DNA from: a virus
Reading direction: 5' to 3' (one strand)
Length of the DNA stretch: 64,000 nucleotides
Virus record (IMG/VR): IMGVR_UViG_3300007513_002297
Location: 7,272-71,271 of that record
This document shows positions 1-64,000 of the stretch, one piece after another. Every line of letters starts with the position of its first letter. Positions within the stretch are counted from its first letter, which is position 1. Under the pieces are notes generated by a model. That model was not told the origin of the DNA, ran no database searches, and saw nothing but the letters and a program-made list of their open reading frames with translations. The position numbers and the translations under genes are program-made.

Positions 1-11
1 ACAAAAAAAAC

Positions 12-40
12 TTGACAACAACTAAAAATGTGGTTATAAT
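12..40 (+). promoter_or_regulatory. sigma70-type promoter
   Basis: TTGACA (12-17), 17-bp spacer, TATAAT (35-40); A-tract upstream; AAGGA SD follows. Confidence 0.85.
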
Positions 41-51
41 AAAAGGATAGT

Positions 52-825
52 TTGGAGACTAAATTGCCACATATATCATATTCGGAACTCAAAGATTGGG
101 CGTTTTGTGCTTTTTACCACAAATTAACACGAATTGACAAGCTCTCGGGATTCAAGGGAAACGCTTATACTGCTTTTGGAACAGCAATTCACAATGTTTG
201 CGAGAAAAAGCTACTTCAAGAACAAATAAATGAAGATTACTTTATTGAGCAGTTTGAGGAATGTATAAGTAAATTAGATGATGATGTAGAAATTGATAAA
301 AAGCTTGTAGGGGAAATGCGCTTACAAGGTAAACAAATAATTCCTGAAATTGAAGATGCATTGGAAGATTATTTTGAAGAGTATGAGGTCTTGTCTGTCG
401 AATTGCCTCTTTATGAAGTAATCGACGGAGACGAAGATTACATGTTTAAAGGTTACATCGATGCGATTGTAAAGACTCCAGACAACAAAGTACACATTTT
501 TGATTGGAAGACTTGTTCTTGGGGGTGGGACGCCCGCCGTCGAAGTGACAAAATGGTGACATATCAGCTTACCCTATATAAGCATTTTTTCGCGCAGAAG
601 ATGAACATTGATCCTAAAGATGTAGAAACCCATTTCGCCCTTTTAAAGAGAACTGCGAAGAAAAACAGAGTTGAACTATTTAGAGTCACTAGCGGTCCTC
701 GTAAAACAGCAAACGCATTAAATATGTTGCACAAGGCCCTATACAATATTAAAAATAGACGGTATATTAAAAACAGGCTGTCTTGCAATAATTGTAACTT
801 TAGACACACTAAACATTGTCCATGA
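52..825 (+). CDS. PD-(D/E)XK nuclease, Cas4/RecB-like, probable Fe-S cluster
   Basis: TTG start after SD; G-x-x-I-H, GYIDAI and FDWKT motifs, QL-x-x-Y; one N-terminal Cys plus C-terminal CNNC...C. Confidence 0.8.
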   Translation: METKLPHISYSELKDWAFCAFYHKLTRIDKLSGFKGNAYTAFGTAIHNVCEKKLLQEQINEDYFIEQFEECISKLDDDVEIDKKLVGEMRLQGKQIIPEIEDALEDYFEEYEVLSVELPLYEVIDGDEDYMFKGYIDAIVKTPDNKVHIFDWKTCSWGWDARRRSDKMVTYQLTLYKHFFAQKMNIDPKDVETHFALLKRTAKKNRVELFRVTSGPRKTANALNMLHKALYNIKNRRYIKNRLSCNNCNFRHTKHCP

Positions 826-832
826 GGTATTA

Positions 833-2119
833 ATGACAAAGAAAAAGATTTTGGTCTTATCAGACCACCCCCTTTCGCCGTCAGGCGTAGGGACACAAAC
901 AAAGTATATGATTGAGGCGCTCCTAAAGACAGGGCGCTATCAGTTTATCTGCTTAGGTGGAGCAGTTAAGCATAACGACTACACTCCCCAAAAGGTAGAG
1001 CCATGGAAGGACGACTGGGTTATCTTTCCTATTGATGGTTATGGAAATCATGATATTGTGCGCTCGCTTTTGCAAAAAGAGCGTCCAGACGCATTATGGT
1101 TTATGACTGATCCTAGATTTTATGGATGGCTATGGGAAATCGAAAATGAAATTCGAGCTAATGTCCCAATGATTTATTATCATGTTTGGGATAACTTCCC
1201 GGCGCCCTATTTTAATAGCGCTTTTTATCGTTCAACGGATGAAGTGGTCTGTATCTCAAAAGTGACGCATGCGATTTTACAAGAAGTAGCGCCAGATGTT
1301 AGTTCTTGTTATCTTCCCCATGCGGTTAATTCTAACATTTTTCACAAATTCAAGACTCCTGAAAAAACAGAACTTCTAGAACAACTTAGAACGCGAATAA
1401 CGACTCAAAGCGGCACAAAATATAAAAATCCAAAGAAAAAGATTTTCTTTTGGAATAATCGTAATGCACGCCGCAAACAAAGCGGGACCCTGGTATGGTG
1501 GTTTAAGGAATTCTTGGATGAAGTAGGGCACGATAAGGCATGCCTATTAATGCACACCGATCCTGTAGATCAACATGGACAGGATCTTCCGCACATTATT
1601 GAGCACTTAGGCGCCGTTGATGGACAAATTTTGATATCGAGTCAAAAAGTAACACCAGAAGAATTAGCTAATATGTATAATGTTGCTGATTACACCATTA
1701 ACATTTCCGATGCAGAAGGCTTTGGACTCTCAACGCTTGAATCGCTATCTTGTGGAACTCCTATTATTGTTAATATGACAGGAGGACTACAAGAGCAAGT
1801 AACAGATGGAGAAAATTGGTTTGGATTCGGTATCGAGCCGACGTCAAAAGCCATTATAGGCTCTGTACAAGTGCCTTATATTTATGAAGATCGAATTTCA
1901 CAAAAAGATTTTAACAAGACGCTCAAAGCGGCAATAAAGCTGGGTCCCAAGAGTTATAAGAAAATGTCTATTATGGGGCGCCAACATGTTAAAGACAATT
2001 ATAATTTTGATAACTATGAAAAACAATGGGTGGAAACTATGGATAACATTATAGAAAAGCACGGATCTTGGAATAATAGAGAAGGCTATGAACGTTGGCA
2101 CTTGCTGGAGGTGGCATGA
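833..2119 (+). CDS. Glycosyltransferase family 4 (GT-B)
   Basis: LSDHPLSPSGVG N-terminus; RNARRK; EGFGLSTLESLSCGTPII (E-x7-E). Confidence 0.85.
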   Translation: MTKKKILVLSDHPLSPSGVGTQTKYMIEALLKTGRYQFICLGGAVKHNDYTPQKVEPWKDDWVIFPIDGYGNHDIVRSLLQKERPDALWFMTDPRFYGWLWEIENEIRANVPMIYYHVWDNFPAPYFNSAFYRSTDEVVCISKVTHAILQEVAPDVSSCYLPHAVNSNIFHKFKTPEKTELLEQLRTRITTQSGTKYKNPKKKIFFWNNRNARRKQSGTLVWWFKEFLDEVGHDKACLLMHTDPVDQHGQDLPHIIEHLGAVDGQILISSQKVTPEELANMYNVADYTINISDAEGFGLSTLESLSCGTPIIVNMTGGLQEQVTDGENWFGFGIEPTSKAIIGSVQVPYIYEDRISQKDFNKTLKAAIKLGPKSYKKMSIMGRQHVKDNYNFDNYEKQWVETMDNIIEKHGSWNNREGYERWHLLEVA

Positions 2120-3372
2120 GAAAAAAAGTCTTACTAAAGGGACCCCTTCTAACGCGTTCGGGGTATGGTGAGCAAACCCGTTTTGCTCTAAGGTCTCTAA
2201 TGAGTCGACCCGATTTGTTTGAAATATATATTCAACCGCTGCAATGGGGACAGACGTCTTGGTTAGCCGATTTGGATGAAGAACGCGTCTGGATTGATCA
2301 AACTATCGAAAAGACTATAGGATACATCCAACAAAATGGCGCATTTGATATTGCAATACAAGTTACCATTCCGAACGAATGGCAAAAAATAGGGACTACC
2401 AACATTGGATATACAGCAGGAATCGAAACAACACAAGTATCACCACAGTGGATAGAGATCGGTAACCAAATAGATAAAATTGTGGTGGTATCCAACCACG
2501 CAAAAGATGTATATCAGAAGACCGCCTATGATGCCCACAATCAACAAACCAAAGAAGAGGTTGTGTTGCAATTGCAGACAGACATTACAGCAGTTAATTA
2601 TCCAGTTAAGACCTATGAGTCACCCCAATTGGAAGAATTGAACTTACATTATGATTTTAATTTTCTGACACTAGCTCAAATGGGCCCACGAAAAAATCTA
2701 ATGAATACGATTAGATGGTTTATGGAAGAATTTAAAGATGAAGAAGTGGGATTAGTAGTCAAGACTAACCGCGCTAAAAATTGTGTTCTCGATAGAGAAT
2801 ATGTTTTTAACGAAATACGCAAATTTACTACAAGCATGGGGGATACCACATGTAAGGTATATCTTTTGCACGGAGATATGTCCGATGAAGAAATACATGC
2901 TTTATATGTACACCCCCAGTTAAAGAGTCTCGTTACTTTTACACACGGAGAAGGCTTTGGTCTTCCAATTTTTGAAGCAGCTTATAGCGGCATGCCTGTG
3001 GTGGCCACTGGATGGTCTGGGCAATTGGATTTCTTAGTAGATGAAAACCGCAAGGAGCATTTTTATAATGTGTCGTTTGATATTGCTCCGATTCCTCAAG
3101 AGGTGGTGTGGGACGGCGTTATAACAAAGGAGTCGATGTGGGCTTATCCTCGCGAGCAGTCCGCAAAAGAGCAAATGCGCCAATGTTATAACGACATTGT
3201 TGAGAATGCTCCCGATACTCCTGCTACAACAACTGACGAGTATCGTACGTGGCTGAACGAGAAGTTCTCTCCAGAAATCATGTATGCGCAGTTTGTAGAT
3301 GCTATTATCAAGGAAGAAGAATTCGACGTAGAGTCGTGGTTGGATGGATTAGATATTCAGGAAATCGAGTGA
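2116..3372 (+). CDS. Glycosyltransferase family 4 (GT-B)
   Basis: Start moved to ATG 2116 (ATGA overlap, GGAGG SD); RSGYG, PRKN, HGEGFGLPIFEAAYSGMPVV. Confidence 0.85.
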   Translation: MRKKVLLKGPLLTRSGYGEQTRFALRSLMSRPDLFEIYIQPLQWGQTSWLADLDEERVWIDQTIEKTIGYIQQNGAFDIAIQVTIPNEWQKIGTTNIGYTAGIETTQVSPQWIEIGNQIDKIVVVSNHAKDVYQKTAYDAHNQQTKEEVVLQLQTDITAVNYPVKTYESPQLEELNLHYDFNFLTLAQMGPRKNLMNTIRWFMEEFKDEEVGLVVKTNRAKNCVLDREYVFNEIRKFTTSMGDTTCKVYLLHGDMSDEEIHALYVHPQLKSLVTFTHGEGFGLPIFEAAYSGMPVVATGWSGQLDFLVDENRKEHFYNVSFDIAPIPQEVVWDGVITKESMWAYPREQSAKEQMRQCYNDIVENAPDTPATTTDEYRTWLNEKFSPEIMYAQFVDAIIKEEEFDVESWLDGLDIQEIE

Positions 3373-4220
3373 AGTTTATTTTTGTGGCTGATTTCTTTGT
3401 CGAGCATATGCTCACCAAAGGGGTCATAGGGGGAGGAGAGCTTAATAATGAAGAGTGTATACGGTTATTAATTTCTCAAAAACATTCAGTAAGCAAAATG
3501 TTGTGCCACCAAATTACTCCTTCCTTTATTAACGACAATAAAGATAGTAACTTTATTATCGCTAATTTTGTAAAGCTACACCCAGCTTGTATGGAGGCTC
3601 TCTCTCAAACAAACTATGTCATATACGAACATGATCACAAATATCTTCAAGCGCGCAATCCAGCGCTTTATGAAAATTTTAAAGCCCCCAAAGAAGATAT
3701 TGTAAATTTAGAATTTTATAAAAATGCGAGAGCGGTGTTATGTCAGTCACAATTTCATATGGGCATTGTTGAAAAAAACACCGGTTTAACAAATATAATC
3801 AATTTGGGTGGTAATTTGTGGCCCATTTCTTCTCTTAAGTTAGTTGAAGAAATTTCTAAAAAACAAAAGCATAAGAAATGCTCTATTTTGGATTCCCGAG
3901 AGCCTCATAAAAACACTCAAGAAGCAATTAAGTGGTGTTTGATAAATGATATGAAATTTGATTTAATTCGTAATCCGATTTATGCCGAATTTTTGTCTGC
4001 TTTGGGAACTAATGAAAAGTTTGTATTTCTTCCAAAAACTCCGGAGACGCTTTCGAGAGTGGCTGTAGAAGCGCGAATGATGAACATGTCATTGATTACC
4101 AACAATATGGTAGGCGCCTCCATGGAGCCATGGTTTAAACTGAAAGGAAAAGAGCTTATAGAAGTTGTTTATAAAATGAGAGAAACTATTCCCGCCAAAG
4201 TGGTAGAGGCATTTAAATGA
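3369..4220 (+). CDS. Glycosyltransferase, GT-B-like
   Basis: Start moved to GTG 3369 (GTGA overlap); GGGE N-terminal loop; PETLSRVAVEA (E-x7-E). Confidence 0.65.
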   Translation: MKFIFVADFFVEHMLTKGVIGGGELNNEECIRLLISQKHSVSKMLCHQITPSFINDNKDSNFIIANFVKLHPACMEALSQTNYVIYEHDHKYLQARNPALYENFKAPKEDIVNLEFYKNARAVLCQSQFHMGIVEKNTGLTNIINLGGNLWPISSLKLVEEISKKQKHKKCSILDSREPHKNTQEAIKWCLINDMKFDLIRNPIYAEFLSALGTNEKFVFLPKTPETLSRVAVEARMMNMSLITNNMVGASMEPWFKLKGKELIEVVYKMRETIPAKVVEAFK

Positions 4221-4945
4221 AAACACTATTGCTATCTTATCCACGTAGTGGAAACTCTTGGTGTCGTTATATATTGGAATCTATAACAGGGCGCCCCACC
4301 ACCGGCTTCCCTCTCTTGCACCCATGGACAGGAAACGTTAACTCACATTATTTTGGTAATGACGAATTTGATGACGACGTTATTCTTAAGCTTCATGGAG
4401 ACCCAACGGAATTGTACAGGGATCGTGCAGCGCTGCTTGGGGGTCGGACTTCCTTAATTGAAAAATACCTTAACAAAGAATATGCTTTAATACTTTTGAT
4501 AAGAGATCCGGTAGAAGCCATAACTCGGCATGAGGGACACAATCCAGGTTGCCCCATAAGATCACGCGTACGGGACCCGAATTATTATTATTTTAAAAAT
4601 ATTAAATTATTTGATTCTTATAATGGTTTGAAAATAGCTGTATATTATGAAGATTTAATTCAAAATCCGAAGGTGTTTATAAGAAAACTAGGAGCATTTA
4701 TGGGCGTAGAAAATTATGATCAAAAGGTAGAAAGTTTTATGGACAATTTTGAACCTCATAGAGAAACATCAAGACAATTATATAGTGCCAACGTCCAGAA
4801 GACACAAACCAACGGAAAGCCCGACAGCATTAAATTCCACAGTAGCAATTATTCTCAAAATTATTTAAAAGCACAATGGGAGAAAATAACCCAATATCAA
4901 GATCCGGACGTATTGAAATACATAGAAAGATATAAAGTATCATGA
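4217..4945 (+). CDS. Sulfotransferase (PAPS-dependent)
   Basis: SYPRSGNSW 5'-PSB loop, IRDP 3'-PB motif, YEDLIQNP. Confidence 0.8.
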   Translation: MKTLLLSYPRSGNSWCRYILESITGRPTTGFPLLHPWTGNVNSHYFGNDEFDDDVILKLHGDPTELYRDRAALLGGRTSLIEKYLNKEYALILLIRDPVEAITRHEGHNPGCPIRSRVRDPNYYYFKNIKLFDSYNGLKIAVYYEDLIQNPKVFIRKLGAFMGVENYDQKVESFMDNFEPHRETSRQLYSANVQKTQTNGKPDSIKFHSSNYSQNYLKAQWEKITQYQDPDVLKYIERYKVS

Positions 4946-5844
4946 AAATACTTCTAACAGCGAACAAGACATACAGAGGAAATGCCGATACGGCGTATTG
5001 GTATGTTTATCTGCCTTTAAAACAATTGGGGCACGAAGTGTATTGGTATGATACGGTCGCTCCTGTAGAAAAAGATTATAGTAAAATAATAGAGAGATTT
5101 AAGCCAGATTTAATTTTTTGTTGTTTAACTAATAATCGCACCATTACTCCTTTTGAGCCATGGCAAGAGATTATACAAGAAACAGAGTCCGGAAGGACTA
5201 AGACATTTAACTGGTTTTGTGACGATACATGGAGGTTTGATACATTTTCTCATGGGGCGTGTCATTGCTTTAGTGTTTGCTCAACTCCCGATCCCACTTA
5301 TATAGAAAAGTATAAAGCTGTTGGTTATGATAATATATTAGTAGGCATGTGGCATGTCAACTCAGAATTTTATCCTAAAATAGAATTTGAAGAAAAAACA
5401 ATTGACATGTCATTCATCGGTGCCCCCACTCCAACTCGGAAATTAATATTTGAACAGGTAGATGTGCCAATTCAGAATATCTTTGGAGTTTCTATGGAAG
5501 AGTTGTTTTTAAAGCACTCGCAGAGTAAAATAGGGGTAAATTTTAGCACTAACGATAATGATCCTTTTCAAAAGACAGAGATAAAACAAAGAATTTTTGA
5601 AATCACAGCCGGCGCCGGATTATTACTCACCCAGCACCATAGCGGCATAGAACAACTTTTTGAAATTGACAAAGAAATTATCACATTCACAACTTTAGAA
5701 GAGCTTTCCGTGAAGGCTAAATTCTTGTTAAAGAATCCAAAGATAACTAAGCACATTGCTGCAGCCGGTTATAAAAGATTTATTGCAGAACATGATTCAA
5801 AAATTAGATTAAAAGGTCTTATAGAACAGATAGGAGAACTATAA
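4942..5844 (+). CDS. CgeB/YkvP-like glycosyltransferase
   Basis: WFCDD, SFIG...R, KQRIFEITAGAGLLL, IA-x-x-GY-x-R-x-x-x-EH C-terminal signature. Confidence 0.75.
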   Translation: MKILLTANKTYRGNADTAYWYVYLPLKQLGHEVYWYDTVAPVEKDYSKIIERFKPDLIFCCLTNNRTITPFEPWQEIIQETESGRTKTFNWFCDDTWRFDTFSHGACHCFSVCSTPDPTYIEKYKAVGYDNILVGMWHVNSEFYPKIEFEEKTIDMSFIGAPTPTRKLIFEQVDVPIQNIFGVSMEELFLKHSQSKIGVNFSTNDNDPFQKTEIKQRIFEITAGAGLLLTQHHSGIEQLFEIDKEIITFTTLEELSVKAKFLLKNPKITKHIAAAGYKRFIAEHDSKIRLKGLIEQIGEL

Positions 5845-5846
5845 TT

Positions 5847-6872
5847 ATGAAAATATTTGTCCCCGATTATTCATCACATGCCGGCAAGTGGATATATGCC
5901 GGCATTGCAAACGCCTGGAAACAACTCGGACATCAACCCATTATAGATCCAGCTAAAGTGGACACAGACGGCAATTCGACCCACCACGCCCCGATGCCTG
6001 AGCACCCACTAGAGGAAGATTATATAATGATGTTTACTGATCATAATGCTGAAAATTCGAATTCAATATTTAGAGAAAGGGTAGCCAACAGCTATAAGTC
6101 TTTTGTTTTTGTACAACCACATATGTATCCGGCCCCATGGGGCGCCCACACCAATTATCATTCGCTAGCGTCTGATAAGACAGTACAATTTCTCAACGAG
6201 AGCGATAACGTGTATTTGTGGACATTTGCTGATATCTTGACGCCAGGTTCTCTCATCGTTGACCCTCCTCGGGATCGCCGTGGCGTAATATATCAAAAAT
6301 ATGTACCAGATTGTTATGCGAAATGGAAAAAGGTTCACACTGTTCCCTTGGGTTTTGATTCGGTGGGATATTTGCCGATTGCTGATCCAACTTATGCTCA
6401 ATATGATGTCTCCTTCGTAGGCGGCTGGGTAGATAACGGATTTAACGAAAAGCGAGCTATTATGCTAGAAATTTTTAAGGCATTTAAACATAGTGGTTTA
6501 AAGTGTGGCTTTTTCATTAATAAAAATATTAGCCATGATCAAGAAAATAGACTTCTTTATAATAGTAAAGTATGCCTGAATATTCACGATAAATACCAGC
6601 GCGTTTTGGGGGGCGATACCAATGAAAGGACTTATAAATCTTTAGGACTTGGTGGTGTTATGATATCAGACAAAGTTTCTCAATTGGAAAGGCTTTTTCC
6701 CAATGTAAAAACTTCGAACGATCCTGAAGAATTAGTGAGAATGGCTAAAGAATATGTTTCGCTGCCTTCTGAAGAGTTAAACGATTTAAAAGAAGAAAAT
6801 CGACAAAACATTTTGGACAATCACTGTTATACTCATAGAATGAGTCAGTTATTAAGCGCGGAAAACGATTAA
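5847..6872 (+). CDS. CgeB/YkvP-like glycosyltransferase
   Basis: YDVSFVGG, SKVCLNIH, NERTY, HCYTHRM C-terminus. Confidence 0.7.
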   Translation: MKIFVPDYSSHAGKWIYAGIANAWKQLGHQPIIDPAKVDTDGNSTHHAPMPEHPLEEDYIMMFTDHNAENSNSIFRERVANSYKSFVFVQPHMYPAPWGAHTNYHSLASDKTVQFLNESDNVYLWTFADILTPGSLIVDPPRDRRGVIYQKYVPDCYAKWKKVHTVPLGFDSVGYLPIADPTYAQYDVSFVGGWVDNGFNEKRAIMLEIFKAFKHSGLKCGFFINKNISHDQENRLLYNSKVCLNIHDKYQRVLGGDTNERTYKSLGLGGVMISDKVSQLERLFPNVKTSNDPEELVRMAKEYVSLPSEELNDLKEENRQNILDNHCYTHRMSQLLSAEND

Positions 6873-6887
6873 ACTCAAGAAGAAAAA

Positions 6888-7628
6888 ATGAATAATTTAA
6901 AAATGTCTGCTATTATACCTTGTTATAATGCTGAAAAATGGATTGATGAATGTTTAAGGAGCGCTCTAATCCAAACATATGAAAATATGGAAGTTATTTT
7001 TGTTGATAACGAGAGCACGGACGATAGCTATCAAATAGCAAAAAATGTACAGAAGGAATATCCCGAATTAAAAATATCATCCGCGCCAAACATATATCGA
7101 TATTCTTGGACCGAACCAGTTGAAGAAGCCTTGACGATGGCAACGGGAGATTATTTTACAATAGTTGGCGCTGATGATTATCTAAAAGAATGTTATATTG
7201 AAAATGTAATGAAGATAGTTTCTACAAACCCAGATAAAATCAAGTTATTGCAATCTCCGATTAAAGGCGTTAAAGGAGATAAAGAGCAATTTTTGGAAGA
7301 AATAAGGCATTCCTATAAAAATTTGGATGAATTTAAAAGACTATTGTTTGAAAAGTGTCCCGTAACAACCCCCACAATGGTTTATAAAAAAGAATTACAC
7401 GATAAAGGAATTATTCGCTGGAATTCAAAAGAGTGTTTAGGCGCCGCCGATTATGATTTATATTTTAATATAGCGGATCACGGATTATTCATATATCCCT
7501 ATCCAAATTGGATTGGATATTTCTACAGATGGCATGAAGGACAAGCTACATGGGGAATGCACAAAGAAGCCACAAGCTATGATCAATTAATAAAAGAACG
7601 ATGGTATAAAAGGTGGCTCAATGAATGA
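6888..7628 (+). CDS. Glycosyltransferase family 2
   Basis: IIPCYNAE, VDNESTD, GADD, DYDL, YRWH. Confidence 0.9.
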   Translation: MNNLKMSAIIPCYNAEKWIDECLRSALIQTYENMEVIFVDNESTDDSYQIAKNVQKEYPELKISSAPNIYRYSWTEPVEEALTMATGDYFTIVGADDYLKECYIENVMKIVSTNPDKIKLLQSPIKGVKGDKEQFLEEIRHSYKNLDEFKRLLFEKCPVTTPTMVYKKELHDKGIIRWNSKECLGAADYDLYFNIADHGLFIYPYPNWIGYFYRWHEGQATWGMHKEATSYDQLIKERWYKRWLNE

Positions 7629-9408
7629 AAAGATTAGAGTAGTTGATTATATAGCAAATAGGATTTCTGAGTTAGGAGTCGAACACATTTTTACATTAAC
7701 CGGCGGCGGCGCGATGTTTTTAAATGATTGTGTTGCTAAGCATGATAAACTTAAAGCAGTTTGCAGCCATCACGAACAGGCGTCAGCCATGGCAGCCGTA
7801 GCATATGCTAAGTATACCAATAATTTTTCAGTTACGATGCCAACTACCGGATGTGGTAGCACGAATTGTATAACTGGACTTTTAGATGCGTGGCAAGATA
7901 ACGTTCCATGTATTTTCATCTCTGGGCAAGTTAATAAAATGCAAACATGTTATAATTCAAAAGCTAAAATAAGACAATTTGGCGTTCAAGAAGCAAACAT
8001 TGTAGAGCTTGTTAAACCAATTACAAAATATGCCGTGATGATTAATGAGCCTGAAGAAATAGGCTATCATTTTGATAAGGCGATATATCATGCTAGTGAA
8101 GGCAGAAAAGGTCCAGTATGGATTGACATTCCATTAGATGTCCAGGGCGCCTTCATTGAGCCTTCTAAATTAAAGAGATTTGTGGTTGAAGAAAAAAAGG
8201 TTATTTGCGAATTAACACAATTTGAAATGCTTCTTGAAAGCTCTCAACGGCCTGTCATTTTGGCCGGAAATGGTGTGAGATTGGCTAATGGCGCAGAAGC
8301 ATTACAAAAGTTTGCAGAAAAACATAATATACCAGTTGTAACTACTTTTCTAGGTGTTGACTTAATGCCCTCCGAACATAATTTAAATATAGGACGCGTC
8401 GGCATCAAGGGTGGTCGAGCCGCAAACTTTGCAATGCAAAATTCTGATATGTTGTTATCGATAGGAACACGCTTAAGCGTCCCATCGACTGGCTATAAAT
8501 ATGAATATTTTGCTAGAGAAGCTAAAATTGTAGTTGTGGATATAGATCCAGAAGAACATAACAAAAATACGGTTAAAATTGATTTATTTTTAGAAATGGA
8601 TGCTAAGGATTTTATGGACAAAACAGAATTTGAACATAGAAGTAGCGATTGGTGGTCTGATACTTGTTTAAAGTGGAAGAATAAATGGCCAGTATTTTTA
8701 CCAGAGCATGAAGACGATAGTAATGGAATCAGTTTGTATTATTTCATGAAAAGGCTATCAGAATCGTTGGATTCGGAATCCGTTGTTGTGGGAGACGCTG
8801 GTTCCGCTTATTATGTTCCATCACAAGCGTTGCAAATTAAAGATCAACAAAGGCATATTACGTCCGGAGCACAAGCGGAAATGGGATTTACAATTCCTGC
8901 ATGCATTGGAATTGCATTTGCTATGAAAGATCCAAAAGTAGTAGGAATCACCGGAGACGGATCCTTTCAAACCAACATACAAGAATTACAAACGATTGTT
9001 CATTATGGTCTTCCAATTAAATTATTTATTTGGAATAATGATGGTTATTTGTCAATAAGAACTACACAAAAGAAGTATTTTGAAGGAAGATTTATAGGGA
9101 CAGATAAAAACGACGGAGTTTCATTTCCAGATACAGAAAAAATAGCAAATGCTTACGGTATAAAATATTTTTTATTTTCAAATAATGAAGAACTTGATGC
9201 CAATTTACGCAAAGCAATTGAATTTGATGGGCCAGCTATTTGTGAGGTAATGTGTAAAAAGTGGGATCAAGTACTCCCAACTTTAAGTGCGAAGAAATTA
9301 GATGATGGTAGGATGATTTCCAAACCATTAGAAGATATGTATCCTTTCTTGACACGAAAGGAATTTTATGATAATATGATAATAAATCCATTGGAGGAAA
9401 AAGAATAA
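7621..9408 (+). CDS. ThDP-dependent acetolactate-synthase-like enzyme (YerE-like carboligase)
   Basis: HHEQ catalytic Glu, GRKGPVWIDIPLD, GDGS...NNDGY ThDP motif; sits in a deoxysugar cluster beside RfbH. Confidence 0.85.
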   Translation: MNEKIRVVDYIANRISELGVEHIFTLTGGGAMFLNDCVAKHDKLKAVCSHHEQASAMAAVAYAKYTNNFSVTMPTTGCGSTNCITGLLDAWQDNVPCIFISGQVNKMQTCYNSKAKIRQFGVQEANIVELVKPITKYAVMINEPEEIGYHFDKAIYHASEGRKGPVWIDIPLDVQGAFIEPSKLKRFVVEEKKVICELTQFEMLLESSQRPVILAGNGVRLANGAEALQKFAEKHNIPVVTTFLGVDLMPSEHNLNIGRVGIKGGRAANFAMQNSDMLLSIGTRLSVPSTGYKYEYFAREAKIVVVDIDPEEHNKNTVKIDLFLEMDAKDFMDKTEFEHRSSDWWSDTCLKWKNKWPVFLPEHEDDSNGISLYYFMKRLSESLDSESVVVGDAGSAYYVPSQALQIKDQQRHITSGAQAEMGFTIPACIGIAFAMKDPKVVGITGDGSFQTNIQELQTIVHYGLPIKLFIWNNDGYLSIRTTQKKYFEGRFIGTDKNDGVSFPDTEKIANAYGIKYFLFSNNEELDANLRKAIEFDGPAICEVMCKKWDQVLPTLSAKKLDDGRMISKPLEDMYPFLTRKEFYDNMIINPLEEKE

Positions 9409-9409
9409 C

Positions 9410-10342
9410 ATGAGTGCAAATGATATAAACAAGGTCACAGTTTTGAGATTAAGGAGGCACAAGAGAGAAAAGATTAAGACAGTTTTAACTACTGCTTATG
9501 ATTATCCACAAGCTAGAATAGCTGATGGTGCCGGTGTTGATTGTATTTTGGTTGGCGATTCTTTAGGAATGACAACTTTAGGTTATAAAACAACAATACC
9601 TGTAACAATGGACGACATGATAAGACATTCGGAGGCAGTAGCCAAAGGTGCAAAACATGCTTTTCTTATTGGAGATATGCCTTATATGTCATATCAGATT
9701 TCGAATGAAGACGCTATCGCGAATGCTGGGCGATTTGTAAGAGCCGGCATGGATTGTGTTAAAGTCGAAGGTGCGATGACAGAGCGGATTAAAGCAATTG
9801 CCGATAGTGGAATTATGGTCATGAGCCATCTTGGCTTAACTCCCCACACTAGAGCAAAGTTGGGGGGATATCGCGTACAAGGAAAGACCGCAAAGCAAGC
9901 AGAAATTATACTCAAACAGGCAATTGATCTTCAAGAGGCTGGTTGTTCGTTTTTGTTATTAGAAGGCATGCCCCGAGAGTCTGCGCAGATTATTTCAGAC
10001 GAGCTTTTAATTCCTGTTTATGGAATTGGCGCCGGCAATAAAGTAGACGGACAGTTGGTTATTTTCCATGATTTGATGGGGTTATTTTGGGAATTTAAGT
10101 CTAAGTTTGTTAAGCGATATTGTGAAGCCGGCCAAATTATGCAGGAGGCACTAAAGCAATATGCCGACGAAGTAAGAGCGGGACAATTTCCAGCACAAGA
10201 AAATTTTTATGCTATTAAAGAAGAAGAATTAGAAAAGCTTTTGGGAGGAGGCAATTGGAAGCACGAGATCATTTATGAAAACGATCAAGGATTTCCAACC
10301 AACCATAGTGCCACTCCAAACACTATTACGCGAAAAAAATAA
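9410..10342 (+). CDS. panB: Ketopantoate hydroxymethyltransferase-family enzyme
   Basis: TAYD, LVGDSLGM, DMP, VKVEG, HLGLTP, GIGAG, DGQ-x-V-x-HD all present. Confidence 0.9.
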   Translation: MSANDINKVTVLRLRRHKREKIKTVLTTAYDYPQARIADGAGVDCILVGDSLGMTTLGYKTTIPVTMDDMIRHSEAVAKGAKHAFLIGDMPYMSYQISNEDAIANAGRFVRAGMDCVKVEGAMTERIKAIADSGIMVMSHLGLTPHTRAKLGGYRVQGKTAKQAEIILKQAIDLQEAGCSFLLLEGMPRESAQIISDELLIPVYGIGAGNKVDGQLVIFHDLMGLFWEFKSKFVKRYCEAGQIMQEALKQYADEVRAGQFPAQENFYAIKEEELEKLLGGGNWKHEIIYENDQGFPTNHSATPNTITRKK

Positions 10343-10350
10343 TCACATTT

Positions 10351-11151
10351 ATGAATATTTTGATTACCGGTAGAAACGGCTTTATTGGCAAAGAACTAAC
10401 AGAATTTTTTACCAAAACGGACCATACTGTATTTGCCACATGTAGGAAAACCCTAGATGTGTCAGATGAACGCCAAGTAGATGATTTTTTTAAGAAAAAC
10501 AATATTGATGTAGTCTTGCATGCTGCGATTAGAGGGGGCGGCCGCACAAATAATGATACCTATTGCGATTTGGTGAAAAACTTAAACATGTTTAAAAATT
10601 TATTAAAACACCATAAGCGTTATAAGCTGATGATTTCGTTTGGTTCGGGGGCAGAAACAAACAACACAACCTACTATGGGGCAGCCAAAAATCTAATTGC
10701 GCAAGAAATAACAAAACATGATGGAAACATTGTCAATTTGAGATTATTCGGCTGTTTCGGTCCACAAGAAAGAAGTAACAGGTTCATTAAAAATTCAATC
10801 AACAGTCTTCTGTTAAATAATCCAATTATTATTCATCAAGATAAGTATATGGATTATTTTTATATCGATGATTTAAAAAAAGTTGTTCAACATTACATCG
10901 AAAACTACACAGATGCGTTACCCAAAGAGATAGATTTGTGCTATTCCACTAAATTGAGGTTATTGGATATAGCTGAAGAAATAAAAACCTTGACATCACG
11001 TGAGGTGAATGTTATAATTGAAGATAAAACACAAGGCTCTTCCTATATTGGAAGCTCGTTTAAGTTAGCCGATTTAAATCTCAAATTGGGGGGCTTAAAT
11101 GAGGGGATTCAAAAAATGTTTAAAGTGTTAGAGGCAACACACAATGGATAA
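10351..11151 (+). CDS. NAD-dependent epimerase/dehydratase/reductase (extended SDR)
   Basis: ITGRNGFIG Rossmann motif, YGAAK, LRLFGCFGP. Confidence 0.85.
   Translation: MNILITGRNGFIGKELTEFFTKTDHTVFATCRKTLDVSDERQVDDFFKKNNIDVVLHAAIRGGGRTNNDTYCDLVKNLNMFKNLLKHHKRYKLMISFGSGAETNNTTYYGAAKNLIAQEITKHDGNIVNLRLFGCFGPQERSNRFIKNSINSLLLNNPIIIHQDKYMDYFYIDDLKKVVQHYIENYTDALPKEIDLCYSTKLRLLDIAEEIKTLTSREVNVIIEDKTQGSSYIGSSFKLADLNLKLGGLNEGIQKMFKVLEATHNG
10990..11018 (+). promoter_or_regulatory. sigma70-type promoter inside the SDR CDS, upstream of rfbH
   Basis: TTGACA (10990-95), 17 bp, TATAAT (11013-18) preceded by TGn extended -10. Confidence 0.75.
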
Positions 11152-12484
11152 GAAACAAGAAATTTTAAATTTAGTAAAGGAATATATTGAAGAAAAGAGG
11201 GCAAACGAAACCTGGGATGCCGGGAGCGATTGGGTGTCCTATTCTGGACCAACGTTTGACTCTGCAGAATATGTTGCAGCAATAGAGTCGCTATTAAGCG
11301 AATGGCTTATTTATGGAAAGACCGGTAGAAACTTTGAAATGGAATTTCCTCAATTTTTAGGAAAAAAACGTGGAATCTTAACCAACTCTGGAAGTTCCGC
11401 TAATCTTCTTATGATTACTGCGGCCAAGTCTAAACGCTTCGCCAAACAACTGAACGACGGCGACAAAGTCATTACACCGGTAGTGTGTTTCCCTACCACA
11501 ATCAACCCGATCATTCAGAATAATTTAACACCGATTTTCGTAGATGTAGAATTGCCAAGTTTAAACTTAGATTTGGATAAAGTAGAGGAGCTTTTGAAGG
11601 TAGATCCTTCTATTCGTGGGATTATGTTTGCGCATGTTTTGGGCAACCCTCCTGACATGGAGCGCTTAATGAAATTGATTAAGAAGTATGATTTAGTCTT
11701 TTTTGAAGACGCGTGTGATGCTTTGGGATCGTTTTATGATGGCAAAAAATTAGGATCTTTTGGAGACATGTCGACCTGTTCCTTTTTTCCAGCGCATCAT
11801 ATGACCATCGGAGAGGGTGGTTTCGTTGCAACGGACAGTCAACTAACGCGCAGTATTTTAGCTAGTTTCCGAGATTGGGGAAGAGCCTGTTACTGTAATT
11901 CTCTCAAACCTGGAAACGTAACAGGCGGTACTGCCTGCGGTATGAGGTTTAATAAGTGGCTTCCTGGAATGCCAGATGCGATCTACGATCACCGTTACGT
12001 CTTTGATGAGATTGGATACAACCTAAAACCGCTCGACTTACAGGCTGCAATGGGCTTAGAACAGCTTAAAAAATTGCCGGAGTTGGATAGCGCTCGTAGA
12101 AAAAACTGGGAGCGTCTGCGAGCTATTTTCGAGCCGTATGAAGAATATTTTCATTTACCGGTCGCAACCCCCAAAGCCGATCCGTGTTGGTTTGCGTTTT
12201 TGTTGACGATTAAGAAAGATGCGCCTTTTACGCGTTTTGATATTGTAGATCATCTCGAGTCAGCTAAGATTCAAACTCGATCTTATTTTTCCGGAAACAT
12301 TTTGGCCCATCCGGGATATACCCACTTGGCTTACCCTTATGGCAATTTATATGAAACATTTCCCGTGGCACAATTGGTAACCACTCGTTCGTTTTTCTTA
12401 GGGACATATATTGGATTAACTGAGGAAAAATTGAGCTATATCGAGAAGATGGTTAATGGTTTTTTCGAGGACCTTAAAGTATGA
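11144..12484 (+). CDS. rfbH: NDP-4-keto-6-deoxyglucose 3-dehydrase (E1; RfbH/DdhC)
   Basis: DegT fold with SFFPAHH (His in place of the Schiff-base Lys), EDACD and RDWGRACYC...CG 2Fe-2S region. Confidence 0.88.
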   Translation: MDKKQEILNLVKEYIEEKRANETWDAGSDWVSYSGPTFDSAEYVAAIESLLSEWLIYGKTGRNFEMEFPQFLGKKRGILTNSGSSANLLMITAAKSKRFAKQLNDGDKVITPVVCFPTTINPIIQNNLTPIFVDVELPSLNLDLDKVEELLKVDPSIRGIMFAHVLGNPPDMERLMKLIKKYDLVFFEDACDALGSFYDGKKLGSFGDMSTCSFFPAHHMTIGEGGFVATDSQLTRSILASFRDWGRACYCNSLKPGNVTGGTACGMRFNKWLPGMPDAIYDHRYVFDEIGYNLKPLDLQAAMGLEQLKKLPELDSARRKNWERLRAIFEPYEEYFHLPVATPKADPCWFAFLLTIKKDAPFTRFDIVDHLESAKIQTRSYFSGNILAHPGYTHLAYPYGNLYETFPVAQLVTTRSFFLGTYIGLTEEKLSYIEKMVNGFFEDLKV

Positions 12485-13431
12485 AAATAGTCTATATTAC
12501 GGGTTGTTTGGGATTTATGGGCTCTTACGCGACCCGTCGAGCATTAGAGCGCGGTTGGATGGTGCGAGGGATTGATAAAATCACCTATGCTGCTAATGTG
12601 CAACTCTTAAATGAATTTAATCAATATCCTAATTTCATTTTTGAGAAAGAAGACATTAAGGATTTAAACCACTTGTATGATTGTGACTATGTCATCAACT
12701 ATGCTGCAGAATCTCATGTGGGAAATAGTATCGTTGACAGTCGCGACTTTATTGATAGTAATGTGATGGGGGTTAAAAATCTATTAGATTTGATTAGATT
12801 CAAACAAAGTAATTGTAATGATAAACCAATATTGCTACACGTAAGCACAGATGAGGTTTATGGCGATATAGAAGACGGCGCCCATGTTGAAGCCGATTTA
12901 CTTAAACCTAGTAATCCATATTCTGCCGCAAAAGCTGCAGCAGATATGTTGATTTTTGCGTGGGCTCGAACGTATGACCTTCGTTATAATATTTTACGTC
13001 CCACTAACAACTATGGCATAGGGCAATATCCTGAAAAGCTTATTCCTTTATCTGTTAAAAATCTTATGCGAGGCAAGAAAATAAGGCTTCATAACAATGG
13101 CACTCCGGTTCGCAATTGGCTTCACGCTGATGATACCGCCGCCGCCATCATGACAATTATAGATTCTGGTATAACAAATGAAATTTATAATATTGCCGGT
13201 GGCTACGAACAAACGAATGCCGAAACGGTACGTAAAATTATTGAAGCATTCTACGATACCGATGAAAAATGGATGCAACACATTGACATGTCTTTTGCGC
13301 GAGAAGGTCAAGATGTTCGCTATGCTTTAAATGATAATAAGTTACGAGAATTAGGCTGGAAACCTGAACGAGTGTTTGACACAGAGTTGTCGTCTATTGT
13401 ACACTATTATAAAGAGAAATTCATATGGTAG
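12481..13431 (+). CDS. rmlB: dTDP-glucose 4,6-dehydratase-like
   Basis: DKITYA, AAESHV, STDEVYG, PYSAAK, NNYG-x-x-QYPEKLIP. Confidence 0.85.
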   Translation: MKIVYITGCLGFMGSYATRRALERGWMVRGIDKITYAANVQLLNEFNQYPNFIFEKEDIKDLNHLYDCDYVINYAAESHVGNSIVDSRDFIDSNVMGVKNLLDLIRFKQSNCNDKPILLHVSTDEVYGDIEDGAHVEADLLKPSNPYSAAKAAADMLIFAWARTYDLRYNILRPTNNYGIGQYPEKLIPLSVKNLMRGKKIRLHNNGTPVRNWLHADDTAAAIMTIIDSGITNEIYNIAGGYEQTNAETVRKIIEAFYDTDEKWMQHIDMSFAREGQDVRYALNDNKLRELGWKPERVFDTELSSIVHYYKEKFIW

Positions 13432-14288
13432 ACAATAGAGAAGTAATGAGAAAATTTATAGAAGAAAACTATAATGCGACATTTTTGCCTAATGCGCACC
13501 TTGTTGGTGCCGAAGAACAACAAATGTTTAAAGACGATTTGTTAAAGGGATTAGATAAGCTTTATGGCTTAAAAGACAGTCGCATCGGAGAGCCTGCGCT
13601 AGTGATGGGATTGGGCCCAAGCCTTTTAGAAGTAGATAAAGAAAAATACAAAGATGCGATTAAAATCACATGCAACGATTTTCACAAAGTTCCCAATCTA
13701 TACACAGACTTTAAACCAGATTTTTGGTGCGCAGCCAATTCTTATGACGCATTAAAAGAAGCTTTCGGGTACTGTATAGACAACGACATCAAAGCCTTTG
13801 TCACGATTCCGATTCGAACAGAGTTTTCACAGTTGCTAAAAATATCCAGAGAAAAAAACAAAATGGATCTTGTGTACCCTTGGATGTGGGAGCAACGCGT
13901 GTTTCAAGGGCTGTTGGCACAAAAATATAGCATTAAAGAAATGTATTCTCGCTGTAACACGATTACAAATCACATGATTGCTTTTGCACTATGGCTGGGT
14001 TGTAATCCCATAAATGTTACAGGGTTCGATTTATCTTATAGACAAGCATTAAATAAAACAGGTATGACTCATGCTGGGTTTACTGAAGAAAGAATGCAAA
14101 ACGACACATTATCTGGAAAGCGAGAGTTACCTTCCTTTGATATTCCTTCCGAACGAAGGCAAGTTATAGGCGACTTGCGATATTTGTGCGCCGTAGGAAA
14201 AAAGTATAATGTAAAGATTAATAATTTATCATGGAAGGCGAATCGGTTGCCTTATAACTTGTCATACTCTTTAGACGAAAAGGAATAA
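13425..14288 (+). CDS. Maf/DUF115/CST-like putative nonulosonate transferase
   Basis: MGLGPSL, TCND, PDF, and T-x-x-H-M-I-x-x-A-x-x-LGC-x-x-I-x-x-x-GFD pattern; directly upstream of neuB. Confidence 0.6.
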   Translation: MVDNREVMRKFIEENYNATFLPNAHLVGAEEQQMFKDDLLKGLDKLYGLKDSRIGEPALVMGLGPSLLEVDKEKYKDAIKITCNDFHKVPNLYTDFKPDFWCAANSYDALKEAFGYCIDNDIKAFVTIPIRTEFSQLLKISREKNKMDLVYPWMWEQRVFQGLLAQKYSIKEMYSRCNTITNHMIAFALWLGCNPINVTGFDLSYRQALNKTGMTHAGFTEERMQNDTLSGKRELPSFDIPSERRQVIGDLRYLCAVGKKYNVKINNLSWKANRLPYNLSYSLDEKE

Positions 14289-14329
14289 TAACATGTCACT
14301 ACGCCCTTCAGAACAAATAGAGAAAATAC

Positions 14330-14359
14330 TTGACATAGAATAAAAAAATGAGTTATAAT
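14330..14359 (+). promoter_or_regulatory. sigma70-type promoter upstream of neuB
   Basis: TTGACA (14330-35), 18 bp, TATAAT (14354-59). Confidence 0.7.
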
Positions 14360-14451
14360 ACTAAAATATACAAACATTAATCTGTCAGTCGAAAAAGTAA
14401 AGGCTTTAAAAAACACCATAGATTTTTTAACAAGATTTAAAGGAGAACAAA

Positions 14452-15288
14452 TTGTCTAGAATATATATTATAGCTGAAATCGGCATCAACCATAACGGTA
14501 ATGTTGATTTAGCTGAAGAACTTATAAGGATATCTGCAGCGGCCGGAGCCGACGCAGTTAAATTTCAAAAAAGAACTCTTGACTTGGTCTACACTCAAGC
14601 AGAGCTTGAAAAATATCGTGAATCCCCATGGGGCACCACAAATCGCCAACAAAAAGAAGGTTTAGAACTTGACATAGCAGATTACAGGAAACTTGAGGAT
14701 TGTGCAAGCTTTCTTGGTATGGATTTTATTGTTTCGTGTTGGGACCTAAACAGTCTGGCAGAAGTAGAAAAGAGCTTAAATACGAGTCATCATAAAGTTG
14801 CTTCTGCTTTGTCCACAGACAGAAAATTTTTACAAGCGCTTAACGAAACTGGTAAACCTATCATTCTTTCTACGGGAATGTGCACATCTGAGCAAATAGC
14901 AGCTTCTATTAATATATTAGACAATATAGACTATGTGTTGGCATGCACGAGTACTTATCCAACAAAGCCTGAAGAAATCAATTTAAGGCACATTTCTACT
15001 TTAAAGAGAGAAAACCCGAATTTGAAGATAGGATTCTCTAACCATTATAGCGGACACGATGCATGTGTAGGGGCTGTAGCCTGCGGCGCCGAATGTGTGG
15101 AATTTCACATAACAAAAGATAGGACGATGTACGGTTCCGATCAAGCCGCTTCGATTGAAAAACCAAAAGAATTAATTAGTGCCATCCGCACCATGGAAAA
15201 GATGCTCGGCAACGGCATAAAGAAGGTATACCCCTCTGAAGTCCCAGTAATGGAGAAATTAAGAAAGGTTGATGATGTTGCGCAATAA
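14452..15288 (+). CDS. neuB: Nonulosonate synthase, short form lacking the SAF domain
   Basis: IIAEIGINHNG, GADAVKFQ, ILSTGM, STYP, GFSNH, EFH; TTG start after AAGGAG. Confidence 0.9.
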   Translation: MSRIYIIAEIGINHNGNVDLAEELIRISAAAGADAVKFQKRTLDLVYTQAELEKYRESPWGTTNRQQKEGLELDIADYRKLEDCASFLGMDFIVSCWDLNSLAEVEKSLNTSHHKVASALSTDRKFLQALNETGKPIILSTGMCTSEQIAASINILDNIDYVLACTSTYPTKPEEINLRHISTLKRENPNLKIGFSNHYSGHDACVGAVACGAECVEFHITKDRTMYGSDQAASIEKPKELISAIRTMEKMLGNGIKKVYPSEVPVMEKLRKVDDVAQ

Positions 15289-15361
15289 AACTCTCAAAAG
15301 TAAAACTGTTTTAATAAGCGCCACCTCTCGAAGACTCGGAAAAGCTTTTTATAATGAATAA
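15272..15361 (+). pseudogene. Relic of an SDR oxidoreductase N-terminus
   Basis: 29-aa frame MMLRNKTLKSKTVLISATSRRLGKAFYNE resembles a decayed KTVLITGASRGLG motif; AAAGG SD upstream. Confidence 0.5.
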
Positions 15362-16037
15362 AAAAAAGATAGTTTGCCTAATTCCTGCCCGTGGAGGTAG
15401 CAAGGGTGTTCCAAAAAAGAATATAATTGATTTTGGGGGCAAACCTTTAGTAGCCCATAGCATCGAACACGCAGTTGGATCCAAACATATTGATTTTGTG
15501 TATTTATCTTCGGATAGTGAAGAAATTTTAGAGATTGGCAAAACATATGGCGCAATACCGCTAATAAGATCACCAGAACTATCACACGACTACGCCACAC
15601 TGGAAGCGCTGGTCAAAAACTTTTTAACAATTACAAAAAACGTTGATATAATAGTGATGCTACAACCAACATCGCCCTTGCGTACTAGCCAAGATATAGA
15701 CAATGCCATTGATGCGTTTTTTGAACAAGACGTTGATTCTTTGTTTTCTGCCGTTGAGTTGGAAGATTTCTTTATCTGGAAGAGGGACACAAACGGGAGC
15801 CTCCAAAGTGTCAATTATGATTTTGAAAACAGGCAACGAAGACAAGATATCAGTGGACAGGTTGTAGAAAATGGATCGATTTATATATTTAAACCCTCGG
15901 TTGTAATAGAAAACAATAATAGGCTTGGCGGAAAAATTGGTGTTTCTATTATGGATCCATGGAAAATACATGAAGTAGATTCATATGATGATTTAGAAAT
16001 GTGTAGATTTGTTTATAACCAAAAGGTATTAAAGTGA
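15354..16037 (+). CDS. neuA: CMP-nonulosonate synthetase (acylneuraminate cytidylyltransferase)
   Basis: IPARGGSKGVPKKN, LQPTSPLR, ENGSIY, EVD. Confidence 0.92.
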   Translation: MNKKKIVCLIPARGGSKGVPKKNIIDFGGKPLVAHSIEHAVGSKHIDFVYLSSDSEEILEIGKTYGAIPLIRSPELSHDYATLEALVKNFLTITKNVDIIVMLQPTSPLRTSQDIDNAIDAFFEQDVDSLFSAVELEDFFIWKRDTNGSLQSVNYDFENRQRRQDISGQVVENGSIYIFKPSVVIENNNRLGGKIGVSIMDPWKIHEVDSYDDLEMCRFVYNQKVLK

Positions 16038-17005
16038 GCGATAGATTAGTATATTTTAATGGTAATTTTGTACCAGAGTCTGAAGCAAAAATTTCAATTT
16101 ATGATTCTGCATTAATGTTTGGAGATATGGTATTTGAAATGACACGTTCTTTTAATAAAGAGCAATTCAAACTCCGCGAACACTTAGAGAGACTATATGT
16201 TGGTATAAAGTATTTGCAAATTCCACTTGAAATGACAATAGATGAGATGGAAGAAGCTGTTTATAAGACCATAGAGGCGAACGAACCATTTTTCAGAGAA
16301 GATGATGAACATCGCATTATGATTGATATTACGCGAGGTTTATTGGGACTCTATGATAAGCGTGTTGAAAGTGTTGAATCTGGCGTCAATGTTATAATTG
16401 CAGATTTTCCACTACGTTGGACAGTTGCATCGATGGGACATTTATTTGATAAGGGAATTAATGCAGTTATTCCCTCTCAAAGAGCAATCCCTGCACGTTT
16501 GCTTGAACCAAAAATAAAAAACAGAAGCAGAATACATTATCTAATGGCAAATATCGAAGTATCTCAGTTCGCCGGAAGTGATAACTGGGCACTTTTGTTG
16601 GATGAGGACGGCTTTGTTGCGGAAGGTACGGGAGATAATTTTTTCATTGTCAAAGATGGCGCAATTATCACCCCCGAGGGTAGAAATATTTTAAGAGGCA
16701 TAAGTAGAGAATATATTTTTGAACTTGCAAAACAACATAATTTATGTTGCGTTGAAAAAAATATAGAACCATATGATGTCTATACGGCAGATGAAGCGTT
16801 TATGACAGGTACGCCGTTTTGCCTATTGCCTGTTACTAAGTTAAATGGGCGTGATATTGGTGATGGAAAGCCAGGAAAAATAACAACATTTTTACTGGAT
16901 AAATGGAGTGAAAACGTTGGTGTGAATATTGTCTCCCAGATTAAATCATATGCCGACGAGGTTAAGATGGAATCACCGTCACCCTATGAGTTTAAGAGGA
17001 AGTAG
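16034..17005 (+). CDS. Aminotransferase class IV (IlvE/PabC fold)
   Basis: FGDMVFE, HLERL, KIKNRSR PLP Lys, EGTGDNFF, LRGISR, DEAFMTGT. Confidence 0.88.
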   Translation: MSDRLVYFNGNFVPESEAKISIYDSALMFGDMVFEMTRSFNKEQFKLREHLERLYVGIKYLQIPLEMTIDEMEEAVYKTIEANEPFFREDDEHRIMIDITRGLLGLYDKRVESVESGVNVIIADFPLRWTVASMGHLFDKGINAVIPSQRAIPARLLEPKIKNRSRIHYLMANIEVSQFAGSDNWALLLDEDGFVAEGTGDNFFIVKDGAIITPEGRNILRGISREYIFELAKQHNLCCVEKNIEPYDVYTADEAFMTGTPFCLLPVTKLNGRDIGDGKPGKITTFLLDKWSENVGVNIVSQIKSYADEVKMESPSPYEFKRK

Positions 17006-17778
17006 TGGAACTTGGAATAATACAAGGTAGATTGTCGATGCCGGTCCACAATCATATGCAAGAGTTTCCACCTAATTGGAAAAAGGAATTTGAACTTCTT
17101 GATAGATGCGGGTTAAGCCATATTGAATGGTTGATTACGAAAGGTACCGCAAAGTCCAATCCAGCATTTGACGAAACTGTATCCCTTCAAGATTTGCCTA
17201 TTAGTTCATATTGTGCAGATACGCTAGTAGACATAGGAGTGACCGATGAAGATTATCTCAAGGAACACTTGCAACCAATTTGTGAATCTGCGGTTCGCAA
17301 CAAAATAAGCACAATTACGATTCCACTTTTGGAAGACAGTAGCGTGGAAGACCCAGAACTTAGACAAAAATTTAAAAATTTAATTGCACAATACGTAACA
17401 AAATATCCTAATTTAAAGTTTTCTTTTGAATGTGAATTGACAATTGAGGGATTACAGAATATAATAGAATTATCTGAAAATTTTTATGTTACCTATGATA
17501 CGGGTAATATTACATCATATGGCTTAGACCATGTTGACTACATTAACGCCTTCCATGAAAGAATAAATAACGTACATTTAAAAGATAGAACCTATGATGC
17601 AAAAACAGTTTATCCCACCACAGGAGATACTGATTTTAAATTAATTTTTAAGACGTTATCTGATGTTGGGTATGATGGGTTTTACACATTACAAACCGCT
17701 AGAGGTAAAACAGGAATAGAGGCAGTTACAGTAATGCAACATACAAACATTTTAAGAGGACTACACAATGCAAAATAA
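17005..17778 (+). CDS. Sugar-phosphate isomerase/epimerase (xylose-isomerase-like TIM barrel)
   Basis: GIIQGRLS, FE, YDTGN, VHLKD metal ligands. Confidence 0.8.
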   Translation: MELGIIQGRLSMPVHNHMQEFPPNWKKEFELLDRCGLSHIEWLITKGTAKSNPAFDETVSLQDLPISSYCADTLVDIGVTDEDYLKEHLQPICESAVRNKISTITIPLLEDSSVEDPELRQKFKNLIAQYVTKYPNLKFSFECELTIEGLQNIIELSENFYVTYDTGNITSYGLDHVDYINAFHERINNVHLKDRTYDAKTVYPTTGDTDFKLIFKTLSDVGYDGFYTLQTARGKTGIEAVTVMQHTNILRGLHNAK

Positions 17779-18586
17779 TATTTTCGATCTCACTGGAAAA
17801 ATTGCCGTCATTACCGGTGCTGGAGGTCTACTTGGACCAAAGCATGCTGAAGCAATTCTTGATTTTGGAGGTCGTGTAATTTTGACCGATCATCATCTTG
17901 ATAGAGTCCAGCAGGCGGCCGCCAAGTTAAACGAGAGGTATGGGGAAGGTTCAGCCACAGCCTATCACATGGATGTGACGGATCCAAAGTCTGTGGCTGG
18001 TGTGGTCGATCTATGCGATAGAATCGATATTCTAATCAACAATGCTGCTAAGGATCCAAAGGTCAAAAAAGAGGCAGGGCTAACACCCGATAGCAGATTT
18101 GAGACAATGACGTCTGAATATTGGTTTGAGGGAGTCGACGCCGCGATGAATGGTACTTTTTTCTGTTCTCAAGCCGTTTCTAATAAAATGCTTGAACATG
18201 ACGGCGGTGTCATATTAAACATCTCCTCGGACCTTGGCGTTATTGCTCCCGACCAGCGTCTGTACAGAAAAGAGGATATTGAAGAAGATAGACAGAATGT
18301 AAAGCCGATAACTTATTCTGCTGCAAAATGGGCCATTATCGGAATGACAAAATACCTTTCTGTTTATTTTGCACAGAAGGGCATTAGAGTCAATTGCTTG
18401 AGTCCAACTGGCGTCTATAACAATCATCCTGAAGCTTTTGTCAAAAAGCTTTCCAATATTATTCCAATGGGAAGAATGGCAGACATAGACGAGTACAAGG
18501 GCGCCATAGTATTTTTGTGTTCAGATGCTAGTTCATATATGACTGGTGAGAATATGGTTATAGATGGTGGCAAAACAGTATGGTAG
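17768..18586 (+). CDS. SDR oxidoreductase, PtmA-like
   Basis: TGAGGLLG, NNA, YSAAK, SSYMTG...DGG. Confidence 0.85.
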   Translation: MQNNIFDLTGKIAVITGAGGLLGPKHAEAILDFGGRVILTDHHLDRVQQAAAKLNERYGEGSATAYHMDVTDPKSVAGVVDLCDRIDILINNAAKDPKVKKEAGLTPDSRFETMTSEYWFEGVDAAMNGTFFCSQAVSNKMLEHDGGVILNISSDLGVIAPDQRLYRKEDIEEDRQNVKPITYSAAKWAIIGMTKYLSVYFAQKGIRVNCLSPTGVYNNHPEAFVKKLSNIIPMGRMADIDEYKGAIVFLCSDASSYMTGENMVIDGGKTVW

Positions 18587-18948
18587 AGGACAAGGTCAAA
18601 TTACCCATGAAGGTTGTCCCAAAGGGTTGGGGTCATGAACTATGGATTGTAAATAAGGAAGAGTATTGCGGCAAGCTTCTTTTTATAAAAGAAGGAAAGC
18701 GGTGTTCTTGGCACCGTCATGTTACAAAAGATGAAGTTTTTTACCTACAATCTGGAAAGCTTCTGGTGAAATATTCGGAAGAAGACGATTTAGAGAATGC
18801 TCATGAGTTGACCCTGGTTCCTGGTGATAATTTCTATGTATATCCCGGATTGAGACATCAGATGTACGCATTCGAAGATTCAGAGCTTTTTGAGTTTTCC
18901 ACGCAGCACTTTGATAGTGACAGCTATAGGATAATAAAGGGTGATTAA
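18580..18948 (+). CDS. Cupin-domain protein (sugar isomerase-like)
   Basis: KGWG-x-E, SWH-x-H-x-x-K-x-E, RH motif. Confidence 0.8.
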   Translation: MVEDKVKLPMKVVPKGWGHELWIVNKEEYCGKLLFIKEGKRCSWHRHVTKDEVFYLQSGKLLVKYSEEDDLENAHELTLVPGDNFYVYPGLRHQMYAFEDSELFEFSTQHFDSDSYRIIKGD

Positions 18949-18950
18949 TA

Positions 18951-19796
18951 ATGAGTTGTCCCCTTTGTCATAGTGAGAACACTCCGCAAACAGAGGGTCT
19001 TGTAAGGGATTTACCAGAAATTCCAGTGCTCAAATGTAGCGATTGTAGCCTTGTCTTTCTTGGTAGCTTTGATCATATTCATGATGAGTTCTATGAAGGG
19101 TCAGAAATGAGAGTAGGTGAAGATATCGATATATGGATATCAGAGACCAAAGGTGATGATGAAAGACGGTTCCGGTACCTATATGACTCCTTAAGAGGCG
19201 CAGATGTGCTTGATTTTGGCGCAGGTAATGGTGGGTTCTTAAGGTTGGCAAAACAAGAAGCTAGCTCAGTTGCAACCGTAGAATTAGATAAGGAACTTTC
19301 TCCTCTATTTGAGCGTGATGATATTCCCTATTATCGTTTTTTGAAAGATATTCCCGCGAATAAACAGTTTGATTTAATAACAGCTTTTCATGTCATTGAG
19401 CACTTAAAAGACCCTGTAGGTTTTTTAAGAGAAGTTTCTTCATTATTACGCTCTAGTGGTAGTCTTTATCTTGAGTTCCCTAATGCAAATGATGCTCTTG
19501 TGTCACTTTACGGCTCAAAGGCCTTTTCTAAATTCACCTATTGGAGTTGTCACCTTATGTTGTTTAACCATGAAACGATTAAAATCGCCATTAAAGAAGC
19601 TGGACTGCAATGTAGAAATATAAGACAGGTGCAACGCTATCCACTTTCTAATCATCTATATTGGTTGGCAAAAGGTCTACCAGGAGGACACAACGTATGG
19701 TCATTTCTAGACAATCAATTACTTAATACAGAATATGAGAGAATGCTGGCTAATACAAAAGCTTGTGACACATTGTTGGTGGAGGTTTCACTATGA
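18951..19796 (+). CDS. Class I SAM-dependent methyltransferase with N-terminal Zn site
   Basis: CPLC...CSDC, LDFGAGNG, FHVIEHL. Confidence 0.85.
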   Translation: MSCPLCHSENTPQTEGLVRDLPEIPVLKCSDCSLVFLGSFDHIHDEFYEGSEMRVGEDIDIWISETKGDDERRFRYLYDSLRGADVLDFGAGNGGFLRLAKQEASSVATVELDKELSPLFERDDIPYYRFLKDIPANKQFDLITAFHVIEHLKDPVGFLREVSSLLRSSGSLYLEFPNANDALVSLYGSKAFSKFTYWSCHLMLFNHETIKIAIKEAGLQCRNIRQVQRYPLSNHLYWLAKGLPGGHNVWSFLDNQLLNTEYERMLANTKACDTLLVEVSL

Positions 19797-20104
19797 TTTA
19801 TTACGTTGACATAGATGAAACGATTTGTAGCTATCCAGAAGAACGGGCTTATGAAAAAGCAGTTCCGATTGTTGAAAATATCAGCAGGATCAATGCGCTA
19901 TACGAAGAGGGTAATACGGTTGTATATTGGACGGCCCGAGGTGCTACTACCGGGATTGACTGGGCGGATATTACCCAAAAACAATTATCCCAATGGGGAG
20001 CAAAACATCACGAACTAAAAATGAATAAGCCACATTACGACTTGTTTATATGTGATAAAGCTATAAATTCATATGAGTATTTTAAAGGAGAGGCTAACAA
20101 ATAA
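19793..20104 (+). CDS. Small capless HAD phosphatase
   Basis: DIDET, WTARG, KP-x-x-D-x-x-I-x-DK. Confidence 0.8.
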   Translation: MIYYVDIDETICSYPEERAYEKAVPIVENISRINALYEEGNTVVYWTARGATTGIDWADITQKQLSQWGAKHHELKMNKPHYDLFICDKAINSYEYFKGEANK

Positions 20105-21384
20105 TGAAAGTATATAAAGACATTAACCACTGCAGAGTATGTGGTTCTCCAGATCTAACAGAAGTGATAAGCGTTAAAGAGCAATATTTGTCTCCTAGGT
20201 TTGTTACGACAAATGAAAACAATTCTTTGGCAAACATCCGAGTGCCACAAACTCTTGTGGTGTGTGACCGAAGCAATAGACCCGACGCGTGTGGTTTGTT
20301 GCAACTTAGAGAGACCGTCGAGCCGGATTATTTATATCGTGAATATTTTTATCGTTCTGGTGTGAGCGACACAATGCGTAAGGATTTAAAAAATGTCGTA
20401 GATACAGTTTTAAGCAAAGTCGCTCTCGAAGACGATAATGTGGTAGTTGATATTGGCGCCAATGATTGTACAATGATTAGTTATTTTCCTTCTAACTTAG
20501 TTCGCATTGGCGTGGAGCCGGCACAAAATATCGATTGGACAAATGTAGACTCCGACATTAAGATTGTAAATGATTATTTTTCCCAAAATTCATTAAGCGA
20601 AACATTACAAGGAAAAAAAGTCAAAATCTTTACTTCGTGTGCGATGTTTTATGATTTAGATGATCCAAATAGTTTTGTTGCTGATATTAAGTCGCTTCTT
20701 CATGAGAATGGAGTTTGGTGCATTCAATTAAGTTATTTACCCCTAATGCTAAAGAATATAAATTTTTATGATATTTGTAACGAACATCTAGAATATTATT
20801 CTTTGCATACATTAAATTATTTAATGAAGCAAAATGGATTAGAAATCTTTGATGCTGTTGAGAACGATGTTAATGGCGGAAGCGTACGCGTGATGATCAC
20901 TCACCTTGAACGTAAAGTTGAAAAAACTGATAGTTTTGATTCATTGATTGAGGAAGAGAAGCAGATGAACCTCTTTGATAAGCAAACGTATATTAATTTT
21001 CATGAAGAGATTTTAAAATTAAAAGATAAAATTAAAAACACAATTGGCGTAGAGATTAAAAACGGCAACACGGTGCTGGGATTAGGTGCTTCCACCAAAG
21101 GAAATATGCTTTTACAGTTGTTTGGGATTGGTAAAGAAACCATTCCATATATCAGTGAGCGCAATCCTGACAAAGTAGGGCTCAAAACCTTAGGAACTGA
21201 CATTGAATTGATTTCGGAAGAAAAAGCAAGACAACTTAGCCCTAGTTATATGCTTGTTTTGCCCTGGTATTTTAAAGATGAAATTGTAATCAGAGAGCAA
21301 GAATATATTCAAAACGGAGGAAAATTGCTTTTCCCGATGCCATACCCTCATATTGTTCATAAAGATGGAGAAACAAAGTTATGA
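20104..21384 (+). CDS. NDP-hexose C-methyltransferase (TylC3/TcaB9-like)
   Basis: CRVCGS Zn site, DIGAND, EHLEYYS, GASTKGN, LVLPWYF. Confidence 0.85.
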   Translation: MKVYKDINHCRVCGSPDLTEVISVKEQYLSPRFVTTNENNSLANIRVPQTLVVCDRSNRPDACGLLQLRETVEPDYLYREYFYRSGVSDTMRKDLKNVVDTVLSKVALEDDNVVVDIGANDCTMISYFPSNLVRIGVEPAQNIDWTNVDSDIKIVNDYFSQNSLSETLQGKKVKIFTSCAMFYDLDDPNSFVADIKSLLHENGVWCIQLSYLPLMLKNINFYDICNEHLEYYSLHTLNYLMKQNGLEIFDAVENDVNGGSVRVMITHLERKVEKTDSFDSLIEEEKQMNLFDKQTYINFHEEILKLKDKIKNTIGVEIKNGNTVLGLGASTKGNMLLQLFGIGKETIPYISERNPDKVGLKTLGTDIELISEEKARQLSPSYMLVLPWYFKDEIVIREQEYIQNGGKLLFPMPYPHIVHKDGETKL

Positions 21385-22277
21385 AAGTCGTTGTGACGGG
21401 CGGAACTGGCTTCGTTGGACAAAGGCTCAAAAAGATAAGACCAGATTGGATATATCTTTCATCGAAAGATTATGATTTAGTTTCCACTGAAGATTGTAAA
21501 AGAATGTATTGTGAATTACAACCCGATGCGGTTTTGCATATGGCAGGAAAGGTCGGCGGCATTGGCGCTAATGATGCACATCCGGCAGAATTTTATTATT
21601 TAAATACAATGATCAATACGAATGTTATTCATCAAGGCTACTTGCATGGAGTTAAAAGAATTTTAGCGACTTTAAGCACGTGTACATTCCCAGATGTGGT
21701 AGAGAATTATCCTTTGACCGAGAGTGATATTTTATCTGGGCCACCAGCCAAGACTAACCTTTCTTATGGCTACGCTAAGCGTTCTTTGTATGTTCAAATA
21801 AATTCATATAGAAAACAATATGGAGTAAATTATTCCACCTTTTGTCCTTCTAATCTCTACGGACCCGGTGACAATTTTGATTCATTAAGTTCACACTTTG
21901 TGGCAGCTTTGATATCTAAAATTGCTAAAGCAAAAGATGGAGACACAATAGAACTGTGGGGTACCGGCACACCTTTACGCCAACAACTATATGTTGATGA
22001 TTTGTGTGAGATAATTCCGATGCTTTTGGAAAAGCACAATGGCGACGAACCATTGATTGTTGCCCCGAATGAAAACTTAAGCATTGATGAGATGACAGAG
22101 ATATTAATATCCCAAGTACACAAAAATATTGAAATTGTTTATAATAATAAATTGGATGGACAATTTCGAAAAGACGGGAGCAATAAGCGTCTGAAAGAAG
22201 TAATAGGAGACTATCATTTTACCACTTTCCAAGAGGGCGTTTTAAAAACATATGACAACTATAGAGAGAACCGATGA
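21381..22277 (+). CDS. fcl: GDP-L-fucose synthase-like epimerase/reductase
   Basis: [31 protein letters not shown]...[10 protein letters not shown]. Confidence 0.88.
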
Positions 22278-23272
22278 CTGAAAAAAAGAAAACAGCACTT
22301 ATAACCGGCATCACCGGTCAAGATGGCTCTTATTTAGCCGATTTTTTGTTACAAAAGGGTTATCACGTTGTAGGTATTAAGCGCCGCACGTCGCTGTTGT
22401 CAACTGATCGAATTGATCACATTTTTGATGATCTGGAAAGCGTAATAAATTTTGACATGGCTTATGGCAATGTGATTGATGCAGGCAATATCTATAGATT
22501 ATTACAAGAAACTCAGCCAGATGAAATTTATAATTTAGCTGCGCAATCACACGTAAGGGTTTCGTTTGAAACTCCCGAAGAGACTGCAAAAATTGTTGCC
22601 ATGGGAACCCTTCGGCTTTTAGAAGCTGTAAGAAACGTCTGCCCAAGTGCGAAATTTTATCAAGCTTCGTCATCTGAAATGTTTGGTGACAATCCTGAAA
22701 ACCCTCAAAACGAAGATACGAGATTGCTGCCTGCAAGTCCGTATGCGTGTTCAAAAGTTTTTGCTCACCATCTTTGCAGAAATTATAGAGAAAGCTACAA
22801 TTTGCATGCATCTAGTGGTATTTTATTTAATCATGAATCTCCTCGAAGAGGTGAAACATTTGTGACTAGAAAGATTACTTTAGCGGCCGCCCGAATTAAA
22901 GCGGGGATCCAAGATAAACTTTATTTGGGAAACCTTGACGCTAAGCGCGACTGGGGCTTTGCCGGCGATTTCGTGGAAGCCATGTGGTTGATGTTGCAAC
23001 AAGAGGAGCCGGATGATTATGTTATAGCCACCGGCGAAACTCATACAGTTCGTGAATTTCTTGAGGAAGTTTTCGAAATTGCAGGATTAGACATCGAGAA
23101 GCACGTCGAAATTGATTCGAGACTATTTAGACCACATGAAGTTCCCTTACTTTTGGGAGATCCTACGAAAGCGAAAAAGAAACTCGGATGGGAACCCAAA
23201 GTCAAATTTAAACAATTAGCAAAAATGATGTACGAAGAAGATCTTAAAGTGGCTTATCGCACACACATATAA
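22274..23272 (+). CDS. gmd: GDP-mannose 4,6-dehydratase
   Basis: [46 protein letters not shown]. Confidence 0.95.
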
Positions 23273-23284
23273 AGGAGAAATAGA

Positions 23285-23473
23285 ATGAACTTGAAAAAAT
23301 TTGTTAAAAGCTGGTTTTCAGAACCAGAACCAACGCCAGTAGTTGTTGAACCTGAAGTTGATCTTGCTGACTTAAAACTATCTGAACTTAGGGCAGTGGC
23401 AAAAGAGCGCGGAATGAAAGGTTATACAAAATATAAAAAAGCTGAATTATTACAATTACTTAAAGGAGAATAA
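23285..23473 (+). CDS. Rho N-terminal-domain small protein
   Basis: LKLSELRAVAKERGMKGYTKYKKAELL pattern; AAGGAG SD. Confidence 0.75.
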   Translation: MNLKKFVKSWFSEPEPTPVVVEPEVDLADLKLSELRAVAKERGMKGYTKYKKAELLQLLKGE

Positions 23474-23474
23474 A

Positions 23475-23699
23475 ATGAGCAATAAAATAGAAAATATGAA
23501 GTTATCTACTCAAGCTATGGGAGCCATTATGATGGCCCTCCAGGAGTCTTTGATGAATCAAATGGACATTGTGCCAATTTTACAGAATTTTGATTTAACA
23601 ATGACGCAAGACGGGCTTATAGTGAACAATCCCCCCACAGTGCGAGTTTCTGACAGTTCAGAGATTACTGAACAAGATTTAGCCAAAATGGTAAAATAA
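23475..23699 (+). CDS. Hypothetical protein
   Basis: AAGGAG SD; tiles between neighbouring genes. Confidence 0.7.
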   Translation: MSNKIENMKLSTQAMGAIMMALQESLMNQMDIVPILQNFDLTMTQDGLIVNNPPTVRVSDSSEITEQDLAKMVK

Positions 23700-23962
23700 T
23701 GCCTCGCTATCGTTATGTGTGCACAGAATGCTCCACGGAGCATATAATTTTTCATTTATATGAAGAAGAGCCTTTAACGAATTGCAGCACTTTAGAATGT
23801 GAAGGGCGCTTGGTACGAAGTGTTACCAAGCCCGTGGTACCCCATGTGCTTCCTGTTGAAACAACAAGTGGGAAACTAACGGAAGAATTTATAGAAGAGA
23901 GCAAGGAAGCCTTAAGGCAGCAGAAACAAGAAGCCAAAGAGAGTACCTATGAGCCGTCTTGA
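23699..23962 (+). CDS. FmdB-family zinc-ribbon protein
   Basis: MP-x-Y-x-Y-x-CTEC...C-x-x-x-x-C. Confidence 0.75.
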   Translation: MPRYRYVCTECSTEHIIFHLYEEEPLTNCSTLECEGRLVRSVTKPVVPHVLPVETTSGKLTEEFIEESKEALRQQKQEAKESTYEPS

Positions 23963-24314
23963 TATAATATTATCATCTATTTTGTTTTTGTCAATTTGTT
24001 TTAATGTAGGCATTTTTATATATGCGCGCGCTTCAATCTCACGATTGCTGTTTGTGTCTGAAGAATTGGGTGATCTACAAAATATGATTGATGCCTTCGC
24101 AAAACATCTACAATCAGTATATGAGTTAGAATTGTTTTATGGAGATGTCACATTAGAACATCTTTTGAATCATGCTGTTTCTTTTAATGAGCAGCTAGAA
24201 ACCTTTGAACATATTTATTCATTGACTGAAGAAGAGGTGCCCAACGAACAATTAATTGAGGACGAAGAATTTGACAGCAATGAAAAAGATACGCCGCCGC
24301 AGAGCGAAGACTAA
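23949..24314 (+). CDS. Hypothetical protein with N-terminal transmembrane helix
   Basis: IILSSILFLSICFNVGIFIY hydrophobic run, helical middle, acidic tail. Confidence 0.65.
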   Translation: MSRLDIILSSILFLSICFNVGIFIYARASISRLLFVSEELGDLQNMIDAFAKHLQSVYELELFYGDVTLEHLLNHAVSFNEQLETFEHIYSLTEEEVPNEQLIEDEEFDSNEKDTPPQSED

Positions 24315-24978
24315 GAATCATTATTTTACTCAAGTCCATGAGGATGCAATAGTAAAATATGCCAACACGCTTGATGTAAAAATTAGAACACAGTTGTATG
24401 TAGATTATATTCAGCCGGCTTTTAATGAAATGGTTGATAAGATAGTTTTTACTTATAAATTTACTAATCTTCCCAATTGTGATTATTTGCGGGATGAATG
24501 TAAGATCTGGCTTGTAACTATTCTAGACAAATATGATCCAAACAAAGGCTCTAAAGCCTTTTCTTATTTTTCGGTTATTACCAAAAATTGGTTTATTCAC
24601 AAAGTAAAACAACAACAAAAAAAGAACAAACGTGAAGTTGATTTAGATCATCTTCCCAAACGATATGAAGAAGAGTACCTCTCAACTAATGAATCGTACG
24701 TTACGACACGAGAAGAAGATGAGTTTTGGAGGTCGTTTTATGAGGAATTGAAATCTTGGGATGCATCCCAGATGAAAGAAAACGATTTAAAGGTCTATAA
24801 AGCCATTATTATTCTTTTTGAATCTAAGGATGATATCGAAATTTTTAACAAAAAAGCTATTTATTTATATCTCCGCGAAATTACAGATTTGAATACCAAG
24901 CAAATTGTTAATTCTTTGAAGAAATTTCGCAAAAGATATTATAATTTCAAACAAAATTGGGAAAATGGCTTATTATGA
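24280..24978 (+). CDS. Phage sigma factor, T4 gp55-like (late transcription)
   Basis: Start likely ATG 24280; NHYF N-terminus and KYDPNKGSKAFSYFSVI sigma region-2 signature; precedes the structural module. Confidence 0.7.
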   Translation: MKKIRRRRAKTKNHYFTQVHEDAIVKYANTLDVKIRTQLYVDYIQPAFNEMVDKIVFTYKFTNLPNCDYLRDECKIWLVTILDKYDPNKGSKAFSYFSVITKNWFIHKVKQQQKKNKREVDLDHLPKRYEEEYLSTNESYVTTREEDEFWRSFYEELKSWDASQMKENDLKVYKAIIILFESKDDIEIFNKKAIYLYLREITDLNTKQIVNSLKKFRKRYYNFKQNWENGLL

Positions 24979-25277
24979 GCGTAAAAGACTTAGACACTCT
25001 CATTAACGAAGCACTGGACAACATTCGTAATGATAGAAAAGTGGCCCGCGAATTTCTTAATGAAATCGCCAACCAAATTGCTGCGGATGCGGAACAGAAC
25101 AAATACTTGAGCCCCGTTGCTGCAAAACACATTGAAACAATGCAACGATCCAATGAACAATTGGTAAAGCTTATTGCAATCCGACGAAAAGACACTACCC
25201 AATCAGTGGAATTGACTACAGAAGACAAGGACAGTCTTTTTGATTTAATTCAAGGAGGAGTAGAAGATGCCCAGTGA
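24975..25277 (+). CDS. Hypothetical helical protein
   Basis: ATGA overlap with the sigma gene stop. Confidence 0.7.
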   Translation: MSVKDLDTLINEALDNIRNDRKVAREFLNEIANQIAADAEQNKYLSPVAAKHIETMQRSNEQLVKLIAIRRKDTTQSVELTTEDKDSLFDLIQGGVEDAQ

Positions 25278-26421
25278 TGCTGATGGACCTATTCCTGCGT
25301 CTGCTTTAACGGTTCCTCGCCAAGCTGCTGACTATTTGCTTAAAAAAGACAGTAGCTATAACGCCTTAGGGTCTCAAATGATATTTCAAGCACGCGTCAT
25401 CGCAGTGCAGAAGACAATCGGCTCACTTGAGTCAAGGGCATTTGGCATGGTCGGGTCCAACAGCGCCGAGGGCGCCACCATTGCGTCAGTTAGAATTATA
25501 GATCCTCGTATGAGCCATGCCCGATTTTTAGCACCTGCGTGCCGTATTTCTGTTGCTCAAGGGGATCTAGCAAGTGTACGCCAACAACAAGCGCTTCTAT
25601 TACAAATGGTGGTTCCAAAGAGTCAGACACAATTTCAGCAAGTGGCACCCGGCACCATTGTAGAAGTTTTATTAAAGCCGGGAGATAATGGTGCACCATA
25701 TAATTTGAAAATAGGAACGTTCATAAAGATCGTGTCCCAGCCGCCTTCAGGGGGTCTACAAGATGAAGTTTGCGCTCCGATGTCCGACCTCTTTGATGAT
25801 GCCCCCCTCGCCGCAACGCCCGGCTCGGCCGGATCCCAACACTCTCGTTCTCGTCCTGCCGCCGATCAAACCCCTGAAGCAATTGGTTCTCTAACAATAG
25901 AAAACAAGTTGAACGAATCTGTCGGTCGCAAGGATGAACCTTTATCTCCAACTGGCATAACTATACACTATACTGCCGGCGGATCTTCGGCTAGCGCCAT
26001 CTCGACATTAAACCAGAAAGGTTATTCTTATCATTTTATCATTTCGAGAGACGGCACAATTGAACAATTGGAGAGAACAGATGTGCAATCTATTCACGAT
26101 CCAAAAACAAATGCTACTCATATTGGGATTTCTTTTGTAAATTTAGGAAACCAGCCAGAGTTCGCTGGAGAATATGGAAGTCCCGCGCTGAATAAATGGA
26201 TTAGCGGAGACACAACAACTGGCACAGAAGACAAGTGGGATCCTTACCCCCTTACGCAGACTCTCGCTGGCAGAAAATTGGTGAAAGAATTAAAAAAGAT
26301 GTATCCCGATATAACTGATTTGGTGGGACACTCCGAAGTAAGTACGTCAGGTAAGCAGGATCCTGGTCCCGCTTTTCCCTTAAGCAAGTATAAGGGCTAT
26401 GTCGGGTCATCTGTAGCGTAA
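25267..26421 (+). CDS. Tail-associated N-acetylmuramoyl-L-alanine amidase (Amidase_2 at C-terminus)
   Basis: IHYTA, SYHFII-x-x-DG, IGI, GHSE...K-x-DPG; extra ~200-aa N-terminal domain. Confidence 0.8.
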   Translation: MPSDADGPIPASALTVPRQAADYLLKKDSSYNALGSQMIFQARVIAVQKTIGSLESRAFGMVGSNSAEGATIASVRIIDPRMSHARFLAPACRISVAQGDLASVRQQQALLLQMVVPKSQTQFQQVAPGTIVEVLLKPGDNGAPYNLKIGTFIKIVSQPPSGGLQDEVCAPMSDLFDDAPLAATPGSAGSQHSRSRPAADQTPEAIGSLTIENKLNESVGRKDEPLSPTGITIHYTAGGSSASAISTLNQKGYSYHFIISRDGTIEQLERTDVQSIHDPKTNATHIGISFVNLGNQPEFAGEYGSPALNKWISGDTTTGTEDKWDPYPLTQTLAGRKLVKELKKMYPDITDLVGHSEVSTSGKQDPGPAFPLSKYKGYVGSSVA

Positions 26422-26454
26422 TTTGAAACAAAGAAGCGTAAAAGGAAAAAACCA

Positions 26455-27384
26455 ATGGCAAAAATTAAATTTGCAGACTTAAATCCAGCCCTCGCGGGTG
26501 TGCGCGTCCAAGATCTTATTGATCAAGGGATGACCGTAAATGGTGTGCCGGAAGGCGCCGGGCTTATGAATACTGAGGCTTCTACTGAGAGTTATGGATA
26601 TAATGTGCCACCCGGCGCCATGCCGATTGCACACGCTGGTGCTTATATAACGCTGGGTGCTGTTCCACCCGAAGGTTTGGCCTCTGGATATTCAGCCCAA
26701 GGCGCCGCCAGCCCCACAATAGATTTAGTAGTGGGAAGAAATGCTAGCTCATTCGGAGGAAAAGGTCTCTCAGATGGTTACATTGTAGATAACAATTTTG
26801 GAACTGATGCGGCACGTATTTATATTAGTCGTTTGACTGATGTGGATAAATATTTTAGTCTTGCCAAGCGCGAAGGATCTGAACATAAAAACTCTCAACG
26901 ATCTGCTGTCGCAGTTAAAGCTGATAATGTGCGACTGATAGGGAGAGAAGGGGTTAAAATTGTTACCGGCAAAATGCAAGGGGGAAACTTTGGACCGCAT
27001 GGAGAAACGAACTCTCTAGGCGGCAGAATTGAAAGTCCTGCGCCCAAAATTGAACTGATTGCCGGCAACAACTATGACAACGTTCAAGGGCTGGCGCTTG
27101 GAGAAACAACACGCGATTCATTGCGAGAGCTTCATGATATTTTACAAGACCTGTGGAGCGCTGTTTATAATTTTATCATGCTTCAAACGGCATGGGACGC
27201 GGTTATAGGGGTGAGTCCGTTCCCGTGGTATCCTGCCGGCGCTGCTCCCAAATCAATGGGCAACATGTCAATGGTTATGAGTTCACTCTATTCTACGAAG
27301 ATTAATTTGATGTTATGGGATTTCAACAGCTTAAACCCCGCCGGCAACCAATATATTGTTAGCAGAAATGTGAGATCGAATTAA
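26455..27384 (+). CDS. Putative baseplate hub/spike-related protein
   Basis: Position between amidase and wedge genes; beta-repeat-like SAVAVKADNVRLIGREGVKIVT. Confidence 0.5.
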   Translation: MAKIKFADLNPALAGVRVQDLIDQGMTVNGVPEGAGLMNTEASTESYGYNVPPGAMPIAHAGAYITLGAVPPEGLASGYSAQGAASPTIDLVVGRNASSFGGKGLSDGYIVDNNFGTDAARIYISRLTDVDKYFSLAKREGSEHKNSQRSAVAVKADNVRLIGREGVKIVTGKMQGGNFGPHGETNSLGGRIESPAPKIELIAGNNYDNVQGLALGETTRDSLRELHDILQDLWSAVYNFIMLQTAWDAVIGVSPFPWYPAGAAPKSMGNMSMVMSSLYSTKINLMLWDFNSLNPAGNQYIVSRNVRSN

Positions 27385-27403
27385 TTATATAACAAGGTAA
27401 CTC

Positions 27404-30400
27404 ATGTCAGAATCTAAATTCCTACCTTTTCAGGATGCAAATGGCGACGGATTAATCGACGTTTGTGATGAAATCGTTGCGCCAGAGGTGGTGGCATGCC
27501 CTGAGTGTACTCCTAATCCAGCAGCATTGGTGCCGGATTGGTTGACTCGAGATATTTACGAGCCATTTTTAAATGAAAAGCTGTGCAAATACCAAGTTAC
27601 TGTCACGACGTCTGAGACTACAACTCGCTCGCCTGAAGATGGAGACGAAGCTGCCGCTAAATTAGCTTTAGACGAGCTATATGAAGAATCTGCCGAGACT
27701 GCCATTCTGGCATTATTAACGGTTTATAATAAAGATCAATCGTCTACTTCCGTTAGCGCGATTAAAGAAGTAATTGAATACACTCAATTTTCTTTGGATG
27801 TGCGCCCTAAATCAAGACTTAAGCTGTTATACAGTGTTCCTAAAGAAAATCTTGATGCTTTGGATGATGCTGAAGAAGAGGAAGAAGAAGATGACGCTGA
27901 AGCTGGTGATATAATTGTCACCTTCCCTGCGAACGAATTGGGTCCCATGATGATGAGGATCCGTAAAACTCTTCGACTTTATAATCGCTACCTTAAAACT
28001 TATCGAGCGGTAGATAACAGCAACTTATTGTTTTTAGAAGATAACTCGGTATTTCCTTTAGAAATTTATGGAGATTGGGGCGGAGGCATGGCTAAGACAG
28101 AAGTGATGTCGAAAGTGTTGCCACAATTAGATGGCTTTCTAAACAATTATGGATATAATATTGGTAATGTGGGAGGTTTAGGCAATGCCGGCAGCGGAAT
28201 ATGGCACGGCGGCGACCGCCTAACAGAAATTACATTTACATTTGATAGTGATTATATCATTAAAAAATTAAAGTTTTTTACTGAAGGTTGCGGCGAAAAG
28301 CCCACAATTTATACGGAAGATTCGGGCAAAATTAAAAAATTAAAGGCAGAATCGGCTTGGAAAGATCGAACTGCAATGGGATATTTGATATCTTTGAGAG
28401 AAATGGATGCAGAAATTCAAGGAAGAGTGGCACCCAACTGGATAGAATTCTTGAAGAAATACACTTATCCCGAAATTTACGAGACAGATACAGTTGCTTA
28501 TGATTCTTCTCCTGCAAGTTGTATAGGAGAAGCTTTATTTAATGAAGGGAAACAACTTGGCCAAGATATTCTGGATGAAGTTTTTAGCTTGGGAGATGCA
28601 TTAGCTTATAAGTTTAAAGATCAGATATGTAAAAAATCATTAGGCGAAGCTATGGAGGAACAAGCGTCACTGGGCGTGATTTATGATCCGAATGCTCAAG
28701 AAGACGTCAACTGGTACACCATGGCACAAATGCAAGCATTTCAAACACTTGAAGCTGATGAACAGGTGTTTATGACGTTTTGTGCCAGAGTCTTGGGAAT
28801 GGGCTCTGGCTTGGGTGACGGTGACGCTGTAGCAATGTTGGACGCGTTGTGGAGTGAAGGGTTTGACGACTTTAAGCTTTGTGGTCTAATGAGCTTCCTC
28901 ACAGAAGCAATTAATTGTTTAATGGGAGGTTTAACTCTAGAAGAGGCACTCACCCCCATTGTAGAAAGCGCACTCGCTGGCATGCAGATTAATAACTTTG
29001 GGGATTTGTTTATAGGTCTGCCGCCCGAGAAGCAAATCGAACTAGACGAATTGGTTAAAAAGAACCTAGAAAGTGGCAATATCTTTAAAGATGACAGTAG
29101 CTTACAGGCATTTTCTGATTCTCTAGCTCCATCCGGCGGCGAAGGCGGAGATGCTGTCGGAGAAATGGACAACGCGTGGCAAATTGTTAAACCATGGGAA
29201 GACGATAACTTGTCTGAGAGCGAGCGCTGGATGGATTCAACTGGGATGACGAGCGCAGAGTTGCAAGATCCCACCAAAGAAACTCGAACTTTAGCACAAC
29301 AATTTGACGTTGGTTCTGAGGAAAACAGAAATCAGCTTAGCTCAAGTATTGTAATGCAGGCATATGTTAAAGCCCTCTTAGAGGTTTATCAAGACAATCT
29401 TTTAGAATTAGTAGATGAGATTAATAAATTTCCTGGCGCCCAGATGATAGCCAATCTTCTTGCTTTTATAGATTGCCCACGCCCAGCGTTCTTTAATCCA
29501 AGTGTTATGGACTTCATTAAAGACATTGAACTGCCGTTCTGTCGAGAAATGAGTGATATTAATTTCCCCAGACTTGTTAATCCTTTCGGCTGGTTTCCAA
29601 AATGGGTTGATATTGTGCAAGCGATTCAAGTAGCGTTTATGGCTGCGCTCCAGCAATTAGTCATTACTATCATAATGAAGCTCATTGTCAAGGTGTGCGA
29701 GCTAATCGGAAATGCGCTTTGTAAAGCGTTAGAGATGGCAGGCGACCTGTTAGAAGCTCTCGCGACTCCTGGGGATTGCACTCAATTTTCTGACATGGTG
29801 AGAGAGGCGCTGTGTGGCGAAAATGCCACAGATGATGCCGTCAACGATACAATGGTCGACATGATAGGAACTTTGGGCGTTGGGGCAGCCGCTTGGGCAG
29901 ATCACGATCAAACGTTGGCATTCGCAGAAGATATCGGATGCTCGGTGACACGCAAAGAACTAGCCGATGCGATGTTGGGCGAAATGTCTAATGACATGGC
30001 CGCCGCACTCGTAAGCCTTGTAGAAAATGAATATCCAGACTTTCAAGAAGCTCTTCCTCACGAAGAAGCAGTTAAAAGCATGATGAAGGGTTGTGGCAAT
30101 TTGCTTCCGGCAGACTTTAAAGATGGTCTCCGCGACTTTGTCAACCAGCTTCCAGAAAACGATGTGATGCCGGCACATCCTTCGCTGTGCGCCACTCCCG
30201 AACAATTAGAAGATTTTTGTGCATTGAGGGCAGAATTGCTATCTGACCGGGCGTCTCCTGAGCAAATTGCGGAAATGTGCGACAACTTGCGAGAGACAGC
30301 GAAAGAAGATCTTGGAGATCTTTGGCGCGCCGCCAATGACTTTGAGGGCTATATTGAAGATAATATGCCACCAATTATATCTGATCCCGGTTGCGATAAC

Positions 30401-33400
30401 GGACTTATACCTTTTGAGCCAGATGAAGCAATTGCCACAGTAACAGCAGCATTGGGCAATCAAATGGAGCAGTTGAAAGTGGATTACGGAACCGATATGA
30501 TTGGGAACGGACCCGGAGAGAAAAATTGGGGACTCGTTAATATGATTTTGTCCGACACCTTGGGGCAACCTCTTACTGTTCATAATCGCAAAGCTTCCAA
30601 TAAGAACAAAGTAATGGACTTTTATACAGGCTTAACTGGAAGTAGCGGCGCCGTATCTTTGGACACGATTCTGGGCTATACCGCCTTTTTATCGCCAATG
30701 GCTGCGCTTATGAGTTTGATGTACGGCGATCCAGAGCCAGAGAAGCAACGTGGAGCTTTCCCTACCAGCGTTGCCAAGTGGCTCCAAGACGATATCATGG
30801 ACAAAGCAGGATATATGTATGATAGTGGGTCTTGGGACGAACGTCGCTTTGGAACATATATATCGTCGGACACTGCGGATGTGATCACCGCTAGTATTAA
30901 TAACGAATGGCAAGCTGATGAAGAATGGAATATGTCAATGGACGACCTTGGGTTTACTGGAATCTTCGGAAGAGATTTAGATCTCTTATCTATTCCCGAC
31001 TTAGGTTATAATATAGAACTCGAATCACAGTTTGATCCAGACAATGATAAAGCCTCGGGCGTCAAATTTATAGAAAAAGGACGCAAAGCGTTACCTGACT
31101 TGGCCATCACTTTTAAAGATAATGCAAAAGGTCTTGCTAGTGTGCCGGTAGGAGAGTATCCGACTGGCTCTAAGGAGCCTGAGGCATCGTCCACTTGGTC
31201 TTACGGCTATGCTGTTGAAGCTTTTTTGGGCGATATGATCGAAGACGACGAGGGCAACATAGTAAATCGTCCGGACGACAACATCCGAATTAAAATCACA
31301 GACCTCTATAATACAGCTGCGAAACTGGACGATGCTGCCAACGATATGGTGAGTCTAGAGGTAAATGAAGACGGCTCACCGGGTGACAACTTCGGAGAAT
31401 CAATATGGACAAATCTAATAAAAGAAGACAAAGTCATCCCGAATCTCAAATATGAATTTCTATCTGTGGATGATACTTTGCTTGATGTGGTGATGTCGCC
31501 TAAGCTTAAAACGATTAATACTTCGCCTGTTGACTCGACAGGAAAAGGCGATGCTTTTAATTTGTTGGATATGTATCCCAACTTTTTGCAAACATTCCAA
31601 GCTCAAAGCGCATATACTCCTCAAACTGTCTTGCTTAAAGAAATGATAAATCGCACCAATGGCACGTCGTTGTCAGACACCGCAGCCGAAACTTTTATAA
31701 ACGACTCCATTCAAACCATGTCACGATTGATATTCCAAGAAATTGGCAACAATTCCGGAAGCTGGGATTATGGCGCTCAATATGATATGTTGAGTGAGGC
31801 GGATGTGGAGTATGGCATTTACGATCTAGAAATGGGAACAGATGAAAACTATCCCGGTTGGGTACCTTATGCGGATTATGAAGTCGATGATGGCGAGGGA
31901 GGAACTCGCGAGTTGAGAAATCGCGACATGAAACTTGGAATAAGTTTTGATCAATACAAAAACGAATATGTTAATGAAACTCCAGACGAAACTCGAGTTT
32001 TCTATTTAGATCCTATGACGTTTGGTGGAAACTATATGAATCCTCCCATTTATATCAAACCACTCGCAAGCGAAGGCTGGCTGGGAATGGTAGATGTATT
32101 GTTCCCAGAACTAAGTCCATGTAAGCCTCAAACTTCTGATTTGGTCGACTTTGGTAATATCCAAGAGATAATTGACGAGATTTATCCTTACATTCCAGAA
32201 GATGAGCGTCTAAAATCCGATCCGGATTGCATCATCGAGCGCCCCTACAATCGAATTTTAATGCGATCTGCAAAAGCTGGATTAGTGGGTCTTATTACAG
32301 CAGCATGTCGCATCTATGCCAGCACTCACATGATCAAAGCGCTGCCGGCTTTCACCACATTTAGTCCTCGATTCCCCGATACTTATAGCTCTGCTTTCGC
32401 ATCTTATATCGTAGAAAACATGGAAACTTCTTTTAAAGATGCCGGCGGAGGCCCCGAATGGGTGAATGCCGTGTTTAGCGATACTGAGTTTTGGTATGCA
32501 TTCTTAGAACAATCTGTGCAACTATATGCAGCTATGGTTGATGAAGGCACCGTTGAAGCTCCTCCCACGGTGCTAGAGGCACTTTTCCGCATTAATGATA
32601 TGCAAGAAGAGTATGAATATCCAGACAAAGAAGACCTTAAAGCTGCTAAAGATACACGAGAAGCCAGTCGCCTTCAGACGCTGAAAAGCTATCGTCAAGA
32701 TATAAATCTAGAAGCTATTCGCGAAACTGAAGAAGATGCTAAATTGGTGTTGAAAGAGTGGGTTTTAGAGCAGCTTAAGTATATGTCCGAAAAATTTATG
32801 GCAAATATGGAAAGATTTAACATGGCGCCTGTTGTCAACAACATCGATTATTATATAATGGACAACTTGTGCGGAATAGATGGAGGGCTTTATGTGGATT
32901 CTGCAGTTAAGCCCGACGGCACTGTGGCTGCAAGTTATGTTGATCTTCCCACTATTCCCATTGAAGAAGATACTGCTGAAGAATATCATGATGCCGAAGC
33001 TGTTGCTTATTATACGGCCGGCGGCGAGTTGGTAGTTGGCGAAGACTTAGATGAAGAAGGTTTGGGCGTTGGAGAAGAATATATCGGATATTATCACGTA
33101 GTGATTGACGAAAACGGTAACCCTAGCTGGATGGCAGGAGAATACCACTCAGATGAAGAAATGCACGATGTGCTGCATCCCTTAGTTAATCAAATCATAG
33201 TTGAGATTGGAGACATCCCCGAATTAGATGTCGGCTCTTATGGGTCCGAGAATCAACTGTTTACCCTTGAAAAGTATATTTCTATTGATGGGGTACGCTA
33301 CGCCCCCACGGCGGCTACAACCATAGTTAAAGGTTACAGCGATCTTAGTGTGAATTTGTCTGAAGTTTATCCTGGTACCATGAAGACAGTAAGGGACGAT

Positions 33401-34204
33401 AACGGACGAGAAGTAGGAATAGAAGGCGTCCTAGGTGTCCGCTATGGTGTCCAATTTTCAGCCTTTATAGACGGCACTCCTTATGAAATCACAGCAGTGG
33501 AAGTTGATGCGCTAGATTTGCCACTTTCTAAGTTTTCTAATTTAAATGCTGACAGTAAGTTGTTGTTATGTTTACTTAATCTCTTAAAAGAAGATGAAAA
33601 GTTCAAACTTGTGACGCGTTATATCGTGCCTTTTAACAAGCTTACTTCTATAGCTGCAATTTATACCGATATGGGCTTGTTGCCTTCTATCGGGGAAGTC
33701 ACCGTTGCAAAGGGCGGCACTTATGAATCTGTTTTCCCGTGGACCGAAGCTGCTGGAAATTATATGGAGGGCGTCAACAAGCCAGGATTGGCGGCTACAG
33801 TAACTCTTGGCGAGGTCACCGTAGATGAGGAAACAGAGAGCGTAGTTGAGAATGTAAGTTTGGATGCCGCTAGCGCAGAGGTTGTTGGAGCTTGGTCTTC
33901 CAAGAAGGATAGGAACGTTGTGTCTTTATTTTGGTTAGAATTTGACGCATGGGATCAAGTTCTTTTGAGGAACTCTTCCGGTAGAATTAAAAAGCTGTTT
34001 AGATCCTATTATAATTCGCGAGATTTTAACCCAGACGATATTGGTAAAGGCATTAGAGGCGGACCTGGACAATTATTCTTTAACAAGATGCGGGGCTTAT
34101 TAAAGCCGGCCCCTGGAAAACGTTTATTGCCGAGGTGGAGAAGGCGCCGACTAAGATCAAATCCATTTAATGCGAATGGAGAACTTTGTGAAAAAGAAAG
34201 TTGA
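27404..34204 (+). CDS. Giant acidic virion protein (2266 aa), function unknown
   Basis: Uninterrupted ORF in baseplate module; D/E-rich and Cys-rich, with hydrophobic helices. Confidence 0.75.
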   Translation: MSESKFLPFQDANGDGLIDVCDEIVAPEVVACPECTPNPAALVPDWLTRDIYEPFLNEKLCKYQVTVTTSETTTRSPEDGDEAAAKLALDELYEESAETAILALLTVYNKDQSSTSVSAIKEVIEYTQFSLDVRPKSRLKLLYSVPKENLDALDDAEEEEEEDDAEAGDIIVTFPANELGPMMMRIRKTLRLYNRYLKTYRAVDNSNLLFLEDNSVFPLEIYGDWGGGMAKTEVMSKVLPQLDGFLNNYGYNIGNVGGLGNAGSGIWHGGDRLTEITFTFDSDYIIKKLKFFTEGCGEKPTIYTEDSGKIKKLKAESAWKDRTAMGYLISLREMDAEIQGRVAPNWIEFLKKYTYPEIYETDTVAYDSSPASCIGEALFNEGKQLGQDILDEVFSLGDALAYKFKDQICKKSLGEAMEEQASLGVIYDPNAQEDVNWYTMAQMQAFQTLEADEQVFMTFCARVLGMGSGLGDGDAVAMLDALWSEGFDDFKLCGLMSFLTEAINCLMGGLTLEEALTPIVESALAGMQINNFGDLFIGLPPEKQIELDELVKKNLESGNIFKDDSSLQAFSDSLAPSGGEGGDAVGEMDNAWQIVKPWEDDNLSESERWMDSTGMTSAELQDPTKETRTLAQQFDVGSEENRNQLSSSIVMQAYVKALLEVYQDNLLELVDEINKFPGAQMIANLLAFIDCPRPAFFNPSVMDFIKDIELPFCREMSDINFPRLVNPFGWFPKWVDIVQAIQVAFMAALQQLVITIIMKLIVKVCELIGNALCKALEMAGDLLEALATPGDCTQFSDMVREALCGENATDDAVNDTMVDMIGTLGVGAAAWADHDQTLAFAEDIGCSVTRKELADAMLGEMSNDMAAALVSLVENEYPDFQEALPHEEAVKSMMKGCGNLLPADFKDGLRDFVNQLPENDVMPAHPSLCATPEQLEDFCALRAELLSDRASPEQIAEMCDNLRETAKEDLGDLWRAANDFEGYIEDNMPPIISDPGCDNGLIPFEPDEAIATVTAALGNQMEQLKVDYGTDMIGNGPGEKNWGLVNMILSDTLGQPLTVHNRKASNKNKVMDFYTGLTGSSGAVSLDTILGYTAFLSPMAALMSLMYGDPEPEKQRGAFPTSVAKWLQDDIMDKAGYMYDSGSWDERRFGTYISSDTADVITASINNEWQADEEWNMSMDDLGFTGIFGRDLDLLSIPDLGYNIELESQFDPDNDKASGVKFIEKGRKALPDLAITFKDNAKGLASVPVGEYPTGSKEPEASSTWSYGYAVEAFLGDMIEDDEGNIVNRPDDNIRIKITDLYNTAAKLDDAANDMVSLEVNEDGSPGDNFGESIWTNLIKEDKVIPNLKYEFLSVDDTLLDVVMSPKLKTINTSPVDSTGKGDAFNLLDMYPNFLQTFQAQSAYTPQTVLLKEMINRTNGTSLSDTAAETFINDSIQTMSRLIFQEIGNNSGSWDYGAQYDMLSEADVEYGIYDLEMGTDENYPGWVPYADYEVDDGEGGTRELRNRDMKLGISFDQYKNEYVNETPDETRVFYLDPMTFGGNYMNPPIYIKPLASEGWLGMVDVLFPELSPCKPQTSDLVDFGNIQEIIDEIYPYIPEDERLKSDPDCIIERPYNRILMRSAKAGLVGLITAACRIYASTHMIKALPAFTTFSPRFPDTYSSAFASYIVENMETSFKDAGGGPEWVNAVFSDTEFWYAFLEQSVQLYAAMVDEGTVEAPPTVLEALFRINDMQEEYEYPDKEDLKAAKDTREASRLQTLKSYRQDINLEAIRETEEDAKLVLKEWVLEQLKYMSEKFMANMERFNMAPVVNNIDYYIMDNLCGIDGGLYVDSAVKPDGTVAASYVDLPTIPIEEDTAEEYHDAEAVAYYTAGGELVVGEDLDEEGLGVGEEYIGYYHVVIDENGNPSWMAGEYHSDEEMHDVLHPLVNQIIVEIGDIPELDVGSYGSENQLFTLEKYISIDGVRYAPTAATTIVKGYSDLSVNLSEVYPGTMKTVRDDNGREVGIEGVLGVRYGVQFSAFIDGTPYEITAVEVDALDLPLSKFSNLNADSKLLLCLLNLLKEDEKFKLVTRYIVPFNKLTSIAAIYTDMGLLPSIGEVTVAKGGTYESVFPWTEAAGNYMEGVNKPGLAATVTLGEVTVDEETESVVENVSLDAASAEVVGAWSSKKDRNVVSLFWLEFDAWDQVLLRNSSGRIKKLFRSYYNSRDFNPDDIGKGIRGGPGQLFFNKMRGLLKPAPGKRLLPRWRRRRLRSNPFNANGELCEKES

Positions 34205-34233
34205 GTATAATTATAACAACGAGGTGAAGTAAA

Positions 34234-34602
34234 GTGGCAGGATTAGCTCCCAAATTACCACTGACGTATGATTCCGTCAATGGGTTTAGTTTAATAACAG
34301 GCTTTCGCGGGCTAGCTAAACAGAATTTTAAAATGCTGATTTTAACAATTCCAGGGGAGAGAGTAATGGATCCAAACTTTGGCGTAGGCATAACTCAGTT
34401 TCTATTTAATAATTTTCAAGCCGACACTTATATGCAAATAGATAGCAAAATCCGAGAACAGACCCGAACTTATATGCCTTTTATTGAAATTGTCGATATA
34501 TCTTTTGATTCTACGGGTCAAGACAAGAATTTGTTAGCACTCTCTATCAAATATGCTATTCCAAGAATTGGCGCGAGAGATTTGTTGGAATTCACTATTT
34601 AA
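34234..34602 (+). CDS. Baseplate wedge protein, gp25/GPW-like
   Basis: QN-x-K-x-LILT-x-PGERVMDPNFG signature; GAGGTG SD. Confidence 0.9.
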   Translation: MAGLAPKLPLTYDSVNGFSLITGFRGLAKQNFKMLILTIPGERVMDPNFGVGITQFLFNNFQADTYMQIDSKIREQTRTYMPFIEIVDISFDSTGQDKNLLALSIKYAIPRIGARDLLEFTI

Positions 34603-34617
34603 AATTGAGGATTTTTT

Positions 34618-36417
34618 ATGGCAGATGAACAAAAAAAGATAATTCCCATTGACTACACTCATCGCGAATTTGACAGCATTCGAGATGACCTAGTTGAGAT
34701 TGCTGAAAGGCTTTATCCTGACACGTTTCAAGACTTCAGTGAGGCGTCTTTCGGCGCAATGATGGTTGATGCTGTAGCCTATGTGGGCGATCAGCTTTCC
34801 TTTTATTTAGATTATAACATTAACGAAGCGTTTCTAGACACAGCGTTTCAATATAACAATGTAGTCCGCCACGGACGCATTATGGGCTATAAATATACCG
34901 GCCGCCCATCGACTTATGGCAAAGTGGCATTATTTATTAAAATTCCTGCTTCTTCAACGGGCTTAGGTCCGGACACTGCATATATCCCTATTATTAAGCG
35001 CGGCTCACGATTTACCTCAAACACGGGTTTAAACTTTGTACTGCTGGAAAATATAGACTTTGCGGCTCCCAAGAATACCACTGTTGTGGCTACGACGGAT
35101 TCTTCAACTGGCGCCCCCACTCATTTCGCCATTAAGGCATACGGCAACGTGGTTTCAGGACACTTTGGGCGAGAATTAGTGAGCGTAGGAGGATACGAGA
35201 GATTTAAAAGAGTTACTCTTAAGGCAGGAAATATTTCAGAGATTATTTCTGTGATGGACGGCGAAGGTCATGAGTATTTCGAAGTAGACTATCTAGCGCA
35301 GGATATGGTCTTTAAAGAGGTATCTAATAACAATTTTAAAAACGATAACGTTCCTTCTATCTTAAAGCCTTATTTGGTCTCGCGTAAGTTTGTGGTAGAA
35401 AAAAGCCGAGATCGCACATCTCTTCAGTTTGGAAGCGGAGATGCCGCCGCCTCCAATGTTGTGGCAGATCCTCAAAAAGTGGCATTAGATATTTTTGGAA
35501 AAGATTATGTAACAGACACTACGTTTGATCCCACCAAGCTTTCAAAGAATCGCAGTTATGGAATTGTTCCCACTAATACTTCTTTATCGGTAATATATCG
35601 AGTGACTAATCCTCTTGATTCTAACTTGGGAGTTGGAAATTTAAATAAAGTTTCCTCGGTTAAATTAGAGTTTGCCAACAAAGATGCATTACTGACGGCT
35701 ACCACGAACGATATCAATGCTTCAGTTGAAGTAAATAACGAAGAGCCAATTGTAGGCAGCGTAAGCAATCCCTCAACTAACGAACTTAAAAGAAGAATTT
35801 ATGATACCTTTCCCAGTCAAAATCGTGCAGTAACGCAGGCTGATTATGAGAATATTGCTTACAGAATGCCTGCAAAATTCGGCTCTATCAAACGTTGTTC
35901 GGTACAGCGCGATCCCGATTCAATGAAAAGAAACTTAAACATGTATGTGTTATCAGAAGATGAATTTGGAAAATATGTAGCCTCTAATGGTACCATTAAA
36001 AATAATTTAAAAACTTGGTTGAATCATTATAGAATGATTAATGACACTGTAGACATATTGGATGCTTATATTATTAATTTTGGAATTGACTTTGTTGTGA
36101 CGCCAAGCATTGGCGTTGACAAATATGACTTGTTGGCATCCTGCATTGCTCAACTAAAAAAGAAATTTGGAGGAGCCAAATATTACATCGGTGAACATTT
36201 AATGGTGACAGAGATTTATAGCGAATTAAACAAAGTAAAAGGAATTTTGGATGTGGTTAAAGTTACCGTCACCAATAAAAATGGAGGCGTATACTCGCAG
36301 ACTGAATTCGATATTAATTCAAATTATTCACCAGAAGGGACTTATATTATAGCTCCTAAAAATTGTATATTTGAGCTTAAGTATCCAGATACTGATATTA
36401 AAGGAAAAATTAGGTAA
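34618..36417 (+). CDS. Baseplate wedge protein, gp6/J-like
   Basis: DYT-x-R-x-F-x-SI, AYVGD-x-LSFYLD, FGSG, QNRAVT-x-x-DY. Confidence 0.88.
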   Translation: MADEQKKIIPIDYTHREFDSIRDDLVEIAERLYPDTFQDFSEASFGAMMVDAVAYVGDQLSFYLDYNINEAFLDTAFQYNNVVRHGRIMGYKYTGRPSTYGKVALFIKIPASSTGLGPDTAYIPIIKRGSRFTSNTGLNFVLLENIDFAAPKNTTVVATTDSSTGAPTHFAIKAYGNVVSGHFGRELVSVGGYERFKRVTLKAGNISEIISVMDGEGHEYFEVDYLAQDMVFKEVSNNNFKNDNVPSILKPYLVSRKFVVEKSRDRTSLQFGSGDAAASNVVADPQKVALDIFGKDYVTDTTFDPTKLSKNRSYGIVPTNTSLSVIYRVTNPLDSNLGVGNLNKVSSVKLEFANKDALLTATTNDINASVEVNNEEPIVGSVSNPSTNELKRRIYDTFPSQNRAVTQADYENIAYRMPAKFGSIKRCSVQRDPDSMKRNLNMYVLSEDEFGKYVASNGTIKNNLKTWLNHYRMINDTVDILDAYIINFGIDFVVTPSIGVDKYDLLASCIAQLKKKFGGAKYYIGEHLMVTEIYSELNKVKGILDVVKVTVTNKNGGVYSQTEFDINSNYSPEGTYIIAPKNCIFELKYPDTDIKGKIR

Positions 36418-38021
36418 TGGCTATAAAACGCTATACAGCTTCGGCCGACACCACAATTGTTAATGCTTTTCAGCCGAACATGCAAACGCGCGGCACGGGC
36501 GCCAATATGGGATATGCAGATGTTTTAGAAACTTTTTCTGTATATGGGCGACAAGCTACAGGATCCCAAGAGCTTTCTCGGATTCTCATTCAATTCCCGA
36601 TTAGTACTATTTCGGCTGATAGAACAGCCGGCACTATTCCTGCAAGTGGGAGTGTGACATTCTATTTGCGTATGTACAATGCGCCTCACTCTAAAACAGT
36701 GCCAGAAGATTTTACGTTATCGATTCTGCCTGTGGGTCAATCTTGGCAAGAAGGCGTCGGATTGGATTTAGAAACTTACAAGGATTTGACCAGAGGCAAC
36801 ACTGGTGCCAACTGGATGAGTGCGTCAAATACTGCACCGTGGACCGGTAGCAATTATACTAGTAATGATTGTGTCGGAGGTTCTTATCTCACAGGTTCTG
36901 GAGATCCCAATTTTAAAGTTGCATATGAAGGCGGCTTGTCTGATATAAAGCTCGACATCACACCGTTGGTTGAGCATTGGATGGCTGGCACTATTTCGAA
37001 TTATGGTGTAGGTGTGCACTTGTCTTCTAGTTATGAGGCTAGCGCATCCGTGGGCGCCAATACGGCTTCAGCACCAGTACTGCCGGTTACAGGTGGCGCC
37101 ACCAAATCTTATTTTACGAAGCGATTTTTCGCTCGTGGGACTCAATATTTTTTCAAGAAACCTGCGATTGAGGCTCGATGGGATTCGATAGTTAGAGATG
37201 ATCGAGGCGATTTCTGTTACAGTAGCTCGCTAGCTCCTCCCAGCGACAACATGAACACGCTTTATTTTTACAACTATATTCGCGGCGAACTTAGAAACAT
37301 TCCCGATTTGGGGAGCGATAATCGTGTTTACGTTAGCATGTTTTCCGGAAACGCTGCCAATACGGCTCCATCGGCATCGGCGCTATTGTTGGCAGCCGAC
37401 AATGAAGGTTATGTGCGCTCAGCGGCTCCAACAATTGTAACTGGCGGGCTGGTGTCCACTGGAATCTATAGTGCCTCATTTGCGCTGACAGCGGCATCCA
37501 CCCCTGTGACCACTCTTTATGATGTGTGGTTTACTGGGAGCAATGCGACAGTGGCTACTTCGTCCGCTACTCAATACTTCACGGGAACTGTGGCTCCACA
37601 AGTTGTTAAGCCTACCCAAACCGTTGCTAAGCCAGTTTATTATTTAAATATTACCAATTTAAAAGATAAATATCGTTCTAATGAAACTGCTCGATTTAAC
37701 TTATATATTAGAAATAAATTTTGGAGCCCCAACATTTACACGGTAGCTACCACCACACCAGAAAGCACCACCATCCACAGTGCTTCTTATAGGGTTTATA
37801 GAGTGATGGATGCTTATGAAGCGGTCCCATATCACACTGGTTCAGACTTGGCCACGGGTCTTTCTTATGATGTGTCTGGAAATTATTTTGATTTTGATAT
37901 GAATTTATTAGAGCCTGGATATGCATATGCATTTAAATTTGCTTTTTATGATCCTGCATTAAGTTCATGGACGGAGCAACCAGAAGTCTTCAAGTTCAGA
38001 GTAGAGAGTTATGAGTATTAA
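36417..38021 (+). CDS. Virion structural protein (DNRLRE-like N-terminal domain)
   Basis: A-x-ADTTI, SRILIQF, LDIT-x-LV-x-x-W, NYG pattern; S/T-rich. Confidence 0.6.
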   Translation: MAIKRYTASADTTIVNAFQPNMQTRGTGANMGYADVLETFSVYGRQATGSQELSRILIQFPISTISADRTAGTIPASGSVTFYLRMYNAPHSKTVPEDFTLSILPVGQSWQEGVGLDLETYKDLTRGNTGANWMSASNTAPWTGSNYTSNDCVGGSYLTGSGDPNFKVAYEGGLSDIKLDITPLVEHWMAGTISNYGVGVHLSSSYEASASVGANTASAPVLPVTGGATKSYFTKRFFARGTQYFFKKPAIEARWDSIVRDDRGDFCYSSSLAPPSDNMNTLYFYNYIRGELRNIPDLGSDNRVYVSMFSGNAANTAPSASALLLAADNEGYVRSAAPTIVTGGLVSTGIYSASFALTAASTPVTTLYDVWFTGSNATVATSSATQYFTGTVAPQVVKPTQTVAKPVYYLNITNLKDKYRSNETARFNLYIRNKFWSPNIYTVATTTPESTTIHSASYRVYRVMDAYEAVPYHTGSDLATGLSYDVSGNYFDFDMNLLEPGYAYAFKFAFYDPALSSWTEQPEVFKFRVESYEY

Positions 38022-41000
38022 AAAACTTTTTGATTCAACCAATAAAAGCAGAAATTATTTATCCGATACCGATCAAAAAGATGCTTTTGAGAGTGTAGAG
38101 TCGGCAAGAAATGCCCGCGCAATTAAAACCACTCAAGACACTTTCATCCCACAGGTAAATTATGAAAAGCCTGTAAATTTTGCTAAATACGGCTCGGCAT
38201 ATCTTTATTATAAATCTGCAATTGAAAGAATTCACGATTATTACCCATATGATGGGTCAGATGCAGAGATAAACGAATTCTATAATGGTTGTCTTCCTAT
38301 AGAACAATACCTTTTCGATAGTAAGTATCCGCGCACAACGGGGTACATTACGATGAGCGCTGGAGGGTGGGGATCTCGAACTAATGTGTTGGCTGCTAGC
38401 GGCGGCTATGGTTCATCAAGTGCTTCCGAGTATATTACTTTTTATGGCGGACCCAACACCATCACCCACACAAAGCTTCAGGATGTTTTTCCAAACCCAT
38501 ATGACGACAAATATCAATATTCCAACATATACGATACAGACATTTATACTACTGAAGGGCTTCCGACCACTTACGGTTCAGGCTCTCGCGAATCAAACCT
38601 TAAAAGCGATTTTGATAAAGGCGTAACTGTAGAGTTTTGGTTTAAAACTGGCTCGACTAATCCTGTGGCCACATATGCCAACAAAACTCAAAAAGAAGTA
38701 ATTTTTGATTTATGGAACAACGAGCTTAGCTCAAGTGCAGATTATGGACGTATTACTATTGGGATTAATTCCTATACGGCGTCTTCACCATTTTATGTAA
38801 CAGTGCAATCGGGGACTGCCGCTAGCTATAACGTTTCAGGGTGTTTTGAGCAAGCCATCGGTACGGGCTCGTGGACAGGTTCTTTCACAGATGATACTTA
38901 TTGTTTGTCATCATGGAAGCATTATGCCTTTTCAATGTTCAACTCTGGTAGTGATTTTCTTATTAAACTGCACGTAGATGGCGAATTAAAGGATACTTAC
39001 ACCTCTTCATCAATGACATTGGGAGCCCTCAACTCTAAAAACATGATGGGTCGTATTGGCGGACTCTTGACTGCTCCTTCGGGAACTATAGGATCCACCG
39101 GTTCTGGAAGCACTGCTGCCACAGTTAATGCCTTGTATGCTGGTGCCGGCAAACTAGAGGGAGCACTCGACGAATTTAGATTTTGGAAAGTACGCCGAAA
39201 CTCTAATGAAATTGCGCGATACTGGAAATCGCAAGTAAGAGGTGGCACAAACACAGATATTTCTAATACGACCTTAGGGGTCTATTATAAATTTAACGAG
39301 GGTATAACGACCGATACGACTACGGATAGCATCGTTTTAGACTACTCAGGTCGCGTAAGTAACGGCGCGTGGACCGGATACGTAGCTAGTTCGCGTAATA
39401 CAGGATCTGCGCTGGTTTCTTCTAGCGCGAGAACCGAAGAATATTTAGATCCCATTGTATATTCGACTCATCCTAGTGTTACTAGTTTAAAAACTGATTT
39501 GCTCAATAAGGGCGAAAAATACGATTTTACTAATAACTCTGCATTTGTAAATATGATGCCGTCTTGGGTACTGGAAGACGATGAAGGTTTAACAAGTGAT
39601 TTGAGAAAAATGTCTCACATTGTGGCCACATATTTAGACAAGTTAAGGCTTCAAATTGAAGCGGTACCGAGTTTTAAAGGAAGTATATACACCACAGCTT
39701 CAAGCGCTCCTCTTCCATTTGCTCAACACCTACCTCAATCTTTAGGGCTTTATACTCCCGATCTTTTTATTGATGCCACGGTAATGGAAAAGTTTTTAAA
39801 TCGCGATCAAGATACTTTCTTTGAAGGGGATTTAACAGAAACAAAAAACCTCATCTATCTCAATTTGTACAATAACCTTGCTAGTATCTATAAAGCTAAG
39901 GGCACGGAAAAGGCTATTAAAAATGTTTTTAGATGTTTTAATATGGACGATAAACTTCTTCGTTTAAAAACATATGCAAACAATCAAGTTTATGATTTAC
40001 AAGATAACCTTAAACAATATATTTATGAAGATACTGCTATCAATCATAATCTCGCTGCTAATATACAAGGTGTCGTATATCAGCGCAAAGAAGCTGGAGA
40101 TGCCAACTCTTTAGGATATATTTCGGGTACCTATGGTCGTACTGTGGAAGGCGGCTCGGCAGCAGTTCGCGAAGGAAATTATGGATTCACAGCTGAAGCC
40201 AGTATTGTCTTTCCTACTTTTGATATGCGCAGCGAGAATGCCCTAGTTAATCGCGAATTTTTAACTTCCTCTCTCTTTGGAATGCACACTATCATAACCA
40301 GTTCTAATACTTCAAAGTTGGGAACTGACACACGGTTTCCTTCGGGCTCTCAAGACTACGCAAACTTCCAAGTCTTGGCAATTCGCGATGAAAAGAATTC
40401 TAAAAATGTTAGATTTCAACTATCAGCATCTAATGATCCGTTTGCTGGGCAATTTACTGAACTCACAAGTAGTACTTTCTTTAATGTTTATGATAACGAA
40501 GAGTGGCACTTTTCTGTCAGAATGAAGCCGACCAATTATACTCTTACAAATATGGTTGATGGCTCAGGTGTTTATAGTTATATATTAGAGTTTAGAGGCG
40601 TTAATGCTGTTTTGGATACCATTCAAAATAGCTTTGTAGTGACCGCTTCTATTGGCAAGGATGCCGGTCAGAATTTTCTTCAATCGGCAAAAAGGTTATA
40701 TGCCGGCGCACGCAGAACAAACATCACTGGCGCCACACTGAATCCTAGTGATGTTTTGTTTGGAAGCATGAAATATTATGCCAAATATATAGAAGATGGC
40801 ACCCTGGATCAACACCTCTATAATGAAAGAAATGTTGGAGTTTCAGCTTCTTATCAGAACCTTTCCGCGTTAGATAGTAGCCTTACAGATGCAGATGTGC
40901 TTAATAGTAACACCTTAGCACTTAATTGGACTTTTGATAATATCACCTCTTCTAATGCTGCCGGCAATTTTGGATATGTACAAGATGTAAGTTCTGGCTC

Positions 41001-44000
41001 CTCGGGCCGCCGCAATGATCACTGGATTGGCGGCATTGCTGGATGGCAACACACTGGCTTTGGTTATGGATTTGCTACCAGTTCTGCTGATATAGTTAGT
41101 AAAGATCTTTATAACGCTTTGAAGTTTACCGATCCCGAAGAAGCAATATCTTCAACCATGGTACAGGTTTTAACAAATGACGATATCGTATATGGAGTCA
41201 CAGAGCCTCCACCAACCTTTTTTCACTCTATAGAAAAGAGCATGTATAATGCCATTTCTGAAGAAATGTTATTATTCTTTGCTGGCGCTATTGATTTTCA
41301 TAATATTATCGGAGAGCCTGTTAATCGTTATCGCGAGAGATATAAGGTATTAGAAAAGCTAAGACAAACGTTTTTCCGAAGAGTTACTACTGTTTCGACT
41401 GTTGAGAAGTTTATTGATTATTATAAATGGTTTGATGATGCCATGGCTCTTATCGTTGGGCAGTTGTTGCCCGCATCGGCAGAGCTTGTAGAAGATGTCG
41501 CAGAAGTGGTCGAAAGCCACGTTTTAGAGCGCAACAAATACAAGACTCCGTTTCCTACTATAGAGTTTGTAGAGCCAGAGCCGGAGCCGGCTTCTATGCT
41601 TGGTGTCTCTTTCTTGAAGACAAGGTTTGAACTTATAAGTTCTCCCACACCCTCCTCGCCTCGTGCCACCAACATTAGAGAAGAATTTTGGAAAGTCCGC
41701 GCCCTACGCGATTCGCAGGATCTTTCGAGTAGTGTCGCGCGCGTAAATGTAGATAGACAAATTATAGCAAATCAAGCCAACGTCACAAGCGACACTAGTG
41801 CTAGTAATTTTAGGACTCGAGATGGAACCAAATATCAAAGGACGAACTTTTTTCAACGACATCGCTCTCTTCCATATCAAATTACAGCCGACCTAATAGA
41901 CACCAAATTATCATCCGAGGACCCTCTTGAGGATCAATACGTTTCTTACGAATATCAAGGTGGAACAAACTTTTCAGAGCCTCGCCCAAAATTGGATTAT
42001 TTTTATCACGCAACGCGCCCTGCAGGCGCCATTAACCGAACGCATGGCGCCTATGTTCCTGTAAATGTATTGCTAGCACCAATGGCTGAATTGGTGCCGT
42101 GGACTGAGATTGAACTTAATCCCGCTAATAGGATCTCCGGAAGCAAAGAAAAAAGACATTTTAAGCTTTGGTATGGTCCCGATTGGGATGGCGGCTATGG
42201 CCCCAATAATGTAAAAAATAGTATTGGATTTCCTTTTAATATTATGAGTTCAAGCGTGAGCGGAGGCTATAATAAACAGATTGTAGAAAATTTGGGAACA
42301 TCCATGGAGTTGACCAATTTACACCATGACGTATATGGACCCGAAATGGAAAGACCAATGCAGGGACCGTTTACAGAGGCTGTAGTAGGAGGGCACCAGT
42401 CTCGACATGTGGCACTCAATGATGGCACAGATGCTTGGTATAATCGACCTGAAGCTTGGAAGATTCTTTTGGGCACATGCGACACAATTAAAGGTGTCGC
42501 CGGCGCAATTGGGGTTGTCGGCGCCGATTATCCATGGCCAGAATCCAATGGTGAGGGCATAAACCCTTATCCACTGACGGGCGCCCAAAAAGCTGTATAT
42601 TATCGAGGATTTACAGCCAAGAGTCCAGTTAACATCCGCAACATACACCTCACAGGAAGCGCATTAGGAAACTATAGTCAAAATTATGAAGTTGTATGCA
42701 CGTTTGGAGGGTATGTCAATCCACGCCAATTCGTGGAAAATCCTCCCACTCTTCCCACAGAGCTTACCCAAACGCCTTCTGGTACACAGGCGCGCTCTTT
42801 CTTGGGGATTCGTAGGACCGATAACTCTCATTTTGATTTTGTGCCCGACTATTCTGTCGGATATTTGACAGCTTCTACTGGTAAGTCGGTTATACTCAAC
42901 CATTTTGCTGCACCAGGCAGCATAGAGACCATGGGCGTTGGATATAAAGATGTGCGAGCCTCTGAGTTTTCTGCCTACATTCCTTGCACTTATAGAAATT
43001 GGTCTGTCCGGCGCCCCTTCCAAAATATGTCCTCTAGTGTGGTTTCGGAAGCAACAGGATCCGGGACGCCTGGAATTAGAGTTTCAGATGTCAATGGTTT
43101 AGATCTCGGGTGGGATTACAATACGATGGCGCACTCTGCGCAATTTGGACGAAGCAGCATTATATATCCGCCAGACGCCCAGAGAACTGCCTATGATTTA
43201 GCTATTAATTTTATGGGTTACAGCGAGACTGAGATTTACCGTTCGTCGCAGTATTTGCAGGGTTGGTGGAGATTCAGAACGCTCGAGCCAGGAGGCGCTG
43301 GCTGGGGAGTTGATAGTAGCGACAAAGGACGCACAGGAACATTTCCTACGGCTGCGGACAAGCCCACATATTCCGGGTCTCTCGGACCTTCGAAATACGT
43401 TCAAACATCTAGTGCTGGATGGGACGGCGGCGCCGAACGCATGAACATTGGAACAGCAGCCACTTGGGATGCACTCATAGGCGATGCTGCCGGCAGTACC
43501 AAGCAGATGACATTCGCGGCTTGGGTCTATAAAACTGGCGACGGCGGCGGCACCTATGGTCGCATAATTGATTTTGGCTCCGGCGATGTGCGATTCTATA
43601 CGAATAATGTGGAGTCTATCTATTTTGACGTTACTGCTTGGACTGGAGCAAATGCTCAATGGCATGTAGGTCAAGCCTTTTCATTAAACACTTGGACCCA
43701 TATTGCAGTAACGTACGATGCCGGCAGTACCGCCAACGAACCTGTCATATATGTCAACGGTGTGGCTCAGACAGTTACAGAGGACACGGCTCCACTCGGC
43801 ACTTATGGCGGCATTGACACCGATGCATGTTTTGTTGCGAATAATTTCGATGCAAATCGAGGATTCGAAGGTCAGTTGTGCGATATGGGGGTTTGGAATT
43901 CGATCTTAACAGCAGAGGATGTGAAGGCTATCTATAACCAGAGCAAACTACCGAGTAAAGTAGGACCCGGAGCCATCAATGTTCAGCGCCCCAGCATGTA

Positions 44001-47000
44001 CAAGGTTAATCGTAATCCACGCATGCGCCTGAAGCCGATAGGTTATACACACACAGATGGAGTGGAGACGATCACCTATATGACGGCGTCTTCTTATGAT
44101 AATTTCTATGTTCAACATCAAATTCCGAGAGCAGACAGACAATATGCATGGGTAACAGCCAGTATAGTGGATGCTGGAGACTTTAGATACCATGGCATGG
44201 CACAAGTTGGTGGACCGCTTGCCGGCTACTACTCTAGTTCGGCCGAAGGATACACTGCTTATTTCAACTTTATGAGCGCTAGCAGTGTTTTAGGAAAGAT
44301 CGGCGGTGGCGCCGACATGCCTATTTACCAACCGGCAAACCGTTTGAATATTTACGTCATAGATCCAGTTAACCTTTCTACTAATACCCTCGGACTTCTC
44401 CCTGCTCAATCAGTCACTAGTTCTTATAACACGTTATTGTTGGACGAGTACAACAGCACGCCTTATGCTTTAAATTTGAGCGCCGATTATCTTAACTTGT
44501 TGTTAACCCAGAGGCGAAGTACTTTTGAGGATCGACACATTCCATTTATGTCTCCTGTTAAGAATCACATACTTCAAAAACACGCACAGCAGTCTCAAAT
44601 AACTCTTGATGATGGGCGAGATAATTTACAAATTTATCCGTTTAAAGTTGCATCTATGAGAGGAAGACCGGTGTACATTAACATGAGTGCGAACGATCTT
44701 GATGCCACCTATTGCTTTACATGGAACAATGAACTGCTTTATTGCAGTGATCAGACTCTAAATCAAAAATTAGATGTGAGAGGGGATAAAACAACTATTT
44801 TTGATAAAACAATTGAAGTGGCAGATGCATCAAATGTTTTTGATATTAATTGGATCTTATATTCCGAAATGATGTTCCCCTCGCGAGTAAAGGAATTCAC
44901 ATCAGCATCCGCCGAACGCCCTAATTATGATAATAAGTTTTGGAGAACGAGCGCTACAGATAGGCTTTCGCTTGGGTCGTTTCCAGACCGAACCCCCCAG
45001 CCTCGGTGGTATAATTTGAACGGTCCAGATTGGAACTCAACGCCGTCTTATTCTTATTCTTATATTGGACAATCTTCACTTCAAGGCTGGTGGCGACTGA
45101 ACCAGAGTGTAGCCGACGGCGGCGATTTTGTAGATAGTTCTACCCACAGTAGAAACGGCACCAGTTCCGCCGGCGGAACACCAGCGCAATCTACAACTCT
45201 TTATCCATCAAAATATATTCAAACTGCTAGCTGTACTTTTGATGCTAGCGATGATGCAATCAATATTGGCACTGCAGCCTTATGGGACGACATTATTGGC
45301 AATGATACCGCCGCCGGCTCTACAGAATTAATGACATTTTCAGCATGGATTTATAAAACTGGCGACGGCGGCAGCAGTCTCGGTCGTATATTCGATTTTG
45401 GTCTTGGCGACCTTGCGATATATACTACTGCTACGGAAAAGATTTATTTCAATGTGAAATGGACGGATACGGGGGGAGCAGGCACCAACGGCATCGCGTA
45501 TTGGACCACACCTGATAATCCTTTTACTCTTGAGACTTGGACCCACATAGCTATTACTTACGATGCTACCAGCACATCTAATAATCCTATAATTTATGTT
45601 AACGGAGAGGTGGTGGCACTAACAGAAGATGAAGCCCCTGTCGGAGATTATTACGGATTTGTTTCTCAAGATTGTTTTATAGGAAATCGTGCCGGCGTCG
45701 ACCGAGCTTTCGAAGGTCAAATAGCAGATGTTGCCATATGGAACTCGGTGTTATCTTCCGTGGAGATTAAAGCTCTCTATAACGCAAAAACAGGCGTTTA
45801 CCCCAGAGGTACTAATTCATTTGGTATACCCGTCTCACAAAGCTCATGGCCACTAGATGCGCCTATTGACTTTTTAACGCGAACTGCGGTGCCCTATATA
45901 ACACCGATAGACTATTCTTTGGTTTATTCAAATAGTGCCGGCGAATTACAAAATACATATGTACAAATAGTAAGTGGAAATACTCCCCGTGGATTTGCGG
46001 CCGCTCCTGCCCTTGCTGTTGGCGGTTTATTGGCTCGAAAACATACCATAGCCACTGCGCGTAGTGTGGTTTCGCCCTCTTCTGGCAAACAGATTTCAGC
46101 AACCGGGACCATGGATTATAAAGCGCCTGGTCCTTCGGGCGCCTATAACCAAAGGTTGGCACATCAACTATATGCCGGCGAATCTGAATGGCAAGCCGGC
46201 ACTCAAGCAGGAATTATCGTTAAAAGCGGTAATGGACCGGATGCTGTTTCGATCTTTGAATCCCATTCTTCGGCTCCATTCTATTATAATTCTTATGCTG
46301 ATTTTATAGATGAAATAAGAACAGTGGCAAAAGATTATGCCATTGTGCCAGAATTTAGAATTAGCGAACACGTTGATGAGTATCTTAAATACGGAATTTC
46401 AGCCAATAATAAATTTGATTGGGCTGAAATTCCGGGAGCTTATACTGATAGTGGACACCCCGTCGATAGTTCTCAGCCCGGATTCTATAAAGATTACTCA
46501 AATTCAGAGTTTGCACATCACTTCTTGACATTAAAGAATAAAACTCTCACAGAACCAGTAGAAATTATGTTGGAAGTGAATGCTGCAATTCGGTATAATC
46601 CTTATAAAGGATTTTATCCACAACAACGCACATTGGATTTAATAACTCAGTTTTCAAAATCATTTGGCACAAGCCTTATGTCGACTAACCTGGCGGGCAC
46701 CCCTGTCCAACAGCGAAACGGCTGTCTTCGACCCTTAGCACAAGCATTGTTTGCGCCTGGAGTGTTGTATAACACTATTAAATCTGGGCTGGCTGTAGAC
46801 TATCCTGTTGTGATAGATGAAACTAAGGTTAGTCGCCACAATGCTTATGGATATACAACAGCATCCAACGGCAGCGCTAACGTCGGAAGTACAGGATTAG
46901 CTAGTACTGATATTTGGATGATTACTTCCACCGGCTCTTTAATTCCTCCGCTGCCTAATGCGGTTGCTGTAGAAGGGTACGACGGGGGACAATTTTGGGA

Positions 47001-49197
47001 TTATAGAGTTTCGTTTGATGACCTTCTGAATCCGTCTAATTTGCGTGATCTGGCTTTTTTCGACGTCGAACCTCACCCTTCTTGTTCTTTATCCGGCATT
47101 ACAGCATCTATCATGGCAGAGCCCGCCGATGAATCTTATGCCCTCATGGCATCAAATTTTGCTGCAGCTATTCCTGAATTCTTTTTAAAGGAAACAGAGT
47201 TCACCAAACTTGAGTCTGAGCCAGTCTCGGATGGGTTGCGATTTGAGACTGGTTCTGTATACGGCGCCCGTCTAAAATTGCGTTGTTCCAAGGAGGGCAC
47301 GCGCACATATGGATTCGAATCTGGCTCTTCTGGCAATTCGGTTGCATATGGACGGCTTGGAGCGAGAGTTTTTGACACAGATAGAAGTATCTTTTTAGAT
47401 TCAGTATACCCTCTTCCGCAAGATCCTAGGCAAAATCCAGCATTCCAATCAACGTTCACCATGGAAAGTCGCCCTTCATCGTTCGGACCACCTGTCTCTG
47501 GTCGTCCAACTGCGAGTGTTATCGAAATGACCGCATCTAATACTCGCCCAGCAGACAGCATGAACGGCTTTAATTGGTCTTATACTCCTCCCTATTATGA
47601 TGGAGAAGCTTGGGTTGATTTTATATTTACTCCTACAACTTCGACCACCACAAAAGCGCCCGTGACTTATGACCTGGAGAAGATATTATCTGAAATTGAG
47701 TATAAATATTGGCGCTGCGATCCGGGAATTTCCGCTTCGACTGTTCTTTCTTCTTCCACCAACATGGTAGGCACCGTGTTACTCCCCACTTTTAGTGGAA
47801 ACTGTGGACCTATTTCATGGCGCGCCGCTCATCAAGCATATCCTACAGCCCCTATTGGTAGTTCTGAAACTCCTTTGATTTACGATGGGGCAAACATTAA
47901 TGACAACGCCATGCAACTTAGTGCTAGTCTTAATATATTTGGGATTGAAAAGGTGCTTAGTTCTACCAAAGATAAGTTTGGAAATCAAATTTCTACACAA
48001 AATCAAACTGCTGGTTCAAAATGGGTTATTCAGCCCAAGATGGAAACCCCAATGCTTAACTTTAGTCATACAGGCTCTATGCCGGTATCGGCATCGACAC
48101 CTCTTTATGGGTCTGCCTCTGTTTCTACAGGCATGTGGCGCCAATTTGGCATAATTGATCCCGACCCCAATAAAGGTATCTTTATGGAAATTGGACCGAT
48201 TCCTCCGCAATGGCTTAAAAATCATTACGAAGTTATAACATATCCCACAATGTACAATGGCAGGCAGCCGGCAATTAAAGGCCAAAACGCTTATAGAAAC
48301 ATTAAACCTTTAACAAATGTAATTAAATTTAAACCACGAAAAAGAAAAGCACGCCTAGGCGAATTAGCAGAAACTAAAACTATTAAAGAAGCAATAGTTA
48401 TAGTACCTTACAAGATAGATTCGTCCGCACAAGCGCCGGCAATAGGTGGTCAAAACTCACAAAGTAATGCCCAAGCTTCAAAGCGATTTTTTGGCATAAG
48501 CCGCGATAGAATTAGGGCTACCTCTACTGAAGAGATAGGAAGTGCCACAGGAGATTCTTTAGATGCTGCCGGCATGTCTATTAGAGAATTGGTTAAGAAA
48601 ATGGAGTGTTATGTGTTGCCACCTTGGGCTGATTTTCTTAGTAACAAATCTATCGATCCTTTTGTGATGTACATGTTGGAGTTTGAATATGAGTTCGATA
48701 AAGATGATTTAAGCTACATATATCAAGGACTTGCGCCCCGCAATTCAAAAAACATGACACTTACTTCACGATCTACAGCCCATGAACTCAACCCCACAGA
48801 GCTAATGAGTGCCGAAGATGTTCTCGATCCACATCTTAGGTGGATGGTATTCAAAGTTAAGCAGAGATCTATGGTAGAATATGAAGATATTATGGTGCCA
48901 CAAGTTGGAGAATCTAGTACTGCACGCGATGTATTTGACTTTACCACAACCGATGAAGGTTATAAAATTGGCTATAATTGGCCATATGATTATATATCTT
49001 TCGTTGAATCGATCAAATTCGATGTTAAGGTGCTTTATAAAGAAACTGACGAACAAAAAGCAAAGAAACGGCGCGATAAAACAGAAGAAACTTCTGACGC
49101 ACCCGCCGGCGATCTTTTTGCACTTGATATTGAGTCGGAAGGTGCCGAAGAAGGGCGACCAACCCTTGGCGGCAGAGTCGTGGGACCAAGGAAATAA
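38011..49197 (+). CDS. Giant tail/baseplate protein (3728 aa) with several LamG/ConA-like domains
   Basis: TVEFWFK/WKHYAF/DEFRFW module plus two TFxAWxYK...WTHIAxTYD...IYVNG...DxxxWN modules. Confidence 0.85.
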   Translation: MSIKKLFDSTNKSRNYLSDTDQKDAFESVESARNARAIKTTQDTFIPQVNYEKPVNFAKYGSAYLYYKSAIERIHDYYPYDGSDAEINEFYNGCLPIEQYLFDSKYPRTTGYITMSAGGWGSRTNVLAASGGYGSSSASEYITFYGGPNTITHTKLQDVFPNPYDDKYQYSNIYDTDIYTTEGLPTTYGSGSRESNLKSDFDKGVTVEFWFKTGSTNPVATYANKTQKEVIFDLWNNELSSSADYGRITIGINSYTASSPFYVTVQSGTAASYNVSGCFEQAIGTGSWTGSFTDDTYCLSSWKHYAFSMFNSGSDFLIKLHVDGELKDTYTSSSMTLGALNSKNMMGRIGGLLTAPSGTIGSTGSGSTAATVNALYAGAGKLEGALDEFRFWKVRRNSNEIARYWKSQVRGGTNTDISNTTLGVYYKFNEGITTDTTTDSIVLDYSGRVSNGAWTGYVASSRNTGSALVSSSARTEEYLDPIVYSTHPSVTSLKTDLLNKGEKYDFTNNSAFVNMMPSWVLEDDEGLTSDLRKMSHIVATYLDKLRLQIEAVPSFKGSIYTTASSAPLPFAQHLPQSLGLYTPDLFIDATVMEKFLNRDQDTFFEGDLTETKNLIYLNLYNNLASIYKAKGTEKAIKNVFRCFNMDDKLLRLKTYANNQVYDLQDNLKQYIYEDTAINHNLAANIQGVVYQRKEAGDANSLGYISGTYGRTVEGGSAAVREGNYGFTAEASIVFPTFDMRSENALVNREFLTSSLFGMHTIITSSNTSKLGTDTRFPSGSQDYANFQVLAIRDEKNSKNVRFQLSASNDPFAGQFTELTSSTFFNVYDNEEWHFSVRMKPTNYTLTNMVDGSGVYSYILEFRGVNAVLDTIQNSFVVTASIGKDAGQNFLQSAKRLYAGARRTNITGATLNPSDVLFGSMKYYAKYIEDGTLDQHLYNERNVGVSASYQNLSALDSSLTDADVLNSNTLALNWTFDNITSSNAAGNFGYVQDVSSGSSGRRNDHWIGGIAGWQHTGFGYGFATSSADIVSKDLYNALKFTDPEEAISSTMVQVLTNDDIVYGVTEPPPTFFHSIEKSMYNAISEEMLLFFAGAIDFHNIIGEPVNRYRERYKVLEKLRQTFFRRVTTVSTVEKFIDYYKWFDDAMALIVGQLLPASAELVEDVAEVVESHVLERNKYKTPFPTIEFVEPEPEPASMLGVSFLKTRFELISSPTPSSPRATNIREEFWKVRALRDSQDLSSSVARVNVDRQIIANQANVTSDTSASNFRTRDGTKYQRTNFFQRHRSLPYQITADLIDTKLSSEDPLEDQYVSYEYQGGTNFSEPRPKLDYFYHATRPAGAINRTHGAYVPVNVLLAPMAELVPWTEIELNPANRISGSKEKRHFKLWYGPDWDGGYGPNNVKNSIGFPFNIMSSSVSGGYNKQIVENLGTSMELTNLHHDVYGPEMERPMQGPFTEAVVGGHQSRHVALNDGTDAWYNRPEAWKILLGTCDTIKGVAGAIGVVGADYPWPESNGEGINPYPLTGAQKAVYYRGFTAKSPVNIRNIHLTGSALGNYSQNYEVVCTFGGYVNPRQFVENPPTLPTELTQTPSGTQARSFLGIRRTDNSHFDFVPDYSVGYLTASTGKSVILNHFAAPGSIETMGVGYKDVRASEFSAYIPCTYRNWSVRRPFQNMSSSVVSEATGSGTPGIRVSDVNGLDLGWDYNTMAHSAQFGRSSIIYPPDAQRTAYDLAINFMGYSETEIYRSSQYLQGWWRFRTLEPGGAGWGVDSSDKGRTGTFPTAADKPTYSGSLGPSKYVQTSSAGWDGGAERMNIGTAATWDALIGDAAGSTKQMTFAAWVYKTGDGGGTYGRIIDFGSGDVRFYTNNVESIYFDVTAWTGANAQWHVGQAFSLNTWTHIAVTYDAGSTANEPVIYVNGVAQTVTEDTAPLGTYGGIDTDACFVANNFDANRGFEGQLCDMGVWNSILTAEDVKAIYNQSKLPSKVGPGAINVQRPSMYKVNRNPRMRLKPIGYTHTDGVETITYMTASSYDNFYVQHQIPRADRQYAWVTASIVDAGDFRYHGMAQVGGPLAGYYSSSAEGYTAYFNFMSASSVLGKIGGGADMPIYQPANRLNIYVIDPVNLSTNTLGLLPAQSVTSSYNTLLLDEYNSTPYALNLSADYLNLLLTQRRSTFEDRHIPFMSPVKNHILQKHAQQSQITLDDGRDNLQIYPFKVASMRGRPVYINMSANDLDATYCFTWNNELLYCSDQTLNQKLDVRGDKTTIFDKTIEVADASNVFDINWILYSEMMFPSRVKEFTSASAERPNYDNKFWRTSATDRLSLGSFPDRTPQPRWYNLNGPDWNSTPSYSYSYIGQSSLQGWWRLNQSVADGGDFVDSSTHSRNGTSSAGGTPAQSTTLYPSKYIQTASCTFDASDDAINIGTAALWDDIIGNDTAAGSTELMTFSAWIYKTGDGGSSLGRIFDFGLGDLAIYTTATEKIYFNVKWTDTGGAGTNGIAYWTTPDNPFTLETWTHIAITYDATSTSNNPIIYVNGEVVALTEDEAPVGDYYGFVSQDCFIGNRAGVDRAFEGQIADVAIWNSVLSSVEIKALYNAKTGVYPRGTNSFGIPVSQSSWPLDAPIDFLTRTAVPYITPIDYSLVYSNSAGELQNTYVQIVSGNTPRGFAAAPALAVGGLLARKHTIATARSVVSPSSGKQISATGTMDYKAPGPSGAYNQRLAHQLYAGESEWQAGTQAGIIVKSGNGPDAVSIFESHSSAPFYYNSYADFIDEIRTVAKDYAIVPEFRISEHVDEYLKYGISANNKFDWAEIPGAYTDSGHPVDSSQPGFYKDYSNSEFAHHFLTLKNKTLTEPVEIMLEVNAAIRYNPYKGFYPQQRTLDLITQFSKSFGTSLMSTNLAGTPVQQRNGCLRPLAQALFAPGVLYNTIKSGLAVDYPVVIDETKVSRHNAYGYTTASNGSANVGSTGLASTDIWMITSTGSLIPPLPNAVAVEGYDGGQFWDYRVSFDDLLNPSNLRDLAFFDVEPHPSCSLSGITASIMAEPADESYALMASNFAAAIPEFFLKETEFTKLESEPVSDGLRFETGSVYGARLKLRCSKEGTRTYGFESGSSGNSVAYGRLGARVFDTDRSIFLDSVYPLPQDPRQNPAFQSTFTMESRPSSFGPPVSGRPTASVIEMTASNTRPADSMNGFNWSYTPPYYDGEAWVDFIFTPTTSTTTKAPVTYDLEKILSEIEYKYWRCDPGISASTVLSSSTNMVGTVLLPTFSGNCGPISWRAAHQAYPTAPIGSSETPLIYDGANINDNAMQLSASLNIFGIEKVLSSTKDKFGNQISTQNQTAGSKWVIQPKMETPMLNFSHTGSMPVSASTPLYGSASVSTGMWRQFGIIDPDPNKGIFMEIGPIPPQWLKNHYEVITYPTMYNGRQPAIKGQNAYRNIKPLTNVIKFKPRKRKARLGELAETKTIKEAIVIVPYKIDSSAQAPAIGGQNSQSNAQASKRFFGISRDRIRATSTEEIGSATGDSLDAAGMSIRELVKKMECYVLPPWADFLSNKSIDPFVMYMLEFEYEFDKDDLSYIYQGLAPRNSKNMTLTSRSTAHELNPTELMSAEDVLDPHLRWMVFKVKQRSMVEYEDIMVPQVGESSTARDVFDFTTTDEGYKIGYNWPYDYISFVESIKFDVKVLYKETDEQKAKKRRDKTEETSDAPAGDLFALDIESEGAEEGRPTLGGRVVGPRK
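43246..45786 (+). repeat. Two dispersed copies of a LamG module (~43246-43940 and ~45070-45786)
   Basis: Shared LQGWWR, PSKY-x-QT, NIGTAA-x-WD, YKTGDGG, GRI-x-DFG-x-GD, FEGQ; DNA TATAAAACTGGCGACGGCGGC in both. Confidence 0.85.
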
Positions 49198-49200
49198 ACC

Positions 49201-50607
49201 ATGGCAAAATTTATTAACAAAAAAGAACAAGTATATGACCTTAAGTTAACCTCTTATGGTCATCACTTGCTGTCTATTGGAGAATTCAGTCCATCTTATT
49301 ATGCCTTCTATGATGATAATGTGATTTATGATATAAGGTATGCGTATGAGGGACTCGAGGCGCATGCCACATATACACAGGTGGATGTAAATCCGCCGGC
49401 CATGGACGGCAAGACATTAGTATTGGAAGACGCGTCTGGTGTTACCCACACTGCCACATTTTCAAATGCTGTAGGCACCACAACATCGACAACGATTTAT
49501 TTTCAGGAGTGGGACTTTGATCTTGCAAGAATAGCCAGAGAAGTAAGAAAATCAATCAATTTGGCAAACACAGAAGGATTAATAGGAATCTCTGCTAGCG
49601 ACTATCTGGGCGCCGCCCAACATATCCTTTTGGCAATGGATACACCCGGGACAACTGGCAATGGAAAAACAATAGGAGGAACACTCTTCAGCGCCGCCGC
49701 TGGAAACGCTACGGTCACTCCTTTCTTGGGAGGGCAATATCCCGAAAACCAAAACAACGTAGACAATCGAATCAAAAATGAAACTGCTTATTTGGAAAGT
49801 TTAGTGTTGTTCGAAGATATTGATGATGCTGTAGCGGGTAATTCAGGAGAATCTATAGATCCTTTAAGTGCAGAACTTACATGGGTGCAGCGCCTTCCTC
49901 GTAAAGATATTTTTAAAATGAATGCGGCTATTGGTGATGCTTATTTAGATGGCAAAACTAATGCAGCCCCAGCATGGAAGATAGTGGCACTTCAAAGCAG
50001 AATTAGCTCTTCTGCGCGAAAAGATGTTCGCAACGAAATAGAGGTTCCACAGCTTAATGTTGTTGCAAATTATCGTACTAAGATTGTAGAATCAGAATTT
50101 GAGTTTAATCCATCTACAGTGCGTGAAATAAACGATCAGACACTTACTTTTATAGATGATAAAAGAATTGTATTGGAAGCTGATGATCCGGTGTTTTATA
50201 TTGAAGAGATTAATACAGAACTTTTAATGGAGAATTTTGAAATAGAAGTGTTTGGATATGTGACTTCTGGTTCTAATGTGTCGGGGCCGGCTACTGGCTC
50301 CCAACAAGATACCTTGGAGCGGAAGTATTTTCGAAAAGATATACCTCAAATTGTAGATGGATTTTTGGTATCCAATGTTAAAGAAACCATGGCAGTCGAA
50401 GAGATAACTACTGGAAGCGTGGAATACTATTTTGATGTTTTAACTGATCAAAACATTGAACAAGAATTGGCATGCCGAGGAGCCGAATCTTTTAATAAGG
50501 GATCTTATTACATTGATTTAGACTTTGATTGCGATAAACAAAAAGATGAAGATATATTTTATGATATTTATGGATCAGTAACGGAGCCCGAGATATGTCA
50601 GGATTAG
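49201..50607 (+). CDS. Virion structural protein
   Basis: N-terminal LT-x-x-G...G-x-F...A-x-x-DD-x-x-x-Y shared with the 58606 protein. Confidence 0.65.
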   Translation: MAKFINKKEQVYDLKLTSYGHHLLSIGEFSPSYYAFYDDNVIYDIRYAYEGLEAHATYTQVDVNPPAMDGKTLVLEDASGVTHTATFSNAVGTTTSTTIYFQEWDFDLARIAREVRKSINLANTEGLIGISASDYLGAAQHILLAMDTPGTTGNGKTIGGTLFSAAAGNATVTPFLGGQYPENQNNVDNRIKNETAYLESLVLFEDIDDAVAGNSGESIDPLSAELTWVQRLPRKDIFKMNAAIGDAYLDGKTNAAPAWKIVALQSRISSSARKDVRNEIEVPQLNVVANYRTKIVESEFEFNPSTVREINDQTLTFIDDKRIVLEADDPVFYIEEINTELLMENFEIEVFGYVTSGSNVSGPATGSQQDTLERKYFRKDIPQIVDGFLVSNVKETMAVEEITTGSVEYYFDVLTDQNIEQELACRGAESFNKGSYYIDLDFDCDKQKDEDIFYDIYGSVTEPEICQD

Positions 50608-53600
50608 TTTTAAAAGGAAACACAGTCAGCACAACAGGCGAATATTTGCCTGCGCCCTATATTGACCGAATATATGTTGAAGATGACGGGTATAGAATAG
50701 AAGTTTCCATCTTTATGCCCGATGGCAACAATAGTATTGCTCTGGGTTCGGAAGTGATAACAGACGATGCCCTCGCATCCGTAAGTTTAAATAATTTATA
50801 TTATTATGTGGTAGTGTTTGCGAACTATTCCAATTCCAAATCTCCTATAGAGTTGATTCTTGATGGCTCGGAAACTTTTTTGAGTTATTGGAAGACTGCA
50901 GTAGATACCGTGTACGCCCCCAGTATGTCGTTTAGCGTTGATGTGAGCGACGGACCTGAAACCGTAGAGGTAGACACAGAGTCGATATCGTATGGAGATA
51001 CTCCCGTAGAGTATCAAATTTTTCCCGTTAAAGGAACTCCGGTAGTTTATTATGATGATGAAGGTAGAGAATTCTGGAAATATACTACAAAGAATGGCGC
51101 CCTGGCGACTAACGAAGACGGCTTTTGGTCCGAGACTACCTCTTTTAGTGTGTTTGCGTTTAGTAGCCCTATAGAGTGGGCAGAGGGAGAACCTATAGAA
51201 ACAGACATGGAGGGCACCCATGACCTTCTACATGATGCTCAAATAAGCGATATTGCTTATGAAAAAGTGTTTGAAGACTCTCTGATTGCTAGTAAATTTC
51301 AAACCGAATACATGGACGCTGACGGCGCAATTTACGATCAAGTCCCTCTTCAGGCGCTCGATTCGTTTTATTACAAAATCACCACAATGACTCATGGAGA
51401 TATTGTAGATTATTTTCAAGAATTAGCGGACGAATTCGAAGCAGAATATGATCTGGACACTTATCCTAAACTCCAAAACATGTTAGATAACTTGGCACTA
51501 GTGCTTTCCACTTACGGAGAAAAAGCCGAATTAGTGCCTCAATTAAATGCCCTTCGCCAAGTGACTCCGGATAAAACTCCAACTTTACCAATTGGAAAAT
51601 TATATAACAGATTTAGAAAACGAATTGCGACGGTCAACAAAGCCATTAAAGATGGCGAAAAGTTGCGTCGTGTGGTGGTTTATAATGGAAAAATTGTAGA
51701 CTTGAGAAGCCCAGGCATATCAGCGGAATCCATGGCCAGTTATGAGGATTTGGCGCCCGAAGAGGTGATATATACCGATTGGGCTGCGAAAGCTACCCTT
51801 CTTACAGATCCGTCTGGCGAAGATGCAGACTGGGAAAGAACAGTGGTAGCTGGCGCCTTTTTGTTTGATTATGAAAAAGCTTTACGTCGCAATTCTGTAA
51901 TTTCTAAGGTTTTAGATGTAGACGTATTGGAGGATGCCCTCATCAGTTGCAAAGAAGACGAAGACGACCCCACCGACTGCATTGCTGCGACTCCCCATAT
52001 TCCTTATAAATATTTTCGTATAACAGAAGCTAGCCTGAAGCGCGGCTGGTATTCGGGAGGAGCAAGCTTCTCCAACCAGGTTTCGGTCACACGCGAATGG
52101 GAGAATTCTTGTAAAATCACCTCTCATCTTGATACTAGCGATGAAATTGATTATCCCCTTACCAACAAAATAGAAATATACACTGGTAATCCGACTTATA
52201 GACCTTTAATTGTTCCAGATCCTGAAGGGGCGTCGGTTGCTAAGCCATGGGCGGAGTCTCTCGAATGTACTGATTATGGACCGACAATTGTCAGCCCTGA
52301 CGGAAAGCCTTCTTATTTGACCGCACGAGGCTTTTATGATGCTGCAGCAGATCCCATCCTCAGTAACTCTTATCGTCTTCTACTCTTTGAGTCAATGGAC
52401 TATATGGGAGAGTATGCACAAGATCCGGGCGAGGGTTTTAATGCTTCTTATGGATACTACAGCAGCAACATGACCAATCTTGAGTACTCGGTATATGTTG
52501 CGTCGGTTACAATTGAAGACACGACAGGCGCCCTACTGTATACGTTTTATGCAGCCATTGAAGCTTATCTCGAAACGTTGAAGGATTATTATGATCTTTG
52601 TGTGCAAGAGTGTGCATTTAATAACGATACAGAGGGTTTTAATTTATTCTTTTCTCAAGGAATGATAGCCGAATATGAAGACAATATAGAAAATGCCCCA
52701 TGGATAGCTGCGGCAGTGGCTTATGTATATTATTTAGATTTAATAACGGGTCTATATGAAGGCGATGAGACGAAGATGGCAACACAAAGCGTAGAAATAG
52801 TCAACCAGATTAATCCAGTTAATGGAACCCTGGCAGCTATTGAAACCTTTATAGAGGCTTTTGAGAAGTTTGTCTATGATAATTTTAAAACCGGTACAGT
52901 CGCCGCCGCCATGGCACTCGCAGAAGAGGATATCCCAATAGAGCTAACCTATGAAGTAGATTTGAATATTCCCACGGCTACGTACGATACTCTGCTTGAT
53001 ACTGAATGTCTAGATGAAGCTCTAGGTCTCTGCGACGATGATTCGGATTGTACAGCACCTACACCAATTTGCGACGAAGATCGCAAATGTGTCGCAGCCA
53101 CACCCAACAAAGAGTGGACTAAGGTGGCATGGATGAAAATGGATGTCGGCAAGTGGGCTGGCAACGACGAAATAGAACAGATCCAATATTCCATGCGGTC
53201 AGGGTGGCTCGTTAACGAGGACACTGCTACAGCCTGGGCAGAAGCCGGCGACCTGTTCTGGGCCGACATCTATGATCGCGTAGCCAACGGCGCCTTCGAG
53301 AAGGGGGAAACTTATAGTAGTTGCGATATAATCGCCGACGGTACAACCTCGACCGCCGTCTGCGACATGGACACTTGGCTTCCAGGTGGGATGACAGATC
53401 CCGAAGATGGCCCGCAGTATTATTATAGTCTGATGACCGCAGCCGCCAGCGAACACGAGTATGGATCAGATGCTGCCTTTTATGTCGGCGGCGAATATGA
53501 TGTTCGTTTAGAATATAAGATGGTTAATTCTAATCAGACTGATGGTGTGGCATATGTCTATTTGTGGGCATATATAGACCCAGACAATTGGGAAGGCGAA

Positions 53601-53678
53601 TTGGATTTGGATAATCTGTACGGATATGACCACGTCGCCATCTGGGTTACCCCTTGGTTACTATCACTAACGTCGTAG
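50595..53678 (+). CDS. Acidic virion protein (1027 aa)
   Basis: Long ORF overlapping the upstream gene; D/E/Y-rich; small Cys-rich segment. Confidence 0.7.
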   Translation: MSGLVLKGNTVSTTGEYLPAPYIDRIYVEDDGYRIEVSIFMPDGNNSIALGSEVITDDALASVSLNNLYYYVVVFANYSNSKSPIELILDGSETFLSYWKTAVDTVYAPSMSFSVDVSDGPETVEVDTESISYGDTPVEYQIFPVKGTPVVYYDDEGREFWKYTTKNGALATNEDGFWSETTSFSVFAFSSPIEWAEGEPIETDMEGTHDLLHDAQISDIAYEKVFEDSLIASKFQTEYMDADGAIYDQVPLQALDSFYYKITTMTHGDIVDYFQELADEFEAEYDLDTYPKLQNMLDNLALVLSTYGEKAELVPQLNALRQVTPDKTPTLPIGKLYNRFRKRIATVNKAIKDGEKLRRVVVYNGKIVDLRSPGISAESMASYEDLAPEEVIYTDWAAKATLLTDPSGEDADWERTVVAGAFLFDYEKALRRNSVISKVLDVDVLEDALISCKEDEDDPTDCIAATPHIPYKYFRITEASLKRGWYSGGASFSNQVSVTREWENSCKITSHLDTSDEIDYPLTNKIEIYTGNPTYRPLIVPDPEGASVAKPWAESLECTDYGPTIVSPDGKPSYLTARGFYDAAADPILSNSYRLLLFESMDYMGEYAQDPGEGFNASYGYYSSNMTNLEYSVYVASVTIEDTTGALLYTFYAAIEAYLETLKDYYDLCVQECAFNNDTEGFNLFFSQGMIAEYEDNIENAPWIAAAVAYVYYLDLITGLYEGDETKMATQSVEIVNQINPVNGTLAAIETFIEAFEKFVYDNFKTGTVAAAMALAEEDIPIELTYEVDLNIPTATYDTLLDTECLDEALGLCDDDSDCTAPTPICDEDRKCVAATPNKEWTKVAWMKMDVGKWAGNDEIEQIQYSMRSGWLVNEDTATAWAEAGDLFWADIYDRVANGAFEKGETYSSCDIIADGTTSTAVCDMDTWLPGGMTDPEDGPQYYYSLMTAAASEHEYGSDAAFYVGGEYDVRLEYKMVNSNQTDGVAYVYLWAYIDPDNWEGELDLDNLYGYDHVAIWVTPWLLSLTS

Positions 53679-53707
53679 CTACAACTTTATAATAAGGAGA
53701 ACATAAA

Positions 53708-54691
53708 ATGGCATACATGAAAAGCACTAAAACGAAAAGCAAAAATGCAAGCAAAACTTTAAGCAAAACCTTAAACAGAGGTGGCTCTGGAAAACAACAA
53801 ACTACACCACAGCGCACCAGTCGCACCAAAACGAAGAGCAAAAATGCAAGCAAAACCTTAAACAGAGGTGGCTCTGGAAAACAACAAACTACACCACAGC
53901 GCACCAGTCGCACCAAAACGAAGAGCGCAAATGCTAGCAAAAATTTAACTAGAGGCGGATCCGGAAAGCAAACAACTTCCACACAAAGAGGGGGAAAGTC
54001 TAGCAAATCCTCGCTAACTATAAGCAAGAACGCCCAAACACTTCGCACTTCAACATTAAAAGCAAGAGCAGACCGATCAGCAAAATCTAAATCTAATAAT
54101 AAGGCACTCATAGCTGGACAATCAGTAAACTTGACAACAGAGCCAAACAAAGCTGCAATTCTAAAGGGAACAGAAAAATTCATGAGAACTCAGCCCACCA
54201 ATAATTATGCGCCTAAAACTGCTACAACAGCACAAGTCGCCACTCAATTTTTGCATTTGATTGGGGTGTGCACCGACTCTTCTAAGGGTGCCGCATATTC
54301 GCTATTAGACGATCAGTCCGACAAGCTTAAATGTAACGAAACTTCCGCTGAAAATCCTAATATATTGGATGAATCGACGGCCAAAAACCAAAAGAAAGAA
54401 TATCCCACCGGTGAAGATAAATTTCCCTCCCAAGATGATCCTTTTTATGAAGAAGATGAAGCCCAGCCTCTTGCTTCTGCTTTACAAGAACTAGATGCAC
54501 AAACCGCAGAACAAGAAGCTCAAAAAACAATTTCTTTCGCTGCAGCCTTGGCTACTGCCAATGCAGGAATCGAAAAGGAAGAAACTACGCCTACGAGTAA
54601 TTCGGATACTTATCAAGTAGATCAAGTAGAAGGTTTGTCGGATACGACGGGCGGCAGTTCTTCCAACGTAGCTACGTGGGGGATGATGTAA
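53708..54691 (+). CDS. Charge-bipartite protein: K/R/S/T-rich repetitive N-half, acidic C-half
   Basis: AAGGAG SD; 29-aa tandem repeats. Confidence 0.75.
   Translation: MAYMKSTKTKSKNASKTLSKTLNRGGSGKQQTTPQRTSRTKTKSKNASKTLNRGGSGKQQTTPQRTSRTKTKSANASKNLTRGGSGKQTTSTQRGGKSSKSSLTISKNAQTLRTSTLKARADRSAKSKSNNKALIAGQSVNLTTEPNKAAILKGTEKFMRTQPTNNYAPKTATTAQVATQFLHLIGVCTDSSKGAAYSLLDDQSDKLKCNETSAENPNILDESTAKNQKKEYPTGEDKFPSQDDPFYEEDEAQPLASALQELDAQTAEQEAQKTISFAAALATANAGIEKEETTPTSNSDTYQVDQVEGLSDTTGGSSSNVATWGMM
53761..53977 (+). repeat. 87-bp in-frame tandem repeat
   Basis: 53761-53839 identical to 53848-53926; a third, diverged partial copy follows. Confidence 0.92.
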
Positions 54692-54740
54692 GAATGATAA
54701 AAATATTCACCAAAAGAATAATTAGGAAAGGAGATAAGTA

Positions 54741-55592
54741 ATGCCATACGCCTCCACCTTCGCCAACAATCCTGACGGATATTATGCCACCCGAAAATGG
54801 TATTTTTATATAATCACTTCAGCTACGGAAGTAGACGACCACAATGTTGTTGATGGCGAGTTATCGTTCGAACCAAAGCTATTTCAATATGATTACTCGC
54901 AGATGACTGATTATTCTTATAATGAATCAGTAACATATGATACATATTTTAGTTGGGTATTCCTGGGTGGTTATAATTACCTCGGTCACGATTACCGTGT
55001 GGTGCCTGGATATATTATTGAAAAGAAATATGAAGAAGATCCCGATAATAGATTGTACGCTAGTGATGAAATTATGCAAAGCGGCGAATTAGCAGTTCTT
55101 TATAATTCGGAAGCAATCATACCCTACGTGTTTAGTGATACCGTCGAGTACTCGCCCAATTATGGTGAATATTCAGCAGGATCCGCTGGTATAGTTTATA
55201 CTGCTACTGTGGCTAGTTATAACGCAAACGAAGAAGAATCATTAGAAGCTTTGTTTTCCACGGACATCGGGACAGAAGACACCGAGGACGACGAGGATGA
55301 AAGTATGTCGCTCGCAGAGGCGGCTATGGCGCGCGCCATAGCCGACCTCGCATCGGACGCGTCCACTTTTGACACAGCACTTGCCTATATGGTTTCTAAG
55401 GGATATGACGCAGTGATGGACATCACAGTTGCAGCAGTCGGTAATCTCTCTAATCCTGTATTTAATTTTCAGAAAACAAAGTCGCCGCCCCTCAAACAAC
55501 AACAGTTGTCTTTGTTTGCAAATGAGGATACCACCACAACTAATATTTCGATAGAAGCGACTTCTACATCAGTTTATGAGGAAGGAGAATAA
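54741..55592 (+). CDS. Acidic Tyr-rich hypothetical protein
   Basis: AAGGAG SD; within structural module. Confidence 0.7.
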   Translation: MPYASTFANNPDGYYATRKWYFYIITSATEVDDHNVVDGELSFEPKLFQYDYSQMTDYSYNESVTYDTYFSWVFLGGYNYLGHDYRVVPGYIIEKKYEEDPDNRLYASDEIMQSGELAVLYNSEAIIPYVFSDTVEYSPNYGEYSAGSAGIVYTATVASYNANEEESLEALFSTDIGTEDTEDDEDESMSLAEAAMARAIADLASDASTFDTALAYMVSKGYDAVMDITVAAVGNLSNPVFNFQKTKSPPLKQQQLSLFANEDTTTTNISIEATSTSVYEEGE

Positions 55593-55594
55593 AG

Positions 55595-58567
55595 ATGGCA
55601 GAATATGATCATATTCAAGCACAGATAATCGATTCAGATTTATTTTCGGGTTCTGTTGATTCTTTCCGCACAGCATTCGGCGGCTATTATACCACTGTAG
55701 ATGTGGAAGCTACCGATGAAAATGATGCCGGTACAGCATTAGAATTTGTGGATCCGATCTCCGACTCCGAGTATTGGCACCCAGACTTCGACGGGCACGG
55801 AGGCCTCGAACCTTATGAACTTAAAGCCGTTTTAGACCTTGATTTGATAGAGACAATTGATGAAGAAGTTTTAGTTGCTAATAGAAAAATGCCCATGAGA
55901 GTTTATAGCGATTCTGATTTAATAGTAAGTGATATTTTTTGGAAAACGTTGTGGATAGGAGGAGAATTTGACGAAGTATCTTATTCTCCCATTTTTAATG
56001 AAACAATTCACAGCTATTATACTGCCGATTATGACCTTCCATATCCTCAGATTGAAGCGAATGCCTTTTCTTCGGAAGATATTGCGAATGTTATAGAAAT
56101 TTCGTATGATTATAGTGCTTATTTGCCTCAATATCAAAATTATATCTCTAAACTTGATTCGGAATTGCTAATTCCTAGCTATTATTTAATGTATAATGTT
56201 GTTGCCAATGAGCATGATTTAAGTGACGCTGATGGTGCTCAACTACTCTATAGTGATAATTTGATAAACTATATAACTGCTGAAGGATCCTATCCGGATA
56301 TTCTCAACTTTTTTGATTTTAACGAATCCACTATTCCAGATGGTTTTGAACTAAGTGATTATGATGATAAGGCGGCAATGTTAGAAGCAGCCGGCATAGG
56401 CACAGATTTTGTTACACGCAACAGCTATCTTGCCACAGATTTTTTAACAGCTTCTTATATACAAACTCCCCTTTCAGCCTCTACTGTCGAGTGGGCAAAA
56501 GATAGAATGCAAAATTTGCTTTTTGATAAAGATGCAGTTGGCGATCTTTTTGCGGGAGGCACTGAGTTTAGCACGAATGCTGCAATGTTGCCTTATAAGA
56601 TTAAAATAAATTTTAACGAATATGAGGGAAGCTCCGGAGAGTTTAGCAGCGATTCTTCAACAACGATTTTTGCAGACTCAATTAGGGAGAACAACTTTTC
56701 TTCTAAGTTTATAAAAACTCTTTATCAAGCGTTTGGGAACAAAGTAGAAGAACTTGCACCAAATGAGGTATCTTATGTCACTAGTTTAAATTATTCTTCA
56801 GCATCTCTTGAAGACGAAATAGAATATACAAACAGTACTGCCAATAGTGTTTCCTATCGGGAAATTGATTATGTGAACTTTTTGGCTTATTGTTATAATA
56901 ATTATATTTCTTCCGAAGAGGGATGTTTGTTGGTAGGTCCCAAAACATTAGAAAGATTAAGTGCTATCGACACTGACGGAACTTATCGCCATTTTAACAC
57001 TAAAGCAGCACTAGGCACTTTGACTGATGCTGTTGAATATTTAGCTAACACCACCAACATAAGTATTGAAAGTTTGAATGACATTTATACTAATTCTACC
57101 ACGTATATTGAGCCGGTGGCATACCGTGTTGAAAAGATCGGAGGACCACCAACCGGAGACTCATTCACACAAAACACGCTTCAGAATTTTTGGTTCTTTA
57201 AGCCCGAGCCGCCCGATTTTGATACAGGCGCCACTTTTACTTTTTATGATAACCAAGTAAAATATGATACAGACTATACATATAAAGTTTATGCATATGC
57301 GCTGATGGTGGGATATCGATATAAATTTTCTGATTTAGCTCTTACAAGACAAATTGGGTGCGAAGGAGTCGACGGCGAATATGGCTTAGAGTTTTATGAT
57401 CCATATTCAGATGATGAAGGAACTACTTCGCGTTTGTATGAGGGAAGTGCCACCGACAATACTTTGGTTAGCGAATATAGCAACGTTGTCACTCAGACTT
57501 CGGTAGCACTCATAGAAGAGTTTGATACTTTAGAAGCAGCCGAACTCGCCGGCGGATATTTTGTCGGACTCGGAGACGACGAAACTGTATATTCTTATAC
57601 TATAACGGAGAACTATAATGAAAGTGATGGACTTTTTGATGGCACCCGCACACTTACTGTCATCAAGTCAGAAACAATCACAACTGCAGGAAGTGAGTAT
57701 GGGACAGATGCTCAAATTTTCTCTACAGCCCCTTATGTGGCCGATTTTTATTTAAATTATGAACCTACCATTAAATTGGTAGAAATACCGCTTTATGAAA
57801 AGACTCTTAAAGTGATGGATAATCCGACAAACAAATTAAGTGTCGTGCCCTACCAAGTCATAGGAGACTCTCAGCAAATTGGTTTTGATTTTGTATATAC
57901 TTCTTTTGTTGAAAATACTTTTCCTTCTGTCATTGATGATGCCGACGAGGAATACAAAGAGTCATATATAAGCGCCAATGATTTATTTGAAAATTCATAT
58001 ATAGAATTTGAAAGCATTGCAAAGCAACGATATGTCGAAGTGTATAGATTATCATCACGCCCAACTGCTATAACAGACTTTAAAGGCGCAAAAATCGCAG
58101 AAATTGATTTAGCAATAGAAGATCTTTCTCAATATAGCTACAAAGGTGCTTTTTATGATGATACAATAAAAACAAATCAGAAATATTATTATCTTTTTCG
58201 AATTCTAAATCAACAGCGCGTCTTATCACATTTAACTGAAATAACTGAAGCAGAACTAATTAATGATGGAGGCTATAAATATACTGTTTTCAATACTTTA
58301 TATGAATATGAATTAGAACAAGAAGTTTTCAACAACCCAACCGAAGAATTTAAAAAACTAATTCAATTACAGCCCAATCTTGATCAATTAATGTTTAACA
58401 CAGATGATATCGATTATAATGAGGCGGCCGCCACCCAAATAGGCAACTTGGTCGTTGGAGCTTCTGAAGATTCTATCTGGGATAAAACGTTTAAAGTACG
58501 CTTAACTTCCAAAAAGACAAGTAGAAAAATTGATCTAAACATTACTTATAGATTGAACAGCGATTAA
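55595..58567 (+). CDS. Acidic virion protein (990 aa), possibly with FN3-like segments
   Basis: FYDNQVKYDTDYTYKVYA and FYDDTIKTNQKYYYLFR FN3-like strands. Confidence 0.65.
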   Translation: MAEYDHIQAQIIDSDLFSGSVDSFRTAFGGYYTTVDVEATDENDAGTALEFVDPISDSEYWHPDFDGHGGLEPYELKAVLDLDLIETIDEEVLVANRKMPMRVYSDSDLIVSDIFWKTLWIGGEFDEVSYSPIFNETIHSYYTADYDLPYPQIEANAFSSEDIANVIEISYDYSAYLPQYQNYISKLDSELLIPSYYLMYNVVANEHDLSDADGAQLLYSDNLINYITAEGSYPDILNFFDFNESTIPDGFELSDYDDKAAMLEAAGIGTDFVTRNSYLATDFLTASYIQTPLSASTVEWAKDRMQNLLFDKDAVGDLFAGGTEFSTNAAMLPYKIKINFNEYEGSSGEFSSDSSTTIFADSIRENNFSSKFIKTLYQAFGNKVEELAPNEVSYVTSLNYSSASLEDEIEYTNSTANSVSYREIDYVNFLAYCYNNYISSEEGCLLVGPKTLERLSAIDTDGTYRHFNTKAALGTLTDAVEYLANTTNISIESLNDIYTNSTTYIEPVAYRVEKIGGPPTGDSFTQNTLQNFWFFKPEPPDFDTGATFTFYDNQVKYDTDYTYKVYAYALMVGYRYKFSDLALTRQIGCEGVDGEYGLEFYDPYSDDEGTTSRLYEGSATDNTLVSEYSNVVTQTSVALIEEFDTLEAAELAGGYFVGLGDDETVYSYTITENYNESDGLFDGTRTLTVIKSETITTAGSEYGTDAQIFSTAPYVADFYLNYEPTIKLVEIPLYEKTLKVMDNPTNKLSVVPYQVIGDSQQIGFDFVYTSFVENTFPSVIDDADEEYKESYISANDLFENSYIEFESIAKQRYVEVYRLSSRPTAITDFKGAKIAEIDLAIEDLSQYSYKGAFYDDTIKTNQKYYYLFRILNQQRVLSHLTEITEAELINDGGYKYTVFNTLYEYELEQEVFNNPTEEFKKLIQLQPNLDQLMFNTDDIDYNEAAATQIGNLVVGASEDSIWDKTFKVRLTSKKTSRKIDLNITYRLNSD

Positions 58568-58605
58568 ACAAAATTATAACTATTTACGAGAAGAGAGGTA
58601 CATAA

Positions 58606-59601
58606 ATGGCTTTTTTAGATAACTCAGGAGACATCATTTTAGATGCCATCTTGACTGAGACCGGAAGGCGCCGCATGGCACAAGGCACCTTTAAAATTAC
58701 AAAGTTTGCCGTAGGGGACGATGAAATTGATTATTCCCTATACAACAAGGACGCTAGTGGGGGTCCCGCTTATTATGATTTGGAGATTCTACAGACTCCA
58801 ATTGCAGAAGCAGGATTGCAGCTTAATTATGGATTAATTGGAAGTTTAACGTCCGATATTCTTTATATGCCTGTGACCCGAATTAACGAAAAAAATTTGG
58901 AGCTTACTAATATTCAGAGTAACGGTGGAATGTTTTACGTAACAGATACCAGCGGCGATCAAACTGACGGCGCCATTGGTGACGCTCTTACAACGGCTGG
59001 TGTAGGGTATATGAAAGGGGCAGCAGTCGCTAATGCCAACTGCGTGCTTCTTGAGACTGGGCTCGATGTGGCTTTTGGAGAAGTTCCACTTGGAACAAAG
59101 CCCAATCAGTTGTCTTATCTGATTGCTAATGATCTTGTAAATAAAACATTCTATGTTTTTTCGGATAGTAGATTTTTTGGCGGAATGCAAGGATTGAGTC
59201 CCCGGGCTAACTTTGCCAACAATGGACCCAATAACGAGATCTCAGCCCAACTGACCTTAACCATGGCTAGCCGTACAAATATTGGAATCGGATTAGATAA
59301 TTATAAAGGCGCCCGAGTTCTGGGCATCAATAATGAAATTTACTATTATGGCAGCGGCGTCAACACTGAAGCAAATTATTCTGTTTTGGGTGGACCCCGC
59401 AGCAAGATTGTGGCAGTTTCTCCGCGAGTTAAGTCCGGACTTGGACCAGAGTATACTTTATATGGGTTTACGAACCAAGCCAGTGTGGCTGGAATAACGG
59501 CTTTCAATGTGGATTATATTGATACCACCATATATGTCGTTGGAGCAACTACGGGCACGTCAGCGCAGATTCCTGTGCGAATTATTAGACGAACTGTTTA
59601 A
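58606..59601 (+). CDS. Tail/baseplate structural protein
   Basis: ILTETGRRRMAQG-x-FKITKFAVGD resembles tail-collar fibre N-termini. Confidence 0.65.
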   Translation: MAFLDNSGDIILDAILTETGRRRMAQGTFKITKFAVGDDEIDYSLYNKDASGGPAYYDLEILQTPIAEAGLQLNYGLIGSLTSDILYMPVTRINEKNLELTNIQSNGGMFYVTDTSGDQTDGAIGDALTTAGVGYMKGAAVANANCVLLETGLDVAFGEVPLGTKPNQLSYLIANDLVNKTFYVFSDSRFFGGMQGLSPRANFANNGPNNEISAQLTLTMASRTNIGIGLDNYKGARVLGINNEIYYYGSGVNTEANYSVLGGPRSKIVAVSPRVKSGLGPEYTLYGFTNQASVAGITAFNVDYIDTTIYVVGATTGTSAQIPVRIIRRTV

Positions 59602-59622
59602 AATATTATTTGGAGAAATTAA

Positions 59623-60720
59623 ATGGCAGTAATTAACTATAAGAACTTGAACACATCAACTGATGTAGTATCAAGTAGGACCATCTTGCATGAGGCAATT
59701 CCTCTAACGGGAACAATCATTAGTGGGACATATGGAGTTTTTCCAAATGAAGACAATATTAAGAATTTCACCCATGGGCTTTTTCAGAGTGTGTATGATT
59801 ATCCTTATTTAAGTTCTTCTGCTAACCACATTTTTGATTTAACAATCGGATATTCTGCTGACTCCACTGTGAGTGGTGCCGCTTCTTCTGGTTCGAACAC
59901 AGGACTCCAAACATCACGAAAGATTAACATGTACAATCAGATGTCACATGTGCTATTGGGCATTACAGGTTCTTCTTCCGATATTCGAAAGTTTGAAACT
60001 GATTTAACTTTAGACAATTCTGATCCTATGAAAGAATGCGTGTTCATTGACATGTCACGACTTATCACCAAGGATCAAATTAAGAAAGGCACATTTAGCA
60101 TTACATTGGCAACTGGATCTTGGGCTGACGTTGGCGACGGAGGACCGGGCCCAGGCGGCAAAGTCAGAACTTTGACTGACGCTAGCGCTTCTGCGGTCGG
60201 AGGAACTGCTAATACGTTAGGGGGAGACTATGGAGTACTCCTAGATAGCAACTCTGTAGGAATGGGGATTGTGTTTTATGAAGCTGGCATTGTTGCCCTT
60301 CATACGGGAGCTTTCTGCAGTAGCTTATCTGGTGCAAGCAATGGTACTTGGTATAAGACCCCTGCAGGAACCGGTCTTACCATCGGTGCAGCCTTTGCAT
60401 CCTCTTCCATTAGTGGAAACTGTGACGCAGTAAGACACCGTCTGTCGAACATTTCTTATAATAACTCTGTAGAAATCAACTCTACAATTTACTTCTGCCG
60501 CCTGCCAACAAACATGTTTAACTACAGCGCTAATCCGACCTATTTGAGTGCTAGTCAAATTCGTGTAAAGAGTGTGGCAACCGATGATCCGGTTTCATAT
60601 GTAACAACTATAGGACTATATAATGCGTCGAACGAGCTATTGGCCGTTGCCAAGCTGTCTGAACCGTTGAAGAAGAGCCCTACGACAGAGCTTACGTTGC
60701 GTGTTAGATTAGACTACTAA
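59623..60720 (+). CDS. Tail/baseplate structural protein
   Basis: C-terminal YVTTIGLYN...LLAVAKLSEPLKK...RLDY. Confidence 0.65.
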   Translation: MAVINYKNLNTSTDVVSSRTILHEAIPLTGTIISGTYGVFPNEDNIKNFTHGLFQSVYDYPYLSSSANHIFDLTIGYSADSTVSGAASSGSNTGLQTSRKINMYNQMSHVLLGITGSSSDIRKFETDLTLDNSDPMKECVFIDMSRLITKDQIKKGTFSITLATGSWADVGDGGPGPGGKVRTLTDASASAVGGTANTLGGDYGVLLDSNSVGMGIVFYEAGIVALHTGAFCSSLSGASNGTWYKTPAGTGLTIGAAFASSSISGNCDAVRHRLSNISYNNSVEINSTIYFCRLPTNMFNYSANPTYLSASQIRVKSVATDDPVSYVTTIGLYNASNELLAVAKLSEPLKKSPTTELTLRVRLDY

Positions 60721-60721
60721 T

Positions 60722-62116
60722 ATGTCGTTAAAAAAGTTCGGCAAAAACGATGTCCTTGTCAACACGATGCGAACTTATCCTAAGAGTGAGTTCCTAATTT
60801 ATGACAGCAAGGTATACTATAACAATGTCCCTAACCAGTCTGGCTCCAAAAACCAATACGTAAGAAACGTTCCTCCAGGCTACATCAGCTTGTATGAGTA
60901 TAATATTGATCGCCAGTATGTAGACACCGGCCGCGATATTTCAACATCTGGCTTGGGCTTTGACGCTTCAGATGGCGTTCACGAAGCCAGCGCATCAGTC
61001 GCAGATACCGGCAGGATTTATGCGTGGACAAACAAAGGTAGTGATTACTATAACCTTACAACCGTGAGCCAAGAGGCTTATGATCTTACTCCTACTGATG
61101 ATATTTTAACGGCTACATATCCTTTCTCGGCGTCTATAACTCGTGAATTGATGGGAATAGATGGAGGAAGTATTACTGCTGGAAGCACAGCCGAAATTGA
61201 CGTTACAGAAGAAATTTCAGGCGAAGACGTACCGGTGGGTACTGATATTACACCATACTATCGTCATTATTTTGCTTTAAAGAATACCTTAGATCATAAT
61301 GGAATACAAAGTGTAAACTATAGAATTATAGGAACTTCTTCTGCGACATCCAATTGGAACAAAGCAGATCAAATAATCAATATGATATCGATACCTAAAA
61401 TCTTTTATGGGTCTCGTATCAAACCCGGCTCTCTTTCGTTAAAGTGGTATGTCACAGGAACGTTGGCTGGCGAGCTTCAAGATGCTCGACAAAATGGAGA
61501 GTTGAGGCAGGTAGCAAACTCGAGCGAGCATTCAACCGCTTATGATGATGAGTGTGCTGGTGTTGTATTATATAAAGAAGGCTTTATTTTGTTGACAGGT
61601 TCGTGGTCTTTAGATCCTGCTGCTATGGCTTTGAGCAGTAGTGGTGGTGAAGATCCCTCGTGGATTTATTTTGGTGCCGGTGCTGCCGATGGTCCATCTG
61701 CCGATCCTCCACACGGTGGCAGTAACTCTCGAGACACAGGGGTCGACGTGTCTACAAACGCATCTTTTAAGCTTTCGTTTCAGGGCGAAACAGAGACTCA
61801 AGTCATGACCATGTTCTCTCGTGCTGGTCGCGGCAAGGCTAATTTCTCTAATAATCCTACATATTTAACTTATGGACAAAGCAACTTGCAAGCGACTTCC
61901 TCTCGATTTTATGAAGAGAATCCCAACAGAACCATTTATAATTCGGTAAGCTCGAGTTATCCCGATTATGAAGCTCCTTTTAAAAAACAGGTATATGTTT
62001 CGCGAGTGGCAATTTACGATGACAAGAAAAACCTTTTGGGAATTGCAACACTTGCGAACCCGGTGCTTAAAAGAGAAGATCAAGATATAACCTTTAAACT
62101 ACGACTCGATCTGTAG
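60722..62116 (+). CDS. Tail/baseplate structural protein, paralog of 59623
   Basis: Shares IK-x-G-S/T, G-x-V-x-Y-x-x-G, N-x-S-x-NPTY and the C-terminal LLGIATLANPVLK...RLDL. Confidence 0.65.
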   Translation: MSLKKFGKNDVLVNTMRTYPKSEFLIYDSKVYYNNVPNQSGSKNQYVRNVPPGYISLYEYNIDRQYVDTGRDISTSGLGFDASDGVHEASASVADTGRIYAWTNKGSDYYNLTTVSQEAYDLTPTDDILTATYPFSASITRELMGIDGGSITAGSTAEIDVTEEISGEDVPVGTDITPYYRHYFALKNTLDHNGIQSVNYRIIGTSSATSNWNKADQIINMISIPKIFYGSRIKPGSLSLKWYVTGTLAGELQDARQNGELRQVANSSEHSTAYDDECAGVVLYKEGFILLTGSWSLDPAAMALSSSGGEDPSWIYFGAGAADGPSADPPHGGSNSRDTGVDVSTNASFKLSFQGETETQVMTMFSRAGRGKANFSNNPTYLTYGQSNLQATSSRFYEENPNRTIYNSVSSSYPDYEAPFKKQVYVSRVAIYDDKKNLLGIATLANPVLKREDQDITFKLRLDL

Positions 62117-62128
62117 TATAATATATCT

Positions 62129-62701
62129 ATGATTCTTGGATTAGATATTTCTACCAGTATTACTGGTTTTGCTATTATAGCTGATGGCGAGTTGGTTTTC
62201 TATGATTCGATTGATTTGCGAAAGCACAAAAATCACTTTAAAAAAGCAGAAATAGTTAAAGAAAGGTTGATGGATCTTTTCGAAACATATCAGTGCGGTA
62301 ATGATGATGGCGCCAGCTTTGGATATTCGGAACATCCTATCGAGCACATTTATATTGAACAACCGTTCACCTTCTTTAACTCTGGAGGCTCTTCGGCCAA
62401 AACAATGGCAACACTTCAAAAATTTAATGGAATTATATCCTGGATTATTTATGAATTGTTTGAGATTGAGCCTCAATATGTGACCGCAATGGAAGCTCGC
62501 AAGCTATGCGGCATCAAAGTTCCGAGAGGACAAAAAGCAAAACAAGTGGTACTGCAGCATTTATTAGAAACCGAAGGCGCATTTAAAATAGAGCACACAA
62601 TTCATGGCAACCCTAAGCCAGAATCGTATGATCGTGCTGATGCCATTGTGGTGGCCAAAGCGGGCTACGAAAAAAATCAGAAAAAACTTGACACTAAATA
62701 A
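62129..62701 (+). CDS. RuvC-like Holliday junction resolvase
   Basis: ILGLDISTSITG, IYIEQ, DRADA acidic catalytic set. Confidence 0.8.
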   Translation: MILGLDISTSITGFAIIADGELVFYDSIDLRKHKNHFKKAEIVKERLMDLFETYQCGNDDGASFGYSEHPIEHIYIEQPFTFFNSGGSSAKTMATLQKFNGIISWIIYELFEIEPQYVTAMEARKLCGIKVPRGQKAKQVVLQHLLETEGAFKIEHTIHGNPKPESYDRADAIVVAKAGYEKNQKKLDTK

Positions 62702-62716
62702 AAAAAAGGGTATATT
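62688..62716 (+). promoter_or_regulatory. sigma70-type promoter of hsp20
   Basis: TTGACA (62688-93), 17 bp, TATATT (62711-16). Confidence 0.7.
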
Positions 62717-62781
62717 TATAGGGTAAGCAGATCATTGCGACTGTTTACAAACTTAGACTAACATAGATAAGGAGAAATACA

Positions 62782-63267
62782 ATGACTAGTTTAATTCGTA
62801 GAAGTGCGTTTCCTGCTCGCACACTTTCAAAGCGGGAATTCCTAACTCCATTCGATGAGTTGTTCAACGGCATGTTTAATGACATGTTTCCAGCAATCCA
62901 TCAAGAGTTCGGAAACGACTTTTTTGCGCAAGGTTCTTACCCGAAGTGTAACGTGGTGAACTTCGATGATAGAGTCGAAATCGAAGCTGCTATTCCTGGC
63001 TTGACCAAGGACGATGTAGTGGTTGAAGTAATCGATGGTGTTCTGACCATTAGGGCAGAAAGTAATCAACGCTCTCAAGTTGATGATTCTCAATATGTAA
63101 AGCGCGAAGTTAAGCGTTCAGCTTTTGCTCGCTCTTTCCGACTAGGAGAAAACCTAGATGAATCCTCCATTACTGGAACTTATGAAAATGGAATTTTGAC
63201 ACTGTCTGTCATGAAGGTTCAACCTACACGTAATGAATCTATTGTGCGCACAATTGAAATTCAATAA
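62782..63267 (+). CDS. Small heat-shock protein (Hsp20/alpha-crystallin)
   Basis: YPKCNV, IPGLTKDDV, FARSFRL, YENGILTL; AAGGAG SD. Confidence 0.92.
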   Translation: MTSLIRRSAFPARTLSKREFLTPFDELFNGMFNDMFPAIHQEFGNDFFAQGSYPKCNVVNFDDRVEIEAAIPGLTKDDVVVEVIDGVLTIRAESNQRSQVDDSQYVKREVKRSAFARSFRLGENLDESSITGTYENGILTLSVMKVQPTRNESIVRTIEIQ

Positions 63268-63273
63268 TACTTT

Positions 63274-63302
63274 AGGCCCCGCTTCGGCGGGGTCTTTATT
63301 TT
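63274..63302 (+). terminator. Rho-independent terminator
   Basis: AGGCCCCGC-TTCG-GCGGGGTCT hairpin with a cUUCGg loop, followed by TTATTTT. Confidence 0.9.
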
Positions 63303-63303
63303 C

Positions 63304-63332
63304 TTGACTTAGCGGAACAATTATGATATATT
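63304..63332 (+). promoter_or_regulatory. sigma70-type promoter of the primase gene
   Basis: TTGACT (63304-09), 17 bp, TATATT (63327-32) with TGn extended -10. Confidence 0.7.
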
Positions 63333-63346
63333 GTTTCTGAGGGCAA

Positions 63347-64000
63347 ATGAATAAGAAAGAAGCAGAAAGGATTCTACATGAAGCTTTTGGAAACTACATC
63401 AACAGAGGGTCAGAGCTTCTTTTCAAATGCCCGTCGTGCGATCATCACAAGCGCAAACTCTCTATTAATCTGGACAAAAATGCTTTTAAGTGTTGGGTCT
63501 GTGATTATCGGGGTCGTAATATTAGGCGTCTTGTTAGACGTTTTGGTTCGTATACACAATTACAGAAATGGGACGCAATATCGAACCGGGAAGATATTGA
63601 GAGATTTGCTGACCTCTTTTTGGAACGAAGCTATGAGGAGATCGCGCCAAAACTGGAACTCCCGCCAGAATTCGTAAGTCTCGCAATTGATGATTTGCCA
63701 GCAACAGGCAAATTTGCTTATCGTTATTTGCGAGAGCGAGGCTTAAACAAAGATGACATTGTCCGATGGAAGATCGGATATTGTTTTTCTGGAGATTATA
63801 GAAATAGAATCATAATTCCTTCGTTTGATGATGATGGCGATGTGAGTTATTTTATCGCTCGTTCATACAATGGCGATTCCTACAAATATAAGAACCCGAG
63901 AGTCTCTAAGAACATTGTTTTTAATGAACTATTTATTAATTGGGACGAGGATTTAATTATTGTAGAAGGAGTTTTTGATGCCATTGTTGCCGGGAATGCT
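63347..64000 (+). CDS. DNA primase (Zn finger + TOPRIM), partial; absent from the ORF track
   Basis: Manual translation: MNKKEAER...CPSC...CWVC...YLRERG...RIIIP...VEGVFDA; open to the window end; GAGG SD. Confidence 0.88.
   Translation, partial: MNKKEAERILHEAFGNYINRGSELLFKCPSCDHHKRKLSINLDKNAFKCWVCDYRGRNIRRLVRRFGSYTQLQKWDAISNREDIERFADLFLERSYEEIAPKLELPPEFVSLAIDDLPATGKFAYRYLRERGLNKDDIVRWKIGYCFSGDYRNRIIIPSFDDDGDVSYFIARSYNGDSYKYKNPRVSKNIVFNELFINWDEDLIIVEGVFDAIVAGNA

Follow-up and report, generated by a model that had tools for sequence, protein, structure and literature searches.

The source contig belongs to an uncultured marine myovirus (71 kb, ~38% complete). In the window analysed here, which is the whole stretch of 64,000 nucleotides, a 23-kb glycan cluster contains five tightly packed plus-strand genes at positions 7621-13431. 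The coordinates and family identities of their open reading frames agree with the original prediction of a ThDP, PanB, SDR, RfbH and RmlB gene set. The features of the locus are as follows:

833..7628, + strand, seven genes by Pfam: two GT4, two GT1_2 and one GT2 glycosyltransferase, one sulfotransferase-like gene and one without assignment
7621..9408, + strand, YerE-like ThDP carboligase (595 aa; three TPP domains)
9410..10342, + strand, PanB paralogue, proposed maker of a hydroxymethylated 2-oxoacid donor (310 aa; above PanB cut-offs)
10351..11151, + strand, short extended SDR, proposed YerF-like reductase of the branch carbonyl (266 aa; Epimerase/RmlD_sub_bind by Pfam)
10990..11018, + strand, perfect match to the sigma-70 promoter consensus, within the 3' end of the SDR gene and upstream of RfbH
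11144..12484, + strand, E1/RfbH-type PMP-dependent NDP-4-keto-6-deoxyhexose 3-dehydratase (446 aa; NF011936)
12481..13431, + strand, RmlB-type NDP-glucose 4,6-dehydratase (316 aa; TIGR01181 and PDB matches)
13425-16037, NeuB, PseF-like cytidylyltransferase and Maf/MptE-like gene, directly 3' of the five-gene cassette
15354-16037, the PseF-like CMP-sugar cytidylyltransferase of this group, inside the window
16034..17005, + strand, IlvE-like class IV aminotransferase (157 bits for PF01063; under the NCBIfam cut-offs for BCAT)

The GT2 and ThDP genes overlap by 8 bases, and the open reading frame coordinates bear out an intact PanB gene behind the ThDP gene with a gap of 1 base. A gap of 8 bases separates PanB from the SDR gene, followed by overlaps of 8 bases (SDR/RfbH) and 4 bases (RfbH/4,6-dehydratase). 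The genes at 833..7628 are candidates for the transferases that would use what the cluster makes, and this upstream set recurs in relatives (for example, loci L005, L007 and L012).

The ThDP enzyme possesses all three Pfam TPP domains (N, M and C). Its top NCBIfam model is an acetolactate synthase (ALS), at 365 bits against a cut-off of 538, and its score lies below every ALS equivalog cut-off. Comparison with solved structures gave 434 bits for JanthE (8rph) and 266 for PpYerE (5ahk), against 236 for the best true ALS, which is from a plant. All 14 phage homologues compared keep the glutamate of the HHEQ motif (E52), G445-D446-G447 and N472-N473. Judged by the scores, the enzyme's closer relatives are the characterised YerE-like ones rather than acetolactate synthases, and we propose that it adds an acyl branch at C4 of a keto-sugar. 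Its best solved relative, JanthE from Janthinobacterium sp. HH01, is described in the accessible part of its report as a YerE-like enzyme that takes ketones and longer 2-oxoacids (PMC12188165); JanthE has a CDG motif, whereas the phage enzyme has the canonical GDG.

PanB scores well above the cut-offs of its family models (Pfam PF02548, 329.8 vs 28.7; NF001452, 321.2 vs 272; TIGR00222, 289.5 vs 207.55) and matches housekeeping PanB over all 258 aligned residues. It keeps D45, S46, D84, K112, E114, H136 and E181 (E. coli numbering), which we take to serve metal binding, 2-oxoacid binding and catalysis, and this D[ST]DKEHE set is kept in 81/81 phage PanBs. A structure model features a TIM-barrel-like alternation of strands and helices, with low confidence for the C-terminal 47 residues.

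RfbH passes model NF011936 (471 bits, cut-off 423) and matches the E1 structure 3bcx at 348.7 bits vs 194.7 for ColD. Its PAHH motif aligns with PAHH of 3bcx and PAKH of a second E1 entry, 3bb8, so that His218 replaces the Schiff-base Lys, as is the case in 33/33 homologues. Cys191, Cys249, Cys251 and Cys265 are likewise present in 33/33; compared with what we take to be the [2Fe-2S] motif of E1, C-X57-C-X-C-X7-C, the last spacing is 13 rather than 7, with a 6-residue insert in the alignment. The 4,6-dehydratase had been predicted to be RmlB-type (dTDP) rather than CDP-type. The scores point the same way, with 294.5 bits for the dTDP-type model TIGR01181 (below its cut-off of 365.1) vs 82.1 for the CDP-type model, and all 10 PDB matches at E <= 1e-30 are dTDP-glucose 4,6-dehydratases. 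The SDR has weak PDB matches only.

The original prediction had proposed a neighbourhood search for PanB beside yerE-like genes, and this revealed the pairing in 79/80 viral loci. The YerE-like gene directly adjoins PanB on the same strand in 78 of the 80 (gaps of -101 to 272 bases); in the 79th, the start of a ThDP gene lies at the contig end, while the 80th contig stops 52 bases past PanB. The pairing spans three arrangements, found in 32, 30 and 16 loci; the ThDP gene comes after PanB in 32/80. The paired ThDP enzymes are as little as 32-36% identical to the window enzyme, and all four types examined match JanthE and PpYerE ahead of acetolactate synthases. Even amongst 17 loci with a PanB 79-90% identical to the window copy, the ThDP enzyme is of the close type in 6 and of a distant type in 11. 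A reverse scan from the ThDP enzyme found PanB adjacent in 58/78 viral loci. PanB-less viral loci hold RmlB-like, ThDP and SDR genes, and in three PanB-less phage loci the ThDP gene has an HpcH/HpaI aldolase next to it or close by.

The remaining cassette genes recur in this context. Across the 30 loci with the gene order of the window, RfbH is found in 25, the 4,6-dehydratase in 23 and the SDR in 26, in each of which the SDR homologue follows PanB or the ThDP gene. A homologue of the His-type 3-dehydratase is present in 67/80 loci (32 E1-type and 35 ColD-like). Relatives of the window PanB at 84-90% identity occur in at least 120 metagenome clusters, some of them labelled Tara. For cultured phages, a DNA search gave a sole match of 213 bases at 67.6%, and protein searches gave nothing above 46% for PanB or above 33% for the ThDP enzyme. 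The panB of Microcystis phage MaAM05 was set aside as not comparable, as it sits with panC and suf genes in bacterial-looking DNA.

To place the phage PanBs amongst their relatives, a tree was built by a quick search with SH-aLRT support only, in which gene context is unknown for 92 rows. The original prediction had named such a tree as a check, and in it the phage PanB falls apart from the two housekeeping paralogues compared. Twenty-three phage PanBs form one group (SH-aLRT 93), while three PanBs from bacterial clusters, representing three phyla, fall within a single 9-row group (98) that joins the phage group at a modest 88; the housekeeping paralogues lie in the other half of the tree. A residue signature follows the same division. 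At E. coli positions 179/183/200/202/212/214, 81/81 phage PanBs have L-[MV]-[YF]-I-L-I (in the window copy L-M-Y-I-L-I, on barrel strands, with V179L, V183M, I200Y, I212L and V214I relative to E. coli PanB), whereas VVIIVV or VIIIVV occupies these positions in 37/73 other PanB representatives and in both housekeeping paralogues. The best 30 Bacteroidota PanB loci comprise 29 of the V/I type, lacking a ThDP neighbour, and a single LMLILI copy, which adjoins a ThDP gene. ThDP-linked PanBs additionally feature a C-terminal extension of ~25-45 residues with an EELEKLL...WK motif that is absent from housekeeping copies. By tree and signature, ThDP-linked PanBs are their own branch and a distinct subfamily. 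Housekeeping PanBs (E. coli 1m3u, M. tuberculosis 1oy0) share family, fold pattern and catalytic residues with the phage protein, but are found beside panC/panD rather than a ThDP gene.

The bulkier residues of the ThDP-linked PanBs sit on those barrel strands where two positions known to govern substrate size are located. A substrate-size reading of the signature, for which the E. coli engineering data cover positions 202, 212 and 214 only, hints that bulkier residues at two nucleophile-size-limiting positions favour a 2-oxoacid smaller than 2-oxoisovalerate.

Counterparts of the ThDP enzyme were inspected in 77 bacterial or archaeal loci with its closest relatives (40-57% identity). The relative is directly flanked by a class I/II aminotransferase in 22 of these loci, an HpcH/HpaI aldolase in 15 and PanB in 3, all of which are makers of 2-oxoacids. 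In 39/77 loci an RfbH-like gene is found no more than 4 genes away, and in 19/77 an SDR homologue. A second, housekeeping PanB is encoded separately in two of the three bacteria whose cluster has a PanB.

Profile searches of the whole 71-kb contig confirmed the absence of E3, panC and panE that had been noted for the window. Absences within the contig alone are weak because it is only ~38% complete, so the searches also covered relatives that are 100%, 90% and 60% complete. PanC and PanE/ApbA had no match in the contig or these three relatives; panC or panE elsewhere in the phage had been named as evidence against a sugar pathway, and neither was found in the two relatives at 90-100% completeness. 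No PF00483 nucleotidyltransferase was detected in the same four records, nor was there a Fer2 (E3-type) match in five viral records that include them. The predicted lack of a nucleotidyltransferase thus stands for hexose-1-phosphate enzymes but not otherwise, given the PseF-like CMP-sugar cytidylyltransferase at 15354-16037; a PF01467 cytidylyltransferase-like gene is also present in the contig, upstream of the window. With neither an E3/ferredoxin nor a hexose-1-phosphate nucleotidyltransferase found, the pathway would be incomplete without host enzymes, and the E1-type enzyme would need a host reductase. SpnQ is a precedent for such use of a host reductase.

The five genes are best explained as a cassette that would build a 3,6-dideoxyhexose with an acyl branch at C4, akin to yersiniose and erwiniose. 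The yersiniose-like reading of the original prediction gains support from the JanthE/PpYerE-like ThDP enzyme and its pairing with PanB. We infer the chemical steps, their order, the nucleotide carrier and the identity of the 2-oxoacid as follows. The RmlB-type enzyme would convert host NDP-glucose, probably dTDP-glucose, to a 4-keto-6-deoxy sugar, from which the E1-type dehydratase would remove the 3-hydroxyl with electrons from a host reductase. PanB would use methylene-tetrahydrofolate and a host 2-oxoacid to make a 4-hydroxy-2-oxoacid, which the YerE-like enzyme would decarboxylate, adding the acyl unit to the C4 ketone. The short SDR may then reduce the branch carbonyl, and a neighbouring glycosyltransferase may use the branched sugar. 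The IlvE-like aminotransferase could convert an amino acid to a 2-oxoacid, but a conserved role for it as the source of 2-oxoisovalerate was ruled out, as no homologue occurs in the 80 related loci. PanB most likely makes a unit for the side chain of a branched deoxysugar that is not known to be described, rather than a vitamin, and we put at roughly 65% the probability that it provides the YerE-like enzyme with a hydroxymethylated 2-oxoacid for branching at C4. Counting against such a donor role, PanB passes as an ordinary PanB equivalog with conservative residue changes, and donors like ketopantoate might be too crowded sterically to serve a ThDP enzyme well.

The original prediction had allowed PanB to act either on the 2-oxoacid donor or on the acyl branch, and of these two options the donor is favoured, the place of PanB beside the ThDP gene being held in bacteria by aldolases or aminotransferases. 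We regard it as improbable that PanB acts after carboligation, hydroxymethylating the acetyl or acyl branch on the sugar or the keto-sugar itself. The gene order ThDP, PanB, SDR fits such a sequence of steps and the altered signature could suit a bulkier, different substrate, but the signature changes go to larger rather than smaller side chains, the catalytic set conserved across the phage PanBs points to a 2-oxoacid substrate, PanB comes before the ThDP gene in 32 loci, and the bacterial equivalents are makers of free 2-oxoacids. With the NeuB/CMP-transferase module directly downstream, the product may not end up in a simple hexose. This module, with its Maf/MptE-like gene, also lends some weight to the unlikely scenario in which the joint product of PanB and the ThDP enzyme is not a C4 branch but a free hydroxy-acid or acyloin side chain for attachment at another site, such as an acyl decoration of the nonulosonic acid made by the module. 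NeuB accompanies the cassette in 8 of the 30 loci with the window's gene order but was not found in the other 22 within the flanks fetched, no ATP-grasp ligase or acyltransferase appears in the Pfam annotation of the window, and the His-type 3-dehydratase held by 67/80 loci is the maker of YerE's keto-sugar acceptor.

A very different role for PanB, as an auxiliary vitamin gene that raises host pantothenate and coenzyme A during infection, would agree with its score over the NCBI equivalog cut-off and its intact catalytic residues. It is also how viral genes of this name have been interpreted: in the accessible part of a marine virome study, 'pantoate transferase' is the most abundant vitamin-related auxiliary gene and is taken as a pantothenate gene giving a vitamin B5 boost (PMC8940887). 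The ThDP adjacency inside glycan clusters in 79/80 loci, the separate branch and signature unlike those of housekeeping paralogues, and the occurrence of PanC/PanE in 0/4 viral records (100% and 90% complete relatives included), although a host could supply both, make this very unlikely here. Least credible is a branched-chain amino acid/pantoate module in which the ThDP enzyme is an ALS acting with PanB and the IlvE-like gene 5.7 kb downstream. The best NCBIfam names are indeed ALS large subunits, but the 365-bit score falls short of 538 and all other ALS cut-offs, JanthE outscores the best true ALS (434 vs 236 bits), the window annotation has no IlvC, IlvD or ALS small subunit, the IlvE-like gene is in none of the related loci, and bacterial relatives of the ThDP enzyme reside in RfbH-type clusters. 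We consider this alternative extremely improbable.

The favoured reading, with PanB as donor supplier, has close parallels in known systems. To our knowledge, the predicted branched sugars themselves have not been described. The accessible text of a published 'unifying scheme' pairs pyruvate aldolases with YerE-like enzymes for acyl-branched sugars, with clusters for erwiniose (ErwI/ErwJ, ErwE, ErwF), caryophyllose (MMAR_2331/2332) and gastriose (MygI, MyGE, MygF) (PMC9306805). As presented there, these clusters share with the phage cassette a YerE-like enzyme, a reductase, a gene set for a 4-keto-3,6-dideoxy sugar and a maker of a functionalised 2-oxoacid donor, and ErwE and MyGE take 4-hydroxy-2-oxoacids, the product class of PanB (PMC9306805). 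The donor maker is a pyruvate aldolase in the published clusters but a folate-dependent PanB in the phage, where the 4,6-dehydratase is RmlB-type instead of CDP-type and where, unlike in the published clusters, no E3 or nucleotidyltransferase was found; the cassette is also phage-borne (PMC9306805). The yersiniose A pathway of Yersinia pseudotuberculosis (DdhA-D, YerE, YerF), as outlined in the same text, resembles the phage cassette in its E1-type 3-dehydratase, C4 ThDP carboligation and branch reduction, but its YerE uses pyruvate with no donor-making enzyme, and it employs CDP-sugars and an E3 (PMC9306805). PanB would represent a third kind of donor supplier in the aldolase-YerE scheme, and aminotransferases a fourth. 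Among the matches listed in a literature search (titles and abstract beginnings), no paper tied PanB to a YerE-like enzyme in a natural pathway, and the words PanB, ketopantoate and hydroxymethyltransferase do not occur in review PMC12247030.

The PanB-ThDP linkage changes the reading of a common viral gene, and the genes reported in PMC8940887, as far as its accessible part describes them, are candidate members of the subfamily. A broader and more tentative proposal, which we regard as possible though with the odds against it, is that ThDP-linked PanBs are a separate, horizontally mobile subfamily (L-M-Y-I-L-I, EELEKLL...WK) that no longer makes ketopantoate but hydroxymethylates a smaller 2-oxoacid (pyruvate or 2-oxobutanoate), serving as a plug-in source of donors to several YerE-like enzymes that are unrelated and act on different keto-sugars. 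If true, the abundant 'pantothenate' and 'acetolactate synthase' genes counted in ocean viromes would be glycan genes, and marine phages would produce, early in infection, a family of hydroxymethyl-branched sugars not known to be described. With the residue signature, PanB annotations can be divided simply into vitamin and glycan types, and the natural PanB/ThDP enzyme pair may be of use for making hindered tertiary alcohols.

A scan for tRNA genes found none, and promoter-like and terminator-like totals over the window were at chance level (63 vs 67 and 16 vs 13, respectively). Perfect TTGACA-N16-18-TATAAT sequences, by comparison, number 4 in the window vs 0.09 expected, and a match at the position equivalent to 10990..11018 is also present in loci L004 and L005.

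The original prediction placed five genes at 7621-13431, and all five open reading frames were found there, on the + strand: a ThDP-dependent carboligase, PanB, a short SDR of 266 aa (SDR266), an E1/RfbH-type 3-dehydratase and an RmlB-type 4,6-dehydratase. A single base separates the end of the ThDP gene (9408) from the start of panB (9410), in agreement with the predicted 1 bp spacing; the remaining junctions show either a gap of 8 bases or an overlap of 8 or 4 bases. All three TPP domains are present in the ThDP protein, which falls under every NCBIfam acetolactate synthase cut-off (top score 365 vs 538). Its solved relatives rank as 8rph (434 bits), 5ahk, which we take to be PpYerE (266 bits), and plant and bacterial acetolactate synthases (at most 236 bits), and we classify it by homology as YerE-like. 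According to the available text of the source, 8rph is JanthE, a YerE-like enzyme of no known natural substrate that takes longer 2-oxoacids as well as ketones (PMC12188165); the accessible part of a review (PMC12247030) cites structures for both PpYerE and JanthE. PanB scores above both of its NCBIfam models (321 vs 272 and 289.5 vs 207.55), and the DegT-family protein exceeds the RfbH equivalog cut-off (471 vs 423) and aligns over its full length with Yersinia E1 (349 bits; ColD 195). The 4,6-dehydratase appears to be of RmlB type rather than CDP type, as had been predicted, with 294.5 for the dTDP-glucose model (under its cut-off of 365.1) vs 82 for the CDP model, and all ten PDB matches at E <= 1e-30 are dTDP-glucose 4,6-dehydratases.

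Searching viral contigs with PanB yielded 100 pattern matches; 88 were confirmed as relatives, and the 80 retained share 52-90% identity. A ThDP gene directly adjoins panB on the same strand in 78 of these 80 loci; in one other (L070) the first 261 ThDP residues lie at the contig end, and in the last (L069) the contig stops 52 bases past panB. Three arrangements were seen: in 30 loci ThDP precedes PanB and the ThDP enzyme shares 51-73% identity with that of the window, in 16 the order is unchanged and the ThDP identity is 32-36%, and in 32 PanB comes first, again with a ThDP enzyme at 32-36%. Representatives of the three other ThDP types matched JanthE and 5ahk before acetolactate synthases in every case. 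Where PanB shares 79-90% identity with that of the window (17 loci), the ThDP enzyme is of the close type in six and of the distant type in 11, and therefore nearly the same PanB appears to serve very different carboligases. Sugar-side genes are variable: within the window's arrangement, an RfbH-type gene occurs in 25 of 30 loci, an RmlB-type gene in 23 and an SDR in 26, and a more distant DegT homologue is present in 25 of the 32 PanB-first loci. His218 and four cysteines are kept in all 33 RfbH-type proteins; the His is also kept in 36/36 distant homologues, from which the cysteines are mostly missing, a feature shared with ColD. Given the retained His in both groups, a 3-dehydratase-type gene can be assigned to 67 of the 80 viral loci. 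In the relative L009 (186 kb), the PanB-ThDP pair comes directly after a gene for a B12-binding radical SAM enzyme (8446-9999), and one gene separates ThDP from a second radical SAM gene downstream (13794-14990), so further modification of the branch or sugar may take place there.

The reverse viral scan, which used an alignment of 14 ThDP enzymes as query, returned 79 loci, 78 with a long ThDP frame, and PanB adjoins ThDP in 58 of these 78. Four of the 20 loci without an adjacent PanB end at the ThDP gene, and in L240 PanB is encoded approximately 1 kb downstream; in the rest, the ThDP enzyme is mostly 38-47% identical to that of the window. In nine of these 38-47% loci, an SDR266-like gene follows the ThDP gene and PanB is missing; most of the nine also have an RmlB-like gene. 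Annotation of 29 ORFs near ThDP in 11 PanB-less loci identified an HpcH/HpaI aldolase beside or near ThDP in three (L268, L272 and L273), and a DJ-1/PfpI-family gene with small ORFs of unknown family near the YerE-like gene in four (L245, L269, L271 and L276). L245 encodes an Ldh_2 dehydrogenase as well.

The same alignment gave at least 599 pattern matches in species genomes, and 80 bacterial and archaeal loci from many phyla (ThDP identity 40-57%) were kept among the matches listed. Within this set, a full ThDP ORF is present in 77 of 80 loci; of these, 39 have an RfbH-like gene and 19 an SDR266-like gene at most four genes away. PanB adjoins ThDP in only three of the 80 loci kept: one in a MAG of Saccharibacteria, where the gene order is that of the window, one in a Bryobacteraceae genome and one in a Bacteroidia MAG. 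Pfam annotation of 96 of the 97 unlabelled same-strand ORFs directly flanking ThDP (one 77-residue ORF was omitted) showed that the direct neighbours in the 77 loci, among the matches listed, include class I/II aminotransferases (22), HpcH/HpaI aldolases (15) and FabA-like proteins (4). The aminotransferases (PF00155, ∼390 aa) lie upstream of ThDP in all 22 loci (within L084-L156) except L117. Aminotransferase-flanked ThDP enzymes are the closest bacterial relatives among the matches listed (48-57% identity), and their context suggests amino-acid-derived 2-oxoacids as donors for branched sugars at those loci. In the accessible text of PMC9306805, the scheme for erwiniose, caryophyllose and gastriose has an aldolase beside a YerE-like enzyme, and transamination is named as another route to donor 2-oxoacids. 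PanB would thus hold the donor-supplier place; the phage cassette differs from those published acyl-branched pathways in having PanB where they have an aldolase. The presence of PanB among these genes is real, and the original prediction of a yersiniose-like pathway is still the best available reading of them. On the same footing, the cassette is best read as a new variant of acyl-branched sugar pathways, with PanB as the proposed donor supplier.

Under the original prediction, this PanB should not nest among housekeeping enzymes. A HMMER protein search returned 11,964 relatives, the top one at 57% identity and the others at no more than 52%, barring three fragments (157-230 aa). Besides the PanB gene next to ThDP, a second one lies elsewhere in both the Bryobacteraceae and the Bacteroidia genome, and in the 0.6 Mb Saccharibacteria genome the cluster copy is the only PanB. 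A quick IQ-TREE phylogeny (120 rows; SH-aLRT support only) was constructed from the window PanB, 22 of the 80 phage PanBs spanning the range, the three cluster copies, the two housekeeping paralogues and 92 of 150 representatives, after 58 representatives outside 245-345 residues were dropped. The 23 phage rows and two representatives form one group (SH-aLRT 93), a starred nine-row group (98) contains all of the cluster copies, which represent three phyla, and both groups lie inside a 40-row group (88). Both housekeeping paralogues are in the opposite half of the tree, in agreement with this expectation.

Catalytic residues are unchanged in an alignment with E. coli PanB. The window PanB has L-M-Y-I-L-I at positions 179/183/200/202/212/214 (E. 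coli numbering), and the signature L-[MV]-[YF]-I-L-I is found in 81/81 phage PanBs; the bacterial cluster copies have LMYILI (2/3) or LMLILI (1/3). In the other half of the tree, VVIIVV or VIIIVV occurs in 37 of 73 rows, likewise in both housekeeping paralogues, and one representative (P0178) has the full phage-type signature. As a negative control, 401 Bacteroidota genomes were searched: 387 have PanB, only two of them in two copies, and 29 of the best 30 loci have the V/I-type form with no ThDP gene within 1.5 kb, while the single LMLILI among these 30 is the cluster copy beside ThDP. A C-terminal extension (EELEKLLG...WK in phages, EEL..LK...WK in the bacterial cluster copies) is present in 79/81 phage PanBs and missing from the housekeeping copies. 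Together, these sequence features define the ThDP-linked PanBs as a predicted separate subfamily. An AlphaFold model (pLDDT 72.3) puts all signature residues but one on strands 181-185, 203-206 and 214-217 or just past the third of these strands, spaced two from Glu185 or from one another; the sixth, Met187, is two residues past strand 181-185; from this model we infer that the signature residues line the barrel. The available text of PMC7610986 reports that enlarging positions 202, 212 and 214 of E. coli KPHMT broadens its nucleophile range, and that of PMC7611260 that the wild-type enzyme already uses several 2-oxoacids with formaldehyde.

A vitamin (pantothenate) module is considered unlikely. 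The original prediction noted no panC, panE or E3 reductase in the window, and PanC, ApbA/PanE and Fer2 had no match in the contig or in the records of L009 (186 kb, 100% complete), L056 (148 kb, 90%) and L022 (172 kb, 60%). The predicted absence of a nucleotidyltransferase holds for the hexose-1-phosphate type (PF00483, unmatched in the contig and the same three records) and fails for the class as a whole, since a CMP-sugar cytidylyltransferase is encoded in the window. The host would therefore have to provide the 2-oxoacid, folate, NDP-glucose and electrons for the E1-type enzyme.

The IMG/VR viral contig (71,271 bases, with the window at 7272-71271; CheckV completeness ∼38%) is assigned to a tailed phage. 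PHROGs matches include baseplate wedge subunits (34234-36417), an amidase/endolysin, a RuvC-like resolvase and Hsp20, and the part of the contig upstream of the window encodes PIN-PhoH. The gp6-like baseplate protein shares only 32% identity with Microcystis phage Mel-JY01 and 30% with a Flavobacterium phage, values too low to assign a host. Two giant ORFs, 27404-34204 (2266 aa) and 38011-49197 (3728 aa), are situated on either side of the baseplate wedge genes; they are nearly without family matches and probably encode fibres or further virion proteins. The sugar genes form a single + strand run (833-23272), whose features around the cassette, and those upstream of the window, are as follows.

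Further features of the glycan cluster
L002 2334-3636, upstream of the window: eukaryote-type phosphomannomutase and PF01467 cytidylyltransferase-like gene
4217-4945, +: sulfotransferase-like gene among glycosyltransferases (Pfam 23 bits, at cut-off)
13425-16037, +: Maf/MptE-like gene, NeuB-type synthase (278 aa) and PseF-like CMP-transferase, directly after the cassette
16034-17005, +: IlvE-like class IV aminotransferase
20104-23272, +: GDP-sugar module of C-methyltransferase with zinc-binding domain, GDP-fucose-synthase-like gene and Gmd

A PseB/C/H/G set was not recognisable beside the NeuB/PseF-like genes, and this nonulosonic-acid module is partial. A homologue of the IlvE-like gene was found in 0/80 related viral PanB loci, and therefore this gene appears peculiar to this phage. 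Four perfect TTGACA-N16-18-TATAAT matches (12-40, 10990-11018, 14330-14359 and 17437-17465) are all on the + strand and all in the glycan cluster, with none in the structural half; the chance expectation is 0.09, and four were reached in 0/100 shuffles. The related locus L005 also has four perfect sites, and the site upstream of RfbH recurs in both L004 and L005. This pattern suggests that the sugar genes are transcribed by a host sigma-70-type polymerase, and we would guess that this transcription is early.

Follow-up and report, generated by a model that had tools for sequence, protein, structure and literature searches.

The adjacent GT-B fold pair GtfA/GtfB, made up of one catalytic GT4 enzyme and a non-catalytic GT-B partner, attaches O-GlcNAc to serine-rich repeat adhesins at Ser-x-Ser acceptors with a small middle residue, and general O-glycosylation in Bacteroidota follows the sequon D-[S/T]-[A/I/L/V/M/T]. 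The TibC/AAH heptosyltransferases, according to PMC4358343, modify TibA/AIDA-I on serines and not on threonines, in peptides containing NSGG and TSAA. O-glycosylation of virions by phage-encoded glycosyltransferases has been described for mycobacteriophages (Freeman et al. 2023, cited in PMC12619734 and PMC12801897), where the glycans reportedly sit on the capsid and tail tube subunits at their C-termini (PMC12619734). We found no published description of a phage [ST][GA]S tag.

The DNA analyzed here is a 64,000-nt stretch (the window) that constitutes a fragment of an uncultured T4-like marine myovirus of the 'Far-T4' group, a name taken from PMC7198788 for the RM378 group. It includes the gp25- and gp6-like genes of a T4-type baseplate module, and the capsid protein of a complete relative, G001, is nearest to those of phages immuto, Mel-JY01 and RM378. 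Its glycosyltransferases comprise two GT4 enzymes, two Glyco_trans_1_2 proteins and one GT2 (Table 1). The start of the second GT4 gene overlaps the end of the first by 25 nt and, in all 22 loci that have both flanks, GT4 no. 2 follows GT4 no. 1. Among solved structures, GT4 no. 1 has its best match in chlorovirus B736L (E 3.6e-7), and no more than 7 of the 50,697 phage records hold an orthologue of it; GT4 no. 2 is found in immuto, Mel-JY01 and RM378, and is missing from LR756508 and LR756511. Because E-x7-E is retained by both enzymes (22 sequences each), neither looks like a non-catalytic partner, and a GtfA/GtfB-like arrangement of catalytic and non-catalytic subunits was accordingly dropped; the NCBIfam models of GtfA/GtfB gave no match to the pair at E ≤ 0.01, and its 21 generic GT4 matches, including weak ones to SdgA/SdgB, lie far below cut-offs.

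The island that follows the pair encodes a sulfotransferase-like protein, the Glyco_trans_1_2 and GT2 enzymes, a TPP enzyme, PanB and epimerases/dehydratases, as well as DegT/RfbH-like and MptE/Maf-like proteins, NeuB, a PseF-like cytidylyltransferase, methyltransferases and a GDP-mannose dehydratase. In relatives the same genomic slot is filled by other genes, and ORF 3249-4220 shows no similarity to the ORF behind GT4 no. 2 in relative G010. In Maf-type nonulosonic acid glycosylation of proteins, the kind encoded by flagellin islands, an MptE/Maf-like transferase gene lies beside genes for a NeuB-type synthase and a cytidylyltransferase. Adjoining the NeuB (14452) and PseF-like (15354) genes of the window, the MptE/Maf-like ORF 13425-14288 matches PF01973 at 33.8 bits, below the 34.6 cut-off, and has no PDB or NCBIfam match and no blastp orthologue in the ten genomes compared. 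At E ≤ 0.001, none of the 46 proteins of the window matched a Pfam domain of the heptosyltransferase family.

Table 1 Location of the glycan-related and tail features of the window, with supporting evidence
Feature	Positions	Strand	Evidence
GT4 glycosyltransferase no. 1	833..2119	+	PF00534, 46 bits; E-x7-E kept (E295..E303); conserved across clade
GT4 glycosyltransferase no. 2	2095..3372	+	PF00534, 25.7 bits, just below cut-off; E-x7-E kept (E286..E294)
Variable glycan island, 22 ORFs	3249..23272	+	Domain matches; block missing from relatives G006 and G007
gp25-like and gp6-like inner baseplate wedge proteins	34234..36417	+	0 motif copies; tail module begins here
534-aa baseplate-module protein, tandem beta-sandwich domains	36417..38021	+	Directly after gp6-like gene; 13 copies
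3728-aa giant structural protein	38011..49197	+	Pfam Laminin_G_3, pentaxin-like domains; 39 copies
468-aa structural protein	49201..50607	+	4 copies
990-aa structural protein	55595..58567	+	4 copies
365-aa structural protein	59623..60720	+	5 copies; orthologues in immuto, RM378, Mel-JY01 and LR756508
464-aa structural protein	60722..62116	+	4 copies

Six tail proteins of the window contain the tripeptide [ST][GA]S at about four times the expected frequency, an excess that depends on residue order. The initial annotation had counted 13 copies in the 534-aa protein, where about 2 were predicted, and about 38 in the 3728-aa protein, where roughly 10 were expected; our recount, with 2000 shuffles of each ORF as the composition expectation, gives 13 against 2.0 (z 8.0) and 39 against 10.1 (z 9.4). 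It had also assigned several copies each to four smaller structural proteins, and these are present in the 468-, 990-, 365- and 464-aa proteins (0.6, 1.7, 1.8 and 1.4 expected, respectively), but under a first-order Markov null those of 468, 365 and 464 aa are not significant singly. The same null singles out the 3728-aa protein as the only individually strong one (17.1 expected against 39, p 4e-6), with the 534-aa (p 0.017) and 990-aa (p 0.04) proteins marginal. The enzymes are poor in the motif, as had been noted, with 2 copies against 5.5 expected over the 25 ORFs of positions 52-23272 (7701 aa); the 2266-aa protein (27404) has 5 against 2.4, and five more putative virion ORFs of the window (599, 1027, 327, 283 and 331 aa) have zero.

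When the six tail proteins are pooled (6549 aa), the 69 copies compare with 17.3±3.8 under global shuffling, 21.2±4.2 under 20-residue local shuffling (300 shuffles) and 32.3 under the first-order Markov null (p 1.4e-8), so that the enrichment originally claimed holds at 69 against 17-32 under three nulls. Permuted motifs are not enriched ([GA][ST]S, 24 against 17.5; [ST]S[GA], 27 against 17.8), and neither are [ST][GA]G (14 against 14), N[GA]S (3 against 5.5) or D[GA]S (7 against 6.0), the last of which speaks against a Bacteroidota-type sequon. Position 3 must be Ser ([ST][GA]T, 20 against 15); S[GA][ST] reaches 47 against 17 but overlaps SGS and SAS, and [ST]SS is enriched too (29 against 11). 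When all 8000 tripeptides were scanned without bias in the complete set of 12 putative virion proteins (11382 aa), TGS ranked first (22 against 5.7, p 1.8e-7) and SAS second (22 against 6.9). The 69 sites are encoded by 59 distinct 9-mers, which bears out the earlier remark on varied codons and means that the copies are not DNA repeats.

Beyond the window, the excess is a property of a large protein family. Fifty homologues of the 534-aa protein carry 8-17 copies apiece against 1.9 expected, and an excess of at least 2-fold is found in 145 of 150 family representatives (median 4.7x). Substitutions at a motif site remain within the class (SGS/TGS/SAS/TSS; SAS/SCS) and fresh sites arise at other alignment columns. 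From one lineage to another the sites change, but their density stays the same. The excess amounts to 3.7x in variable and 6.8x in conserved regions, and the conservation of motif residues exceeds that of other Ser/Thr only slightly (p 0.04-0.08). Neither positions 36417-49197 (megablast) nor the 534-aa protein (tblastn) matched any of the 50,697 phage records, and no solved relative of the family profile was found.

The excess is limited to virion proteins and extends across many of their folds. In G001, a 256-aa head-module protein has 13 copies against 2.0, the major capsid protein 5 against 1.4 and an adaptor 5 against 0.8; for orthologous capsid and sheath proteins pooled, motif-bearing phages have 37 against 13.9 and others 9 against 10.3. 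Portal, terminase, protease and gp6-like protein mostly have a single copy or none (maximum 3), and no genome shows an excess in them. Confinement of the motif to the outer tail, as first proposed, is thus too narrow, given the capsid, sheath and head-module proteins of relatives; its description as a selected pattern fares better: the motif is under selection at the protein level, throughout a large family and in unrelated virion folds.

Among phage genomes, genome-wide observed/expected ratios are 1.86 (G001), 2.09 (immuto), 2.26 (RM378) and 2.27 (Mel-JY01) where the GT4 pair is present, with 2-7 ORFs each at p<1e-3; the values are 1.38 (HTVC008M), 1.06 (S-SSM7), 0.66 (T4, 70-169 kb only) and 1.14 (LR756511) without the pair and 1.36 in LR756508, which has GT4 no. 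1 alone, and no ORF of these last five phages reaches p<1e-3. Since LR756508 lacks the motif excess, GT4 no. 1 was discarded as the reader. All motif-bearing phages form a single lineage on capsid similarity, and their co-occurrence with the pair is therefore confounded by descent.

A comparison of 26 relatives, all with GT4 no. 2, separates the pair from the island. Eighteen have an island and show 2.9-5.3x (953 against 229.7), whereas the 8 without room for one show no excess (118 against 98.7). These 8 contigs make up one clade (SH-aLRT 87; a single change on the gp6-like tree), so that the joint loss of island and motif is a single unreplicated event. In one member, G006, whose tail proteins are orthologous, 1 of 69 aligned motif sites is kept, so these folds can dispense with the motif. 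The clade retains the GT4 pair, with both E-x7-E motifs intact in the two members checked (G006 and G007); the pair is therefore not sufficient, is ruled out as the sole cause and may do something else. The co-occurrence of motif and pair that had been put forward as a check stands in that the excess is seen only in pair-carrying phages; 8 contigs carry the pair without it.

Within the island, no gene common to all motif-bearing phages was found. GT2 was rejected as such a gene, as G006 has a GT2 elsewhere and no motif, and the RM378 match is sub-threshold; RM378 itself has the excess, and no sugar island was found beside its GT4 pair. Apart from island genes, the comparison of co-lost genes, in which G029 is only 80% complete, turned up only genes for an AAA protein, an amidase and Dam and some of unknown function. 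No replacement sequon stands out in G006 (best p 1.5e-4 among 8000 tripeptides). Over six orthologue pairs, charged residues make up 25% of its replacements both at motif positions and at other Ser/Thr, and hydrophobic ones 29% at motif position 1 against 15% at other Ser/Thr. Taken together, the motif is selected, dispensable for folding and dependent on something encoded elsewhere.

We propose, with a confidence kept moderate by the single loss event behind it, that putatively exposed virion proteins of the Far-T4 clade carry hydrophobic-[Ser/Thr]-[Gly/Ala(/Ser)]-Ser as a selected tag that acts as an O-glycosylation acceptor. Inside the infected cell, soluble glycosyltransferases encoded by the phage would add O-linked sugars to the Ser of the tag; the virion proteins that bear it are those of the outer baseplate and the fibres, joined in relatives by sheath, capsid and head-module proteins. 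The adjacent conserved GT4 pair may be the constant component of this machinery, with the exchangeable island downstream supplying and elaborating the sugars. On this reading a glycosyltransferase would recognize the tag, Ser at position 3 would serve as the acceptor at putatively exposed sites, and one of these enzymes would start the glycan chain. Of the original proposal that the motif is an acceptor for the phage glycosyltransferases, selection and the tie to glycan genes stand, and the GT4 pair alone proves insufficient in the 8 contigs; the suggestion that the motif links the tail and glycan halves of the window agrees with the finding that the only branch without the island no longer has the motif. 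More tentatively, the abundant marine and freshwater Far-T4 clade could run its own sequon-directed, cytoplasmic general O-glycosylation, with a code repeated many times on every exposed virion protein and read by conserved glycosyltransferases of the phage, a glycan set by the fast-changing island that would give each phage a sugar coat of its own, and decay of the code in the branch that discarded the island.

It is unlikely that the tripeptide is instead an unmodified structural or physicochemical device of beta-rich proteins, such as a Ser/Thr turn at a strand edge with a benefit for folding, solubility or packing, and that one branch lost it through a shift in composition or environment. 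A mediocre AF2 model of the 534-aa protein (pLDDT 67, pTM 0.46), with Ig/FN3/CBM-like fold matches, does place the motif sites in loops or at the edges of strands in its beta-sandwich domains, 5 of the 13 lying in stretches with pLDDT <50, and the motif tends to have hydrophobic neighbours at −1 (p 3e-5), at −2 and on the +3 flank. The immuto tail-spike protein of 1053 aa, moreover, has 53 copies, which form 6- and 9-residue SAS[F/Y] arrays that resemble a fibre repeat, and the island-less clade, in which co-loss is one event, is lower in Ser and Thr. Yet the G006 orthologues keep 1 of 69 sites, the excess spans folds as unrelated as HK97-type capsid, sheath and beta-sandwich baseplate proteins, and in T4, cyanophage, pelagiphage and LR756508 neither capsid nor sheath has it; the turnover of sites at constant density also argues against a fixed structural role.

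Equally doubtful is a different reader, be it a host enzyme, a kinase or a transferase of acyl or phospho groups, or a non-covalent binding of island glycans, with the glycan genes acting on the host surface or on phage DNA. Persistence of the GT4 pair without the motif would suit such a reading, as would the sulfo-, methyl-, pyruvyl- and LicD-type transferases in the islands of relatives and the naming of immuto 11 times in a preprint on 7-deazaguanine DNA modifications. However, no kinase or other protein-modifying enzyme matches the distribution of the motif among genomes, the island is the sole glycan-related element co-lost with it, and the hosts of the cultured motif-bearing phages, Flavobacterium (immuto), Rhodothermus (RM378) and Microcystis (Mel-JY01), span three phyla, which makes a phage-encoded reader likelier than a host one. 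Finally, a by-product of local Ser/Thr/Gly/Ala-rich composition or shared ancestry, free of selection on the motif, would fit the ~1.3x enrichment of each of the dipeptides AS, GS, TA and SS and the three small proteins that fall short alone under the Markov null, but is very improbable and was rejected, as 2.1-3.3x remains under local shuffles and the Markov null, permuted motifs of the same composition are not enriched, and the excess persists in variable regions and non-homologous proteins.

If the O-glycosylation reading is true, the motif would be the first phage sequence code for protein glycosylation, would mark each virion protein at dozens of sites in a clade of phages that is abundant worldwide, and would explain what target the enigmatic 'glycan islands' of large phages from the sea have. 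The resulting sugar coat could affect host recognition, resistance to grazing and enzymes, and the stickiness of particles at sea. The cultured members immuto, Mel-JY01 and RM378 make this reading directly testable, and the motif specifies the exact peptides.

Set against known systems, this clade differs from the cyanomyovirus S-SSM7 and the pelagimyophage HTVC008M, which have neither the GT4 pair nor the motif excess. It recalls GtfA/GtfB in its adjacent glycosyltransferase pair and in its SAS-like candidate acceptors, including the arrays of the immuto tail-spike, although the sites of the window are dispersed rather than organized in long repeats. With TibC/AAH it would share a soluble cytoplasmic enzyme that acts on many serines of a beta-rich surface protein (PMC4358343, as proposed here for the phage), whereas its enzymes belong to the GT4, GT2 and Glyco_trans_1_2 families and its targets would be phage virion proteins. 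Like the mycobacteriophages, it carries its own glycosyltransferases, for which its own virion proteins are the proposed targets; unlike them, it presents a dispersed tripeptide on many proteins, next to a glycan island that is large and swappable.

The tripeptide [ST][GA]S is a real and specific feature of six tail proteins of the window. The manual counts in the initial annotation were correct, with 13 copies against 2.0 expected in the 534-aa protein and 39 against 10.1 in the 3728-aa protein; the 468-, 990-, 365- and 464-aa proteins hold 4, 4, 5 and 4, respectively. Pooled over the six, 69 copies compare with 17.3 expected from global shuffles, 21.2 from local 20-residue shuffles and 32.3 from a first-order Markov null (p 1.4e-8), under which the 468-, 365- and 464-aa proteins are not individually significant. 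The excess also persists against permuted motifs, same-composition permutations occurring at about expectation: there is no enrichment with Thr, Gly, Ala, Asn or Asp at position 3, nor with Asn, Asp, Gly, Ala or an aliphatic residue at position 1, and [ST]SS is enriched too (29 vs 11 expected). Among all 8000 tripeptides, scanned over all 12 virion proteins of the window, TGS ranks first and SAS second. Codons vary as originally described, 59 of the 69 sites being distinct 9-mers, and positions -1 and -2 favour hydrophobic residues. In the 2266-aa protein 5 copies compare with 2.4 expected, there are none in five further putative virion ORFs, and the left half, with 25 ORFs, totals 2 against 5.5 expected. 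All five copies in the 2266-aa protein lie within residues 1078-1451.

The window, bases 7272-71271 of a 71,271-base IMG/VR record estimated to be 38% complete, carries every long ORF on the + strand. Its left half includes NeuB, PseF-like cytidylyltransferase, DegT/RfbH-like, dehydratase, epimerase and methyltransferase genes, together with one GT2, two Glyco_trans_1_2 and one sulfotransferase-like gene, while the tail module runs from the 2266-aa protein through gp25-like and gp6-like wedge proteins to a series of large family-less proteins. Encoded 5' of this module is a 384-aa protein whose C-terminal domain is Amidase_2, and 3' of it an Hsp20-family small heat-shock protein. A complete relative, G001 (203 kb), has a capsid protein that, among cultured phages, comes closest to those of Flavobacterium phage immuto, Microcystis phage Mel-JY01 and Rhodothermus phage RM378, a group named 'Far-T4' in PMC7198788.

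Features of the window
Feature	Position	Strand
PD-(D/E)XK nuclease, GT4 pair and about 22 sugar-pathway/transferase genes	52-23272	+
GT4 no. 1	833-2119	+
GT4 no. 2	2095-3372	+
323-aa ORF	3249-4220	+
Thiamine-pyrophosphate enzyme, PanB and aminotransferase genes	7621-10342, 16034-17005	+
MptE/Maf-like ORF	13425-14288	+
NeuB	from 14452	+
PseF-like cytidylyltransferase	from 15354	+
Amidase_2 protein	25267-26421	+
Myovirus baseplate and tail module	from 27404	+
2266-aa protein	27404-34204	+
Hsp20-family protein	62782-63267	

Metagenomes contain more than 3800 homologues of the 534-aa protein. Fifty that were aligned (58-85% identity) carry 8-17 copies apiece against 1.9 expected; some sites are almost fixed (49/50), others interchange within the class (SGS/TGS/SAS/TSS; SAS/SCS), and homologues also have sites at columns without a motif in the window protein. 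The excess is 6.8-fold in conserved and 3.7-fold in variable regions, the motif residues exceeding other Ser/Thr only slightly in conservation (p 0.04-0.08), and it is at least 2-fold in 145 of 150 representatives at 38-58% identity (median 4.7). Moreover, G001 shows an excess in the orthologous tail proteins as well as in a 727-aa protein (9 vs 3.3 expected), the major capsid protein (5 vs 1.4), an adaptor (5 vs 0.8) and a family-less 256-aa head-module protein (126188-126958; 13 vs 2.0), the densest example encountered in the marine clade. Orthologous capsid and sheath proteins total 37 copies against 13.9 over G001, immuto, RM378 and Mel-JY01, to which RM378 contributes little, and 9 against 10.3 over LR756508, LR756511, HTVC008M, S-SSM7 and T4. 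Portal, terminase, prohead protease and gp6-like protein have no excess in any compared genome, mostly with 0 or 1 copies and at most 3 (LR756508 portal homologue). The sheath sites, whose columns mostly differ between lineages, fall in the N-terminal two thirds, presumably the outer part by analogy with T4 gp18.

Of 50,697 phage records, just seven have an orthologue of GT4 no. 1, namely immuto (4 records), Mel-JY01, RM378 and LR756508; GT4 no. 2 is present in immuto, Mel-JY01 and RM378 and was not found in LR756508 or LR756511. The proposed co-occurrence of motif and GT4 pair is reflected in ratios of 1.86-2.27 with the pair and 0.66-1.38 without the full pair, and among the compared genomes hydrophobic residues at -1 and +3 are confined to pair-bearing phages; however, the four pair-bearing phages are one lineage, so that the association is confounded by descent.

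Genome-wide observed/expected motif ratios
Phage	GT4 genes	Ratio	ORFs at p<1e-3
G001	pair	1.86	4
immuto	pair	2.09	3
RM378	pair	2.26	2
Mel-JY01	pair	2.27	7
LR756508	no. 1 only	1.36	0
LR756511	none	1.14	0
HTVC008M	none	1.38	0
S-SSM7	none	1.06	0
T4 (70-169 kb only)	none	0.66	0

GT4 no. 1 lies immediately 5' of GT4 no. 2 in 22/22 loci with both flanks (33 loci found), E-x7-E is kept in both, and GT4 no. 2 has an additional C-terminal part in 8 of the 22, GT2-like in G001. A 323-aa family-less ORF overlaps the end of the window's GT4 no. 2 by 123 nt and showed no similarity to the ORF occupying this position in the relative G010; some relatives instead carry GT4 no. 2 as a fusion with a further domain (554-710 aa in total). 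In the uncultured 484-kb LR756508, which has neither GT4 no. 2 nor a motif excess, GT4 no. 1 sits at 305-327 kb beside NeuB, cytidylyltransferase and GDP-mannose dehydratase homologues.

Across 26 relatives, all with GT4 no. 2 (2 further loci without an ORF at the expected place were left out), the distance from this gene to the 534-like gene is bimodal: 11.8-15.4 kb in 8 contigs with motif ratios of 0.46-1.87 (pooled 118 vs 98.7), and 18.3-37.5 kb in 18 contigs with ratios of 2.9-5.3 (pooled 953 vs 229.7). P0238, a 534-aa-family representative on the 103.8-kb contig G006, has zero copies, and contig G007 carries a relative of it at 70% identity; both contigs retain nuclease, GT4 no. 1, GT4 no. 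2 and E-x7-E intact, and lack the entire sugar-gene island equivalent to window 3249-23272. G006 has 33 copies overall against 43.5 expected and 2 against 5.0 in its 4146-aa giant protein, and six orthologue pairs retain the window's motif at 1 of 69 aligned sites. Its tail proteins fall below composition expectation (TGS 0 vs 2.8, TAS 0 vs 2.7), a deficit that could reflect active removal rather than mere decay. The island-less G029 (80% complete) has a ratio of 1.30 and zero ORFs at p<1e-3, its giant protein still holding 17 copies against 8.35 expected; in the island-less G038 the sole ORF at the slot encodes an 84-aa zinc-ribbon. In the complete G010, which bears an island, four ORFs reach p<1e-3. 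G022 has a ratio of 2.88 with an island of only 6.3 kb, smaller than any other, which holds a GT4-GT2 fusion, LicD-like, methyl-, pyruvyl- and sulfotransferases, APS kinase and a cytidylyltransferase. In a quick IQ-TREE phylogeny of gp6-like proteins (30 rows), the eight island-less contigs group in a single clade (SH-aLRT 87) nested inside island-bearing contigs, immuto and Mel-JY01 falling outside; a single change is enough, and we therefore count one co-loss, not eight.

The mediocre AF2 model of the 534-aa protein (pLDDT 67, pTM 0.46) consists of tandem beta-sandwiches matching Ig/FN3/CBM-like folds, and places none of the 13 sites in helix, 2 within strands, 5 at strand ends and 6 in loops, 5 of the latter in stretches with pLDDT under 50. 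In the G006 orthologue a charged residue replaces position 1 at 6 of 10 alignable sites; over all six G006 proteins, replacements at motif positions are no different from those of other Ser/Thr, so that exposure of the modelled sites is at most plausible.

In summary, the motif is selected, not needed for folding and limited to virion proteins, and it depends on something phage-encoded elsewhere; the island is the only glycan-related element found missing together with it. The best-fitting candidate explanation, given roughly an even chance, would be that phage enzymes read the motif as an O-glycosylation acceptor. The earlier proposal of an acceptor for the phage GTs agrees with a motif found only with the GT4 pair and lost with the island, but the pair, necessary in the genomes sampled, is not sufficient. 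RM378 bears the motif, yet no island was found beside its GT4 pair. Literature searches on the glycosylation of phage virions, on glycosyltransferases of marine myoviruses and of Far-T4 phages, and on Mel-JY01, RM378 and immuto (supplements aside) yielded no description of the motif.

The island also encodes a thiamine-pyrophosphate enzyme (acetolactate-synthase type), a ketopantoate hydroxymethyltransferase (PanB, 330 bits) and a class IV aminotransferase, a set odd in a glycan cluster that may build a branched acyl or amino-acid decoration. A 287-aa ORF matches the MptE/Maf-like Pfam family at 33.8 bits, under the 34.6 cut-off, and has no blastp orthologue across ten compared genomes; it lies directly 5' of NeuB and the PseF-like cytidylyltransferase, an order that is the arrangement of flagellin nonulosonic-acid glycosylation islands. 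In immuto (MW353176, 97614-100775), a 1053-aa protein annotated as 'tail spike protein' has 53 copies against 12 expected, many of them in [ST]AS[F/Y] arrays with 6- or 9-residue spacing that recall serine-rich repeat adhesins.
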